Shown here: piece by piece, positions 1 through 64,000 of the stretch | How the letters are laid out: each line of letters starts with the position of its first letter | Numbering within the stretch: the first letter of the stretch is position 1 | Assembly (NCBI GenBank): GCA_951406725.2 | Contig: OX597816.1 | Location: forward strand, 100,502,001 to 100,566,000 | DNA from: Octopus vulgaris | Lineage: Eukaryota | Direction of reading: 5' to 3' | Length of the DNA stretch: 64,000 bases | The notes under the pieces: generated by a model | The model's input: only the letters and a program-made list of their open reading frames with translations | What the model was told of the DNA's origin: nothing | Databases searched by the model: none | Program-made: the position numbers and the translations under genes

Positions 1-2935
1 ATAGTTTGACTGAGGTCTGGAGAGCCAGCAGCTGCACCAGGCTCCAATCTAATCTGGCAATGTTTCTACAGCTGGATGCACTTCCTAATGCCAACCATTC
101 CAAGAGTGTAATGAGTGTTTTTTACGTGTCACCAGCATAGGGGCCAGTCAAGCAGTCCTGTCATTGATAACATTTGGATAGTGCTTTTTACATGTGACCA
201 GCACGGGAGCCAGTCAGAGGGTACTGGCATCAGACATGTTTGGATGGTGCTTTTTACATGCTACCGGCATGGGAGCCAGTCAGGTGGCACTGGCATCTTC
301 GGATGGTGCTTTTAATGTGCCACCAGCACGGGAGCCAGTCAGGGGACACCAGCATCAACCACATTCAGATGATGCATTTTACATGCCACCAGAACGGGAG
401 CCCGTCAGGGAAACCTGGCCACAGCTGTGATTTTGGTTTTACTTGACTCAACAGGCCTTCTCAAGCATATCGTATCACCCGATACATCAGGGGTACTCTT
501 AAATGGGCCTGACATGCAACTCTGGCATCAGCTATGGTTGCGATCTCACTTTAGTTGCTGGGTCTTTTCAATCACTGCATACCTCCAAAGGTCTCAGTCT
601 CCTGTCATTGCCTCTGTGAGGCCTAATGATCGTAGGTCATGCTCCACCACCTCATCCCATGTCTTCCTGGGTCTACCTCTTCCACAGCTAGGGAGTGGCA
701 CTTCTTCACGCAGCTGTCCTCATCCATACATAACACATGACTATACCAGTGCAACTGTCTCTCTTGCACACCACATTTGATGCTTCTTATGTCCAACTTT
801 TCTCTCAGGGTGCTTGCACTCTGTCGTGTATGTACACTGACATTACACACCCAGCAGATCATATTAGCTTCATTTCTTTCAAACCTACGCATGTCCTCAG
901 CAGTCATGGCTCATGTTTCACTGCTGTATAGCATAGCAGTTTGCACACATACATCATATAGTCTACATTTCTTCCTGAGCAAGGGGCCCTTAGTTGCTAG
1001 CAGAGGTGGAAGCTCCCTGAACTTTGCCCAGGCTGTTCTTATTCTAGCTGCTACACTCTCAGAGCACCCCCACTACTGACTTGGTTGCCTAGATAGTGGA
1101 AGCTACTAACTACTTCTAGTTTTTCCCCATGGCATGTGACGGAATCTGTTTTCAGTATTTATTGCCCCTGTGCATCTATCACACAAACAACTATCTTCCT
1201 GGTTACCCCTCTTTTGATATTGCTGCACCTTTTATGTGCCCCTATCTTACACTTGGTACATTGTATGAAGTTTCTACCCATGCTTTTTCTACAGATTGAG
1301 CAAGGCCATCTACCTGAAAAGGTTTGTGATTTGTCAGCCTTTCTACATACTAAGACTTTGGTTTTTGCTAGGTTAACCCTAAGGGCACTTCAATTCTAGA
1401 CGTTGCTTTCACACCATAAACTTTGTCTCTAGTTCTGGCAGTGACTTGGTTATTGGAGCAAGGTTATCAGCATAGAGGAGCTCCCAAGAGCAGCCTGTCT
1501 TGAATTCCTCTGTTATTACCTGGAAGACTATGATGAATAAGATGGAGCTGATGACTGATCCTTGGTGAACCCCTACTTCTACCCAGAATTCTTCATTATA
1601 CTCATTGCCAACACTCACCTTATTGACAGCATCTCTGTAAAGGGTTTGTATAGCTCTCACCAGCCTCTCGTCTATCTCCAGTTTCCACATTGACCACCAG
1701 ATAAGGGATTGGGGGACCCTGTCAAAGGCTTTCTCCAAGTCAACTAAAGCCACATAGAGAGGTTTATCTTTGGCTAGATATTTCTCTTACAGTTGCCTTA
1801 TCAGAAATATAGCATCAGTGGTGCTTCTGCCTGGCACAAAACCAAACTGCATCTCATCCTGGATAACTCTCTCCCTAATTAGTTGGGCTATGACCCTCTC
1901 TGTAATTTTCATCACCTGATCCAATAATTTGATACCCATATAGTTATTTCTATCTAAAGCATCACCTTTAAATTTGTAGCAGTTGACTATGGTGCTACTA
2001 CACCAGTCATTGGGTATGACTCCTTCAATCTACCTGATTTACAATGTGGGTGACAAGACTATAACCCACACCACCCAATATTTTAAGCATCTCAGCAGTG
2101 ATTCCTGATGAGCTGGGTCCTTTCCTTGCCTTCATATCTTTAATCAATTGGGGGACCAGAGTACTGTTGATTCGTGTAGCTGGTCCCTCAATTGGGTCAA
2201 CCTTTGACACTCTCCTCTGCCCATTCATTCTCCACATTCAGCAGTCTTTCATAATGCCATCTCCAAGCCTCTTTCTTTGCAGAATCATTAAATGCAAGGG
2301 CATCATCATCCATGCAGACACATTTTTCTCCTATGGCATCATGGTTTTCTCTCACTCACTGTCTTGCAATCTGAAATACTTCAGTTCTTTGGTCCTTACA
2401 TCACTGAACATTGGCAAACTTCTTCTTTTCTGATACTCCCTTTACTGTATATATACCTGTCTCTTAGCTTCCCTTCTGGCTATCTGATACATTCTCCTGC
2501 TACTCCCACTCTTCCAGGTCTGTTTCTTTGCTCTAATAGCCCTGTCTACAGTATTGTTCTACTACCACGTTACCCTAAGTCTGTAAGGTACTTTGTGTCA
2601 GTCACAGATTTGGTCTGTGGTGCTCAGCAAGCTGTCTCACAGGAATTCCCAGCTGCCTTCTATGTCACAGAACTGTAGCTCCTCCCTATCATCAAATTTC
2701 TCAGTAAGGATATCCCTAAATCTCTGACCATGTGAAGGGTTCTTAAGCTTCTAAGTCCTTCGTTTCCAGATTGGTCTGCTTATTGGCATCCTTCTGGCTT
2801 TCAGTCTAAAGTCACTAATAACTAGTCTATGTTGGGAGGTACATTCTTCACCAGGGAGGGTCTTCATATTTAAGAGCAACTATGCATCCCACTGTCTGGT
2901 GAGAATGAAATCAATCTGGCTAGCAGAGTTACCTT
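1..2935 (-). mobile_element. RTE-clade LINE, 5'-truncated and decayed (RT region plus 3' UTR)
   Basis: Minus-strand fragments DLEKAFDRVP, GVHQGSVISSILF, ELLYADNL (1409-1753) and REKLDIRSIKCGVQERQLHWYSHV (623-907), broken by stops and frameshifts. The 3' UTR matches the copies at 53.2 kb and 60.4 kb. Confidence 0.93.
113..425. repeat. Decayed ~60-nt tandem array in the RTE 3' UTR (about 5 units)
   Basis: Repeated GGATGGTGCTTTT(T)ACATGCCACCAGCACGGGAGCCAGTCAG motif. Confidence 0.85.
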
Positions 2936-3049
2936 ATTAATATGTTATCAGGTCTGTATGGAGTTTCCATCAGCACTTTCTACATATCGAGCAGGGTCAT
3001 CTCCCTGAAGGGATGAGTGATTTGTCTGTTTTCTTATTTATTATAACTT

Positions 3050-3290
3050 AGGCCTTTGCTAGGTTAACTCTAAGGCCCTTTGATTCCAGACTTTACTGCC
3101 ACACCTGAAATTTCTTTTCTAGTTCGGGTAGTGATTCAGCATTAAGAACAAGGTCATCAGTGTGCAGGAGCTCCCAAGGGCAGCTAGTCTTAAATTTCTC
3201 TGTTATGGTCTGCAGGATGGTGATAAACAAGAGGGGGCTAAGAATTGATCCTTGGTGAACTCTTACTTGTATACTGAATTTATGGCTGAT
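3050..3290 (-). mobile_element. Second RTE RT-domain fragment
   Basis: VHQGSILSPLLFITILQTITEKFKTSCPWELLHTDDLVL, homologous to 1409-1753. Confidence 0.85.
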
Positions 3291-4489
3291 CTGAGATAAA
3301 TAACTACATGGAAGAGTCATTGTAGAAGCTTTGCTTTTCATTAATGCTATTAAAGCTTGTAAATGTTATTGTATCAGGATTTTAGATTTTTCCTATGTAG
3401 AATGTCTTTATATTCAATTTAGATTATCAGTTTATATAATAATTGTATCTAGAATGTTAATTATGGTTATTACATCTCCAACTGGCAGTAAGTATGTGCA
3501 TGTAGTTGCATCTGTGTGTAACAGGCCTGCATGATTTTAACACAATAAACTTAGCAGTCATTGTTATACAGACAAAAAGATTATTTTACTTAATGTTCAT
3601 AAATTTTAAAAGAACACTTTTTACTAAAATCATTTGCGACTTATATCCTGCATTATATGTCAACCATTCACAAATGGATAGCCATATATGTGAAGAAAGA
3701 AAAGCTTGCAGACATTAGTAAACTTCTGAGGGATTTTCTAGAGTGAAAAAAGTTTGTATCAAAAGCTACTCACACAATACATCAATAATTATATTGTATC
3801 AGCTAGTTTTCTCGTCCTATTTGTATCAACTTATTGGTACTTTGTAAAATGTGTCATTTCCACTGAACATGATGTTTCTCCTACTGAGAAGAGAAAAAAA
3901 TTGTCAGAAAAACTCAATAATGATGGAATATCAGATCATGAAAAGCAATATTGGGTTTTGTTCTTTCTTTTTTGTTTATTTGATGTACATTGAGAAAACA
4001 TAAAAATTCTAAGTTGCTAAATGTTAATTAAGTTTCTTCTAAACAGTTTAAAGGAAATAATAATGACTTTTGATTTTATAGCTAGAAAAAAAAGTGATCA
4101 ATAAGCAAAACAAAAATGGTTCAGATACTGAGGAACTGTGGTTGGGCAGTATATTAGTGTAGTTTAATATACTAGGCTCAGCTTTCCTAAATGTTTATCT
4201 CATTTGTGTAACACTGATCAGTGTCTTTCAGATTATTTAATTTCTTTAAGTTTTACATACGAAACCAGAACTGAATAACACATATAAATAAAATTATATT
4301 GAAATAATAAAAGAAATTCTTTGTCAAGATCATAAAAATATCTCAAGAATTTTTCAAATATTATTAGTGCTGACAAGCATAAAGGAGTATAATTGTTGAA
4401 GAGAGGAACTCAATTCCAGAGCAACTTAATATCTGACAACATTAGCCAGTGATGTAGCATAAATACGGAAGCTAATTAGATTAGATGAG

Positions 4490-5685
4490 ATGCAGTTCAA
4501 ATTTATTTGAGGATGAAATACCACTTGAAGCCTTTTTCCTGCTGAGCTAACTACACTGATGATGAAGCTAAATCTATTAAAAATTTAGAGAATAATATTC
4601 AAACATGGATTCAAAGTCTAGAATCAAGAGGGTTCAAAGTAAGCCAAGAAAATGCTGATGTCTTTTCAGAAATGAGGACAAGATTCTACTGCCAAATGGG
4701 ATTGATCATCCTCAGTAAGGAAAAATGGATAGGTTGGAATTCCATATGGTATACCCAATGTAAACTATAGGCAGACAGGAAGAGTAGAGGGATCAACAGC
4801 AGGGTCTATAAGAGGAGAGTTCTAGTGGTAAAGGGTCCAGCAAACCAAGGAGGAACCCATGAATATCTAAAAAACAATCCTCACAGTGTCTCTGAATTTT
4901 CAGAGGACTCCTACTCTTGAGGCTCAAAAACAACCTTATTCTGCTATGCTAAATATCTTTGAGAGGCCCTGATCACAAGATATGAGAGGAGAAAAGACTT
5001 TGTATGTGGTAGATACATTGAACAAGTTGACAGTAAGAGTACCCAGAAAACAGATTCTTTAAAATTCTTAGAAGGCTTCATAGAAATAATCCATAACTTT
5101 TGTTGCTTAGTTCACCTGATTTCTAATGGTGAAGTGAGTGTACTAAAATCATAATAACCAAAATAAAACAGAGTGAGAAATTTATTACTTCTGCTGACAA
5201 AAAAAAAATTACTTTCTCTGTGAATGAAGGATAGATTGTATGATGTGTATGAAGTGTGGTGTTTCATGGTAGTGAAGAAATGGAAGTTGAATGCTGAGTA
5301 TGTGCAAAAGCTGGTAAAAAGTGAAATAAGCATACTCCACTAGATGTACATTGTTATTGGGCATAAGTAAAGAACACAAATGAGCCAAGAGGAAAACTGG
5401 GTCTAAGAGTAATCAAATACTGTGTGCAATTGAGATAACCACACTGATACAAATATATGATGTGTAAGAAGGATGAGAGTTTGGTACAGAAATTCGGAGA
5501 GATCCAAATGGAAGGAACCTGAAGAAGACATGGATAGAAGTGGTAAAAGCAGATCTCAGAATGCTGAACATCATGGCAGAGATGGTATGTGACTGAAACA
5601 AGTATTAGCATCTAGCATAGGAGAAAATTTACCCAATCCAGGCAATTATGGAAATATGGATGCAAAAACGGTGATGATGATGGTA
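4490..5685 (+). mobile_element. Old, highly decayed RTE relic ending in a (GAT)n tail
   Basis: YTDD-like motif near 4552, W..SLESRGFKV, W.EVVKADLRML near 5530, tail AAAACGGTGATGATGATG. Confidence 0.6.
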
Positions 5686-5703
5686 CTTGTATGTTTGTAT
5701 GTG

Positions 5704-5739
<36 letters not shown>

Positions 5740-6599
5740 ATATAGGAAGGGAGGAAGACAGGCACATAGGAAGGTAAAAAGGTCTATATGTTTGTCTTTC
5801 AGTCTTACTTTCTTTTAAAAGACAATATTGGCTACTGTATAGAAATAATTCATTTCAAGTTTAGTCTTTACAAATTCCATGGATTTCTAAAGATTGCCTT
5901 GATATTGATTACAGTTTAAACTGACCTTTAAAGGTCACTGCCTATCAGAGAAAATATAACATAAACTGACCTTTAAAACATATTGTTTAGTAATCATGTT
6001 GCTAGTAATAATGACTTGGATAACAGTTTCAATAAGACAAACTTTCCTTTTGTATAAGATCCTAGTCTATAACAAATTATCTTTCTGCAGAAGATAAACA
6101 GAACCAAATACAGTTGGATAGTGTGGAATTCTTGAAGTATTGTTATATTTGAATATAAAAATTTTTTTTAATGAGTACTGAAATCTACTACAGAGCAGAA
6201 TACAGAGAAAATGCATTTGATATTTTGCTTTCAGTAAGCTGTAGTAATAAAATAAAGGAATTTAATATGAATATTAACAGAAAGCAATAGCAAAACTACC
6301 AAGCTGCAGAAACTCAGAATGCAGTGAAGGATGGATATGTTATTCAAATCAGCTAATGTGACTATCTAAAAGTTCATGTCTCTTCATGTTTTGAGGTATT
6401 AAATGTTTCATGATCACATCTTTAAATACAATTTTCCAGTATTCTTATTGAAATAATTAGCAGGAGTACTGAACCAAGTGGGCATAACATTTTCATTAAA
6501 TGGATCTATGTCATTCATATTGCACATGATTGTAAGGTAATTCTTCCTCTATACAAAGGAAATACTCAATGTACTCTATATCACAAGTGATGCATTTAT

Positions 6600-7528
6600 G
6601 CTGTTATTGAACCCTACTCTCAAATCTTTTCTGGAAAAAATAAAGGAGTACAAAGTCACACCTATGCTTTACTTAGTTCTTCACAGCTACTTTCACTAAT
6701 CTGTTTCATCAAATTGTTGCTGCCAAAAACAGCCCTTCATTTGTTGGACTGAACAGGTGAAAATCTGAGGGATCCAGATTGTACAGTAGATGGGTGACTA
6801 CTAACCTATTTGTTAATTGTTTGATTTGTATGGTTGTGTGTGGTCATGCATTGTCATTGTAAACATGGATTGTTTCTGATTATTGTTCAGTCTCTTCCTC
6901 CTAATAACGTCTCTAAACTTTTTGAGTTTCAATGTACCACTGGCTGTTCACAGAAGTATGACATTCTAGAATACCAAGGAGAATGATCCACCCTCACAAA
7001 GAATCACATTGATTTACTATGCTGATCACTAACTCTTGAACTTCTTAAGCTTTGGAGAAGAGCTGTGACATCATTCCATGGACTGAACCTTCATAATGAT
7101 ATGCCCAAGTTTCATCTTTGGTAAAAAAATGTCTTCAGTTTCAAATCAGTTTCAAATGCTTCCAGCAGATCAGAGCAGACTTCAATCCATCCTTCATTCA
7201 AAGCAAGTATCAACTGTTGTGGTACTCAAAATTTTCCACCATCTTCTGTAATGTGTTATGACCATAGTCCAGATGTACAACAAGCTCATAGACTGTGATT
7301 CATCTGTCCACATGGATTAATTCAACCACTTGTTAGCAGTTCACATCACTAGTGATTTGTCTTCAATATTGTTTTCCACTTCTTTAAACTTCTTCATCTA
7401 TCTGTACACATTGGTTTTATCAATGGTATTATCTCTACATATGACCTGTAGCATTCTATAAAAGTTGGACAGTCTAGTCCTTCCTTCATCAAGAACTCAA
7501 TGACAACTCATTATTTTTTAGAAGCCAT
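6600..7528 (-). mobile_element. mariner-family transposase relic
   Basis: Minus strand: N-terminal VIEFLMKEG...KKFKE..IEDK (HTH-like) from the ATG at 7528, and LDPSDFHLF (mariner DLAPSDFHLF motif) near 6750-6777; many stops. Confidence 0.75.
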
Positions 7529-7711
7529 TATTTACCTTCAATAAACAAGATCAAGAAGGAAAATTACTATAATGGAAGAGTTTCTCCAATACATGCAATT
7601 TAAATTACCTATGTCAGTTAATAAATATGTTATTCTTGTTTTCAAATGGCTTTTGGTACAATCTTTATGAACATCCAGGATGTGATAGCTTGAAAGGGCT
7701 TCTCTAGCACT

Positions 7712-7862
7712 CTGGTTGGTATTCATAACAGCTGAGTGAATTTGAGCAAGATGGAATGAAGTGCCTTGCTCAAGGACAAAATGTGTTACCACCCTGTTCA
7801 AGAATTGAATCCACAATCATATGCACATGAGCCAAACTCCCTAATTATGAAGCTTCTCACTT
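7712..7862 (-). mobile_element. tRNA-SINE head and core fragment
   Basis: Reverse complement has a B-box-like GGATTCAATTC and TGTCCTTGAGCAAGGCACTT...CACTCAGCTG, as in the SINEs at 41.8 and 52.5 kb. Confidence 0.7.
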
Positions 7863-8550
7863 TTACAGAGTGGGGATAATATATCTGATTAAAATTGTTT
7901 AAAGGTGGTGCTCCAGCATCACTACAGTTCAATGACTGAAACCAGTAAAAGAATGAAAGAGTATGCTGCCTTTACTTTATATTTTCAACTGGCAATTAGA
8001 TAATGAAATTACAATTCTGTTGGGTATTTGATTCTGCAGTATCAAAGCTTAGAAGATACTTTATGCTTCTACATATGAAGATATTGGCAAGAGAACTATT
8101 ATTCACGTGTCTCTTGCAGCAGCATATAGTTCCCTATGCCTTAACATAGGCACATACAAATTGCTAGTTCTGTTGATAGACTTAAATTCCTCATAATTTC
8201 TACAAGTAGCTTGTAAATGCATCTACCAAAACTGAAGAAAGTATTCACAATTAAGGATGAAAGCTGCTGATTTTATTCAATAAATGAAGGCTGGCACAGA
8301 TCATATTGCTAAAATCCTGTGGAGCATCTGAATATGAAAAGCTTGTTAAACAAGTACAAATATGTACAGAGAAACCTCTAAACTAAATGCTTGCTTATTC
8401 TATTTGGTCAATTCTGGATCAAATTTACCTAGTCTATTGAGAACTTAAGCAGTTGTCATGTGTTATTAAAAGCAGAGTTGTTTTGCTGATATATATATAT
8501 ATATAATGCTCTCTATACAATAGAATAGGTACTAAGCAATCAATCAGCAT

Positions 8551-8605
<55 letters not shown>

Positions 8606-10155
8606 TCATTCATGATGCACATGTGTTGAATGTATCAATCTTATGCCTACAATCCTTAATCCATGTGGTGCTTTATATTGTCTGTGATATTGCCCTTAAT
8701 TTAAATTTACAGTAAATGCTGGCTTTTTGTGTTCTGACAGTAACACCTGCAACAATCCTAGTTCAGTCTTTGTCCTTGGACAACAATGGTTATGGAGAAG
8801 GGAAACTTGCCCAATCCTGTGCTTTGGAAAGAAAGTTTCCAGCTGTTGATCCATAGTCTCACAAGACATACAGAGGCCCTGGTTATATTCTTTTGGTATT
8901 TTTACTAATCCAGTACTTTAGCCATTAGTTCATGGATTCATACATTATCATAGTTTAATTACTCATATTACTTGGGAATATTTTGTAAACCAAAAATTTA
9001 TAAGAGATGGACTACCTGGATATATTTCACTGCAAGAACATTTCCCCCACTTGCCTCAGTTATTTAAACTTAATAAAATAGTCTTATCTATGATGATAAC
9101 ACATACACATAAACATATGTACTCTCATGATAGTATTGATATATTCATTTAATAATGTAAAAATATGTGATACTGTGTATGTCTACTTTATACATCATAT
9201 AAACATAGATATGAATGTAAAGTTTTGTAAGGAGTATTTGCATTTCCACTGTATATTCTGTATATTGTTATTCAATAACCTTTTACATTTTTTTCATAGT
9301 ATTCAGTAAAGAGCTTCATATGTTTATAATAAAAAAAAGATTGTGTCTCTATAAACACATATATATTAATATAGACTAATGTATCTTTAAACTCTTGACT
9401 TGATACACACATTTTCGAATATGCTATTTTTTCTGTAACTGCATGTATATTTAATGTGCACCTTTAGCACATAGTCTGTCAGAGATAATGGCATTGATCT
9501 ATGATGATTGATATATAAGAATATTTCTATATCAATAGAGAGGTTTTTTTTTGTTCTTTTTTTTTTTTTTTTGAAAAAGAAAATAGAAAATCTATTTTAT
9601 TCCCCAGCTGACACATTAGCGCCTACTCTTTTTTTCTCTTCTTTTCCTTTCTGTGTGAGTTTAATCAAAATAGTGTTTAGCAAGTCACAGACTTTGATTA
9701 TTGGTAGAGAGACCTTGCCAGTTTGGGCTTTCAACATTATGTGAAAGATACGTCAAAGTGTCTATTTTAATATCAGCAGATCACAACTTAATAGCATTGC
9801 TAATGGCAGAGCAGATAGAGGTACAAAAGCTTAGAATTACCATTAGTGTTTTCAAATATTCATACTACTGCACCCATCACAACCATGGTTAAAATATAGA
9901 ACAGCAATTTCAGTGGCAGTAATAAAAACAACCAGTCTATGTCTTGCTTATTCTACTAGAAATAGTAGCCAAATCATCTTCAAATTATAGCCTACTATCA
10001 TTATGACACATTAAATAATGTAGTGGTAGATACCTGTAAAAAAATATGGTCATGGCTTGAATACTTTTCATCATAAGTCTGCTTGATAAAGAACTAAAGA
10101 ACAATAATCACCTCATTATTCACTATAATGTATTTGTCCATCTTTCTTTAATATT

Positions 10156-10572
10156 GGTTTTTAATTTTGACACAAGGCTAGCAATTTTCGAGGAGGGCTA
10201 AGTCAATTGCATCATCCCAGTGTTCAACTGGTACTTTTTTGTTAATCCCAAAAGAATAAAAAGCAGACTCGACCTTGGTGAAATTTGAACTCAGATCGTG
10301 AAAGCAGATGAAATACTGCTAAGCACTTCACCTGGCATGCTAACAATTCTGCCAACTCATCACCTTTGGTTTCAAGTTTTGGCACAAGGCCAGCAATTTT
10401 AGGGGAGGAGTATGTCAATTACATTGACCCTATTTATTGACTTATTTTATCAACCCCAAAAGGATGAAAGGTAAAGTTAACTTCTGCAGAATTTGAACTC
10501 AGAATATAGACGGATGAAATACTATTAAACATTCTGCCTGGCATACTAACGATTTTGCCAGCTCACTACCTT
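10156..10572 (-). mobile_element. Two head-to-tail copies of a ~210-bp SINE (MetaSINE-like central domain)
   Basis: Two units starting GGTTT..TTTTGGCACAAGGCCAGCAATTTT. The reverse complement has GAGTTCAAAT and CCTTTCATCCTTTTGGGGTTGATAAAATAAGT. Homologous to 25557 and 38308. Confidence 0.8.
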
Positions 10573-11174
10573 TAATTTTTCTTTACTATTGACTATTGTA
10601 GTGTATTTTGTCAGATTATTTGAGAGGTTTGGTTTTATTAATTCATACCCAATTTTTATTAACTTAAATAACAACTAACTTGCATTGTTATATATTGTTA
10701 TACACATAAACACTTTTGAATGTTTTTGTAAGAAACTTACATCCTAAGTTACCTGCTTTATCCACTTCTCTCTTCTGGATTTGCTTGAAAATTATAATAT
10801 AGAGCTAAACAACAACTCACTTAAAACTACCTATTATTTAGCACTTTTCAACACTTATTCTATGCTGCTCTCACTAAGCCCTTTAAAAAGCATTCTTAAT
10901 GATTACTCATTATGGAACTCTCTTATAACTGCTTTCCAATCAAATTATGAAAACTTGCCTTCAGTCTGTATTAATTAACCATCTTATCAGTTTGACAGAT
11001 GTAATGATATTATACAAACTGTTAATTCTCAGATGCAGTATTTGTATTTGTATGTGACAGAGGAAGTAGCTCAACATAGGGCAGCTGGTTATTTTATTGT
11101 ATCCCTCAGTAAAATTTTGTTTATCAAACTAAGAGTTTTTAGAAGATGTGTTCAAGGATATGTTAAAGAAGGAG

Positions 11175-11520
11175 TAGCTGTATGTATGTGTATAGGTATA
11201 AGAAGGTCTAAATAGTTAACCTGTTCATTTGGCAACTATGAGATTCTGGGTTCTATCCCGCATGAGCATAACTTTTACATAGCCATGAATTAAGCCAAGC
11301 CTAGTGAGTAAAACTGGGTAGACAGAAACTGCGTAGAATCCCATCAGACAGATTCTACATGTAATTGAAAGGTTTAACCTCATCACATATTGTGACAAAT
11401 TCTAATTCTGCTTGAGAATTACATATGGGTATCAGTGTTTGTAGAATTCTCCTCTACGTACACTATAAACCAATGAGTCAGTAGTTCAGTTCATCAATAT
11501 ATTGTCAAAACTGACATATA
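11175..11520 (+). mobile_element. Decayed composite SINE
   Basis: GGGTTCTATCCC B-box-like, GGTAGACAGAAACTG core; 3' part similar to the 41.95-42.1 kb SINE tail. Confidence 0.5.
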
Positions 11521-12689
11521 CTTTTTCATGTGTGTGTGTGTGTGATATGGGCATCATCTACAACTGTATCAGAAACATTCATATCCAAAGTTAACTAACA
11601 CATTGCAAAAAGCTAGTGGCTGTTTAAGCCTCTAATTATTTCAAAGGTGCAAGTTTAATTTTTAAAGTTTTCTATTTCTCTACAAGAAATCCAGAAGAAT
11701 TTCAAAAGACTACAGATATAGCTCTTTCTCCACAGACTTTATCAAATATTAAGATTAAATTTTTCTGATATGTGTGTAGTCACTGTATGATATAATGACA
11801 ACAATTGAAGTTTGTAACAACTCATTAACTTAATTTAAAGTGAAATGTATAATGTATTTTTTTATGCTACTCAAAGGTGTAGCATAGCTGTTGATACAGA
11901 AGATCTGTAACAAAATAGGTTGAAAATGACTCATTGGATATACAATGTTAACTCTCATAAAAAACAAAATAAAAAGAATCTGGGAGAGTGGCTGAACATC
12001 AGAAATATTTGTAAATATGTACAGAAGAGAATATGTATGAGAAAAAGAATGCTAATTATTGTTATGTGCTGATAGTGGCAAAGACAAATGAAAGTTATCA
12101 AGATTATTGAAGTTTTGAGGTAAAAATAGCATTGGATTGAGAAGTATCATTATTTTTCTTATATATTTTTTCTATGTCAGCATTGAAAGATGATGACAAC
12201 AACGATGATGATGATGATAGATGGGTGAATGGATAGTTTAAAAGAGCTAGAAAGATGTTCACCCATTTCTATGAATATTTGTGTTCATTTTTAAAGTAAA
12301 AGATATGTTATTTTCTTGACAGAGTATTATTAGTGTGTAGTGAATGACTAAATATCCACTAAAATTGATGTTGTTGTGTTGCCCTTGATCAGACTGATCA
12401 AGTAAAACTATAGAAAGCTAGATAGTCAGCGAAATGACTATTTGTGTTCTAGAGAACTTTAGATGGATGGTGGCTAGCATGGTGAAACCATATAAAATGA
12501 CTCTGTTCAGAAGGCTGGATTAATACATATAATGTGCCATTTGGAAAAGAGAGAGACACAACCGAGTAGAAAGTTTGAGAGATGATTTATTGATAGGCTA
12601 ACTTGTGTCTGTGTGTGTGTCATGTATACAGAATAATAGACAGGCCATCATGAGAACAAAGTGTATGTGTGTATAGACATGAATGTATG

Positions 12690-13620
12690 TGTGTGCTACA
12701 TATAAGAAAATCAATGAAGGAGAAAGTCAAGGAGTCTATAATGAGAAGTTAGACAAATGTTCATAGACACAAGAATGAGAAATACCAGTTCGTAGTTAAT
12801 TGTACACGGTAATAGAAATACTGTATCAAGAAGTTGTGGAGATGATGCAGAGCCTGAGCTATGGTACTTGTCATATGAAGTTGTGGCTGAAATGCTGCTG
12901 CCTGGGTCACTTGTTACAGGAGTTCTCACAGGTTGTATTTGCTGTTAACCATGGTGAAGTAATTCCCGAACAATGCTATGTTAGAACCTGTGCAGTGTTG
13001 CTGATTGAGCTGTATATATATAGAGAGATATTGTTGACATCGTTAAGAAGAAGATAATAGCAATGTAGAAAGAGATTCTGGTAATGCTGTTGGATGGGTG
13101 TTGTTGTCTGGCTCAGGTTGTATCTTTGCTGTTGAACTATGGTGAAGTAATTCACAAACAGTGCTGTGTTGAAACCTGGACGTTTTGCAGTTGGACAGGT
13201 GCTGTCATCTGGTGTTGTCACTGGAACTGGCTGTGTCTTGTGTGGTCAGTGGCTAGACTTTAAAAGGTCTGGAACCAAAGACCTTGAGATGAGGAGAAGG
13301 TATTTTTTTATAATGAACAGTAGGTTCAATCGGGTTGAGAAAAGGCTGTCTCATGTGATCTTATTTAGGGGCTCCGATTGGTTATATGCTGCATATTGGT
13401 GTGACGGAGTAAGAGACAAATTGCACCAATACCAACCAATCAGAGTAGTGGACACAACGGGGTCCAAATAGCGACCAAAGGCTAGCTGTTATCTGTTATG
13501 TTTGAATGCTTGTATATATAATAAAGGGGAGAAGAATTTCACTCAAGTGTATGCTACAGAACCATAACTCTGGATATGCCATGTTAGCAATTAGTTGAAG
13601 GCCATATTAAACAGTCTAAC
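12690..13620 (-). mobile_element. Unclassified decayed element, possibly a PLE remnant
   Basis: Higher GC than the flanks; weak minus-strand CII..., VY.LT and HSCVYEHL (GIY-YIG-like); internal ~55-bp duplication. Confidence 0.3.
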
Positions 13621-14424
13621 AAACAGTAATTGTATCTGGACATGTACTTTCTTCACTTGATAAAATTTAAATTTGTGTATATGTGAATATAAATACAAGC
13701 AAACAAATATATGTTTGTATGTATTCATTTTGCTGAACAAATAATATAAGGAGGTATTAGTGAAAACTCACTGCAATGAAGCACTAATATATGTGTTATT
13801 TACACATACGTGATGAGTTGTTAGAAAATATGAATGACTTAAGGTTACCTAATCATGAATGTCACCACCACCATCATTTTATGTTCATTATATGATGACA
13901 CTAATAATATATTTGTGTCTTTATTAGCATGCATACATATGGTAATAAGTCTGTATTCAACAAATGTGTATTGATTTCTCAGTTCAGGAATTGAAAAGTT
14001 TTACACCAAATATGATATACTGTCCAAACACTTCATGTTCAGTTTCGTAGAGCTATGAAATCTATGCCAGTGAAAGGGCAAAAGGTACAAAAATCCTTTC
14101 AAAACGTTATAAAGAAAACTTGTATTGTTGTCCTCTTAAGCCAAGGTTCATTCAGTGAAGAAACTAATCAATTTGTCAGCTGTAAACAAATGTACTGAGA
14201 AATATGAAAAGTAAGAATGTATCTGGATATCTACTGTTATATGCTTGTTTTCTTTTGTGAAGAACACATGTATACACATTCACTCACATTACATGCACAC
14301 ACACACACACACAAATACATGCATCTATGTGTACAGGATGTCAAATACACAAACAAGGGAAATACATAAACAAGAAGAAAAAATTGAAAACAAGACAAGT
14401 AAACACAGAGAAAGAACCTTTCAT

Positions 14425-14500
14425 CAGTTGTCGGCTGCCTATCTGCTCCTCATTTCGAGCATTCAACAACAATATGTGTCTTCAAAGACAGCTGTTCCCA
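14425..14500 (-). ncRNA. Degenerate hammerhead-ribozyme-like motif
   Basis: Minus strand GCTGTCT-TTGAAGA-(stem II)-GAAA-...-TA-GGCAGC; the stem I arms are complementary, core position C3 is changed. Confidence 0.35.
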
Positions 14501-15121
14501 TAAATTCTAAAATAAAATTTGAGATTTATGGAGGGATAAAGTTGGGAACAAAAAAATTACAGTGGAGTCATACAAGGAAACTAAATGAAAAAAAACATGG
14601 TGGGGGGTCATTAGACCAGACCTGCATGGACATTTAAAAGACCAGACGTGTTTTTCTCTCTTTCTTCTATCTTTCCTCTTTTCAAAAAAAGTGTTTCTCC
14701 CAGTGTTCACTATTTTCCTCTCATTCTGGTCTAACGACATATACAACAGTGTGCAGTCATTGAAGTCAAGACACATGTAGGTTCCAAAAAGATGCTGTAA
14801 ATAAGTGTTAAATAAAATTATGGACCTGAAGAATCTATTCTTCTTATCATATTAGTATTAATACTACATATCTCTCAACTTCTATTCACTTTTGATATCA
14901 AAAGTTTATCCCTCCATCTGTTTAACTCTTTCTCCTTCCCTTCTGGCCCCGCTCAACCTCTTTTCATTTTTGATATCAAAAGTTTATATGTGATGATCTC
15001 ACACAAGGAAGGACATTTTGTGCTTAAACACTTCCTAAACCTTTGGCCTGACCCTCAACTTCACTCCTCCACACTGCTTTGGCTGGCCAAACTTGTTCTT
15101 TCTCTGAATTGATACTCGTTC

Positions 15122-16260
15122 ATGGGGGAGTTTTACCAACTGGTCTCAGGAGTGGCCATGGGAATGAGAATGGGCACCTACCATGCAAACCTGTTTGTTG
15201 GCTATGTTGAGATCCAACTATTCTCACAATTCATTGGTCCCACCCCCAAACTATACAGTCATTATATCGATGATTGTATCAGTGCATCCTCACTTTCCCA
15301 TAAACAATTGGATTCCAATCCTTCCATCCGGCCCTTGAATTCTCCTGCACTATCTCTAACTTTTCCATCAAATTTCTCAACATTTCTATTATCATACACC
15401 ACTTTTCTCTCACTACCTTCATCCACTACAAACACACTAACTCACATTCTTACCTTAAATTCTCCTCCTTCCACCCAACCCACACCAAGTTCTCCATCTC
15501 CTACTCCCAATTCCTCCATCTATGCAGGTTCTGCAGTGATGACAATGACTTTGAGACTCAGTCTCAATTCATGGCTTGACGCTTCCTCCTATGTGGATAT
15601 CCCCTTGCCATTATTCACACTGCTCTTGCCTGAACATGATCTGTGGTCACTGCCTCTGCTCTTTCTCCTTGCACCCACCCCACCCTTACCCATCTCTTGT
15701 TTCCCCTCACCTACCACCTTTCCACCCTACCCCTCCAATACACCATTCTCTAAGCCTTGTGGTGACTCCAGTCCAACCCCTCTACCTTACATATCCTCCC
15801 TAACCAACCTCTTCCCTCCTTCAAATGAGCCCATAACCTGCGTGACCTCCTGGTCTTCAGTTTCTTCCCTACCCCTACCTCTCAGCCTGGCTCCTTCCCC
15901 TACTCTCACCCACACTATCACACCTGTCCCTACCTCTCCAACACCACCATCCTCACAGGCACCCATCACCATCCCTATCATGTCACCAATTACCTGCACC
16001 TCTAGTAATGTTATTTACTGCATCTCCTGCTCTCTCTGTACGTTGGTCAAATGGGATACCACTTGGCTGCCCAGTTCAGGGAGTAACTCTGAGACATCAG
16101 TCTCAGCAATGACACCCCTGTCTTGTGCCAGTTCCTCTCTACCAGTCATTTGCTACAACATCTGTCTCGGTTCAGACTGTCTCTACACAGGGACCACCTA
16201 GACTACTGCCTTTGCTGTGAACGGGTATTCTCTCTTCATTCCTTTGTGCCACGTGGGCTC
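15122..16260 (+). pseudogene. Frameshifted PLE RT/GIY-YIG coding remnant
   Basis: The 359-aa ORF is in the RT frame only for about the first 60 aa and returns to the GIY-YIG frame near 15980. Confidence 0.8.
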
Positions 16261-17107
16261 AACTCACCTCTTCTCTTCATCTGACACCAATCTCACCTCT
16301 CTCTTCATTTGACACCAACCCCACACAGATTATCCCTCACCTCCCATATTCAACTGCTCCCCTTTCCGCCTACACTCCTGCATACTACCCACCTCAGTAC
16401 TCTCACCCACCCACACACACACCACTACACAGACACCCATACACACTGTTCAACTTCTCACCCACTTGACATACCATTACTCACACACCCACAACACCTT
16501 CCCACTCCACACACACTAGCACCAACCACTTCTCAGCACCCACACCACACGCCATCATCCACACACCAACACACAATCTTCAATAGCTCACTACACATAC
16601 CACTATATGAGCAGACACACACACTGTTTAACTCAGTACACACACACCATTATGCACACTCCCACATTCCCACAAGCACATAATACCTGAACACAGACAA
16701 TATGTACACACATTCAACATGCATAAACACATGCAACACATAGACAAAGATAACTATACATACATACACTATACACATGTACACTATATGGTCACAGAGA
16801 CACACATACACATGTGCACACACCATGTGAAAAAGCACACATCAACTACTACACACAATACACACACATTCATGCACATGTTACACAAACACACACACAC
16901 ACACATGTAAAACTCACTTTCCCCCATTCACATTTACTCACTCACACACCATTCTCACATACACACATGCTTGCGCACCTCAGCTTGTTGGGATCACCAT
17001 TATTATCTCCCTTTCATTCTTCCTCTTTTTTTCCAATCATTTGCCATGTTAGACAGCAGAACCCTATACATTTCACCCCCTTTCTCTATATTTATTTCCT
17101 CTTATTC

Positions 17108-17143
17108 CTTTCTGTTGAAGAGCATTGGCTCGAAACATAAAAG
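17108..17143 (+). ncRNA. Minimal hammerhead-like motif at the PLE 3' end
   Basis: CTTT-CTGTTGA-A-GAGC-attg-GCTC-GAAA-CA-TA-AAAG; stems I and II pair, core A6 is changed to U. Confidence 0.55.
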
Positions 17144-17355
17144 ACCTTTCCATTTTCCCAAGTGCCAAACTAATACACTTGCTTGTTGTTCCTACACCTG
17201 TCTTTGTCTTTTGTTTTCTATAAATTTGAACTTCATATATATATATTAGAGGGAAAAGGACAACAAAAGCCAAGGCAGGATGAGCATCTCAAGTCACTTA
17301 GAATATTTAATCAGAGTAAGGTGAATGTGAGGTAATTAATTAATCAACTATTGGA

Positions 17356-17433
17356 TGTCCTATAGCTGTTTCTGAGATATCCCAAGTGATAGGTTAGCAT
17401 CTCCATACACTGGGTATTCCGTCATCAGAGACA
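17356..17433 (-). ncRNA. Type-I minimal hammerhead ribozyme, left arm of the palindrome
   Basis: Minus strand TGTCT-CTGATGA-CGGAATACCCA...TGGGATATCTCA-GAAA-CAGCTA-TA-GGACA. Confidence 0.72.
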
Positions 17434-17743
17434 AGGTAAATATGTATGAAAATTCCAGACAAGGAATTCACAGTTTATACAGGAATAAAATGGTAGATAG
17501 AGAAATAAAGAGTAAAACAGTACATGGAAGAATATGGAAGGAGATAAAACGGTAGATAGAAGAATAGACAGGAGAATAAATTTCACAGCTCATCTTCCAA
17601 ACCCTCTGGAAGAAGATGAGCTGTGTACTTTATTCTCCTGTCTGTATTCTGTTATCAACTGTTTCACTCCTTATTTTTCTATCTACTATTTTATTTCTTT
17701 ATAAACTGAAATCCCTGACTAGAACTCTTATACATACTCACCT

Positions 17744-17815
17744 TGTCTCTGATGACGCAAAAACCCAGTGTATGGAGATGCTAACTTGGGATATCCCAGA
17801 AACAGCTGTAAGACA
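17744..17815 (+). ncRNA. Type-I minimal hammerhead ribozyme, right arm of the palindrome
   Basis: TGTCT-CTGATGA(17749-55)-stem II-GAAA(17799-802)-CAGCTG-TA-AGACA: intact core, 5-bp stem I, palindromic stem III, GUA triplet. Confidence 0.8.
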
Positions 17816-18149
17816 TTCAATAATTAATTAACTGATTATTTCATTAATTAATTCCCTCAAATTCATCTTACTCTAACTAAACATTCTAACTGACTTGAGA
17901 TACTTGTCCTGCCTTGGTTTTTGTTGTCCTTTTACCTTTAATATATACCTACTAACTTGGAAGCCTACTACAGATGACCACTTATAGCACTTACATAGCA
18001 TACCTATTCATTTAGATCACCAGTGAACCCCTCATATTCTATTATATGTATGTATGTGTGTGTACACTCTCATATGGGAAGAGAGAGACAAATGCAGGTA
18101 TATCAAATTATCAAATATTATACAGTATAAATTTTTTATTTATTAACAT

Positions 18150-19190
18150 TAACTCCACCTTTGCATTGTGTGTCATAATTGCCATATGCCAATTAAGACC
18201 AGCTCCATATGAGAAGGGGAGATAATTTCAAAACTTCTCAAAAGTTGACATGCCAATTAGAAAAATGACAGGTCTATTGCCTAGAGATAAAGAGGAGATC
18301 CAAGGTCACATTTCTCTGTCTCAATAGGTGTCATAAATACAACAGTCATTCTACTTCATCTTCAACAGGAAAGGGTCACAGACACAAAAAAAAAGCGAAA
18401 GCATTTATGGCTTAGGTAATTTGTGTAAATTAAACAAAATGTGCTAAGAGAAATATTTCTGAGTGACCAGTGGTATGAATTTGAACAACATAAACAATTA
18501 CTGGTATATCATACACCATACCAAGTAAATTCCCCATTAATTAAAATTATATCTCTCTTGAGGAGGTGCCATAATTATCAAATGGCAAATGAAACTAGCT
18601 CCATAAGTGTAGAGCAGATAATCTCAACAATCAGGAATCCTCTAAATTTGATATGCTATCAAGGAAAAGAACTCACTTATTGTCTGAAGAATGCAGTAAG
18701 CTTCTTTTACTCAAGTGTGGGAAAGAAAGCGAGGAGCAACTCCTCATAATCCATAAATTTCTAAAGTGACATAGGTTTCCTATAAGTCTCCAGTACTTCC
18801 TTAAACTAAACTTTGATCATTTTTCTCAGCAAATCCTATTTTAAATTATTTCAAACTATTGGCATGCAGACTATATCAAAGATCATTACTTGCTTGACCT
18901 AAAGTTTGGTAGTTCACACTTCAGAAATGTTGTTTTCTGGGCATTTCTACTCAATAGTGCAACTGAAAACAGTGCCATTTATTGATATCTAAAGAAGATC
19001 AGAAAAATGTTCCACAAAGTGATAGATATAAAAATGTTCTGTAGTCAACTAGTATCTATCATCTCTTATTCAATTGATTTTTGCTTCAATTTCTGACAGA
19101 CTGCTTTTGTTCAGTCTTTCCAAATTTTTTCAGCTTTGCATTACGTCTCTCTCAATTTCTCTCAGAGTTGTAAACATATTTCCATACTCA
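18150..19190 (-). mobile_element. Decayed L1/Tx1-like RT relic
   Basis: Minus strand KPMSL*KFMDYEELL (resembles RPISLLNxDYKIL), GSPLYL*AID and HFSDL; many stops. Confidence 0.45.
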
Positions 19191-19614
19191 TTCACAAAAA
19201 TACATACATGTGTGCATATGTACAGATAGTCACTCAGTGTGTGTGCATATATAATCCTACATAGTATATGACACATTCACACAGATATTAAAGTAAATAT
19301 ATATGTGAACATACTGGAGATATTGTTAATGTGTACATATGGCTATGTTAACCTAATAAAACTTTCAATAAAAGCATTTAATGGAATTTTTATATTTCTA
19401 TAGGATTAACCCTGATTCTTCTTGGAATTATACAAACATTCATATCTAGAAGTAATTTTTTTTTTAGTGTAATTAAACTTAACTTGATTATGAATTTATT
19501 TTCTTCTAAACTTGATGGTATTCAAGTGAAAAAAAAGAATCAGTTAAATTTCAGATTAGTAAAAGATGTTAAAAATACATGCACACACATACATACACAC
19601 AAACATCCTCAATA

Positions 19615-20072
19615 GATGCCAACACAGCTGTGTGGGTAAGGAGTCTGCTTCCAACCATATGGTTTCAGGTTCAGTTCCACAGTGTAGCACCTTAGGCAAG
19701 TGTTTTCTACTATAGCCCAAGAGTGATCAAAGTCTAATGTGTGGACATGGTAGATAGAAACTGAAAAAAAAGCATGTTATATGTATGTATACATGCATAT
19801 ATGTGTATGAATGTGTTTATGCAAGTGAGTTTGTATTCCCCTTCATCTTCATGTGTATTAGCTGATTGTAAACAATGGCCTCACTGTACATTTCCTTGTT
19901 CATTTCAAAATCTTGTTTGGATTGTTTGTTGTTCAGTAGACTGTGAGATTATTACTTCACTTGAAAACAGGTTGGAGGTGACATTATGAAGGGCATCAGG
20001 CCATTGAAAACTCTACACTAATCATCACTTGTCCAAGCATGTAAAAGTAGAAGCTAAAACATTGTTGATGCT
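19615..20072 (+). mobile_element. tRNA-SINE with an RTE-like 3' tail
   Basis: GGTTCAGTTCC B-box, ACCTTAGGCAAGTGTTTTCTACTATAGCC core, GAAGGGCATC tail. Confidence 0.7.
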
Positions 20073-23000
20073 ACATACACACATATATTGAATGTAAAAT
20101 GCATTTTGCAGAGGCTCTATGGAAGTCTATGTGTGTTTCAAACATTATATAAAAAGCACCTTTTAAAATTATTATGCTCTAATATTTATATAATCCACTG
20201 TGAAAAACAGCATTCTCTGCTGGATTCATTTGTTTTATTGCTTATTGTGATTAACAATTTTTACTTTAAACTGAGACTAATTTCTACATTTCTTTAAGAA
20301 TGTGTTTGAAAAAATTTGGCCTTGAGATTTTTTGCATTTCTCCATCATATGATAACCGGAAAATGTATGATTGGGTTTCCCCACCAAAAAACATCTCTAT
20401 TGTCTTTTTATGTGACATCAAAATGCTGAAATTCTAGAGTACTATTGGAGGTACTTAATAAAGTAAATGGTAAAACCTGAGGCAAGTAGTATTGGTTTGC
20501 ATTGGAAGTTGGTGATTGTAACGAATTCAAAAGTGGAATATATTTGTTTGCTATGAAGAAGCAAGACTGACATTTTGGGTTCTGTTTTTCATCAGAGCAA
20601 TGTTTTCTGATTCTATCAGATGAATAGATAAGAAGTAATTGATTGATTTTCCCTTAGCTAGTTTGACTCTAAATTTTGCCAAAGCCAATTTTGTTTTCTA
20701 CTCTTTCAGGGTTATTGTTGTTTAACTCCAGGTCAGCCCTGACCAATCAAATCTATAATCAAAATAATTTCAGCCATCTCTTACGCATTGAGTATCCATG
20801 ACTACCTTACCCTGTGTGACGTTACTATTACTGTACTGTAACTATTATTACTATTGCATCAAGTCTTACAAATTTACATAAGTTTATCTTACAATATACA
20901 CTTATGTTGAGAGGCGGTAGATAGAAATAGATAGACAGATAGATAGAAAGGAGAGAAAGAGTGAAAGACATTTGAGAAATGTTCACTGCACATGTATGTG
21001 CAACAATTTTGCCAGCTCTGATATTTGAAACCAAGGATGTGAATATTGACAAAATATAGTTACTTATAATCTAAATTTATCAATTCTGTTTCCATGCATT
21101 ATTGACAATAACGATTTCTGAATGTGTATAAACCACAACTAATCTAATGTTTTCGTTATTACGTATATTATCTTACATGTTATTACTTTGGTATTCAGGC
21201 TTTCCTATTGTTGAAAATTTTGTTTTATTAACTTCAGTTGTTATTTATAGATACTTGATCCTTTTATGACTTTGAAGAGAAAAACTCATTTCTTAGTTCA
21301 ATCATTCAGATAACTACATATTCTTAGATTTCTAATCTCCTAACTGGAACCTTATTGGCAGTTTCTTTACAGTGTTCGTTTCTGAGAATTAGATAAATAC
21401 TTAGGGATTAGGAGAGTTTTATTTCTGGTCATGTTCGCATTCTGTCAAAAATCTGGGTTGATGCAGAATATAAAAAAAAGATAACATAATTCAGAAAAAT
21501 ATGATGGTTAAAGGAAAAGGCTGAGAAAATCTTTCACAAACCTGAAATGGCAAGAAGTTCAGATTTAAAAGAGCAAATGTTCATTGTAAGAACTGCCCCA
21601 TTATCAAAAATCAAGTACAACCTAATTTTTTATAAATGAATACTTAAGAACCAATGAGAATAAGAGTCAGTAGTTCCAGCCATAATTCAGTATTGGTTAT
21701 AGAACTATGAAATAGTACAAAATGTATTGTTTTTCTATTTTGCATTCAATGCTAACTGTATTAAAATATTTTCTATAATAGAAAAAATATATTAAATTGT
21801 AAAACAAAACAAAAATAAGAAACAAATAGTAGTTGATAAAATGTTAGCTGTGAATTTTTGTTTTATATCTTACATTTTTTTCAGTAAATGAATTTTTTCT
21901 GTTCATGTTTTTTTTTTCATTTGAATTATATCTTTGACCTAATTTTCTTATCTTCTTTGTGCTTGATTTTAATTTTTTAAATATTCAAACATTGCCAAAT
22001 GTTGAAAATCTTTTTGGAAGAGAAATTTTGCCAGGCTTAATAGATTCTGTTATTTTTTTAATTATAAATTTGTTTTATTCTTTGGAATGTATTATAATCA
22101 ATCAGATCAATTTGTCATTAAAAGGCTAATTTCATCACTTCACTACTTTTGTTGCAACAAATTAGTCTCTGCTATATCGTCTTTTTATGGAAAGTTCATA
22201 AAAAATTCCTAATCTGGCCTAAATTTTATCTATGACAATATCTTTAATCAGTCCTGTTAACATTTTCTATTAGAATTAAAGCTCTTGTTCAATGTAAAGC
22301 TAGAATAATAATAAAATATATATTCACTCATATCATCATCATCATCATCAACAACAACATTATCATCTGTGATGTATATATTGATCTACATGGCCCTTTA
22401 TAGATTAGATATGTTGAGAAAATGATCTCTCTTAAATCAATTGTTGCATATGCTATTAAGAGTTTTGCTGTCAAATATACAGTGGATTTAGTTAAGGTCA
22501 TGTTCCCTAATAGCAATGCTGCCATAATTAATAAATAGTTTCTTGCATGGTAGTGGAAATAGTTTATGGCATATATCTGTATATGTTAATGAGCAGTGAA
22601 AACAAAATTTTTTTACTGGTTCAGATTGATTTGCATCTGCTAGAAAGTTCTGGTTAAACAGATTTAACTGATAGACATGTTGATGCTACTAATCTATATG
22701 CATTGTAATAATCACTGTTTGAAATATATTAGTCATCATATAAGACATCTAAAGTTTTTTTAACATGTATAAATATTAATAAAACAATAATAGTAATAAA
22801 TTAATTTACAATTTATTTATTTTATAAAGTAGTTTTAGTGTTTGAACTTCAGTTATATAGAGCATGCATTCTAGACAATTTCACATCTCACCTTGTCATT
22901 TATAAATTATCAAATTTGCCCAAATTGTAAAGAAATGTTGGTATTTATATATATCACAACAAACCTTTTAAAAGACTTGTATGACCCTTGTTACATTCAG

Positions 23001-23279
23001 TTGAAGAAAATTCAAATATGCTTTTTGATTGCTATTGGCATCAGCCATGGTTTACTTGACTGGTGAAACCTCTTTTTGCAAATACTGATAACATTTTAAT
23101 TGTGAAGACAAAATGTTCAGTAGTCTACCAATAGGACACCACCAACAGCAAGCAATAAATCATTAATCATCATTTTACTGTTCTCAGACTTGACTTTGCT
23201 TAGGAGATGACTACTGAAGCAAAATTGAATATCCATGCTGCCTTTCAGGCAGTAAATCACCTTTCCCCCACCTCCCACC

Positions 23280-23330
<51 letters not shown>

Positions 23331-24051
23331 GCACACGCACCAACACTCACACACACAGGGAAATTCTTGAATTAGTGATCAAGGAGACCTGCATTTCAAA
23401 GATGCCCCTGTAAGGATTATTTTGACAACTGTAGAGCAATTAGTAATATTTTGTAGGTTTATCATTTGAGCAAAGAATCTCTGCTTTCACTAATTCAATA
23501 GGTCTTTAGAAACAAAAGCTACTGAATTTGCAAACACAATCATTTCAGAACATTTCTTTTGTGATACAAATGTTTGGAATCAATTCGATTCATAACAGTT
23601 ACAATAATTTCTTCATGAAATATGAAATGAAAGGCTTAGTGCTAGAATTGTCAATTAAACATCACTGCATGCTAAATGACAACATGCACAAATAATTTTG
23701 TTTCATAATCATATAACAGTTTATAAGTATATATATATATATATATATATAAAATTCATTAAAAAATATACTAAAATTTTAAAAAATTATACAAAGATAT
23801 ATAAACTTACAAGCAGAAAATAGATTCCTAATTAAATCAATGATAATAAATTATGCTAAATTATAAAAATGAATTGATAACTAAATGAAAACTGCTATCT
23901 ATGAAAGATACATTTCCAATTATCTCTTTAAACATTTTCAAACACTTGAGTACAAATATGCAAATGTATATCTAGACATAAAAACTCTGTATACCTTTAC
24001 ACATGTATGCACATCCATGCATTTATGTATGAACAGATATGTATACGCATA

Positions 24052-24250
24052 TCATCATCATTATCATCTAGCATTTATTTTCTATGCTGGCATAGGTTGG
24101 ACTGTTTGAAAAGAGTTGGCAAGCCACAGGATTGTGCTAAACTCTACTGTTAGCTTAGGCATTGTTCCTATGGCTGGATGCCTTTCCTAATGCTAACCAT
24201 TTTAGAGTGGGAGATTTTTACATGGCACCAGCATGGCGAGGTCACTAAAT
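24052..24250 (-). mobile_element. RTE 3'-end fragment
   Basis: (CAT)n-like tail followed by GGTTGGAC...GGCTGGATGCCTTTCCTAATGCTAACC. Confidence 0.7.
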
Positions 24251-24921
24251 AACTTCCAAAAACCCCTCACCTAAAAAGGGGAAAGACATTGAGAGTGGTG
24301 TTTTGTGCCAGATAATGGCTATGGTAGAGGGACAGAAATAAGTATTGTGTTGAGGAGGAGATACAGGATTACCCACATTGGAAAGAGAGAGAGAAAATGG
24401 TAGTGGAGATATGCCAGGGAATCCCCAAAGTACAAGGAGGTGAATGTAATGTAAATGAAGTGTTACAGAGAGCTAGACAGGGTGAGTGAACAAAGAGTTC
24501 ACAAAAGAGAGGGAAGGAGAAGAGATGCAGTGAATGGTGAACACAGGTGAATAAGGGAGTGACAGGATGGCAATGATACAGTTGCCAGTGGGTGGGCATT
24601 GAGCTGCTGAAGCAGAGGGCAAAAGACTACCATAGTGCATGATAAGATGTAGTTTGCTTCATTTGGGGGCTGGGTGATTACTCTTATGCCTACCTTTTCT
24701 CATAGACATTCATATGTACATACATTTATAAATACGTCCCCATATATGTTTAGATATAACTCAGTACAACTTTTATAACTATATACAAAACATATATGTA
24801 TACCTTAACACATAAATCTATGTGCATTTATACACATGTATTCACATACATATGTCTATGCTCATATTCTTACATATATATACTCATATATCCATTTACA
24901 TACCTCATATACTTTCATGCA

Positions 24922-24965
<44 letters not shown>

Positions 24966-25097
24966 TTATTGAATTAGTGAAAATAGAAATTCTTTGCTTA
25001 AACAACAAATATATTTATACATGTGTATGTGTGTATGTATATGTAACTTTATAAATTTATATATATGTGGGGGGTATGGATGTGTCCAAGTGTTTGT

Positions 25098-25134
<37 letters not shown>

Positions 25135-25556
25135 AGAGAGAGAACACATTTTAGGTTTAATAAAAGTATAAAATATATTTTATATTTAATTCAAAGTGTA
25201 GTGTAATATATTTGTATATAAACTAATACAAATTACAAATATTTTCATTAAGGTTACAAATAATTTCTTGTCTTAAATTCATTCATCATATTCTGTTGTT
25301 TATTCATTTCTGCCAAATTCTGAAATGATAAACTGTTTCACTTCTGTTAAGATAAATAAGTCTTAGATGGCAGAAATGAGTTATTTTTCCCTTAATGAGG
25401 GAATGGAATAAATACATGGAAAATAAGAAAAGGGTGAGGGGTGCATAAAGTAATGGAAGAAAGAATACAAAAAAGAACAGAAGTGAAAATAAAGTAACTG
25501 CAAAGCATGAATATGTTAACATATGGATATGAAATTTTATGTCCTTTCACTATATA

Positions 25557-25768
25557 TTGATTTCAAATTTTGGCACATGGCCAGCAAGCTCAAGGAAGGG
25601 GTAAGTCAATTGCATCAACCCCAGTGATTCAACAGGTACTTATTTTATCAACTCCAGAAAGAAGAAAGGCTGAGCCAATGATGGCAGAATTTGAACCCAA
25701 AACATAAAGGATGAAATGATGCTAAGTATTTTACCTGGTATGCTAACAATTCTGGCAGCTCGCCACTA
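25557..25768 (-). mobile_element. SINE, same family as 10156 and 38308
   Basis: TTTCAAATTTTGGCAC...GGTACTTATTTTATCAAC...AACAATTCTGGCAGCTCGCC. Confidence 0.8.
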
Positions 25769-27239
25769 TATATTATTATATATTAAGAGAGGATTATGGT
25801 TGCAGAATCACTGTTGAATTTTCCTTCAGTCATGTTTATGTATTATTTATGTATCCCCATCAATGCTTGGTTTTAAATAAGTGATCTCTGGTTCATAAAT
25901 TATAGCTTCTGCATTGCAAGACTTATTTAGTATTCATGCTTCTGCGTGAGCTTTTAGCTTCAATAATATACTACACACACACACACATACAGAGAGAGAC
26001 CAACTGACAGACAGAGACACATACACACAAGTACACACACTATATACAAACATACTGTTTTATGCACTTACTGGAATTTGCTGTTTATGCTATGACATTA
26101 GCATGTTTTCTGCCAGCCACTGTTTTAAGTTCTTTAGATCTTTGATATTCTTTGAAATGTTTCTATGCAAAATATAATCTTTGTTTATTTTCAAAGAATC
26201 TCAAATTAACAATGAGTAATGAGAATGAAGCAGTGCAAAGGACATAACAGTATTCAAACTATAACCTGTAAGATGACAAGGTCAAAATTTATCAAATGTC
26301 AAGGAAAAGAAGTTAATTTGTGAAAAACTTAATGCTGGAAATTACCAAAATCAAAATAAAATGAAAACAATGAAATAATGGGTTGTTTAAAACTAACTGA
26401 GCCATTACTAATCACATGAGACTTCATCATTAGTGACAAAGAAACCACCACATAAAGCATTTCAATTATTAATGAACATTAGGGACTGGCATAATCAAAG
26501 TGTCTAATTTGAGATGATTCATTATTTGCTTGATTTCATTTATAGCTTTGATAATTTTTTAAGTTTCTGTTAAATCAATTTACCATTGCATTTGTGCATT
26601 GTTTTGTTTATCAAAAGAAACACATGATTATCTCCACTGTTTGATCAGTCGTAGTCTGTCTTCACTTTGGCTGAGATTTTGATGGTGTCATACATCTTGG
26701 GTTAAATTATTCAAGATTGCCTCATTGAAAGCTTTTGGTTTCTTTTTAGTCCGGATAGCTTTTTTAAAGAATGTTATATAATTCTCTATTTCTCTCATTT
26801 ATGCTTAATTGTTCATTACTTACATCTATGGCATCTTGTTTAGAAATTAAAAATTTTAGTAGTTGTCATAAATTATCTAACATTCCACTTGTCTTAACAT
26901 GCTTTTTGTGAAAAGCAGCATCTTGGTACCATTTAAATCTATGATAAATTATTTGTCTAGTTTTTTAATTAATTTAGTTGCCTGTTATAATTACTTTTTA
27001 GGGTGATTTTATTCAGGTGAATTTTAATATAAATGAAATGATTTTGCTATTTTTCTTTGTGACTGTGATGTCATATGTTCTGGTATGCAGTGTCAAATAC
27101 AAAATATTTAAATATCTAATTTTAAGTAACTATCTCACTTTTTGGGGAAATTTTCTGTAACATATAAAATAAATCAGCATTGTGCACAGAAGCTAAATGA
27201 CCTTCTGCTGTTCAGCTCTCTTGAGAGTTTCCTTACCAC

Positions 27240-27480
27240 TATATGGTTCAATGGTTAGGGTGCTGCACTCACAATTGCGAGATCATGGGTTCAATTCCAA
27301 GACCGGGAATTGCATTGTGTTCGTCATGACATGTGGCACATGTACAGGTAATGTCCATTTGATGAAGGGAGTGAGCTTATGTGTACACAAACATTTGATC
27401 ACTATAAACAAATCATCTGTGTGGTTGTTCAGTAAGAAATTGTCGAACCTTCATGTGTTGTCTAATGACAGGAGAGTCCA
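27240..27480 (+). mobile_element. Internally deleted tRNA-SINE
   Basis: TGGTTCAATGGTTAGG A-box and GGGTTCAATTCC B-box; tail resembles that of the 41.8 kb SINE. Confidence 0.6.
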
Positions 27481-27489
27481 TCATATATA

Positions 27490-27525
<36 letters not shown>

Positions 27526-27754
27526 AAAGTACACGTGAGGATATAAACCTTGGAGGGATAAAAATATTCATGATTAAACTGGTTGAATACCTAACAATAT
27601 AGGCACATACATATATGTTATTAATATTATAAAAACCAAGAGAGAAGACGAAGATAAGATTAATAAAAGTTTGTTAATACATTGACAAGACTTGACCTAC
27701 AATTGTTTCAATTCATCAGTTGCAGCATTAAATCAACGAAATTCAAATTAATTT

Positions 27755-28211
27755 AATTAAAACAATTTGGTTAATTACTACAAGTAAGAATATCTTCAGG
27801 AAATGACGTAAAAAAAATGTATCATAATTAAAACATAATGAAGACATTAAAAAGGAAGAATACAGTGCACCATTAAAGTTTAAAATATATACACAAATAA
27901 AAAAAGACACAGTTATAAAAAAATACTTATAGTCATATATCAATATAAATAGCAATCATGATAATGCAGACATACCAATTCATATTTTTGCATGGCTATG
28001 TCTGCATTATCATTATTGCTATTTATATTAATTTATAACTATAACTATTTTTTTATAACTGTTTTTATTCATGTATATATTTTTAACTTTAATGGTACTC
28101 TGTAATCTTCCTTTTTAATGTTTTCATTATGTTTTAATTATGATAAATTTCTTTGTACGCCCTTCCCTGAAGATATTCTCACTTGTAGTAACTAACTAGA
28201 TTGATTTAGTT
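27755..28211. repeat. ~460-bp imperfect palindrome
   Basis: Centre ATAATGCAGACATA / TATGTCTGCATTAT (27961-28010); outer TACTACAAGTAAGAATATCTTCAGG / CCTGAAGATATTCTCACTTGTAGTA. Confidence 0.92.
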
Positions 28212-28219
28212 ATATTTTA

Positions 28220-28231
28220 TATACATACATG

Positions 28232-28262
<31 letters not shown>

Positions 28263-28420
28263 GTATATATGTATATATATATGTATATATGTATATATAT
28301 ATGTATATATATATGTATATATTTATATATATATGTATATATTTTATATATATGTATATATTTATATATATGTATATATTTATATATATATATATATATT
28401 TATATACATATATATATATG

Positions 28421-28465
<45 letters not shown>

Positions 28466-28715
28466 TTATATACATATATATATATGTATATAAATATATA
28501 TATATGTATATATTTATATACATATATATATATGTATATAAATATATATATATATGTATATAAATATATATATATATGTATATATTTATATACATATATA
28601 TATATGTATATAAATATATATATATATGTATATATTTATATACATATATATATATGTATATAAATATATATATATATGTATATATTTATATACATATATA
28701 TATATATGTATATAG

Positions 28716-28786
<71 letters not shown>

Positions 28787-28795
28787 CACACACAA
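28220..28795. repeat. Compound (TA)n microsatellite/minisatellite
   Basis: TA runs with recurring GTATATATTTATATACATATATATATATGTATATAAAT units. Confidence 0.95.
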
Positions 28796-29449
28796 TCTTG
28801 CATAAATATATGCTGTTATTGGAGTAGAATTCCAGGATTTAAAGACCTTGGAACAGGAAATATAAACCTATAGTTGTGATTATGGTTGTAGTGATAAAAC
28901 TCTTTACTATTCCTTCTATTTAAATCGCTCTAACATTTCTTTCTGTGTATGTACCTTCTCCTTCACCCATCCCTCTCCTCTCCCCTCCTCTCTCTTACTC
29001 AGTCATTTCTATGACTTTCTTTTAGTAGAGTTGTAGATGATTTAGACAAGAAACTTCAACATGCATGTAATTCCTTATATTGATTTTCTTGTTAGGAATA
29101 AGGACAGTATTGAGAACGTTCCCCTCATATTTCTTTCTATCCTATTTATCTTTCTTTTACTCTTGTCTGTCTTTGAAATACTTGTATTACTATTGCTGAT
29201 GATACTTCTATTTCTGCTACAGTTTCATATGTTTCTTCTTCCTCCTTTTCAATATACTGATATTTGTACTCTTTCTCTCCTCTGTCATGAACATTTGCTT
29301 TATTACTATAACATAGTGTAGGTTTATTTGATTTTGGCATCACTGACATAAACAGACACAAACCATTAATTGCCTCTGACTTTTCATAAAATTTCTACTA
29401 AAATTTTGTAAAAAATTATGCTTCCCTGCTATATTTGAATATATATATA

Positions 29450-30040
29450 CAGGCATGAATGTGTGGTTAATAAATTTGCTTCCTTACCACATGGTTTTTA
29501 GTTACCACATGCACCTTGCATGTCCTCTACTATTGTGTGTCTTCTACTCTGGAATAACCAAAGCTTTGTGAATAGATTTTGTTGGCAGAAACAGAAAGAA
29601 GCCCTTAGTATAGGGGTTTCCAGAGTGGTCAATATCAACCCCTGAGTGTCGATGGGACTATTCAAGGGCTCGATAAATGCCTGGAACTGTACATCTACTT
29701 AATTATTTATTTATTTTCTTATACATGCCTGGGGGTTGATGAGAGGTCAAGGATTCCATGAAGGGGTTGATGCTTTAAAACGTTTGCAGACCCCGCCCCT
29801 GCCTTAGTATGTGTGTGCACGCATGCATGCATGTGTGTGCATTTGTGCTTTGTTTACATTTGCACTTCTCCCCAGGGCAGTGACATTGGTATAATTTTCC
29901 CTGTCAACAGGTCAACAAGGCATGTAAAATAAGATATAACTTACTTGAAATATAGTTAAGGGGCTCAAGTTGTGAAATAATGGCTTAATCATATATCCAT
30001 ACAACCCATATTAATGTGAAAACATGGACATAAAACAAAG
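29450..30040 (+). mobile_element. Decayed SINE interrupted by a MITE
   Basis: GTGTGGTTAATAAATTTGCTTCC head, GGCAGAAACAGAAAGAAGCCC core, RTE-like tail near 30000. Confidence 0.55.
29611..29800. mobile_element. Small hAT-like MITE
   Basis: Imperfect TIRs AGGGGTTTCCAGA / TTTGCAGACCCC; GCC(C/T)TAGTAT occurs on both sides (possible target-site duplication, TSD). Confidence 0.45.
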
Positions 30041-30085
30041 ATATGTATGTATGCATGCATGTACATACATACATATAATATATAT

Positions 30086-30127
<42 letters not shown>

Positions 30128-32959
30128 CTTAGAAGAATTAAAAATACTTTTGCATGGCTTTATAAACACTCATTTCTTTCTCTCCTCTCTCTCTTTCTTT
30201 CTCTCTCTCTCTCTTCTCTCTTTCTTTCTCTCTCTCTCTTTCTCTCTCTGTATATATATATATATATATGCACACACACACACACACACGCATATATGAA
30301 TGAGTGGACAAATGAAAGAAAAGGGGGTACTCAAAGCATTAGTAAGATATACATGTTTTATATAGACACACATGTGTGTGTATCTATGTATGTATTTTTG
30401 CTTATGAAGAACAAATTGGCAATTAGATTTTCAGTAGAAATGGTAAGGAATTATATGTACTTACATACAAATGAAAATATATTCTAAGAATATATGAGTA
30501 CATATACAGAAGAATGTTCCTGTTATTATGTCTTGTAAGAAACCTTAGAGACCTAAAGAGACATATACAAGTTTATGAAGTACTGTTAGAAGTTTACAAG
30601 GAATCTTATTGATGTTAAAACAACTCCAGAGATCATGCAAAAAAGATTTTAGATGTTTACAAGGCCTTGTAAAGGAAACTAGCAAATATTTTTATGTTCA
30701 TGATTGTGGTTATAGGCAGGAGTATTCAAATTTTGCAGTGTGGAAGATACATATTTGCCATTTGAAACACAAAAACTGCAATGGAATCATGTTAGTTACT
30801 AGGTTGCAAATGGTGCGTCAAAAGTTTTGACACCAAATAAAGTAAAGTTAAGTGTCTTTGTGTGTTTTTGAATTACTATTATTTGTCTTCCACACTGTAG
30901 TTGTTTTAGTTTTAACTCACCATCTTGGATCAAATTGCTTTCCTGGTAAGTACATCTCTGAAATTCAAATTTTGGTCTATCCTCTTAAACAAATCATTTA
31001 CCTATTGCCTCAATTGCTCGAAGTTTAAATAAGTTCAAAATTTCATGGTTTGTAACTCCTCAAATATTCTAATTTATTGATCTATCTGAAAATTTGTATT
31101 GTAAAATGAAAGAAAAATAGAGAAAAACATGAAGGAAACCAGATGGACTAGAAGAAGGATAATATTACAAACTTTGTTAACCAGCAAACCCAAATAAATG
31201 ATCATTAAACTCTGTGTGAAGGCATTAATGTAAGTTTACATGATAGAGGAGGAATGCCCCTAAATCAGTTCAGTCATAAGGAAGAAGAAAAAATTTAAGA
31301 GGTTGTAACAAAAATAGTAGATTCTATGAAATGGAAGTTAGTAGCTTCTTTTTTTTTTTTTGACAAAGTTTTACTGTGTAAACATTAAAGGTATTCAAAT
31401 ACATAAAACTTGACCTAAGTTAAACAAGTTCTAGTGCAGAGTATCGTAAAATAATTGTGAAATGCTTCAATAATGTATCTAGCATACCTACCTGTTTAAG
31501 TTCTGAAAAACTACAGGAAAGTCTCTATTTCACAATGCTCTCATGGATCTGCAATGGTATTCACCAAATATTTTGTCCATGACAGCATCTGCAAATCATG
31601 GATAAACCCATGACCTTATGAGTTAATATTGAAAATTTGACAATATCATACATCACAATATAAAAAGCAAACTAGGTGTTAATGACATGCTAGTTGAGAA
31701 TTATTATATGTAAAAGGAAAAGAAATACAAGAACATCTCTGTGAAATTACTTCCTCTATCAGAAACAGCAGCTCAATCTTTCTTAAATTACACTTTGTTG
31801 TTAAAGACAGGAGCAAATTGACTAATCTGTTCCTGGGTACCCTATGTTCAAGAAGCAGATAGGATGGCCATTGCTAGAATGTCTTTGATCATAGGTTTAA
31901 TTGACGATGGTTGGTCTGCAATAACAGTACTATGTATACTGTTATTACAGTATATTGTTAGTGAGCTATGGATTCAGTGAATAAGTCTTTACATATAATT
32001 CCACTCATTATCATATACATAATGCATACTAAATTTCTTCTCTTGTATTCAATGAATAAAATCTTTTAGTGTGTATACTCAGTGAATATAAATATTTCCT
32101 TTGTGGGGAAATAGCCAAGGGGATCCCAGGTTAACACTATTCTCTATATTTATTTCTTTTCCAAAGTGAATTGGAGCTAGTCAAACACAATCTCAAATAG
32201 TAATAGCTGTGTTAAAATGTCTGAAAGCCAGTAATATCTACATAGTTTTTCTTTTCCTTTCATTATTCTACTTCCTTCCTCCTGTTTTTCCCACTTCTGT
32301 TCTTTACTTTCTCTTCCTGCATCCTCAGTCACATAACTTCCTGTTTTATTTCTTTGAAATTAAACCATTTAATCCACTATTTCTTTCCCCTTCTTCATTA
32401 TCATATTAATTCTTGTACATTATCTAGCTTCATTTCCGATACTCAATATATTTTGCAGCTTCAGTCTTTCTGATAACTATCTTCTATCTTTCTTCCTATA
32501 TCTCCTACCTAAATGCTTGTCTCATTCTCTAATTATTCTCTACTTTCTATTTTCCCCCATGTAAGTGCATATGTATGCATATATGTGTGTGTGTATGTGG
32601 TGTATGTGTGTGTGGTGTGTGTGTGGAAGTCATTGTTTATTCATCTATGGTACACTACATATTTTCATTTAATATATTTTAATTAATGTGTCACACAGTA
32701 CAATTTATTAAATTTTAGGTGTGAAAATACTTATTTTACTACAGAAATAATTAAAATCTAAAAAAATATAAATACCTATTGGCCGCAGAAACCCACGATA
32801 TTCTGAAGATTTGTGATATAATTTAGCCAGAGGAATCTGCAGTGTACTGAGGGCACGATTGGTGAACCGTGATATGGCGAGTGGTTACTGTATTCATATT
32901 CATATTTGTATATATTCATATGTATGTATCTATTATTTGTACTTGTGCATTAGTGTTTG

Positions 32960-33120
32960 TGTAAAAGCACCCATGTGGTGCCCTGTAAAAGCACCCAGCA
33001 CACTGTAGTGATTGGCATTAGGAAGGGCTGTAGACTGCAGTCTGGTACAGCTTGCCACCTCTGGTCGAACTCTCCAGCCCATGCCAGCATGGACAATGAA
33101 CATTAAATGATGATGATGAT
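32960..33120 (+). mobile_element. RTE 3'-tail fragment
   Basis: TAAAAGCACCCA...GGCATTAGGAAGGGC...CCATGCCAGCATGG...TAAATGATGATGATGAT. Confidence 0.75.
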
Positions 33121-33170
33121 ATACATATAGTAATAATAATGATAATAATAATAATAATAATAATAATAAA

Positions 33171-33725
33171 TGCCCTGATGCAGTACCAAACAGTGGCTCT
33201 CATGGCTTCTGATCTTAACTGATTGGAAGTGTTATCATGTACATTGTTTTGTCTTGGTATAAAAGATGGGCTACAGCAAATATTCTGCTCAATACCACAG
33301 ATTTACTTGTTAGTTGTTTGACCTTAACCAGTTGACCATGTCCCTTAGTGTCTGACGATATGTGCATCTCTGATCATGAGCAGAAGTAATGGGGGAGTAT
33401 CATAACCATGTGTTGACAGGAATTCGTAGAGGTTTGGATAATTGACCTTTGGAAACATGGGTGGTTTGTTCAACATCCTTAAACAATCCTTATTCAGGGA
33501 CCTTCTGAGCGGGATGGGTGACTTAACTAGATGAAAATTTTAACTGGGCCCCACCTGCAAGGTCATGTGTTGTTTATCTTGATATGAGATCACCATGTCG
33601 CACACATATGGTTGTGATGCATGTGCCTGATGTACCCTTATCAGATGGGTAGTTATGATGGGTATACTGGGCTTTGTATATTTTGCCCCAGTGTCACTTT
33701 GATGGCATGCACTGCTCTCTCACTC
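33171..33725. mobile_element. ~555-bp non-coding element inserted in an (AAT)n microsatellite
   Basis: Discrete GC-richer block flanked on both sides by (AAT)n. Confidence 0.65.
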
Positions 33726-34324
33726 AATAATAATAATAATAATAATCCATGGATGGGATTTATAAATGTTTTGATGCATTGTTACATGCATGGCCATGAG
33801 TCACATGTTAAGATCATAGTCCATATTCCTGAAATGATTACGGTGCAGTCCATAGTATCTATGGACATTGGGTAGATCATGTTCATGAATTCATTTCTTT
33901 GGGCAATATATATATATAAGCATATTACATTGAAAAAACAAGAGTAAATTTTTATATTATATCTTCATGCATCTTAGACATTTTCTCGTGATAACTTACA
34001 AACATACAAACATTCCTATCCCTGCCTCTATAGGTTCTTGTACATCCATGTCTTCCTCAAAATTGAGAGAACACTAATAAATGTGCGTGTGTTGTGTGTA
34101 TTAGGATTTTGTTTTAGCATATCAATACTATTAACCAGTTGTTGGAACTCAATATGCTTATGCTTTAAGGTCAACTACCAATTGAGAACAGAGCATAATA
34201 TCTATTAACAAAGACAAAACAGAAGTTATGTAATCACTTTCATTAGCTTAAAGCTCTTTCTGCTATAAGAAGCTTGCTCACAGAGCTGAATGCTTGTGTG
34301 ACATCTTTAAATGATATATGTGTG

Positions 34325-34357
<33 letters not shown>

Positions 34358-34422
34358 GTATGTATGTGTGTGTGTGTGTGTGTGTATGTATATATACATA
34401 TATATGTGTGTGTGTGTATATA

Positions 34423-34472
<50 letters not shown>

Positions 34473-34559
34473 CATCTGCATATATATATAGATACATAGA
34501 TACACACACACACTTATATATATACACACATATATACACACACACATATATATACACAT

Positions 34560-34608
<49 letters not shown>

Positions 34609-34611
<3 letters not shown>

Positions 34612-35794
34612 GGGTTGGACAAAATAATGGAAGCACTTTTAATATTCAAACATTTATTTTAATATGAGGTAGGACTGCCTTTGGCAGTAATTGCTGCTTG
34701 GATTCTTTACAAAGTTTGAATTATTTCCAAAGGGATTTTTGTCTATTCTTCAGCTAAAACAGTTTGTTGTTCGTGTAATGATGATGGTGGAGGATATTCA
34801 CTCCTTACTTGTTTTTCTAAAATACACCATAAATGTTCAATAATATTAAGATCTGGGGACTGTACTGGCCAGATAAGATGTTCAACTTCACTAGAATGTT
34901 CTTCATGCCATTTAGTAACAATGTTAGCTGAGTGAATTGGTGCATTATCATCCTGAAAGATTGCGTTTCCCTCCAGAAACAGTTCCGCAACCATAGCATG
35001 AATTTTGTCAGATAAATGCTTAAATAATCTTGACTATTAATTCTACCATGAAAGGAAACTATTAGGCCAGCAGATTTCCAAGATATAGCCCTCCCGCTAG
35101 ATCATCACAGATACTCCTCCATGTTTAACAGTTGGAAGAAGGTAGTCTGGGTCAAATGCTTCTGTTGGCTGTCTCCACATGTATACTCGGCCGGTGGTCA
35201 GAAATAGGTAAAGGATCACTTGTCCGAGAAAATAACATTCTTCCACTGCTCTGGGGACCAGTTCTGTAGGTTTTTACTCCACTTTAAATGCTTTGCAACA
35301 TTTGTTTTTGAAAGTAGTGGTTTTCTGATTGCAGCCCTCCTGTGGAATCCAGCTTTGTGCAGCTCCAGGCAAACAGTTTTTATGGAAACTGAGTGCTTGA
35401 GGTGGTCATTAAGCTCAGCAGAAATTTTGGGAGCTGTACTTTTGTGATCCTTTCTAACAATTCGCGTTCCCTACCTGAAAGTTTTGCTTCAACGAAGAGG
35501 TTTTTCCGTCTTTCACAAAGGCTGTCATTACTTTTGAGACAGTACTTCTTGATACGCCAAACATTTCAGTTGTTTTCGTTATGCTAGCACCTGCCATACG
35601 AGCACCAACAATTTGACCTCTTTGAAAGTCCGATAGATCTGTCATTTTAATGAATTTTAATTGCCTTTTTCTGATTAAGCAACACTAATAATAAATCAAA
35701 AAACAAAAATAAACAAGCTTTTGATGGTTTTATAGATATTTCAAAATTATGATGCTATGATGCTAGGTGTTTCAATTATTTTGTCCAACCCCTA
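34609..35794 (-). mobile_element. Full-length Tc1-family DNA transposon with a disrupted transposase
   Basis: TIRs CATGGGTTGGACAAAATAATGGAAGCAC / GTGTTTCAATTATTTTGTCCAACCCCTA, flanked by TA. Peptides MTDLSDFQRGQIVGARMAG, VIFSDK-like, FQDDNAPIH and WPVQSPDLNIIEHLW. Confidence 0.95.
34660..35645 (-). pseudogene. Tc1 DD34E-type transposase pseudogene
   Basis: ORF fragments 35454-35645 and 34743-34994 separated by frameshifts and stops. Confidence 0.9.
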
Positions 35795-36085
35795 TATATA
35801 TATACCCCCACACATAAGATTCGGTTGAATTAAGTACTTAAATTGAGGCACCTCATTAGGTCAGAATAACATGCACACACAACAACAATATTATGCAAAT
35901 ATGAAACATAAGTACTGGCCAGATGATATTCCTGCAGTGTATGTAGATAATTAGACCCAGCTGAGTGGAGAAATCTTCTCTTGAGCTGTTCAGACATGTA
36001 CATTATATTAAATATATGACCCATAATATTTACAAAGGAAAGATTCCAAGATAGATGAATAAATATAAATGAGTAACAGTTGTGA

Positions 36086-36441
36086 TGTAGGTGTCAATTC
36101 ATTATGGCTATTTCTAACAACTCCTTTAATTGATTAATGTAAACATTACAGTATTGCAAAGAAATCGTTTTCATCAGATAAATTCATGAACTTCAAAATA
36201 AAGGACTTTGGAAATGATTTAACATAGTTAAAATCTATGTAGCAAGAACAGTTAGTGATTCTGCTACTATTTCAGTTGACAGAAATCCATGGATTATAAC
36301 TATATTAAATCATTTCAAATGTCCTTTATTTTGAAATTCAGGAAATCAGTGGATGAAAACAGTTTCTTTACAATGATGTAATGTTTTCATTAATCAATTA
36401 AAGGAGTCGTTAGAAAAGGCTGTAATGGATTGACACCTGTA
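36086..36441. repeat. ~355-bp imperfect palindrome
   Basis: AGGTGTCAATTCATTATGGCTATTTCTAACAACTCCTTTAATTGATTAATG / CATTAATCAATTAAAGGAGTCGTTAGAAAAGGCTGTAATGGATTGACACCT; spacer about 36240-36287. Confidence 0.93.
36097..36183 (-). ncRNA. Hammerhead-like motif, left arm of the 36 kb palindrome
   Basis: Minus strand ATTTAT-CTGATGA-AAACGATTTCTTT...AAAGGAGTTGTTA-GAAA-TAGCCA-TA-ATGAAT; stems I and II pair. Confidence 0.62.
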
Positions 36442-38307
36442 CCTCTACTATTACTCATTTATGTGTGTGTGTGTGTGGATCAGCATGCATGCAGTTGTCA
36501 TTTACTTACTTTCTTTCTATTAAATTCCATTTGCAAGGATTTGGTCACTTTGTGGTTACAGTTAAAGATACTTTCACCAGATATTGCAAATTATGATAGA
36601 ATTCAGAATTACGTGGTTATTAAGTTAAATTTTGAACCATGTTGTTTGACTTGAGCTTATGTCTATTTAATTTAATTGTTCATGCATTCATACACATGTT
36701 TGTATATTTACAGAAAATTTTGTATATACATGTATGTGTGTGTGTGAGTATGTGTAGATATGCCTTCATGTCATGTATTATGGACAAATTAGCCATCCCT
36801 CCTATTTGTCGCTGTTTTTTAGTCTAGGTCAGTCTTGTTTAAAGAGACATGTGACCAAAATATTTCTAGTCACACTCATCCACCTGTTTTGCATATCAGG
36901 AACTACATGAGGCCCAATATATCCTTAATATTTTGTAGATTTTAAGGATGGGATTTGAGAGAAATTTAGCTCATGGATGAGGTGAATTCAACACAGCAAG
37001 CCAACAAACCACTTATAAATTTTAGTTCTGTCACATCTAGCATTGATTAATTTCTTTTTCTTTTGTTATCTGTTTTTTAGGTATGTAGACATAGGTCATT
37101 TGAGAATTGTCTTAGCTGCCAACCATACACTTCATGTTTATATACATGTGTGTATGTGTATATGCATACATGTGAGGGTGTATGTATAATGTACATTAGA
37201 ATTATAGGAAACTGTTAAAATTATAATCAACTAGGTATCACTGTGTTAAGATCCAATGGAGCCAAGAATTTATTTTGACTAAACTAGTTAAACTGTTATA
37301 ACTACTTAATATAATTTTCAAAACCACAACTGCTATCTCTGTTGTAACTGATGCCAACTTCTAATTTGGATGATTATAGAACTTATATTTTGTGTCTGTG
37401 TGTTCTTTGTATTCTTCCTGTTGTTGCTACTTCATCTTTACGTACTTATTTTTGGAATTGTGTCTCATCATGCTCCTCTCATCATGTGGTTGAAGTTTGA
37501 ATATCAGTCTCAAAGAAGCTAACTGTAGTATTTTGACTTCATGATTAGAACTCCAGCCTCACACTGTAACCTACCAACAAAACTAAAAGCAAAAATGTTG
37601 ATTGATCATTATAATGACTACTGCTTTACAAAAGGAACATTTAGATTGGAATAAATCAAAAACAGGTGAATCTCAACAGATATTAATTTTTATGATGCTC
37701 ATTTAAAATATCATTCACACAACATATAAACTGTGAACATTTATAAGAGATATAGGTAGACAGAAACTACTAGCAAACGGAATATTACTTTTGCTACTGT
37801 TTCCTTTTCTTCTAACAGGAAAAAAATCATTAATCTTTACATTCTATTCCATCTTGACTTCTTTACCATCTTCAGCTCACCAAAATAATTCACACAGACT
37901 CCTCAATAGATGTATATGCATCTGTGCACATATATTGATTCTGAATATACACACATCTTACTTCCACATCTCTTTTACTATCTGCCAGCATCTTAGCTAT
38001 ATCAAGTCTCTGAGTCTTCCTCCCTTTCTCTTTCAAACGTATTAAAACTTGGTCCTAAATATTAACTTACAAACCTTCCATTTATATCTACAGATACACC
38101 TAAACATAAATATGTAGACACACCAATGGGTAATGTGTTACTTTATATACTTACAAGAATCAATGCACTGACTCCTACTCATAAGAAAAATTACAGCTAT
38201 ATTTGTAACTGTTTCATTCAGTCACAAATGATAAATTAAGTTATATGTATCTGCTATTGTCACTCATTTTTGTGAGCATATTTTTAAGTGTGTATGTGTA
38301 TGTATGT

Positions 38308-38509
38308 GGAGGCGAGCTGGCAGAAACGTTAATATGCCGGGCGAAATGCATAGCCGTATTTCGCCAAGGTCAACTTTGCCTTTCATCCTTTCAGGGTCGA
38401 TAAATTAAGTACCAGTTACGCACTGGGGGTCGATGTAATCGACTTAATACCTATGTCTGTCCTTGATTGTCCCCTCTATGTTTAGCCCCTTGTGGGTAGT
38501 AAAGAAATA
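38308..38509 (+). mobile_element. CpG-retaining SINE (MetaSINE-like domain)
   Basis: GGCGAGCTGGCAGAAACGTTA head and GCCTTTCATCCTTTCAGGGTCGATAAATTAAGTACCAG core. Confidence 0.85.
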
Positions 38510-38639
38510 TGTATATGTATGTATGTGTTTATGGGAGGGGGGGTAATTTTTTCTTACAGAAGCAGTTGTTATGATAATGCTTTTATTATCACACATACAT
38601 ATACACATATGTTGTCATTTCTTCATGCCTTATAACTTT

Positions 38640-39055
38640 CATCATCATCATTCAGCGTTTGCCTTCCATTCTAGCATGGGTTGGACTGTTCAACTGGGGT
38701 CTGTGAAGCCAGAAGGCTGCATCAGGCCCAGTCTGATCTGGCAGTGTTTCTACGGCTGGATGCCCTTCCTAACGCCAACCACTCCGTGAGTGTAGTGGGT
38801 GCTTTTTACGTGCCACCCGCACAGGTACCAGGCGAGGCTGGCAACGGCCACGAATGGATGGTGCTTTTACATGCCACTGGCACGGGGGCCAGGCGAGGCT
38901 GGCAACGGCCACGAACGGATGGTGCTACGTGTCACCGGCACGGGAGCCAGGCGAGGCTGGCAATGGACCCGAACGGATGGTGCTTTTACGTGCCACCGGC
39001 ACGGAGGCCAGTCAGGGCGGCGCTGGCAGCGGCCACGATCTGATGGTTCGCTTAC
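38640..39055 (-). mobile_element. RTE 3' UTR fragment with about 4 tandem units
   Basis: Highly similar to 53182-53480. Confidence 0.9.
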
Positions 39056-39427
39056 TTTAATTATGTTAAATTAAATGAAAATGATGCACATTAAATATAT
39101 TTTCATCCTAACTGTATATTTAAAAATATATTATATACATATTTTGTTTAAATATCATTTTATATTGGTATAGATGTGGAATTGTAGGAACACTGTTGTG
39201 ACATTCTTTCTCCCCCCCTCTTTCTCTCTCTCTCTATATATATATATGGAGTGGTTGGTGTTAGGAAGGGCATCCAGCCATAAAAACCAAGCCAAAACAG
39301 ACACAGAAGCTTGGTGCAGGTTCCTCTCAAACCGTCCAACCCATACTCATTGTTCTATGTTTTATATATATAAAACATATATAACTTATATTTAACTTAT
39401 ATTTAATCTTTCTATATGTAATTTTTA

Positions 39428-39612
39428 CAGTAACAATACAGAAAAGTAAAGCTAATTTGCCAAAAGAGTGTTGGCAAATATATGGACACAGACTGTGTCG
39501 ATAGCCAGCTGGAAAAGATGTTTTCCTGGGGCTTAAACAACAGTAACATTGTCGTTTATAGGACCGCCACACTCTGTTGGCATATTAGCTTTACTTTTCC
39601 GTATTGTTACTG
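39428..39612. mobile_element. 185-bp MITE with ~45-bp TIRs and TA flanks (Tc1/mariner/pogo type)
   Basis: TA|CAGTAACAATACAGAAAAGTAAAGCTAATTTGCCAA...TTGGCATATTAGCTTTACTTTTCCGTATTGTTACTG|TA. Confidence 0.8.
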
Positions 39613-39629
39613 TATATATATCTTGCTGA

Positions 39630-39673
<44 letters not shown>

Positions 39674-39896
39674 TACTAATAATATCCAAACATGGCAGTT
39701 CTATGTTTTATCTTATATTTAATCTTTCTATATGTAATTTTTCTAAATGGTATAATTTAATTTTTCATTATTGAATTGATAAAAGGTGGTTTCTTTTCTA
39801 ATTTATTATATATATATATATAATATTTTTTGTGAAATTTGATTTAGTATTTCTAAATTGAATTTCTCCCTGTAAGTTTGGAATAATATTCCCACA

Positions 39897-39929
<33 letters not shown>

Positions 39930-39941
39930 TAATAATATCCA

Positions 39942-40221
39942 AACATGGCAGTTGCCAGCGCCACCTGACTGGCGTCAGTGTCAGTGACACGTAAAAGCAC
40001 CAACCGATCGTGGCCGTTTGCCAGCCTCATCTGGACCCTGTGCCGGTGGTACGTAAAAAGCACCCACTACTCTCACAGAGTGGTTGGCGTTAGGAAGGGC
40101 ATCCAGCTGTAGAAACACTGCCAGATCAGACTGGAGCCTAGTGCAGCCTCCTGGCTTCCCAGACCCCGATCGAAACGTCCAACCCATGCTAGCATGGAAA
40201 ACGGACGTTAAACGATGATGA

Positions 40222-40224
<3 letters not shown>
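39942..40224 (+). mobile_element. RTE 3' UTR fragment with a (GAT)n tail
   Basis: GTGGTTGGCGTTAGGAAGGGCATCCAGCTGTAGAAAC...GGACGTTAAACGATGATGATGAT. Confidence 0.9.
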
Positions 40225-40264
<40 letters not shown>

Positions 40265-40774
40265 ATGAGAAATAAAGGTGAAAATGCGGAAAAAATATAT
40301 TAAAACTAATCAAAATTTAATTATATTTCGAAATATAAAAGTACACTTGACAGGTTTCGCATTGGATTTTCAAGTGTATGGGGCTGCGTTGCGAATTGTG
40401 TCTATTCTGACCGTTGTTTTAAAAATAGCTTGTTTTTTTGAAGTAGGAATATGGCTCAGAATGTTGTATGTATGTATGTGTATGTGTGTATATGTATGTA
40501 TGCATGCATGTGTGTATGCATATACATATATACACGCACTCACATAAACAGACGTACACACACGCAAACATATATACATGCAAAAAGCTTCTAAAATCCC
40601 TTGTAGTTATCTCCCTTATCTCATATTTCCTCCAAATATCTATCCAATTCGCACTTTCAGTTTCCACCGAGCACGATCTGTAAGAGGCTTCAAGCATGTA
40701 GATATACATCATCGTTCTTCCACCGAGATGTGCCATATATTTATGTATCAATAGTACGCTTATATGTGAGTGTG

Positions 40775-40805
<31 letters not shown>

Positions 40806-40894
40806 GTATATTTGTGTGCGTGTGCATATAAATATGTATATGTGTGTGTGTGTGTATATATATATATATAGTGAAGGCGCGTGGCTTAGTGGTT

Positions 40895-41025
40895 AGGTCA
40901 TTTACACACTTATTGCAGTGGCCCTTCAATTTTTCTAAGCCCTGTAAAAGAATATGGAAAGTTCGGCCTCCCACCAGGCCTTTTACGACACCCTTAAAGC
41001 CAGGAACATTTCAGCACCCCCTTGT
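40895..41025. mobile_element. Partial mariner-type MITE, same family as 60945
   Basis: TTTTCTAAGCCCTGTAAAAGAA...CCCTTAAAGCCAGGAACATTTCAGCACCCCC. Confidence 0.7.
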
Positions 41026-41330
41026 GTATGTGTATATATATTATAAATATAGGTGCAGGCATGGGTGTGTGGTTACGAAGCTCACTTTGCAGCCACATAG
41101 TTTCTTGTTCGCCCCCAGTGAACAAGACCTTTCTGAGAGTAAGTTTGATGGACACAAACTGCTTATCAAATGTTTGTGTGTGTGATATTTGGGACTGATG
41201 AGTATATGTCAGTTAGCGTGATGATGTGCTGAGTAAAGCACTGGCACAGTTTAGGCTACCTGCTGTCATCCGCTGTTGGGGTGTATTTCCTTTAGATCTA
41301 CATCAAGAATTCCGCAGTGCTAGTTGAGAT

Positions 41331-41585
41331 AATAATCGATTAAGTAAACAGAAGATGGAATTGGTATAACTCTTTATTTTGTACGACGATCGTTTCGACC
41401 CATCCTGCGACTGCCCTTTATGGGCGGGACGCTGTGCATCATATTATGTTGCATCAGTCTTGCAGTCTGGGGTACATTCATACATTAAGTGTTGTCTCGC
41501 TAAAGATCTTGAGTTTGGGCAGAAACGATTGTCGTACAAAATTAAGTTATACCAATTCCATCTTCTGTTTACTTAATTGATTATT
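41331..41585. repeat. Inverted repeat with ~70-bp arms carrying hammerhead 3' halves
   Basis: AATAATCGATTAAGTAAACAGAAGATGGAATTGGTATAAC..TTTTGTACGACGATCGTTTC / GAAACGATTGTCGTACAAAA..GTTATACCAATTCCATCTTCTGTTTACTTAATTGATTATT. Confidence 0.9.
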
Positions 41586-41598
41586 TTATCTCTCTCTC

Positions 41599-41641
<43 letters not shown>

Positions 41642-41780
41642 GCGCGCATTAACTTCAATCTCATCAATGTCAACCCTGTATTTGTCATCAGATTCACTTC
41701 CATTATCATCGTCAATCTCAGTCACATTTCCATCTATCTCAATTTTGTTGTTCTTTAATCCTTCACTATTTAAACCAGGT

Positions 41781-42104
41781 GAAGGCGCGTGGCTTAGTGG
41801 TTAGGGGCATTCGGCTCATGATCGTAAGGTCGTGAGTTCAATTCCCGGCGGCGCGTTGTGCCCTTGAGCAAGACACTTTATTTCACGTTGCTCCAGTCCA
41901 CTCAGCTGGCAAAAATGAGTAGTATCTGTATTTCAAAGGGCCAGCCTTGTCACACTCTGTGTCACGCTGAATCTCCCCGAGAACTACTTTAAGGGTACAC
42001 GTGTTTGTGGAGTGCTCAGCCACTTGCACGTTAATTCCACGAGCAAGCTGTTCCGTTGATTGTATCAGCTGGGACCCTCGTCGTCACAACCGACGGAGTG
42101 CTCC
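41781..42104 (+). mobile_element. Well-preserved tRNA-derived SINE
   Basis: A-box TGGCTTAGTGG, B-box GAGTTCAATTC, core GTGCCCTTGAGCAAGACACTT; flanked by TATTTAAACCA / TATTTAAGCCA (possible TSD). Confidence 0.88.
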
Positions 42105-42518
42105 TTTATTTAAGCCATATGCGGCTTGTTTAGTATTCTGACTAGATCTGGCCTTTCACAACTAGTCTTCAATGCAATTCTAAAAATAAATAATCACATC
42201 ATCGAAATCTCGAAGCTACAAAATAGTACATGATCAATTCAAAATAATGTGACTAAGTAAGCATTACGTGTGACTGATTAATCTAAAAGGTCAATTTCTT
42301 CATCAACTGATGGATGGAGTGGCACAAAATCTCCTCTCACAATACTACCCCTGTCACAGTTGAGGGCCCTTGTCTTGAAAGATGCTGGTGCCATGTAAAA
42401 CGCCTACAGTACAATCTATAAAGTGACTGGTGTTAGGAAGGGCATCCGGCCGTTGAAACCATGCAAAAGCTGCCATGTTGAATGATGATGATAATGATAT
42501 ATATATAATATATATAAG

Positions 42519-42554
<36 letters not shown>

Positions 42555-43299
42555 ATAAGTAAATGTTTAGATTTGGAAAAAGACAAGTACCTAAATATCT
42601 CCTCATCAGCTGTTGCCTGCGTTCCGCTATTTCGGCTTATTAGCACCAGGATCAATCGCTTCTGCGTGTTAGTATATTTAATGAAATATTCCATCGGCGA
42701 AAGCTTTCATGGTGACAAAATAACAATATAGACAGCAAGGAGGCGTGAGATAAAGTGTTTATTGTAAAACTGGAAAGACAGGTACGAAATATACAAGAAT
42801 ATACGAAAAAAAATATGCACCACAAATATAAGGTATATGGTTGTGGTTATAGGTGTATGTATATAAGCAAACCTATGTGATAAGGAATGTAATTGTTCCC
42901 ACTTATGAACACTGCTGTCCCTCACTTGCGCATTTATATTAAGATATTCGTACGAAAGATATCCGTGATTCAAAATACACGCATCACGTGCACACACAGA
43001 GACAAATGCGTGTGCAACCACACGTGAAAAAGTCTGGTTTAGTGAAAATTAAAGAATAAAATAAGAACAATAAACATTTTCTTAATTTTGTATGAGATCG
43101 AAACGTGTTGATGAGTAAATATTTTCAATATTGGGCTGACTTGTGAAAAGAAGTTTCCACGAATGTCTATTAATTACAATGGATGAAAGAGGTTTTTATT
43201 TATTTATTCATTTATTTATTTATCAATCTTTTTTTTTTTTTTTTCATAAGAATATTATGCTGGGATATACATAACTTGAATTTTTGAGGTCTTTAAATG

Positions 43300-43950
43300 T
43301 CTGAATTTGTTTGTAAACGAAGTTTGCAACCACAAACTCTATCAGGTTGTGAACCCAGCTTTTCCTGCTTTCCCGGCAAGGGTGTGCTCCTTGTATTAAC
43401 CATTAATTCTTTTTTCTGCTTGCTACGTGATTCAATTCCTACAGACGGGAATAGGGAATAAATGTAAATTCGTATGCTTTTCAGCTGATTTGTTGTTATT
43501 TTTCAATTCTTAAAACTGTTATTGATGCATACTATTTCATAGAAATTCAGATTTTGGTAGAGAGAGAGAGAAAGAAAGAGTTTTGACCGGGAGAGCAAAA
43601 TCTGTAACTAGATTCTTGCGCTCAATGTATTTTCACTTCCACGAGCGCGCAAATTAGTCATTTCGGTTGTTTAAGCAATATATTTAGGTAAAGTAAGTCA
43701 GATTTACAATGCTCCCGCTGCTTGTAGCTGTGATATCTTCGACTCTTACGCGTCTTTCTTTCGACAGCACGTTTATCTACATAAAATACTTAATATTTCA
43801 AATACGAAACACAGTATAAGTAGAATGATTGTTATCGAGTTGTTATCCCATTTCCTTTTTCTTCGAAATATGTACGTTTACAGTTATTTCGTGTACGTTT
43901 ATTCGAGTGAGTAGGTTGCTAAATTTTCATGTACTCACCTTTAAAAATGA
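43300..43950. promoter_or_regulatory. Non-repetitive CpG-retaining segment; possible promoter or first exon
   Basis: Many CpGs (GAGCGCGC, TACGCGTC, CCCGGC) compared with the CpG-poor left part of the window; donor-like TAG|GTAAAG and AA|GTAAGT near 43689. Confidence 0.25.
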
Positions 43951-46839
43951 AAAAAAAAAAAATGTATGTTGCTACCATCTACTTTAAGTTAGCAGCATAT
44001 CACTCTGGATAGTCGCTTGTCTTATTAGAAATAATAGTCAGATCACCGTCAAATCACACCCTACCGTCCTAAAGAAGAACTATGGATGATGTAGTTTTGG
44101 ATATGCTAAAAAGACGGGCTGGTGACTGCTAGGATGTTTTCATCATAGGCTTGTTTGAGTACGGTAAACCCCGGGGCTGAACAAAATCTCTCCCGGCCAG
44201 ATACATTCCAACGAGAAAAGTTACTAATCTATAAGTTCTGATGACTTTCACCAAACACACACACACAACTCGAAAGAACGATGCGTATCAGTGTAAGCGG
44301 AGAGAATGTAAATATTCTCTGAGGAAGTAAATAAATCTCACTATGAGTTGTTTGATGTGTCTGTGTGTTTGTGTGTGTTTATAAAATATTTGTTTCTCCC
44401 AACAGTTTCCTTTTCCCTTCGAAATATACGTTCATTCCCATAATATAACTTCCCGTTTGCTTCTTTTTCTTCCTCTTTCTGTTTATTTTTTTTAATTCCT
44501 TCTATTTTCTGTTTTTCTTTTTATTGTATCACCGCTCTTCTATCGTTCGATTTCTTGTCCCATTTTACCCCTGTTTTTCTTTCCACAAACTTCTTTCTGT
44601 TCTCTTTCTTCTCTTCTCCATTCTGTTCACAATTCTGATCATATACTTGTTCCTCTTCACTACAATCCGCGTATTAACTGACATACACTCAGTTTTGCAT
44701 TTCGACGTATATACTCAGGTACAACCGCACGTGCTATCATCCTTCCTCTACGTTTCTTAAACTGGCACACGCGCACTTTATTCATTTATTTATTTCGCCG
44801 TTTTCTCGCGTTGCCTACAAATTGTGTAGTCAGTCACAACTGTATTGACAGTTCATTCATTCCCATACATACATACATAAGTATAACACCGTACATATAT
44901 GTACATACATATTTATACACACATTCTTATGGACAATTATAAACAACAAATGCTCATGTAATATCATCACTCGCATAAGTACCTAATACACGTAAAGTAC
45001 TTACTACACACAATCCAACGTACGGCTTGTATATTTGCCTCTCATTCCGTCATTAACAACACGCCCACTTTCATTCTCTTCAACCAAACACACATGCTTC
45101 CTTTATTTTCGATTTGGATCTGTAGTCTTCACATATTGACTTTCTTCATCTTCCTTTTCCCGTTCGCTCACTTCTAACCTTACTTTCTCTTCCCTTCTTC
45201 CTATCCACTTTACTCACCTAGTATTTTCCATGCTGTTTAGACACAGCTTTTTGTCTTTCGTAACCGGCAACTACCTAGGAGAGATACTTACCTTTACAAC
45301 CATGTAAGTAGATACAACTGTCTGGTTTCGTATTATTCACCCAACCCACTCTTTACTACTAAACTAGTTCTATAAAACAACATAAGAGATTTCGTTACGT
45401 CAGTTTACCGTATCAAACTACAATCCTACAGATATTGTCACTTCCTTAGACATCATCTCTTCTGTTTATTTGAATTTATCAAACGCAGGATTCACTTGTT
45501 GAAGAAAGGGTTAATTCCAAGTTCCTCCACAGATACATTTTGTTCGACATATTTCTGGTTGAGTTGTAACTATATTTGCAACAAACCTGTTATATCATGT
45601 TTACTTTGCATTTTATTTACCCTATTCTTCATTAGACTTCTTTTCCTATGTGATGTTATCAAAGATGTTTTAATTGTTTAGTTGGAAGGTAGATTATTCT
45701 ACCGTAGTTTAACAAATTCTTTGTATATGATTAAAAGGAAATATAAGTTGCAGGAGATCTTTAAATGTTTCTGCCTTCTAAGCTGGTGATGGCTACTCTT
45801 ACTGTTAATGACAGATGTGTACCGGAAAACAGGAGTAATATGAACATGTCATGGTAGTTGATGTGATTGAGGGGAGATGTGACAAGTGAGTGAGCTATGA
45901 CGATGTAAGGGAAGAGATATATGGATGGCGAAATGAGATAATAACACACATGCACGCGCACATGCATATGAGAAAGAAAGAAATGACAACAGAATTGTGC
46001 CATGTCAAAAGGAGTTTAGTTCTCGGAAATCCTTTTGTGCTTTACTTTCACTGCCTTTTATTAATTTATATATATATACACAAACATTGATGGATACAGG
46101 CACATGTATTTCAGGGATGAGTATTACAGATTTATTTGTAAATAAATTACAGACTTGCCTGCATTTGTACCCACAAACATACATTGCAAATTAAGATTAT
46201 TTTGAAAATTATACTAATTGTGTGTGGGGGGGGGTGTGAGTAATATTAAAGCAGTCTTCTTTTCCAATGATATTTTCATTATAACCATCAGTGTTTGCTC
46301 ATATTCTCTCCTCTCTTTCTTTCTCTCTCTATCTTTCTATCTCATACACACATGTATGTATATACACCTAGAGAGAGAAAGTGAGAGAGAGAGAGAAAGA
46401 TACATAAATACTTTGTTCCCACAACAGTTTTTACCCTGAGCTTATGCAGTAGTTCTGCAATGTTTGATAGATGCAGTGTGTTTCAGAATCTGACCGATCA
46501 GTTTATTGGTTCACCTTTCCTCATGTATAATTGATTATTTCACTTCTGAATGTGTACATGGTAGTTGAAGACTGTTTAGTATAACATGATGTTTTTTAAA
46601 GCTTAACACTCAGATTAGGTACTTGACGCTTGCCTTAGTAGTGACATTTATTGTAGTTACATGTATTTCTATCTTGCATATATTCAAAGGAGGGACAGTG
46701 CAATTTTCTTTTTTTCTACATTTTTCTTGAAAAAGTATATAGGAAAAGAGAAGCTTATATTGAATTTTTACATATACTATTCCTGAATATTGTGTTTCGT
46801 TACTTGAAGAAGTTGAACTTTTTTCTCTGTTGACTAAAC

Positions 46840-47330
46840 AGCAGAGTGCAGCCAGAAAGACAGAGAAATACTTGATGCATAAAGATCACTCAATATAATA
46901 TAGAGAGACTGCACTCTCAACATAAGTATTAAACTGAAACTTCCTAAAGTCCTAGTCTGGCCATTAGCACTGTATGAATGTAAAGCATGGGCCCTCAGAG
47001 TGACTAACACTAGAATGAATAAGCATACTTGCAATGACGTGCTGTAAGCAAATACTATGGATCAGTTGGATGGTTCGTTGAATGAATGATTTAATCTTAG
47101 AGAAAATGGGAATGCAGGGACAGTTGGTATCATAGTCAAGTGTCAAAAATTGCAATATTTTGGTCACATAATCAGGCCCATAACTTCTGTGCCTTAGGAG
47201 ATGGGTGGATGAAAACTGGACTTGTAAGAAACTCAAATGAAAAGAGAGCAATGGTATGTACAGCTTCAATGTGATGAAGAGTGGTGGTCCATATCTAAGG
47301 CCCCTAAACCTCGGCCATGAGAAGAGGAAT
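46840..47330 (+). mobile_element. Decayed RTE (BovB-like) C-terminal fragment
   Basis: IKLKLPKVLVWPLALYECKAWAL...ILWISW...KLQYFGHIIR. Confidence 0.75.
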
Positions 47331-47949
47331 ATTCTATACTATATGATGCATATTTCACAGCTTCATTCCCTTTTTAATTTTTTTTTATTTTTTATATATC
47401 ATTATCTTTGATATTCTTATGCTATATTTCATATGCTTACTGTTGATTCTTTCCTATTTTTGTTTTTTCCTGTTAATATTGCTTCTGTATCATCTTCAGA
47501 TGTTGTGATTAGATTATTCTTCTTGCTATGGTTGTATCAAGTGATAGGTTTCATATTTCACCTAAATTACAGACCCACCTCATTGTAACCAGCAATCGAT
47601 AACCTGATTGTTGTTATATTCATTCAAATTATGTAAGATTCTGTCTCCTTGTGTAACACACCATATGCAGAAACATACTGTATGTGTGTGTTAAATCAAC
47701 ACTTTTTTCAAGGTTCTTATTCAAATCTGAAAACAGATGTCTTAAGATGTTACCTATCTACCACCTGCAAAAATAAAAAAAAAAAAAACAAAGACCCAGC
47801 AAAGTTACAACTGAAAGGCTGGCACAAATAAAAAAAGTATTCAAATAATAAATTTCCAAGTTTTCCCTTTTGAAAAAATTTAAGTGCATTTCACTGTCAT
47901 TTTCCTGATGCAACATGCACACATAAATATAACGCATTACAACCGTTGC

Positions 47950-48078
47950 TCCCTCTCTCTTTCCCTCACATTCTCTCCCTCCCTCCCTCTCTGTCTTTCT
48001 GTGTGCCTGTCTCTCATTCTCCCTCTCTCTCCCCCTCTCTCTCCCCCTCTCTCTCCCCCCCTCTCTCCCCCTCTCTCT

Positions 48079-48126
<48 letters not shown>
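47950..48126. repeat. Polypyrimidine (CT)n / (CTCTCTCCCC)n tract
   Basis: Direct reading. Confidence 0.9.
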
Positions 48127-48127
<1 letters not shown>

Positions 48128-48315
48128 TGTCCCTTTTACAGCTAAAGAATTCTACTCTCACAACTGGCTGATTTTGTTAGTCAGTTCTAAATTCAGTTGA
48201 TGCACCAATTTCTTTTCTTCAGTAACTTATAAACATAGTACTAAATACTGCTGTGTTGCCAAATTTTCCACAGAAATGCTTCCATGTGAAACAGACTCTT
48301 CATATAGACACAAAA

Positions 48316-48352
<37 letters not shown>

Positions 48353-48654
48353 TGTGTATATATATAAATACAAATGTATGTATAAATGTGTGTATATATA
48401 TATAAATATCTGTGTATATATATATATATCAATATCTATATATGTATGTGTTTGTATATATATCAATATCTATGTATGTGTTTGTATATATATCAGTATC
48501 TATGTATGTATGTGTATGTATATATATCAATATCTATGTATGTGTATGTATATATATATATATATACATACATACACATATACATACACATATACATATA
48601 TATGTAAATATCTATGTATGTGTGTATGTGTACATATATATATAGATATATATA

Positions 48655-49090
48655 TAACTTAGAATAACTTAGAAAGGTTTTGGCCAGTATTGGCCCAGGC
48701 CATGTCTAACTTAATAGCACCACCTGGCGAAGTCTTTCAGTTCAGGATTTGGGCACCAAGGCCCATTCGAGCAGAGAGTTATTGTTTGCGAAGACATATC
48801 CGGGTGTGGGTGGTTTGTCTGGTACTGTTTGAAGGAATTTGTCCAAAGACTTCTTGAATTTTGTGTGGTCAGTTTCTTTTTTGACGTGTCCTGGTGTAAT
48901 GTTGAAGAGAGCGGGTCCAATTGAGGTGAAATAGTTGTGCCGTATTGTCGTTATGTGATGCGATTTAGATTTTTGTTGTGGACGGATGGCACGTGGTCCA
49001 AGCCTTGGATGTATTTTGAAGGTGATGCCAACATCATTCGGACAGTACTGATGGAATATTTTCCACATCATACAGATAATGTAGCGTTCA
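48655..49090 (-). mobile_element. CR1/L2-like LINE 3' end inserted in a TA microsatellite
   Basis: [10 protein letters not shown]...GPALFNITP...FKKSLDKFLQTVPDKPPTPGY...NNSL; short repeated tail TCTAAGTTATTCTAAGTT. Confidence 0.8.
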
Positions 49091-49140
49091 TGTGTATATG
49101 TGTATATATACACATATACATATATATGTAAATATCTATG

Positions 49141-49190
<50 letters not shown>

Positions 49191-49684
49191 TATATATATA
49201 AACATCTATGTATGTATATATATACACACACATATATATACAAACATCTATGTATGTATATATATATCTATATATATATACACATATATATATAAACATC
49301 TATGTATGTATATATATATAAACATCTATGTATGTATATATATATAAACATCTATGTATATATATATATATATATAAATATCTATGTATATATATATATA
49401 TATATGTATGTATGATTAATACACACATACATCATCATTGTTTTGCATCCACTTTACTTTGCTTGTATGGATCATATGACATTCCTGTTACCAATCCTTA
49501 CATATTTCCAAGTTATGACACCTTGTCCAGACACACTTCTGGGCTGACACTCATTTACAGCTATTCTATGATGTCAGCACAAAGAGACATATCAAAATAT
49601 GAAAAATTAATGGAATTTGCCCATTATATGTGGTACAAGCAGTTTAAGTTGTCTACTAGAAGGAATATAATATACATATAATAC

Positions 49685-49951
49685 ACAGTTCCCAGATCTC
49701 AATATTATTGAACATTTATGGTGCATTTTAGAAAAACAAGTAGGGAGTCGATATCCTCCACCATCATCACTACAAGAACTGGAGACTGTTTTAGCTGATG
49801 AATGGACCAAAATTCCTTTGGAAACAATTCAAACTTTGTACGAGTCCACACCTTGTAGAATTCAAGTTGTAATTACTGCCAAAGGCAGTCCTACCCCATA
49901 TTAAAATAAATTTGTTTGAAATTTAAAGGTGTTTTCATTATTTTGTCCAAC

Positions 49952-49956
<5 letters not shown>
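49685..49956 (+). mobile_element. Right-end fragment of the same Tc1 family as 34609
   Basis: PDLNIIEHLWCILEKQV... and TIR ATTATTTTGTCCAACCCCTA. Confidence 0.92.
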
Positions 49957-49995
<39 letters not shown>

Positions 49996-50024
49996 ATATA
50001 TAGGTATATATATATGTATATATA

Positions 50025-50660
50025 GATAACATTATATGTAATGATGCCAGTGGTACCTGCCCTAGTTATAGAAACATAGACTGGAATAGGATACAAAGAA
50101 ATTGTGACAAAGCAAACAAGGCGAGCACATGGTATAAAACTGACAAATATTAAGGAGTGATGTTTGTAGATGCCAGCCCTTGGATTTAGAAAAGCTCTAA
50201 AGGAAACCAAACTCAACATTAAGATTGTTCAAAAGCCAGGGACCTCCAACAGATCACAACTATGTAGGATGTACCTCTTTAAGAATACCATATGCACCAA
50301 TGATAACTGCATGGTATGTAGGATTAGCCCTGGCATTAACTGTAGAACTAGAAATATAGTTTACAGCATAAGATGCATTGAAGGTGCTTGTAAAGACATG
50401 AAAATGACATACATAGGGTAGACATCTAGGAGCATTGCAGAACGACTATATGAACAGCTGAGACAATATGATGACAAAAAACAGTCCTCCATACTCTACC
50501 AATATGCCAAGGATCAACATGGAGGTAACCTGGGTCAACTTGTTATCCACATCATACCCAAGCACCCAAAGGACCCAACACACAGACAAATATAGGAGTA
50601 TGTCCTCATAAATGAAACTTCCCTAATACTAATTAAGAAGTATATATAGTAGATATCATA
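50025..50660 (+). mobile_element. Penelope-like element GIY-YIG endonuclease fragment
   Basis: KIVQKPGTS...CTNDNCMVC...NCRTRNIVYSIRCIEGAC...TYIG*TSRSIAERLYEQL. Confidence 0.85.
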
Positions 50661-51486
50661 CCCCCATACTCACAGTTTACACAGGTACAGCAGAATAGTT
50701 AGTGGGCTGTTATGTAGATAGATGTATGTGTGTGTGAGGGTGTATGTATATATATGTATATGCTCATGTATGTAAGCATATAGATATGAAAGTAAACAGA
50801 TTAGCATACAGATGGATAGGTATATAGGTTATATGAACAGACAAGCACACATACACAAATGAAGACTGAAACACACAACCATGTATACACACACACTTTA
50901 CTTCACACAGACACATATGGAGACACACTTCCACACATATGGAGATACACATCCATACATACAAACACGGTACATAGTTGCAAAACACACACACACACAC
51001 TCAGACATGCACACAAAAGGAGACAGAGGTACACACACAAAAAAAATGCACAAACACAGACACGCAAACACATCTGCAGAATACATACAAATGCACACAC
51101 ATACATATGTATGTATATATATATGCACACACATATACATGCATACATACATGCATGTGTATGCACACACACTAACCCACTCACAAACAAACAGAACACA
51201 ATGTGAATAACAAAGTCAAAACTATTAAAAAAGTTGCAAGACGCAACGAAAATTTTAGAAAAATATAAAAAAAATAAGGGGAACTTTTACCAGACAGTGT
51301 GTTAAATTATAAGGCACTAAATGAGAATGATTCTCCCCAGGCACAACAGAATATGCTTCAACACACGAACTCACATAAAGAATCTAGCAAAGCAAATCTA
51401 AAAACAAAATGTATATGTATATTTTATAGAATATATTCTACACAATGCTTCATAGTAATTATTCCATTATATATATATATATGTAT

Positions 51487-51559
51487 ACATCATCATCATC
51501 GTTTAACGTCTGCCTTCCATAGGTTGGACGATTTTGAATGATGTGCATGTATATATAGA

Positions 51560-51592
<33 letters not shown>

Positions 51593-51748
51593 TATATATA
51601 TTGTATAAAAGAAGGGAGGGCATTAAGCTGTAGAAACACTGCCAGATCAGACTGGAGCCTGGTGCAGCTTCGTGGCTTCCCAGACCCCGGTCAAACTGTT
51701 CAATCCGTGCTAGCACGGAAACCGGATGTTAAACGATGATGATGATGT
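51487..51748. mobile_element. Two RTE 3'-tail fragments in opposite orientation around a TA tract
   Basis: CATCATCATCATCGTTTAACGTC at 51488 and GGATGTTAAACGATGATGATGATG at 51724. Confidence 0.75.
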
Positions 51749-51795
51749 ATGTATATATATATATACATATACATGCATGTATATATATATATATA

Positions 51796-51829
<34 letters not shown>

Positions 51830-51857
51830 ATGCATATATATATATATGTATATACAT

Positions 51858-52200
51858 CTCTTTTACTTGTTTCTGGCATTTGACTGTGGCCATGCTGGGG
51901 CACTGCGTTTTGTCAGGGACTTACTCTATGTAAGTTTAGTACTTATTCAATCGGGTTCTTTTGTCGAACCACTAAGTTATGGGGATGTAAATACACCACC
52001 ATCGGTTGTCAAGCAATGTTGGGGGACAACCACAAACACACAAGCATATACACACACACATATATATACATATATACAACTGGCTTCTTTCAGTTTCCGT
52101 CTACCACATCCACTTACAAGGCTTTGGTAGACCTAAGGCTATAGTAGTAGACACTTGCCCAAGGTCCCACGCAGTGGGACTGAACCTGAAACCATTTGGT
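51858..52200 (-). mobile_element. tRNA-SINE (abundant family, CR1-like tail)
   Basis: TTTTACTTGTTTC..TGACTGTGGCCATGCTGG ... TTTCAGTTTCCGTCTACC ... GTGGGACTGAACC. Confidence 0.85.
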
Positions 52201-52456
52201 TCGTAATACACACACACACACACACATATATACATTTATATGTATGTATGTATGTATGTATATACATATATATATGTGTGTGTATACATGTATATATATA
52301 TGTATATATATATATACATATATATATAAGTATATATATATAAATAGGTATATATATATGTATTTATATATATATATAGGTATATATATATGTATTTATA
52401 TATATATATATAGGTATATATATATGTATATATATATATATATGTATATATATATA

Positions 52457-52809
52457 GGTAAGGGGGTAAGGGTAAAGACCCCCTTCGGTCATGAATGACC
52501 ATGGGATTGCACCTAGAAAGTTACCCTCCTAGACACAAGTCCGGGCAAGGTTGTTTTTTTATGGAAGGCCAGCAGTCGCCCATGCACACCAGCCTCCCTC
52601 TCCACGCCACCAGTGTTATCCAAGGGAAAGACAAAGGTCGATACAGCTTGGCACCAGTGACGTCGCAACTCATTTCTACAGCTGAGTGAACTGGAGCAAC
52701 GTGAAATAAAGTGCCTTGCTCAAGAACACAACACGCAGCCCGGTCCGGGATTCGAGCTCACAACCTCACGATCGTAAGCTTGACGCTCTAACCACTGAGC
52801 CATGCACCT
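52457..52809 (-). mobile_element. tRNA-SINE with the same head/core as 41781 but a different tail
   Basis: Reverse-complement A-box TGGCTCAGTGG, B-box GAGCTCGAATCC, core TTGAGCAAGGCACTTTATTTCACGTTGCTCCAGTTCACTCAGCTG. Confidence 0.88.
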
Positions 52810-53181
<372 letters not shown>

Positions 53182-55410
53182 ATCATCATCATCATCATTT
53201 AGCGTCCGTTTTCCATGCTAGCATGTGTTGGACGGTTCAACTGGGGTCTGTGAAGCTGGAAGGCTTCATCAGGCCCAGTCAGATCTGGCAGTGTTTCTAC
53301 GGCTGGATGCCCTTCCTAACGCCAAACACTCCGTGTGTGTAGTGGGTGCTTTTTACGTGCCACCCGCACAGGTGCCAGACAGAGCTGGCAAACGGGTACG
53401 AAACGGATGGTGCTTTTACGTGTCACCGGCACGGGGGCCAGGCGAGGCTGGCAACGGACACGAACGGATGGTGCTTTTACGTGCCACCAACACGTGGGCC
53501 AGACAGAGCTGGCAAACGTCCACGAAACGGATGGTGCTTTTACGTGTCACTGGCACGGGGGCCAGGCGAGGCTGGCAACGGACACGAACGGATGGTGCTT
53601 TTATGTGCCACCGACACGGGGGCCAGACAGAGCTGGCAAACGTCCACGAACGGATGGTGCTTTTACGTGTCACCGGCTCGGGGGCCAGGCGAGGCTGGCA
53701 ACGAACACGAACGGATGGTGCTTTTACGTGCCACCGACACGGGGGCCAGACAGAGCTGGCAAACGGCCACGAAACGGATGGTGCTTTTACGTGTCACTGG
53801 CACGGGGGCCAGGCGAGGCTGGCAACGGACACGAACGGATGGTGCTTTTATGTGCCACCGACACGGGGGCCAGACAGAGCTGGCAAACGGCCACGAACGG
53901 ATGGTGCTTTTACGTGTCACTGGCTCGGGGGCCAGGCGAGGCTGGCAACGAACACGAATGGATGGTGCTTTTACGTGCCACCGACACGGGGGCCAGACAG
54001 AGCTGGCAAACGGCCACGAACGGATGGTGCTTTTACGTGTCACCTGCACGGGGTCCAGGCGAGGCTGGCAACGGACACAAACGGATGGTGCTTTTATGTG
54101 CCACCGACACGGAGGCTAGACGCGGCGGTGCCGGCAACGACCACGATCGGATGGTTCGCTTAACCACAGCTGCAATTCCCACTGATGTTGATCGACCTCA
54201 ATTTGATTCTGCTTTCTGATATATGAATTGATTTGGTTTGATTTTGATTTTGACTGTTCTCACTGGTCTTGCCGGGTTTTCTCACGCACAGCATACTTCC
54301 AAAGGTCTCGGTCTCTGGTCATTTCCTTGGTGAGACCTAAAGTTCGAAGGTCATGCTTCACCACCTCGACCCAGGTTTTCCTGGGTCTACCTCTTCCACA
54401 GGTCCCCCAACTGCCAGGGTGTGGCACTTTCGCACACAACTATCTTCAGCCATTCTCATCACATGACCATACCAGCACAAACGTCTCTCTTGCACACAAC
54501 AACTGATGCTTCTTAGGTTCAACTTTTCTCTCAAGGTACTTACACTCTGTCGATTATGAACACTGACGTTACGCATCCATCGGAGCATACTAGCTTCAAT
54601 TCATGCGAGCTTACGCAAATCAGCAGTCACAGCCCAAGTTTCACTACCATGTAGCATGGCTGTACGTACACATGCATCATACAGTCTGCCTTTTACTTTG
54701 AGCGAGAGGCCTTTTGTCACCAGCAGAGGTAAGAGCTCTCTAAACTTTGCCCAGGCTATACTTACTCTAGCAGTTACACTTTCAGCACACCCGCCCTCGC
54801 TACTGACTTGGTCACCTAGGTAGCGGAAGCTATCAACTACTTCTAGTTTTTCTCCCTGGAACGTGGTAGAAGTTGGTCTCTGCATATTTTCAGAGTTTAT
54901 TGCTCCTGAGCATCTGCCACAGATAAAAACTATTTTCCTAGTTAGTCTTCCTTTGACATTACTACATCTCTTATGTGTCCATAGCTTATTAGGACTTTGG
55001 TTTTGGCTAGGTTGATTCTAAGGCCCTTCGATTCTAAACCTTGCTTCCATACCTGAAACTTCTCCCCTAGTTCTGATAGAGACTCAGCAATTAGAGCAAG
55101 GTCATCAGCATAGAGGAGCTCCCAGGGGCATCCTGTCTTGAATTCCTCCGTTATTGCCTGGAGGACTATGATAAATAGGAGGGGACTGAGGACTGAACCT
55201 TGGTGGACCCCAACCTCTACCCTGAATTCTTCACTGTACTCGATGCCAACCCTCACCTTACTAGCAGCGTCTCTGTACATGGCTTGTACAGCTCTCACTA
55301 ACCATTCATCTATCCCTAGTTTCCTCATTGACCGCCAGATAAGGGATTGGGGGACCCTGTCGAAGGCTTTCTCCATATCAACAAAAGCCAGGTATAGGGG
55401 CTTGTCTATA
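53182..55410 (-). mobile_element. Well-preserved RTE LINE, 5'-truncated, with an internal deletion
   Basis: LAFVDMEKAFDRVP...GVHQGSVLSPLLF...LLYADDLAL; VDSFRYLGD...LYDACVRTAMLHGSETW; (GAT)n tail at 53182-53197. Confidence 0.96.
53347..54150. repeat. About 13 units of 61-63 nt, alternating A/B, in the RTE 3' UTR
   Basis: GTGCTTTT starts at 53347, 53410, 53471, 53534, 53595, 53657...; A units contain GCCAGGCGAGGCTGGC, B units GCCAGACAGAGCTGGC. Confidence 0.97.
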
Positions 55411-55514
55411 CCTATATACATATATATATATATATATATGTGTGTATATTTATGTATATATATATGTGTGTATATTTATATATTATGTATATGTATATAG
55501 GTATATATATATTT

Positions 55515-55853
55515 AGATTAAAGATTCCAACATCACCATCAAAATACAGGACCGGATATTGCAACAGCTTGGATTTCAGAGAACCACAGCTCTTTAACAT
55601 CCTCCCTAAATGCCTGAGAGACTTGCATGGTGTGAATGTGGGTTTCTTTAAAACTAAACTGGATCTCTTCTTGTCGGGGGTCCTAGATGAACCTACCTCA
55701 CAACAGGAGACAGAGATGCAGGCAGCTGCATCGAACTCCCTTGTTGACCAAGTGCCATGTATCAGAGGTGGATTCACATACTAGTGTAGCTCATTCAGCG
55801 GTGGTGCCCCAGCATGGCCGCAGCCTTCGGGCTAAAACATTTTTAAGGATTTA
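55515..55853 (+). mobile_element. CR1/L2-like LINE 3' end
   Basis: PQLFNILPKCLRDL...FKTKLDLFLSGVLDEP...AASNSLVDQ, then tail GGTGGTGCCCCAGCATGGCCGCAG. Confidence 0.8.
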
Positions 55854-55999
55854 TTATATATTATGTATATGTATATAGGTATATATATTTATGTATATAT
55901 ATTATGTATATGTATATAGGTATATAAAAGAAATCTATTCCTCCATTTTCTTATTTTATATAGGTATATATATATTTATGTATATATATATAAATTATG

Positions 56000-56036
<37 letters not shown>

Positions 56037-56234
56037 ACTTTTTACTTGTTTCAGTCATCTGACTGTGGCCATGCTGGAGCAAATCGACCCCGGGATTTAT
56101 TCTTTGTAAGCCCAGTACTTATTCTATCGGTCTCTTTTGCCAAGCCGCTAAGTGACAGGGACGTAAACACACCAGCATCGGTTGTCAAGCAATGCTAGGG
56201 GGACAAACACAGACACACAAACATATACACACTA

Positions 56235-56287
<53 letters not shown>

Positions 56288-56450
56288 TACGACAGGCTTC
56301 TTTCAGTTTCCGTCTACCAAATCCACTCACAAAGCATTGGTCGGTCCGAGGCTATAGCAGAAGACACTTGCCCAAGATGCCATGCAGTGGGACTGAACCT
56401 GGAACCATGTGGTTGGTAAGCAAGCTACTTACCACACAGCCACTCCTGCA

Positions 56451-56487
<37 letters not shown>

Positions 56488-56984
56488 ACGTCTCGTTCTG
56501 CTGGACTAGCCACCTAACAGGATACAGTCATGGGTCAGATCTAATTCGTCAAAAAAATGATGACATATTTCTTCCGTGGCCAAACTGTCGTTTCCTAAAA
56601 GGATACAGTTAGGAGTCTTTTCACTATATTCGTTGAGACTGGGTTTTGATTTATTTGGAACTATATGACGTCAGCTTAGCTGAGCTGATATAAATCCGCG
56701 AGCAGACACCGCCCATAAATCATTACTGTTCCTCCCATTGGAACACAAGGTAAAATCTAAAATGAACTCCTCGCCTTTTCAAGAACATGAATTTTTTATA
56801 TTTGACTCTATTGAATGTAAGTCACAATTATGAACTACTACATCATACTCTTTAAACATATAGCATGGACTCGCTTTATTATATATGAATTTTTTATATT
56901 TGACTCTATTGAATATATGTCACAATTATGAACTATTACATCATACTCTTTAAACATATAGCATGGACTCCCTTTATTATATAT

Positions 56985-57035
56985 AATTTTTTTTGATAAG
57001 GTTCGTCATTTCAAGAACCGAAACATGTTAAAATT
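56985..57035 (+). ncRNA. Degenerate minimal hammerhead-like motif (copy 1)
   Basis: TTTT-TTGATAA-GGTTC-(10 nt)-GAACC-GAAA-CATG-TT-AAAATT; two core substitutions. Confidence 0.5.
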
Positions 57036-57311
57036 AAAATTTGTCTAATATAGCAGCATTTTCAAACTACATTTTTTACAAACATATATATATATATATA
57101 TATATATACATATTATGTATATATGATATATATATATATATATATACATATTATGTATATATGATATATATATATATATATATATACATATTATGTATAT
57201 ATGATTATATATATATATGATATATATATATATATATACATATTATGTATATATGATTATATATATATATGATATATATATATATATATATACATATTAT
57301 GTATATATGAT

Positions 57312-57342
<31 letters not shown>

Positions 57343-57703
57343 TATGTATATATGATTATATATATATATACATATTATGTATATATGATTATATATATAT
57401 ATACATATTATGTATATATGATTATATATATATATATATATTATGTATATATGATATATATATATATATATATATATGATTATATATATATATATATTGA
57501 TTGATTTTGATTGATTCTAGTTTCAGCTTATGAGCTGTGGCCATGCTGGGGTACCGCCATTTGGTGTTGCTACTTGGTTTCGTACTTATTCTATCGGTCT
57601 TTTGCCAAGCCGCTAAGTGACAGGGATGTAAACACACGGTTGTCAAGCAATGCTAGGGGGACAAACACAGACACACAAACATATACACACACATATATAT
57701 ATA

Positions 57704-57753
<50 letters not shown>

Positions 57754-58469
57754 GACAGGCTTCTTTCAGTTTCCGTCTACCAAATCCACTCACAAAGCAT
57801 TGGTCGGCCCGAGGCTATAGCAGAAGATACTTGCCCAAGATGCCATGCAGTGGGACTGAACCTGGAACCATGTGGCTGGTAAGCAAGCTACTTACCACAC
57901 AGCCACTCCTGCACCTATATATATATATATATATATATGATGACGTCTCGTTCTGCTGGACTAGCCACCTAACAGGATACAGTCATTGGTCAGATCTAAT
58001 TCGTCAAAAAATAATGATGTATTTCTTCCGTGGCCAAACTGTCGTTCCGCTTGGTTGATTTCCAAACAGGATACAGTTAGGAGTCTTTTCACTATATTCG
58101 TTGAGACTGGGTTTTGATTGGTTTGGAACTATATGACGTCAGTGAAAATTGCAAGTGACCACAGCTTAGCTGAGCTGATATAAACCGCGAGCAGACACCG
58201 ACCAAAAATCATTACTGTTGCTCCCATTGGAACACAAGGTAAAATCTAAAATGAACCTCGCCTTTTCAAGAACATGAATTTTTTATATTTGACTCTATTG
58301 AATGTATGTCATAATTATGAACTACGACATCATACTCTTTAAACATATAGCATGGACTCGCTTTATTATATATGAATTTTTTATATTTGACTCTATTGAA
58401 TATATGTCACAATTATGAACTATTACATCATACTCTTTAAACATATAGCATGGACTATTTATTATATAT

Positions 58470-58520
58470 AATTTTTTTTGATAAGGTTCGACATTTCAAG
58501 AACCGAAACATGTTAAAATT
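58470..58520 (+). ncRNA. Degenerate minimal hammerhead-like motif (copy 2)
   Basis: Same structure as 56985. Confidence 0.5.
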
Positions 58521-58591
58521 AAAATTTGTCTAATATAGCAGCATTTTCAAACTTCATTTTTTACAAACATATATATATATATATATATATA

Positions 58592-58731
58592 CACTCTCGG
58601 AGTGGTTGGCGTTAGGAAGGGCATCCAGCTGTAGAAACACTGCCAGATCTGTCTGGACTGGTGCAGCTTTCGGGCTCCCCAGACCCCAGTTGAACCGTCC
58701 AACCCATGCTAGCATGGAAAGCGGACGTTAA

Positions 58732-58763
<32 letters not shown>
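58592..58763 (+). mobile_element. RTE 3'-tail fragment with a long (GAT)n tail
   Basis: GAGTGGTTGGCGTTAGGAAGGGCATCC...GGACGTTAAAT(GAT)n. Confidence 0.9.
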
Positions 58764-58772
58764 ACATATTAT

Positions 58773-58806
<34 letters not shown>

Positions 58807-58823
58807 GATATATATATATTATA

Positions 58824-58866
<43 letters not shown>

Positions 58867-58869
58867 GTA

Positions 58870-59030
58870 TGAAATGGGTTTCTTTTAGTTTCCGTCTACC
58901 AAATGCACTCAGAAGGCTTTGGTCTGCCCTAGGCTATAATAGAAGACATTTTCCCCAAGACATCATGCTGTGGGACTGAACCCAGAACCATGTCGTTGAG
59001 AAGCAAACTTCTAATCACACAGCTGGCACT
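58870..59030 (-). mobile_element. SINE 5' half
   Basis: TTAGTTTCCGTCTACCAAAT...GTGGGACTGAACCC. Confidence 0.75.
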
Positions 59031-59041
59031 CTGAACTTTAC

Positions 59042-59375
59042 AGGGCCTCTCGTAAAGGAACAATTGGAACTTTAATCAATTGTGAACTTTCGATATGTAT
59101 TATATGTGACTGTGTTCTGCTGTCAATAACAGGATACATGAACCATACAGAGTGACATGAAAATCGTAATGCCCAGATGAGTAATGATTTTGGACACCAA
59201 CTACCTCTTACATGTTGTGTCATATGTCAAGAAACTTGTGAGACAATATCTGGACTTAAAACTTCAGAATCAGATTCCAAAGGGCAAAGATATAGAAGAA
59301 ACTTGAATAATATGTCACCTGTGTTTCAAACCTTGTCAGTCAGCAGCTAGTCTTAGAAGTCATATGTTATGCACA
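59042..59375 (+). pseudogene. Decayed triple C2H2 zinc-finger coding remnant
   Basis: RASRK...CIICDCVLLSITGYMNHTE*H; CVICQETCETISGLKT; after a frameshift CHLCFKPCQSAASLRSH (C-x2-C-x12-H spacing in fingers 1 and 3). Confidence 0.6.
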
Positions 59376-59416
59376 ACTGTTTTCTTGTCTCCTGACAATA
59401 GGCTTGTCCTTTTTCT

Positions 59417-59622
59417 CAACCCTTTTGTTACCAACCCAACTGAAACTGGCTCTGAGTACAAATGTCTTGTTTTCATAAGTTTTGAATTAAAATCTTCCAC
59501 CAAACCTAAGTCATACTAGCTGAATAATAACTAAGTTGTTTTACTAAATTCTTTGTTATATTTAAAGGAATTGAAAGAAACACAGAGCATCTCAAAATAA
59601 ATACAGTAACAAAAGGATTAAT
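59417..59622. mobile_element. TTAA-flanked (piggyBac-like) MITE
   Basis: T(C)AACCCTTTTGTTAC ... GTAACAAAAGGATTAA terminal inverted repeats. Confidence 0.7.
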
Positions 59623-59761
59623 AGCCTACCACAACTAGAGAATTCATTTCCTGAGATTATCTCCCCAACTCATATAGTGCTAGTCTCATTTGTCATTTGG
59701 TGATTGTGATACATCCTTTGAAACAGAGATAACTTTTATAAATAAATTTATGTTGTACAAT

Positions 59762-60780
59762 ACAGAGAGCTCTTACCTCTGACAAAAGGCCTCTCGCTTA
59801 GAGTAAAAGGTAGACTGTATGATGCATGTGTGCGAACAGCCATGCTACATAGCAGTGAAACATGGGCTGTGACTGCTGAGGATATGCGTAAGCTCGCAAG
59901 AAATGAAGCCAGTATGCTCCGTTGGATGTGTAATGTCAGTGTTCATACCCGACAGAGTTGTAAGTGCCTTGAGAGAAAAGTTGGACCTAAGAAGCATCAG
60001 ATGTGGTGTGCAAGAGAGGCGTCTACGCTGGTATGGACACGTAGTAAGAATGGATGAAGATAGTTGTGTGAAAAAGTGCCACACCCTAGCGGTTGAGGGA
60101 ACCTGTGGAAGAGGTAGACCCAGGAAAACCTGGGACGAGGTGGTGAAGAACGACCTTCGCGCTTTAGGTCTCACCAAGGATATGACCAGAGACCGAGACC
60201 TTTGGAAGTATGCTGTGCGCGAGAAGACCCGGCAGGACACATGAGGCCATAACCCATGGCCCCTACCTGCGACGTAGTCAGTCCACCTGTGCATACCTTT
60301 CTTCTTGGGACACATAACTCTACTTGTGAAGACCTGTTGAGGCAAGTGAAAATCAAATCAAATCAAAATCGATGAACATCAACGGAATTTGTATTTTTGT
60401 GAAATTAGTGCCGGTGGCACATAAGAAAACCATCCGAACGTGGCCGTAGCCAGTACCGCATCGACTGACCTCCGTGCTGTGGGCACGTAACAAACACCAT
60501 CCGATCGTGGCCGTGCCAGCCTTGCCTGGCCTCTATGCTGGTGGCACATAAAAAACACCATCCGAGCGTGGCCGTTCGCCAGCCTCGTCTGGCACCTGTG
60601 TCGGTGGCACATAAAAAGTACCCACTACACTCACGGAGTGGTTGGCGTTAGGAAGGGCATCCAGCTGTAGAAACTCTTCCAGATCTGACTGGCCTGGTGC
60701 AGCCCTCGGGCTTCCCAGACCCCAGTTGAACTGTCCAACCCATGTTAGCATGGAAAGCGGATGTTAAACGATGATGATGA
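59762..60780 (+). mobile_element. RTE LINE 3' kilobase (ORF C-terminus, 3' UTR with about 4 repeat units, (GAT)n tail)
   Basis: LYDACVRTAMLHSSETW; RRLRWYGHVVRM...GRGRPRKTWDEVVKNDL; ends GTTAAACGATGATGATGA. Confidence 0.95.
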
Positions 60781-60944
60781 GTACTTGATATACGTGTATT
60801 TGTCTGTTATTCATGTACATCTCTCTGACCACTTTAAGTCATTTCTCATAACTTTTTTGTTTCTTTGATTTATGCATATGCCAAAGTCCTTGACTATAGG
60901 AGACAATATAGGTCAATTATCATGCTAATGATATCTGTTATATA

Positions 60945-61131
60945 TATGAGGGATGCTGAAAAGTTTCTGGCTTTGGTAAAAGAAAATACAGGACAATCAG
61001 TTAATTCACAAACTTCTTGCAGTGATCCTTCAGTTTTTCTAAGCGCTGTAAAAGAACATGGGAACATTAGGCTTCCAACCAGGCCTTTTGTGATACCCTT
61101 AAAGCCAGGAATTTTTCAAGATTCCCTCATG
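60945..61131. mobile_element. mariner-type MITE
   Basis: TIRs GAGGGATGCTGAAAAGTTTCTGGCTTT / AAAGCCAGGAATTTTTCAAGATTCCCTC. Confidence 0.75.
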
Positions 61132-62989
61132 AGTGTGTATATATAACTGTACACCAGCCCATATATATTGGCAGATATGGCTATGTGGTTTCAAATTCTT
61201 CCTCCCTGCAGAGCACTTTGTGCATTGCTCTTTCTTGAGTGGCATCCAGTTGTGAATCAGTGCCTCAATAATATTTATATCTTGTATATCTACATTTTGC
61301 TAAACACTGATCAAATGATTTAATATGTTTATAATTTTTCAACAAGCAACTATGTAATCCCGGCAATTAATTTGATGAAATATGTGAAGTTTATAAAGCT
61401 TAAAATACCCAGCATTAATACTACATACATACATACATACGCACATTTTGTATATATTTCAGTTGAAATTTTCCACTGTAGTTACAAAATAATGAGTTTT
61501 TAATATTGAAGATAACATAAACTGGGCCTAAGGATTTAAATAAGCTATAAATTATATCAGTAAGAATATCCTTTAAGATATGAAAGTAAATTTTCATTTT
61601 ACTTAATAGTATTCTTACACATATAGACGTTATTCAAAAATTGATTTCTGCACAATAGTTACAATCAAATATATAAAAATATATTCCCATTTCAATTTTA
61701 CTCTGTACGATTAAAGAATCAATTTTAAACCAGGATGCCTTCATCCTTGAAACCTTTAATTGGCATAAACATTTAGCAGTATTTGTCCATATTAATTCTG
61801 GATTATCTGTGTATACATGGACACATGTATATCTACACATTTTAAATCAAGATGTTCTATCAGATTTGTGATTCTCAGAAGTATTATGTATCATATGTGA
61901 TAATTCTATTATATGTTGAATATTCTGTACATTTAATTATTCTACTTTTCATTGATGCTTAATTTTAAATAATTTCATTTGGAAAGTTTCACCATTTTGA
62001 AATAATGTAATAATTTTTGGTTGCTTCTTTAACAGAGATTTGATTCACTTTTCTGCTTTGTTAGAGTAAATTTCATTTCCATCTTTAAATACAACAATTG
62101 CATGAATACCTGATGTATATTTAATTTTTTACAGCTATGTAGCTACACCAATATACCTTTGTGCTATTATCACTGCTATTTATCCTTCCATTGTCATTTA
62201 TCATTTTTCCATGACACCCTGTCTTTTTCTGCATGCTACCTATCCTGTCTTTCTCTAAACATGTCCATATATTTTATCATTTTCAAATTAGTTGTACTGC
62301 AGTGAAGGTAATTAGAAGTATTCATTTGATTATTAATCAATAATTATAAGTTTGTAATACACCTACATACACACATGCACCTGCTCTTCTCTCTTGCAGA
62401 GACATATGCATGTGCTCATACATTAGATCCTCTCCTGTTCAAACACACATGGTCTCAAACACACTCACTCACACTAAAGTGCTTTCAGTGAGCTTTCCTT
62501 TCTGGGAAGTAAGTGAAATCTAACAGTTCAACCAGGCATGTCAAATATACCATCTTCTCTTCAGTAGCTTCCTGTTGTAATTACATCTCTCTCCTCTCCA
62601 ATGTATCAATAGTTTCTAGTGTTGCATATGTTGCATACATCCATCTCTCTCTCTCTCTCTCTCTCTCATACACATATTTTAGAAATATCTTCAGAAAACA
62701 TTGTAAGAATTCTATAAATGATGCCAGATATGAAAGTCATGATCAATATTTTTTTCTTAAATGTTTAAATTTAAATACAGATAACAGCTTTATATTGATA
62801 TACATGACAAATGGACAACTACACATTCATTTCTTTAATTCTCTTCCCTTTATCAGTAGTCACCTGTATACTTTCTGTGGAAGCAGACTTACCAGTAATA
62901 TGCTCTTCTGTATGCATTCATTGTCTCTCACTTTCACTTTCAAATAATTTGCCAAAAGTGATGTTATTGTCCTTAACTTCTTCAAAACA

Positions 62990-63920
62990 TTTAACATCTA
63001 TCTAAGTTGCCTACTTTATAGGCTCCATCTGTCTTAGATTTTGAATCTGAAATTTCCTCTTGCACTACTTTATTGCAGCAAATACTGATGTGGACCTACC
63101 AAAATGACATTCTGTCATATGGTGTATCTCAGAATATAAGTATGTCTTCCATACTTCTGTACATTAATAACTTATTTGCTATAGCTTCTATATCTAAACT
63201 CCCCTATGAAAATGGCACTAACCTTTGTTTCTCCTTATACTTTTGCACATTTGTCTCATCCATATGTAGCTTATACACATCATACCAAACTACAGTGCTT
63301 GCTTCCACAAACCTAAGAAACACTATCCAAACTGGACATTACAAATTTATCTTCATCACCAGCACGAAGACACAATCACTACACATACCATTTCTATTTA
63401 TGATAAACACATAGAGAAAACTCTCAAAGTAGATATAAATGTGTGTCTCCCAAATCTCTAATAATCTAATGTAACAACTGTACCTAAAATAATAGGCTTA
63501 CTCTTCAGGCCAGAAAATATTTAAGTTGTAGTTGATCCACTACAAAATTTAACCGTGATCCCAGATTTCTTTGGAGTGTTGGTTACTTGCTGCTGCTATA
63601 CACACAAACAGCCTAGACTGTATGAAAATCTGGCTGCTTGTTAAGGATTCAATATCCAATAACTACTTGAGAACTGAAATTTTTTATTGTGTCTCTTCTC
63701 CCAACAATACATCACCTATTTCTTTGAACCAGCTAGTTCCATACCACCTTCACCTGAACCCACATTTCTGTTGTTTCTCCCCTCAAACTTTGAACTAAAT
63801 TCTTCACCCAATCATTGATTCTCAGAACTTCAGCCTTAAGGAATTCATTCCCTATTCCAGATTTCCCTATGCAGATGTTTTCACCACCAATGAGTAAATA
63901 TTATGCTGGATATATACCAT
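62990..63920 (+). mobile_element. Old CR1/Jockey-like RT relic
   Basis: GVSQNISMSSILLYINNLF...YENGT (resembles GVPQGSVL..LLYINDL..YADDT), plus a C-terminal LECW..AAAIHTNSLD-like segment. Confidence 0.5.
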
Positions 63921-64000
63921 TTCTTCTTTTCAAGTACATACACGGTGCACATACATATTTACATAGAGGTATGAAAGTGCATGGCTTAGAGGTCAAGGTA

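Follow-up and report, generated by a model that had tools for sequence, protein, structure and literature searches.

The 64,000 nt window of Octopus vulgaris DNA analysed here (contig OX597816.1, positions 100,502,001 to 100,566,000) holds four long palindromes whose arms carry outward-pointing hammerhead motifs, and the question is whether such a palindrome is a mobile element in itself or the trace of another one. A sequence-only reading had taken the four for fold-back retroelements without open reading frames, bounded by ribozymes and mobilised by the reverse transcriptase (RT) of Penelope-like elements (PLEs). The analysis indicates that the palindrome itself is not the mobile unit. Each is best read, with a probability of about 0.86, as two 5′-truncated, hammerhead-bearing PLE 3′ ends placed head to head, i.e., the dead scar of a one-off insertion. 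The same architecture has been reported before (PMC3846280, PMC8557442, PMC4209133); thus the finding does not represent a new class of element.

All four inverted repeats exist and are designated F1 to F4. The arms are at 17240-17548/17629-17947 (F1), 27750-27954/28017-28216 (F2, with inward pairing that goes on to a centre near 27978), 36065-36239/36288-36462 (F3) and 41326-41402/41516-41592 (F4). The arms are unrelated, as had been proposed, and similarities between families are limited to microsatellites or chance hits of 14-25 nt. The outward motif of GAAA, a 6-nt palindrome and TH was confirmed at 17799 (+ strand, CAGCTG) in F1, at 27709 (− strand, CAATTG) in F2, where the GAAA half lies just outside the left arm as described, and at 41396 (− strand, CGATCG) in F4; CGGCCG, which had been surmised for F3, is the majority stem III palindrome of that family. 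Upstream of the GAAA half, CTGANGA is found in the F1, F2 and F3 elements, the three cases claimed. The F4 family core is a variant, CTGATGT, and is deleted in the window copy. The pattern GAAA-C-palindrome-G-TH has three sites in the window, all inside these elements, and a mean of 0.415 sites in block-wise dinucleotide shuffles (n = 200), two of which reached three sites. When any 6-nt palindrome is allowed there are six window sites, three of them outside the four elements. A fifth short-spacer palindrome, at 39426-39614, has no hammerhead, so the association of palindrome and hammerhead is four of five and not universal. A strict and a loose hammerhead descriptor each find one site in the window, and both miss the F1 right arm. 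The hammerhead family is absent among 150 listed of the 225 Rfam matches in the window, probably because the long stem II defeats the models. A general repeat search of the window was swamped by microsatellites, and a Pfam scan for a host gene, covering 140 of its 171 unmasked open frames, gave no match.

In F1, an inverted, tailless 5′-truncated PLE 3′ end (17240-17560, − strand; hammerhead 17356-17433, core boxes intact, stem III pair broken) faces a longer 5′-truncated 3′ end that reaches the proximal fixed end (17589-17947, + strand). The latter carries a type I hammerhead at 17744-17815 (+ strand; core 17749-17755, GAAA 17799, stem III palindrome, predicted cut after 17810), with the base of stem II degraded, and is followed by a partly deleted tail (17948-18035, + strand; the family tail is about 140-190 nt). 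The F1 palindrome abuts a separate decayed PLE, F5 (14960-17239, + strand), which has an RT remnant at 14960-15627, an endonuclease-like remnant near 15990-16270 and a short hammerhead-like motif at 17108-17146. F2 has a long copy with a tail (27524-27980, − strand), the only arm that passes the strict descriptor (hammerhead about 27694-27803; core 27793-27799, GAAA 27709), and an inverted copy (27976-28216, + strand) that retains only the core box at 28167-28173, its 3′ half being lost at a (TA)n array. The long copy of F3 (35810-36285, − strand) has a tail of about 255 nt (35810-36064) and a hammerhead at 36098-36182 whose core is intact and whose stem III palindrome was lost through CpG decay; its shorter inverted partner (36286-36462, + strand) is tailless with a damaged core box. 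In F4, the long copy (41170-41521, − strand) displays a tail of about 155-165 nt (41170-41334) and the GAAA half at 41396 with the core box deleted, and the inverted short copy (41522-41592, + strand) has the GAAA half only. None of the four window palindromes has two intact ribozymes.

Each palindrome has arms that correspond to the 3′ terminus of a dispersed family of its own, with at least 149 to 1,400 candidates per family. Near the 3′ end, the majority sequences of all four families are predicted to form a type I hammerhead in which stem II is long, in agreement with the proposal that the motifs are of the PLE type. The 114 loci analysed come from the top 30 by score among the 40 scored in each family, and proportions are therefore biased towards long, well-kept arms. 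An inverted copy lies upstream, head to head, in 49 of these loci and downstream in three, which bears out the outward polarity. The families have fixed 3′ ends, in two modes each, variable 5′ ends and microsatellite flanks, and the elements end at (TA)n targets 40-140 nt past the ribozyme cut site. Mismatches are somewhat rarer at core positions than in flanks (76/1185 vs 1411/14877, p = 3e-4). Pure neutral decay would not give such a difference; subfamily variation together with search bias could account for it.

Links to PLE coding sequence were found for two families. A GIY-YIG-type endonuclease remnant is continuous with the F1 hammerhead in loci L262 (68%) and L037. In L261, from a sister subfamily of F1, RT and endonuclease blocks align to an 806-aa RT and GIY-YIG protein (E 1e-16 to 3e-32). 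The F1 endonuclease remnant gave no Pfam GIY-YIG match, one homologue search with it was empty, and three of eight scanned relatives have a GIY-YIG match (one above the cut-off); the GIY-YIG assignment thus rests on motifs and relatives. For F3, a remnant of a PLE thumb region (best tblastn E 4e-6) comes after an inverted tail in one insertion; overlapping homology, and not one intact copy, connects it to the hammerhead, and the long F3 copy yielded no endonuclease. Judged by these similarities, the F1 and F3 arms lead into PLE coding remnants, and since longer copies run into endonuclease or RT remnants the proposal of mobile units without open reading frames is not supported. The companion claim, that the arms are PLE terminal repeats, is supported by the same remnants for F1 and, less firmly, for F3. 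For F2 and F4 a PLE origin is presumed, and no coding remnant was seen in the loci examined, which include few long copies (F4 was traced about 1 kb upstream).

A direct upstream pLTR (partial tandem) was not seen for F1 to F4, and no full-length source was recovered. The genome has intact-looking PLE open reading frames of 781 aa. This family, found through its GIY-YIG endonuclease, was rejected as the source, as in 40 loci matches to the F1 to F4 sequences are at microsatellite level or are F1 pieces outside the terminal-repeat position. PLE remnants near seven other loci (L053, L101, L011, L180, L256, L027 and L199) were also discarded as links, being in the wrong orientation, downstream of the insertion or beyond its limits, and an endonuclease upstream of a microsatellite in L167 was rejected as a family link.

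Fold-back junctions vary by locus: eight of 208 locus pairs share one within 10 nt, seven of the eight in F3. F3 junctions cluster near one internal hairpin, and in 11 realigned F3 loci no two are identical. Locus-specific junctions, and ends well beyond the cleavage site, do not fit a mobile fold-back unit. In 35 of 39 close-junction palindromes one arm, and only one, has the tail (140-260 nt), a pattern suggestive of priming on both strands of the target. A tblastn comparison of tails from nine loci with PLE proteins gave no match. Tail asymmetry offers a countable test of PLE integration, a step left open by the one in vitro study (PMC11167929).

An insertion of this kind probably proceeds as follows. 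The PLE GIY-YIG endonuclease would cut both strands of a (TA)n target, and each cut end would prime reverse transcription at one of two fixed RNA start sites, the proximal end or the tail end; two-strand cleavage and two RT start sites that bracket the tail are described in PMC11167929. Both cDNAs would stop early and then join at short microhomologies. Two cDNAs that stop early and are joined would leave 3′ ends and hammerheads facing outward and only one arm with a tail. The hammerheads would belong to the terminal repeat of the source elements, and their decay would follow insertion.

The scar reading has to be weighed against other origins of the second arm and of the whole palindrome. With the PLE origin unchanged, the second arm could arise by fold-back self-priming, copied either from the first cDNA or from an antisense template, and one arm would lose its tail when the structure is resolved. 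Self-priming is proposed in PMC3846280, and junctions often occur at short internal inverted repeats. Simple copying predicts a tail on the 5′-longer arm, and 13 of the 35 asymmetric cases, three window elements included, show this. However, the tailed arm is the 5′-shorter one in 19 of the 35, such that each arm has sequence missing from the other, and in eight the arms do not overlap at all; neither arm can then copy the other without extra steps, and self-priming appears rather unlikely. Very improbable is a model in which the palindromes act as non-autonomous units akin to retrozymes or viroids; each would be transcribed, cleaved by its own ribozymes and put back whole by a PLE RT. The hammerheads are real and polarised, their core positions are slightly conserved, F3 junctions cluster, no open reading frame was found for F2 or F4, and a preprint reports that animal retrozymes derive from PLE terminal repeats (bioRxiv 10.64898/2026.07.22.740005). 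Yet junctions differ between loci, element ends do not coincide with cut sites, and an upstream inverted partner is missing from 65 of the 114 loci. Of the 114 arms, 55 keep both core boxes, and 32 keep the exact stem III palindrome as well. Retrozymes are head-to-tail tandems; none were seen among the 114 loci, which hold solo arms or head-to-head pairs, contrary to the retrozyme-like nature first proposed. In addition, the ribozymes are on opposite strands, so a single transcript carries one, and this sense copy is predicted to be fully paired within the hairpin that the sequence-only reading had envisaged.

Palindromic shape, TA-rich flanks and the fifth palindrome devoid of a hammerhead would also suit MITEs or the remains of DNA transposons, with terminal inverted repeats as arms and hammerheads there by coincidence, the case that the sequence-only reading had named against itself. 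Solo arms are common, however, centres vary, a long tail is on one arm, no target site duplication is evident by eye in the four window copies, and the majority sequences are predicted to fold as hammerheads. For F1 and F3 the lead-in to PLE coding remnants contradicts this origin, which is scarcely credible.

PLE insertion scars, the preferred reading, agree with the insertion units of endonuclease-positive PLEs, composed of a pLTR, an adjacent inverted 5′-truncated copy and an optional tail (Arkhipova 2013, PMC3846280; Craig 2021, PMC8557442). Shared are the head-to-head inverted 5′-end copy, heavy 5′ truncation, a tail at one end, microsatellite targets and an Asn-rich linker between RT and endonuclease. 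The octopus tails are about 140-260 nt, whereas published tails are 30-40 nt; most octopus copies are so short that only the terminal-repeat fold-back remains, and the direct upstream pLTR is not seen. The hammerheads resemble minimal type I hammerheads of metazoan PLEs (Cervera and de la Pena 2014, PMC4209133) in the short stem I, the 1-bp stem III with a palindromic loop, the extra base before stem II and the prevalence of single motifs from truncated PLEs. They differ in stem II plus loop (about 43-85 nt vs a published 7-8 bp) and, for F4, in a U for A9. In Schistosoma, pairs of hammerheads are found 100-700 bp apart on opposite strands (PMC4209133). Animal non-LTR retrozymes (Cervera and de la Pena 2020, PMC7229834) also have type I hammerheads, units of a few hundred bases and a connection to PLEs, but their head-to-tail tandems yield ribozyme-cut linear and circular RNAs, whereas the octopus pairs are head to head with one ribozyme per strand.

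By motif, and compared by eye, F1 fits the Hydra clade of PLEs, which includes Hydra-1_Obim of Octopus bimaculoides (Craig 2021, section 11 and supplement). It shares a CxCx5C linker, CxxC before the conserved E, CxH after N, a YRD-type RT motif, a hammerhead and (TA)n targets, and has no CCHH. It departs from the clade in its hammerhead, in a linker that is long and rich in Asn/Thr, and in about 1 kb of non-coding sequence on the 3′ side. The clade is also marked by RWK and DKT motifs in the N-terminal part; a relative, P0041, has RWR and DKT there, in the part of F1 itself that was not recovered. A Nematis-like assignment of F1 was dropped, as the motif list in section 11 of PMC8557442 points to Hydra.

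Read-through RNA across a scar would fold into a long hairpin with the ribozyme buried and probably inactive, and this RNA would likely be edited by ADAR. Repeats such as Harbinger in Xenopus and Penelope in lizard, palindromic or 3′-biased, are known hyper-editing substrates (Porath 2017, PMC5625713), and as with these a single octopus insertion yields its own long double-stranded RNA; octopus was outside that paper's repeat analysis, and the evidence here is from one locus without matched DNA. The same paper reports high hyper-editing in octopus, tied to double-stranded RNA potential, without naming repeats. Since the scars form their own double-stranded RNA, the source of octopus editing is directly testable. 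It is conceivable, if doubtful, that PLE scars are a main source of long double-stranded RNA for the extreme hyper-editing of non-coding sequence in octopus and, jointly, that the rule of one long tail records PLE insertion by twin priming from distinct RT start sites, one for each target strand. The literature searched, with most subscription papers outside it, holds nothing on PLE palindromes as octopus editing substrates, on long or one-sided PLE tails or on PLE twin priming; both the one-arm tail and candidate hairpin editing are absent from it. The A-to-I substrate foreseen by the sequence-only reading has a candidate in the first hairpin, where contigs of three probable RNA runs tentatively point to editing, and the F1 scar is likely edited as double-stranded RNA; among runs recorded as RNA, none contains this stretch. 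The eight A-to-G sites, on the + strand, are at 17570, 17632, 17704, 17710, 17721, 17734, 17740 and 17902.

Self-alignment of the window bears out the four inverted repeats of the sequence-only reading, at 17.2-17.9 kb (F1), 27.8-28.2 kb (F2), 36.1-36.5 kb (F3) and 41.3-41.6 kb (F4), in AT-rich sequence crowded with microsatellites. The pattern is real, was correctly spotted and is explained by the known insertion behaviour of Penelope-like elements (PLEs); F1-F4 are new families within that insertion architecture. Each arm is a dispersed repeat in the genome (2.80 Gb in 227 contigs searched), with at least 1,400, 149, 1,001 and 722 candidate copies of F1 to F4, respectively, at first look. 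The families share only microsatellite and chance matches, as the lack of arm similarity had indicated. The GAAA-palindrome-TH motifs lie where they had been placed and point outward, and CGGCCG, previously inferred, is the majority sequence of the F3 family. The string GAAA-C-palindrome-G-TH occurs three times in the window, all three inside F1-F4 elements; 2 of 200 shuffled controls reach that number (shuffle mean 0.415). No host gene was identified in the window, where 140 of 171 unmasked open frames were scanned without a Pfam match. A fifth, short-spacer palindrome, at 39426-39614, belongs to another dispersed family, and no hammerhead was found in it. Its relatives (loci L002, L102, L230 and L023) form palindromes too, centred at different points; it may be the end of a PLE type that lacks a hammerhead.

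The architecture was assessed in 114 loci, including the window's own four (the best 30 of 40 scored per family, with 6 duplicates removed), a sample skewed toward long, well-kept arms. In each family the proximal 3′ end is fixed, and another end lies ~140-260 nt beyond it, the stretch between them being referred to as the tail; 5′ ends are variable and flanks are microsatellite. An inverted copy, 5′ end to 5′ end, lies upstream at 49 of the 114 loci (F1 11/29, F2 7/28, F3 16/27, F4 15/30) and downstream at 3. Comparison of the 41 close junctions within families gave 208 pairs, of which 8 coincide to within 10 nt; F3 supplies 7 of the 8. Realignment of 11 F3 loci shows that the long arms begin near one short internal inverted repeat, and that the starts of the partner arms are spread from -17 to -259, with no identical junctions. 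The proximal end lies ~40-140 nt beyond the predicted cut site (137 nt in F1). Thus the elements are not ribozyme-bounded, contrary to what had been proposed.

The tails are asymmetric. Of the 43 two-armed loci (6 broken loci left out), 39 carry a tail on one arm and none on the other (p 2e-8 versus one half); when only close junctions are counted, the figure is 35 of 39 (6 far and 4 broken loci left out). The sole two-tail case is the window's F2, probably a microsatellite match. Among the 35, the tailed arm is 5′-longer in 13, equal in 3 and shorter in 19; in 8 of these 19 it consists of the tail alone, and the arms do not overlap. In these 19 cases each arm holds sequence absent from the other, so neither is a simple copy of its partner. 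This speaks against fold-back self-priming as the origin of the second arm at these loci. The process, proposed in PMC3846280, remains the rival explanation and may explain the 13 to 16 loci where one arm contains the other. Frangieh 2024 (PMC11167929) reports that both target strands are cut and extended by a PLE protein, with RT starting at two positions that flank the tail. We infer twin priming, whereby RT would begin at one start site per target strand and the two short cDNAs would then be joined. Head-to-head inverted copies have been described for PLEs in PMC3846280 and PMC8557442, as have tails on one side and linkers rich in Asn. PMC4209133 describes hammerhead pairs of truncated PLEs that lie on opposite strands, 100-700 bp apart. 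Retrozymes, according to PMC7229834 and bioRxiv 10.64898/2026.07.22.740005, are tandem arrays yielding cut and circular RNAs; the suggested retrozyme-like nature is not borne out, no such array having been seen in the 114 loci.

Coding sequence links F1 to PLEs and may link F3 to them as well. Longer F1 copies are ~1.6 kb and start with a decayed GIY-YIG-type endonuclease domain behind an (AAT)n tract. Locus L262 has an unbroken 68% match to F1, from this domain through the hammerhead, and L261, of an F1 sister subfamily, adds RT, with three blocks aligned to an 806-aa RT and GIY-YIG protein (E 1e-16 to 3e-32). The F1 endonuclease-type remnant itself has no Pfam match; 3 of 8 scanned relatives show a GIY-YIG match, one exceeding the cut-off. 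In a motif scan, the cysteine motifs of F1 agree with the definition of the Hydra clade in PMC8557442, whose supplement has an Octopus bimaculoides member with a hammerhead different from that of F1. One F3 insertion begins with an F3 tail in inverted orientation, behind which lie a remnant of the thumb region (best E 4e-6 among ~80 queries) and >2 kb of sequence common to other F3 copies. No endonuclease was detected in >2 kb downstream of this remnant in the long F3 copy (L269 and L242, G000:C4:7452656-7459400), and F3 may be a derivative that lacks the endonuclease. In the loci examined, neither F2 nor F4 showed a coding link, so their PLE origin is suggested by the anatomy shared with F1 and F3. 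A separate decayed PLE occupies 14960-17239, with the F1 palindrome directly at its 3′ end. Within it, 17108-17146 is a very abundant short hammerhead-like motif, with CTGTNGA rather than CTGANGA in nearly all of ~25 copies listed. A young PLE family with RT and GIY-YIG (L151:2745-5087, L152:2842-5184) has uninterrupted 781-residue frames at many loci and copies 95-98% identical; the search pattern detected no hammerhead in these loci. On the reverse strand of L270, ~565-1110, is a helicase-like fragment, which we take to resemble a Helitron gene.

The majority sequences of F1-F4 adopt a type I hammerhead fold when the core is held open: a short stem I, core box, stem II region of ~43-85 nt, GAAA, a palindromic 4-nt loop closed by a single base pair, and UH. 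Unconstrained lowest-energy folds, 3-4 kcal/mol lower, pair the core. F4 has U at position 9. Of the eight arms in the window, F2-left passes a strict hammerhead descriptor. F1-right has both boxes and stem III, but its stem II is weakened; in F1-left and F3-left the boxes remain and the stem III pair or palindrome is lost; the other four arms have a box absent or damaged. In the family sample, both boxes are intact in 55 of 114 arms, 32 of which also have the exact palindrome. CpG sites decay fastest (22-31%). Mismatches are fewer at core sites than in flanks (6.4% vs 9.5%, p 3e-4), which counts against pure neutral decay, but the same result could stem from search bias and from differences among subfamilies. 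In F1-related subfamilies (L263, L265, L261, L268) the core and stems I and III are kept with a shorter or different stem II, a pattern that amounts to structural conservation among subfamilies. In the modeled F1 transcript the entire hammerhead pairs with the opposite arm, and a cis dimer is impossible because the partner hammerhead lies on the opposite strand. A further dispersed repeat end, at 14345-14520 (-) and also in L074, L185 and L158, displays a hairpin closed by GAAA and then a CTGATGA box; this may be a hammerhead with its parts permuted.

The tail rule is worth following, as is a lead on RNA editing. Among sequencing runs registered as RNA, none contains this stretch. Three probable RNA runs (one study, type guessed) and one untyped run were aligned to 17000-18100 as contigs of depth 5-14. 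Most are paralogous; five long ones with 3-6 differences appear locus-specific. Differences assigned to these by depth values, 6 further ones being unlisted, are A-to-G (+ strand) at 8 sites, C-to-T at 1, C-to-G at 1 and T-to-C at none, so that A-to-G represents 8 of 9 transitions (p ~4e-4 to 1e-3). Site 17721 is changed in 3/3 runs; for 17710, 17740 and 17902 the count is two. In the predicted hairpin 6 of the 8 sites pair with U, and 17721 and 17902 are opposite C; a neighbouring G on the 5′ side is seen at 36 of 152 local adenosines and at none of the 8. ADAR has neighbour and mismatch preferences. At this depth the cluster is a candidate for A-to-I editing; alleles, or conversion between arms, may also have produced it. 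Heavy editing of Penelope in lizard is reported in PMC5625713, along with high double-stranded RNA potential in octopus, which was left out of its repeat analysis. Literature searches of incomplete coverage found nothing on long PLE tails, a one-tail count or such insertion scars as octopus editing substrates. Further potential double-stranded RNA is present in the wider inverted pairs at 38631-40232 and 51613-53317. In both, the pair is made up of two copies of one common interspersed repeat, which contains internal subrepeats of 62 nt.
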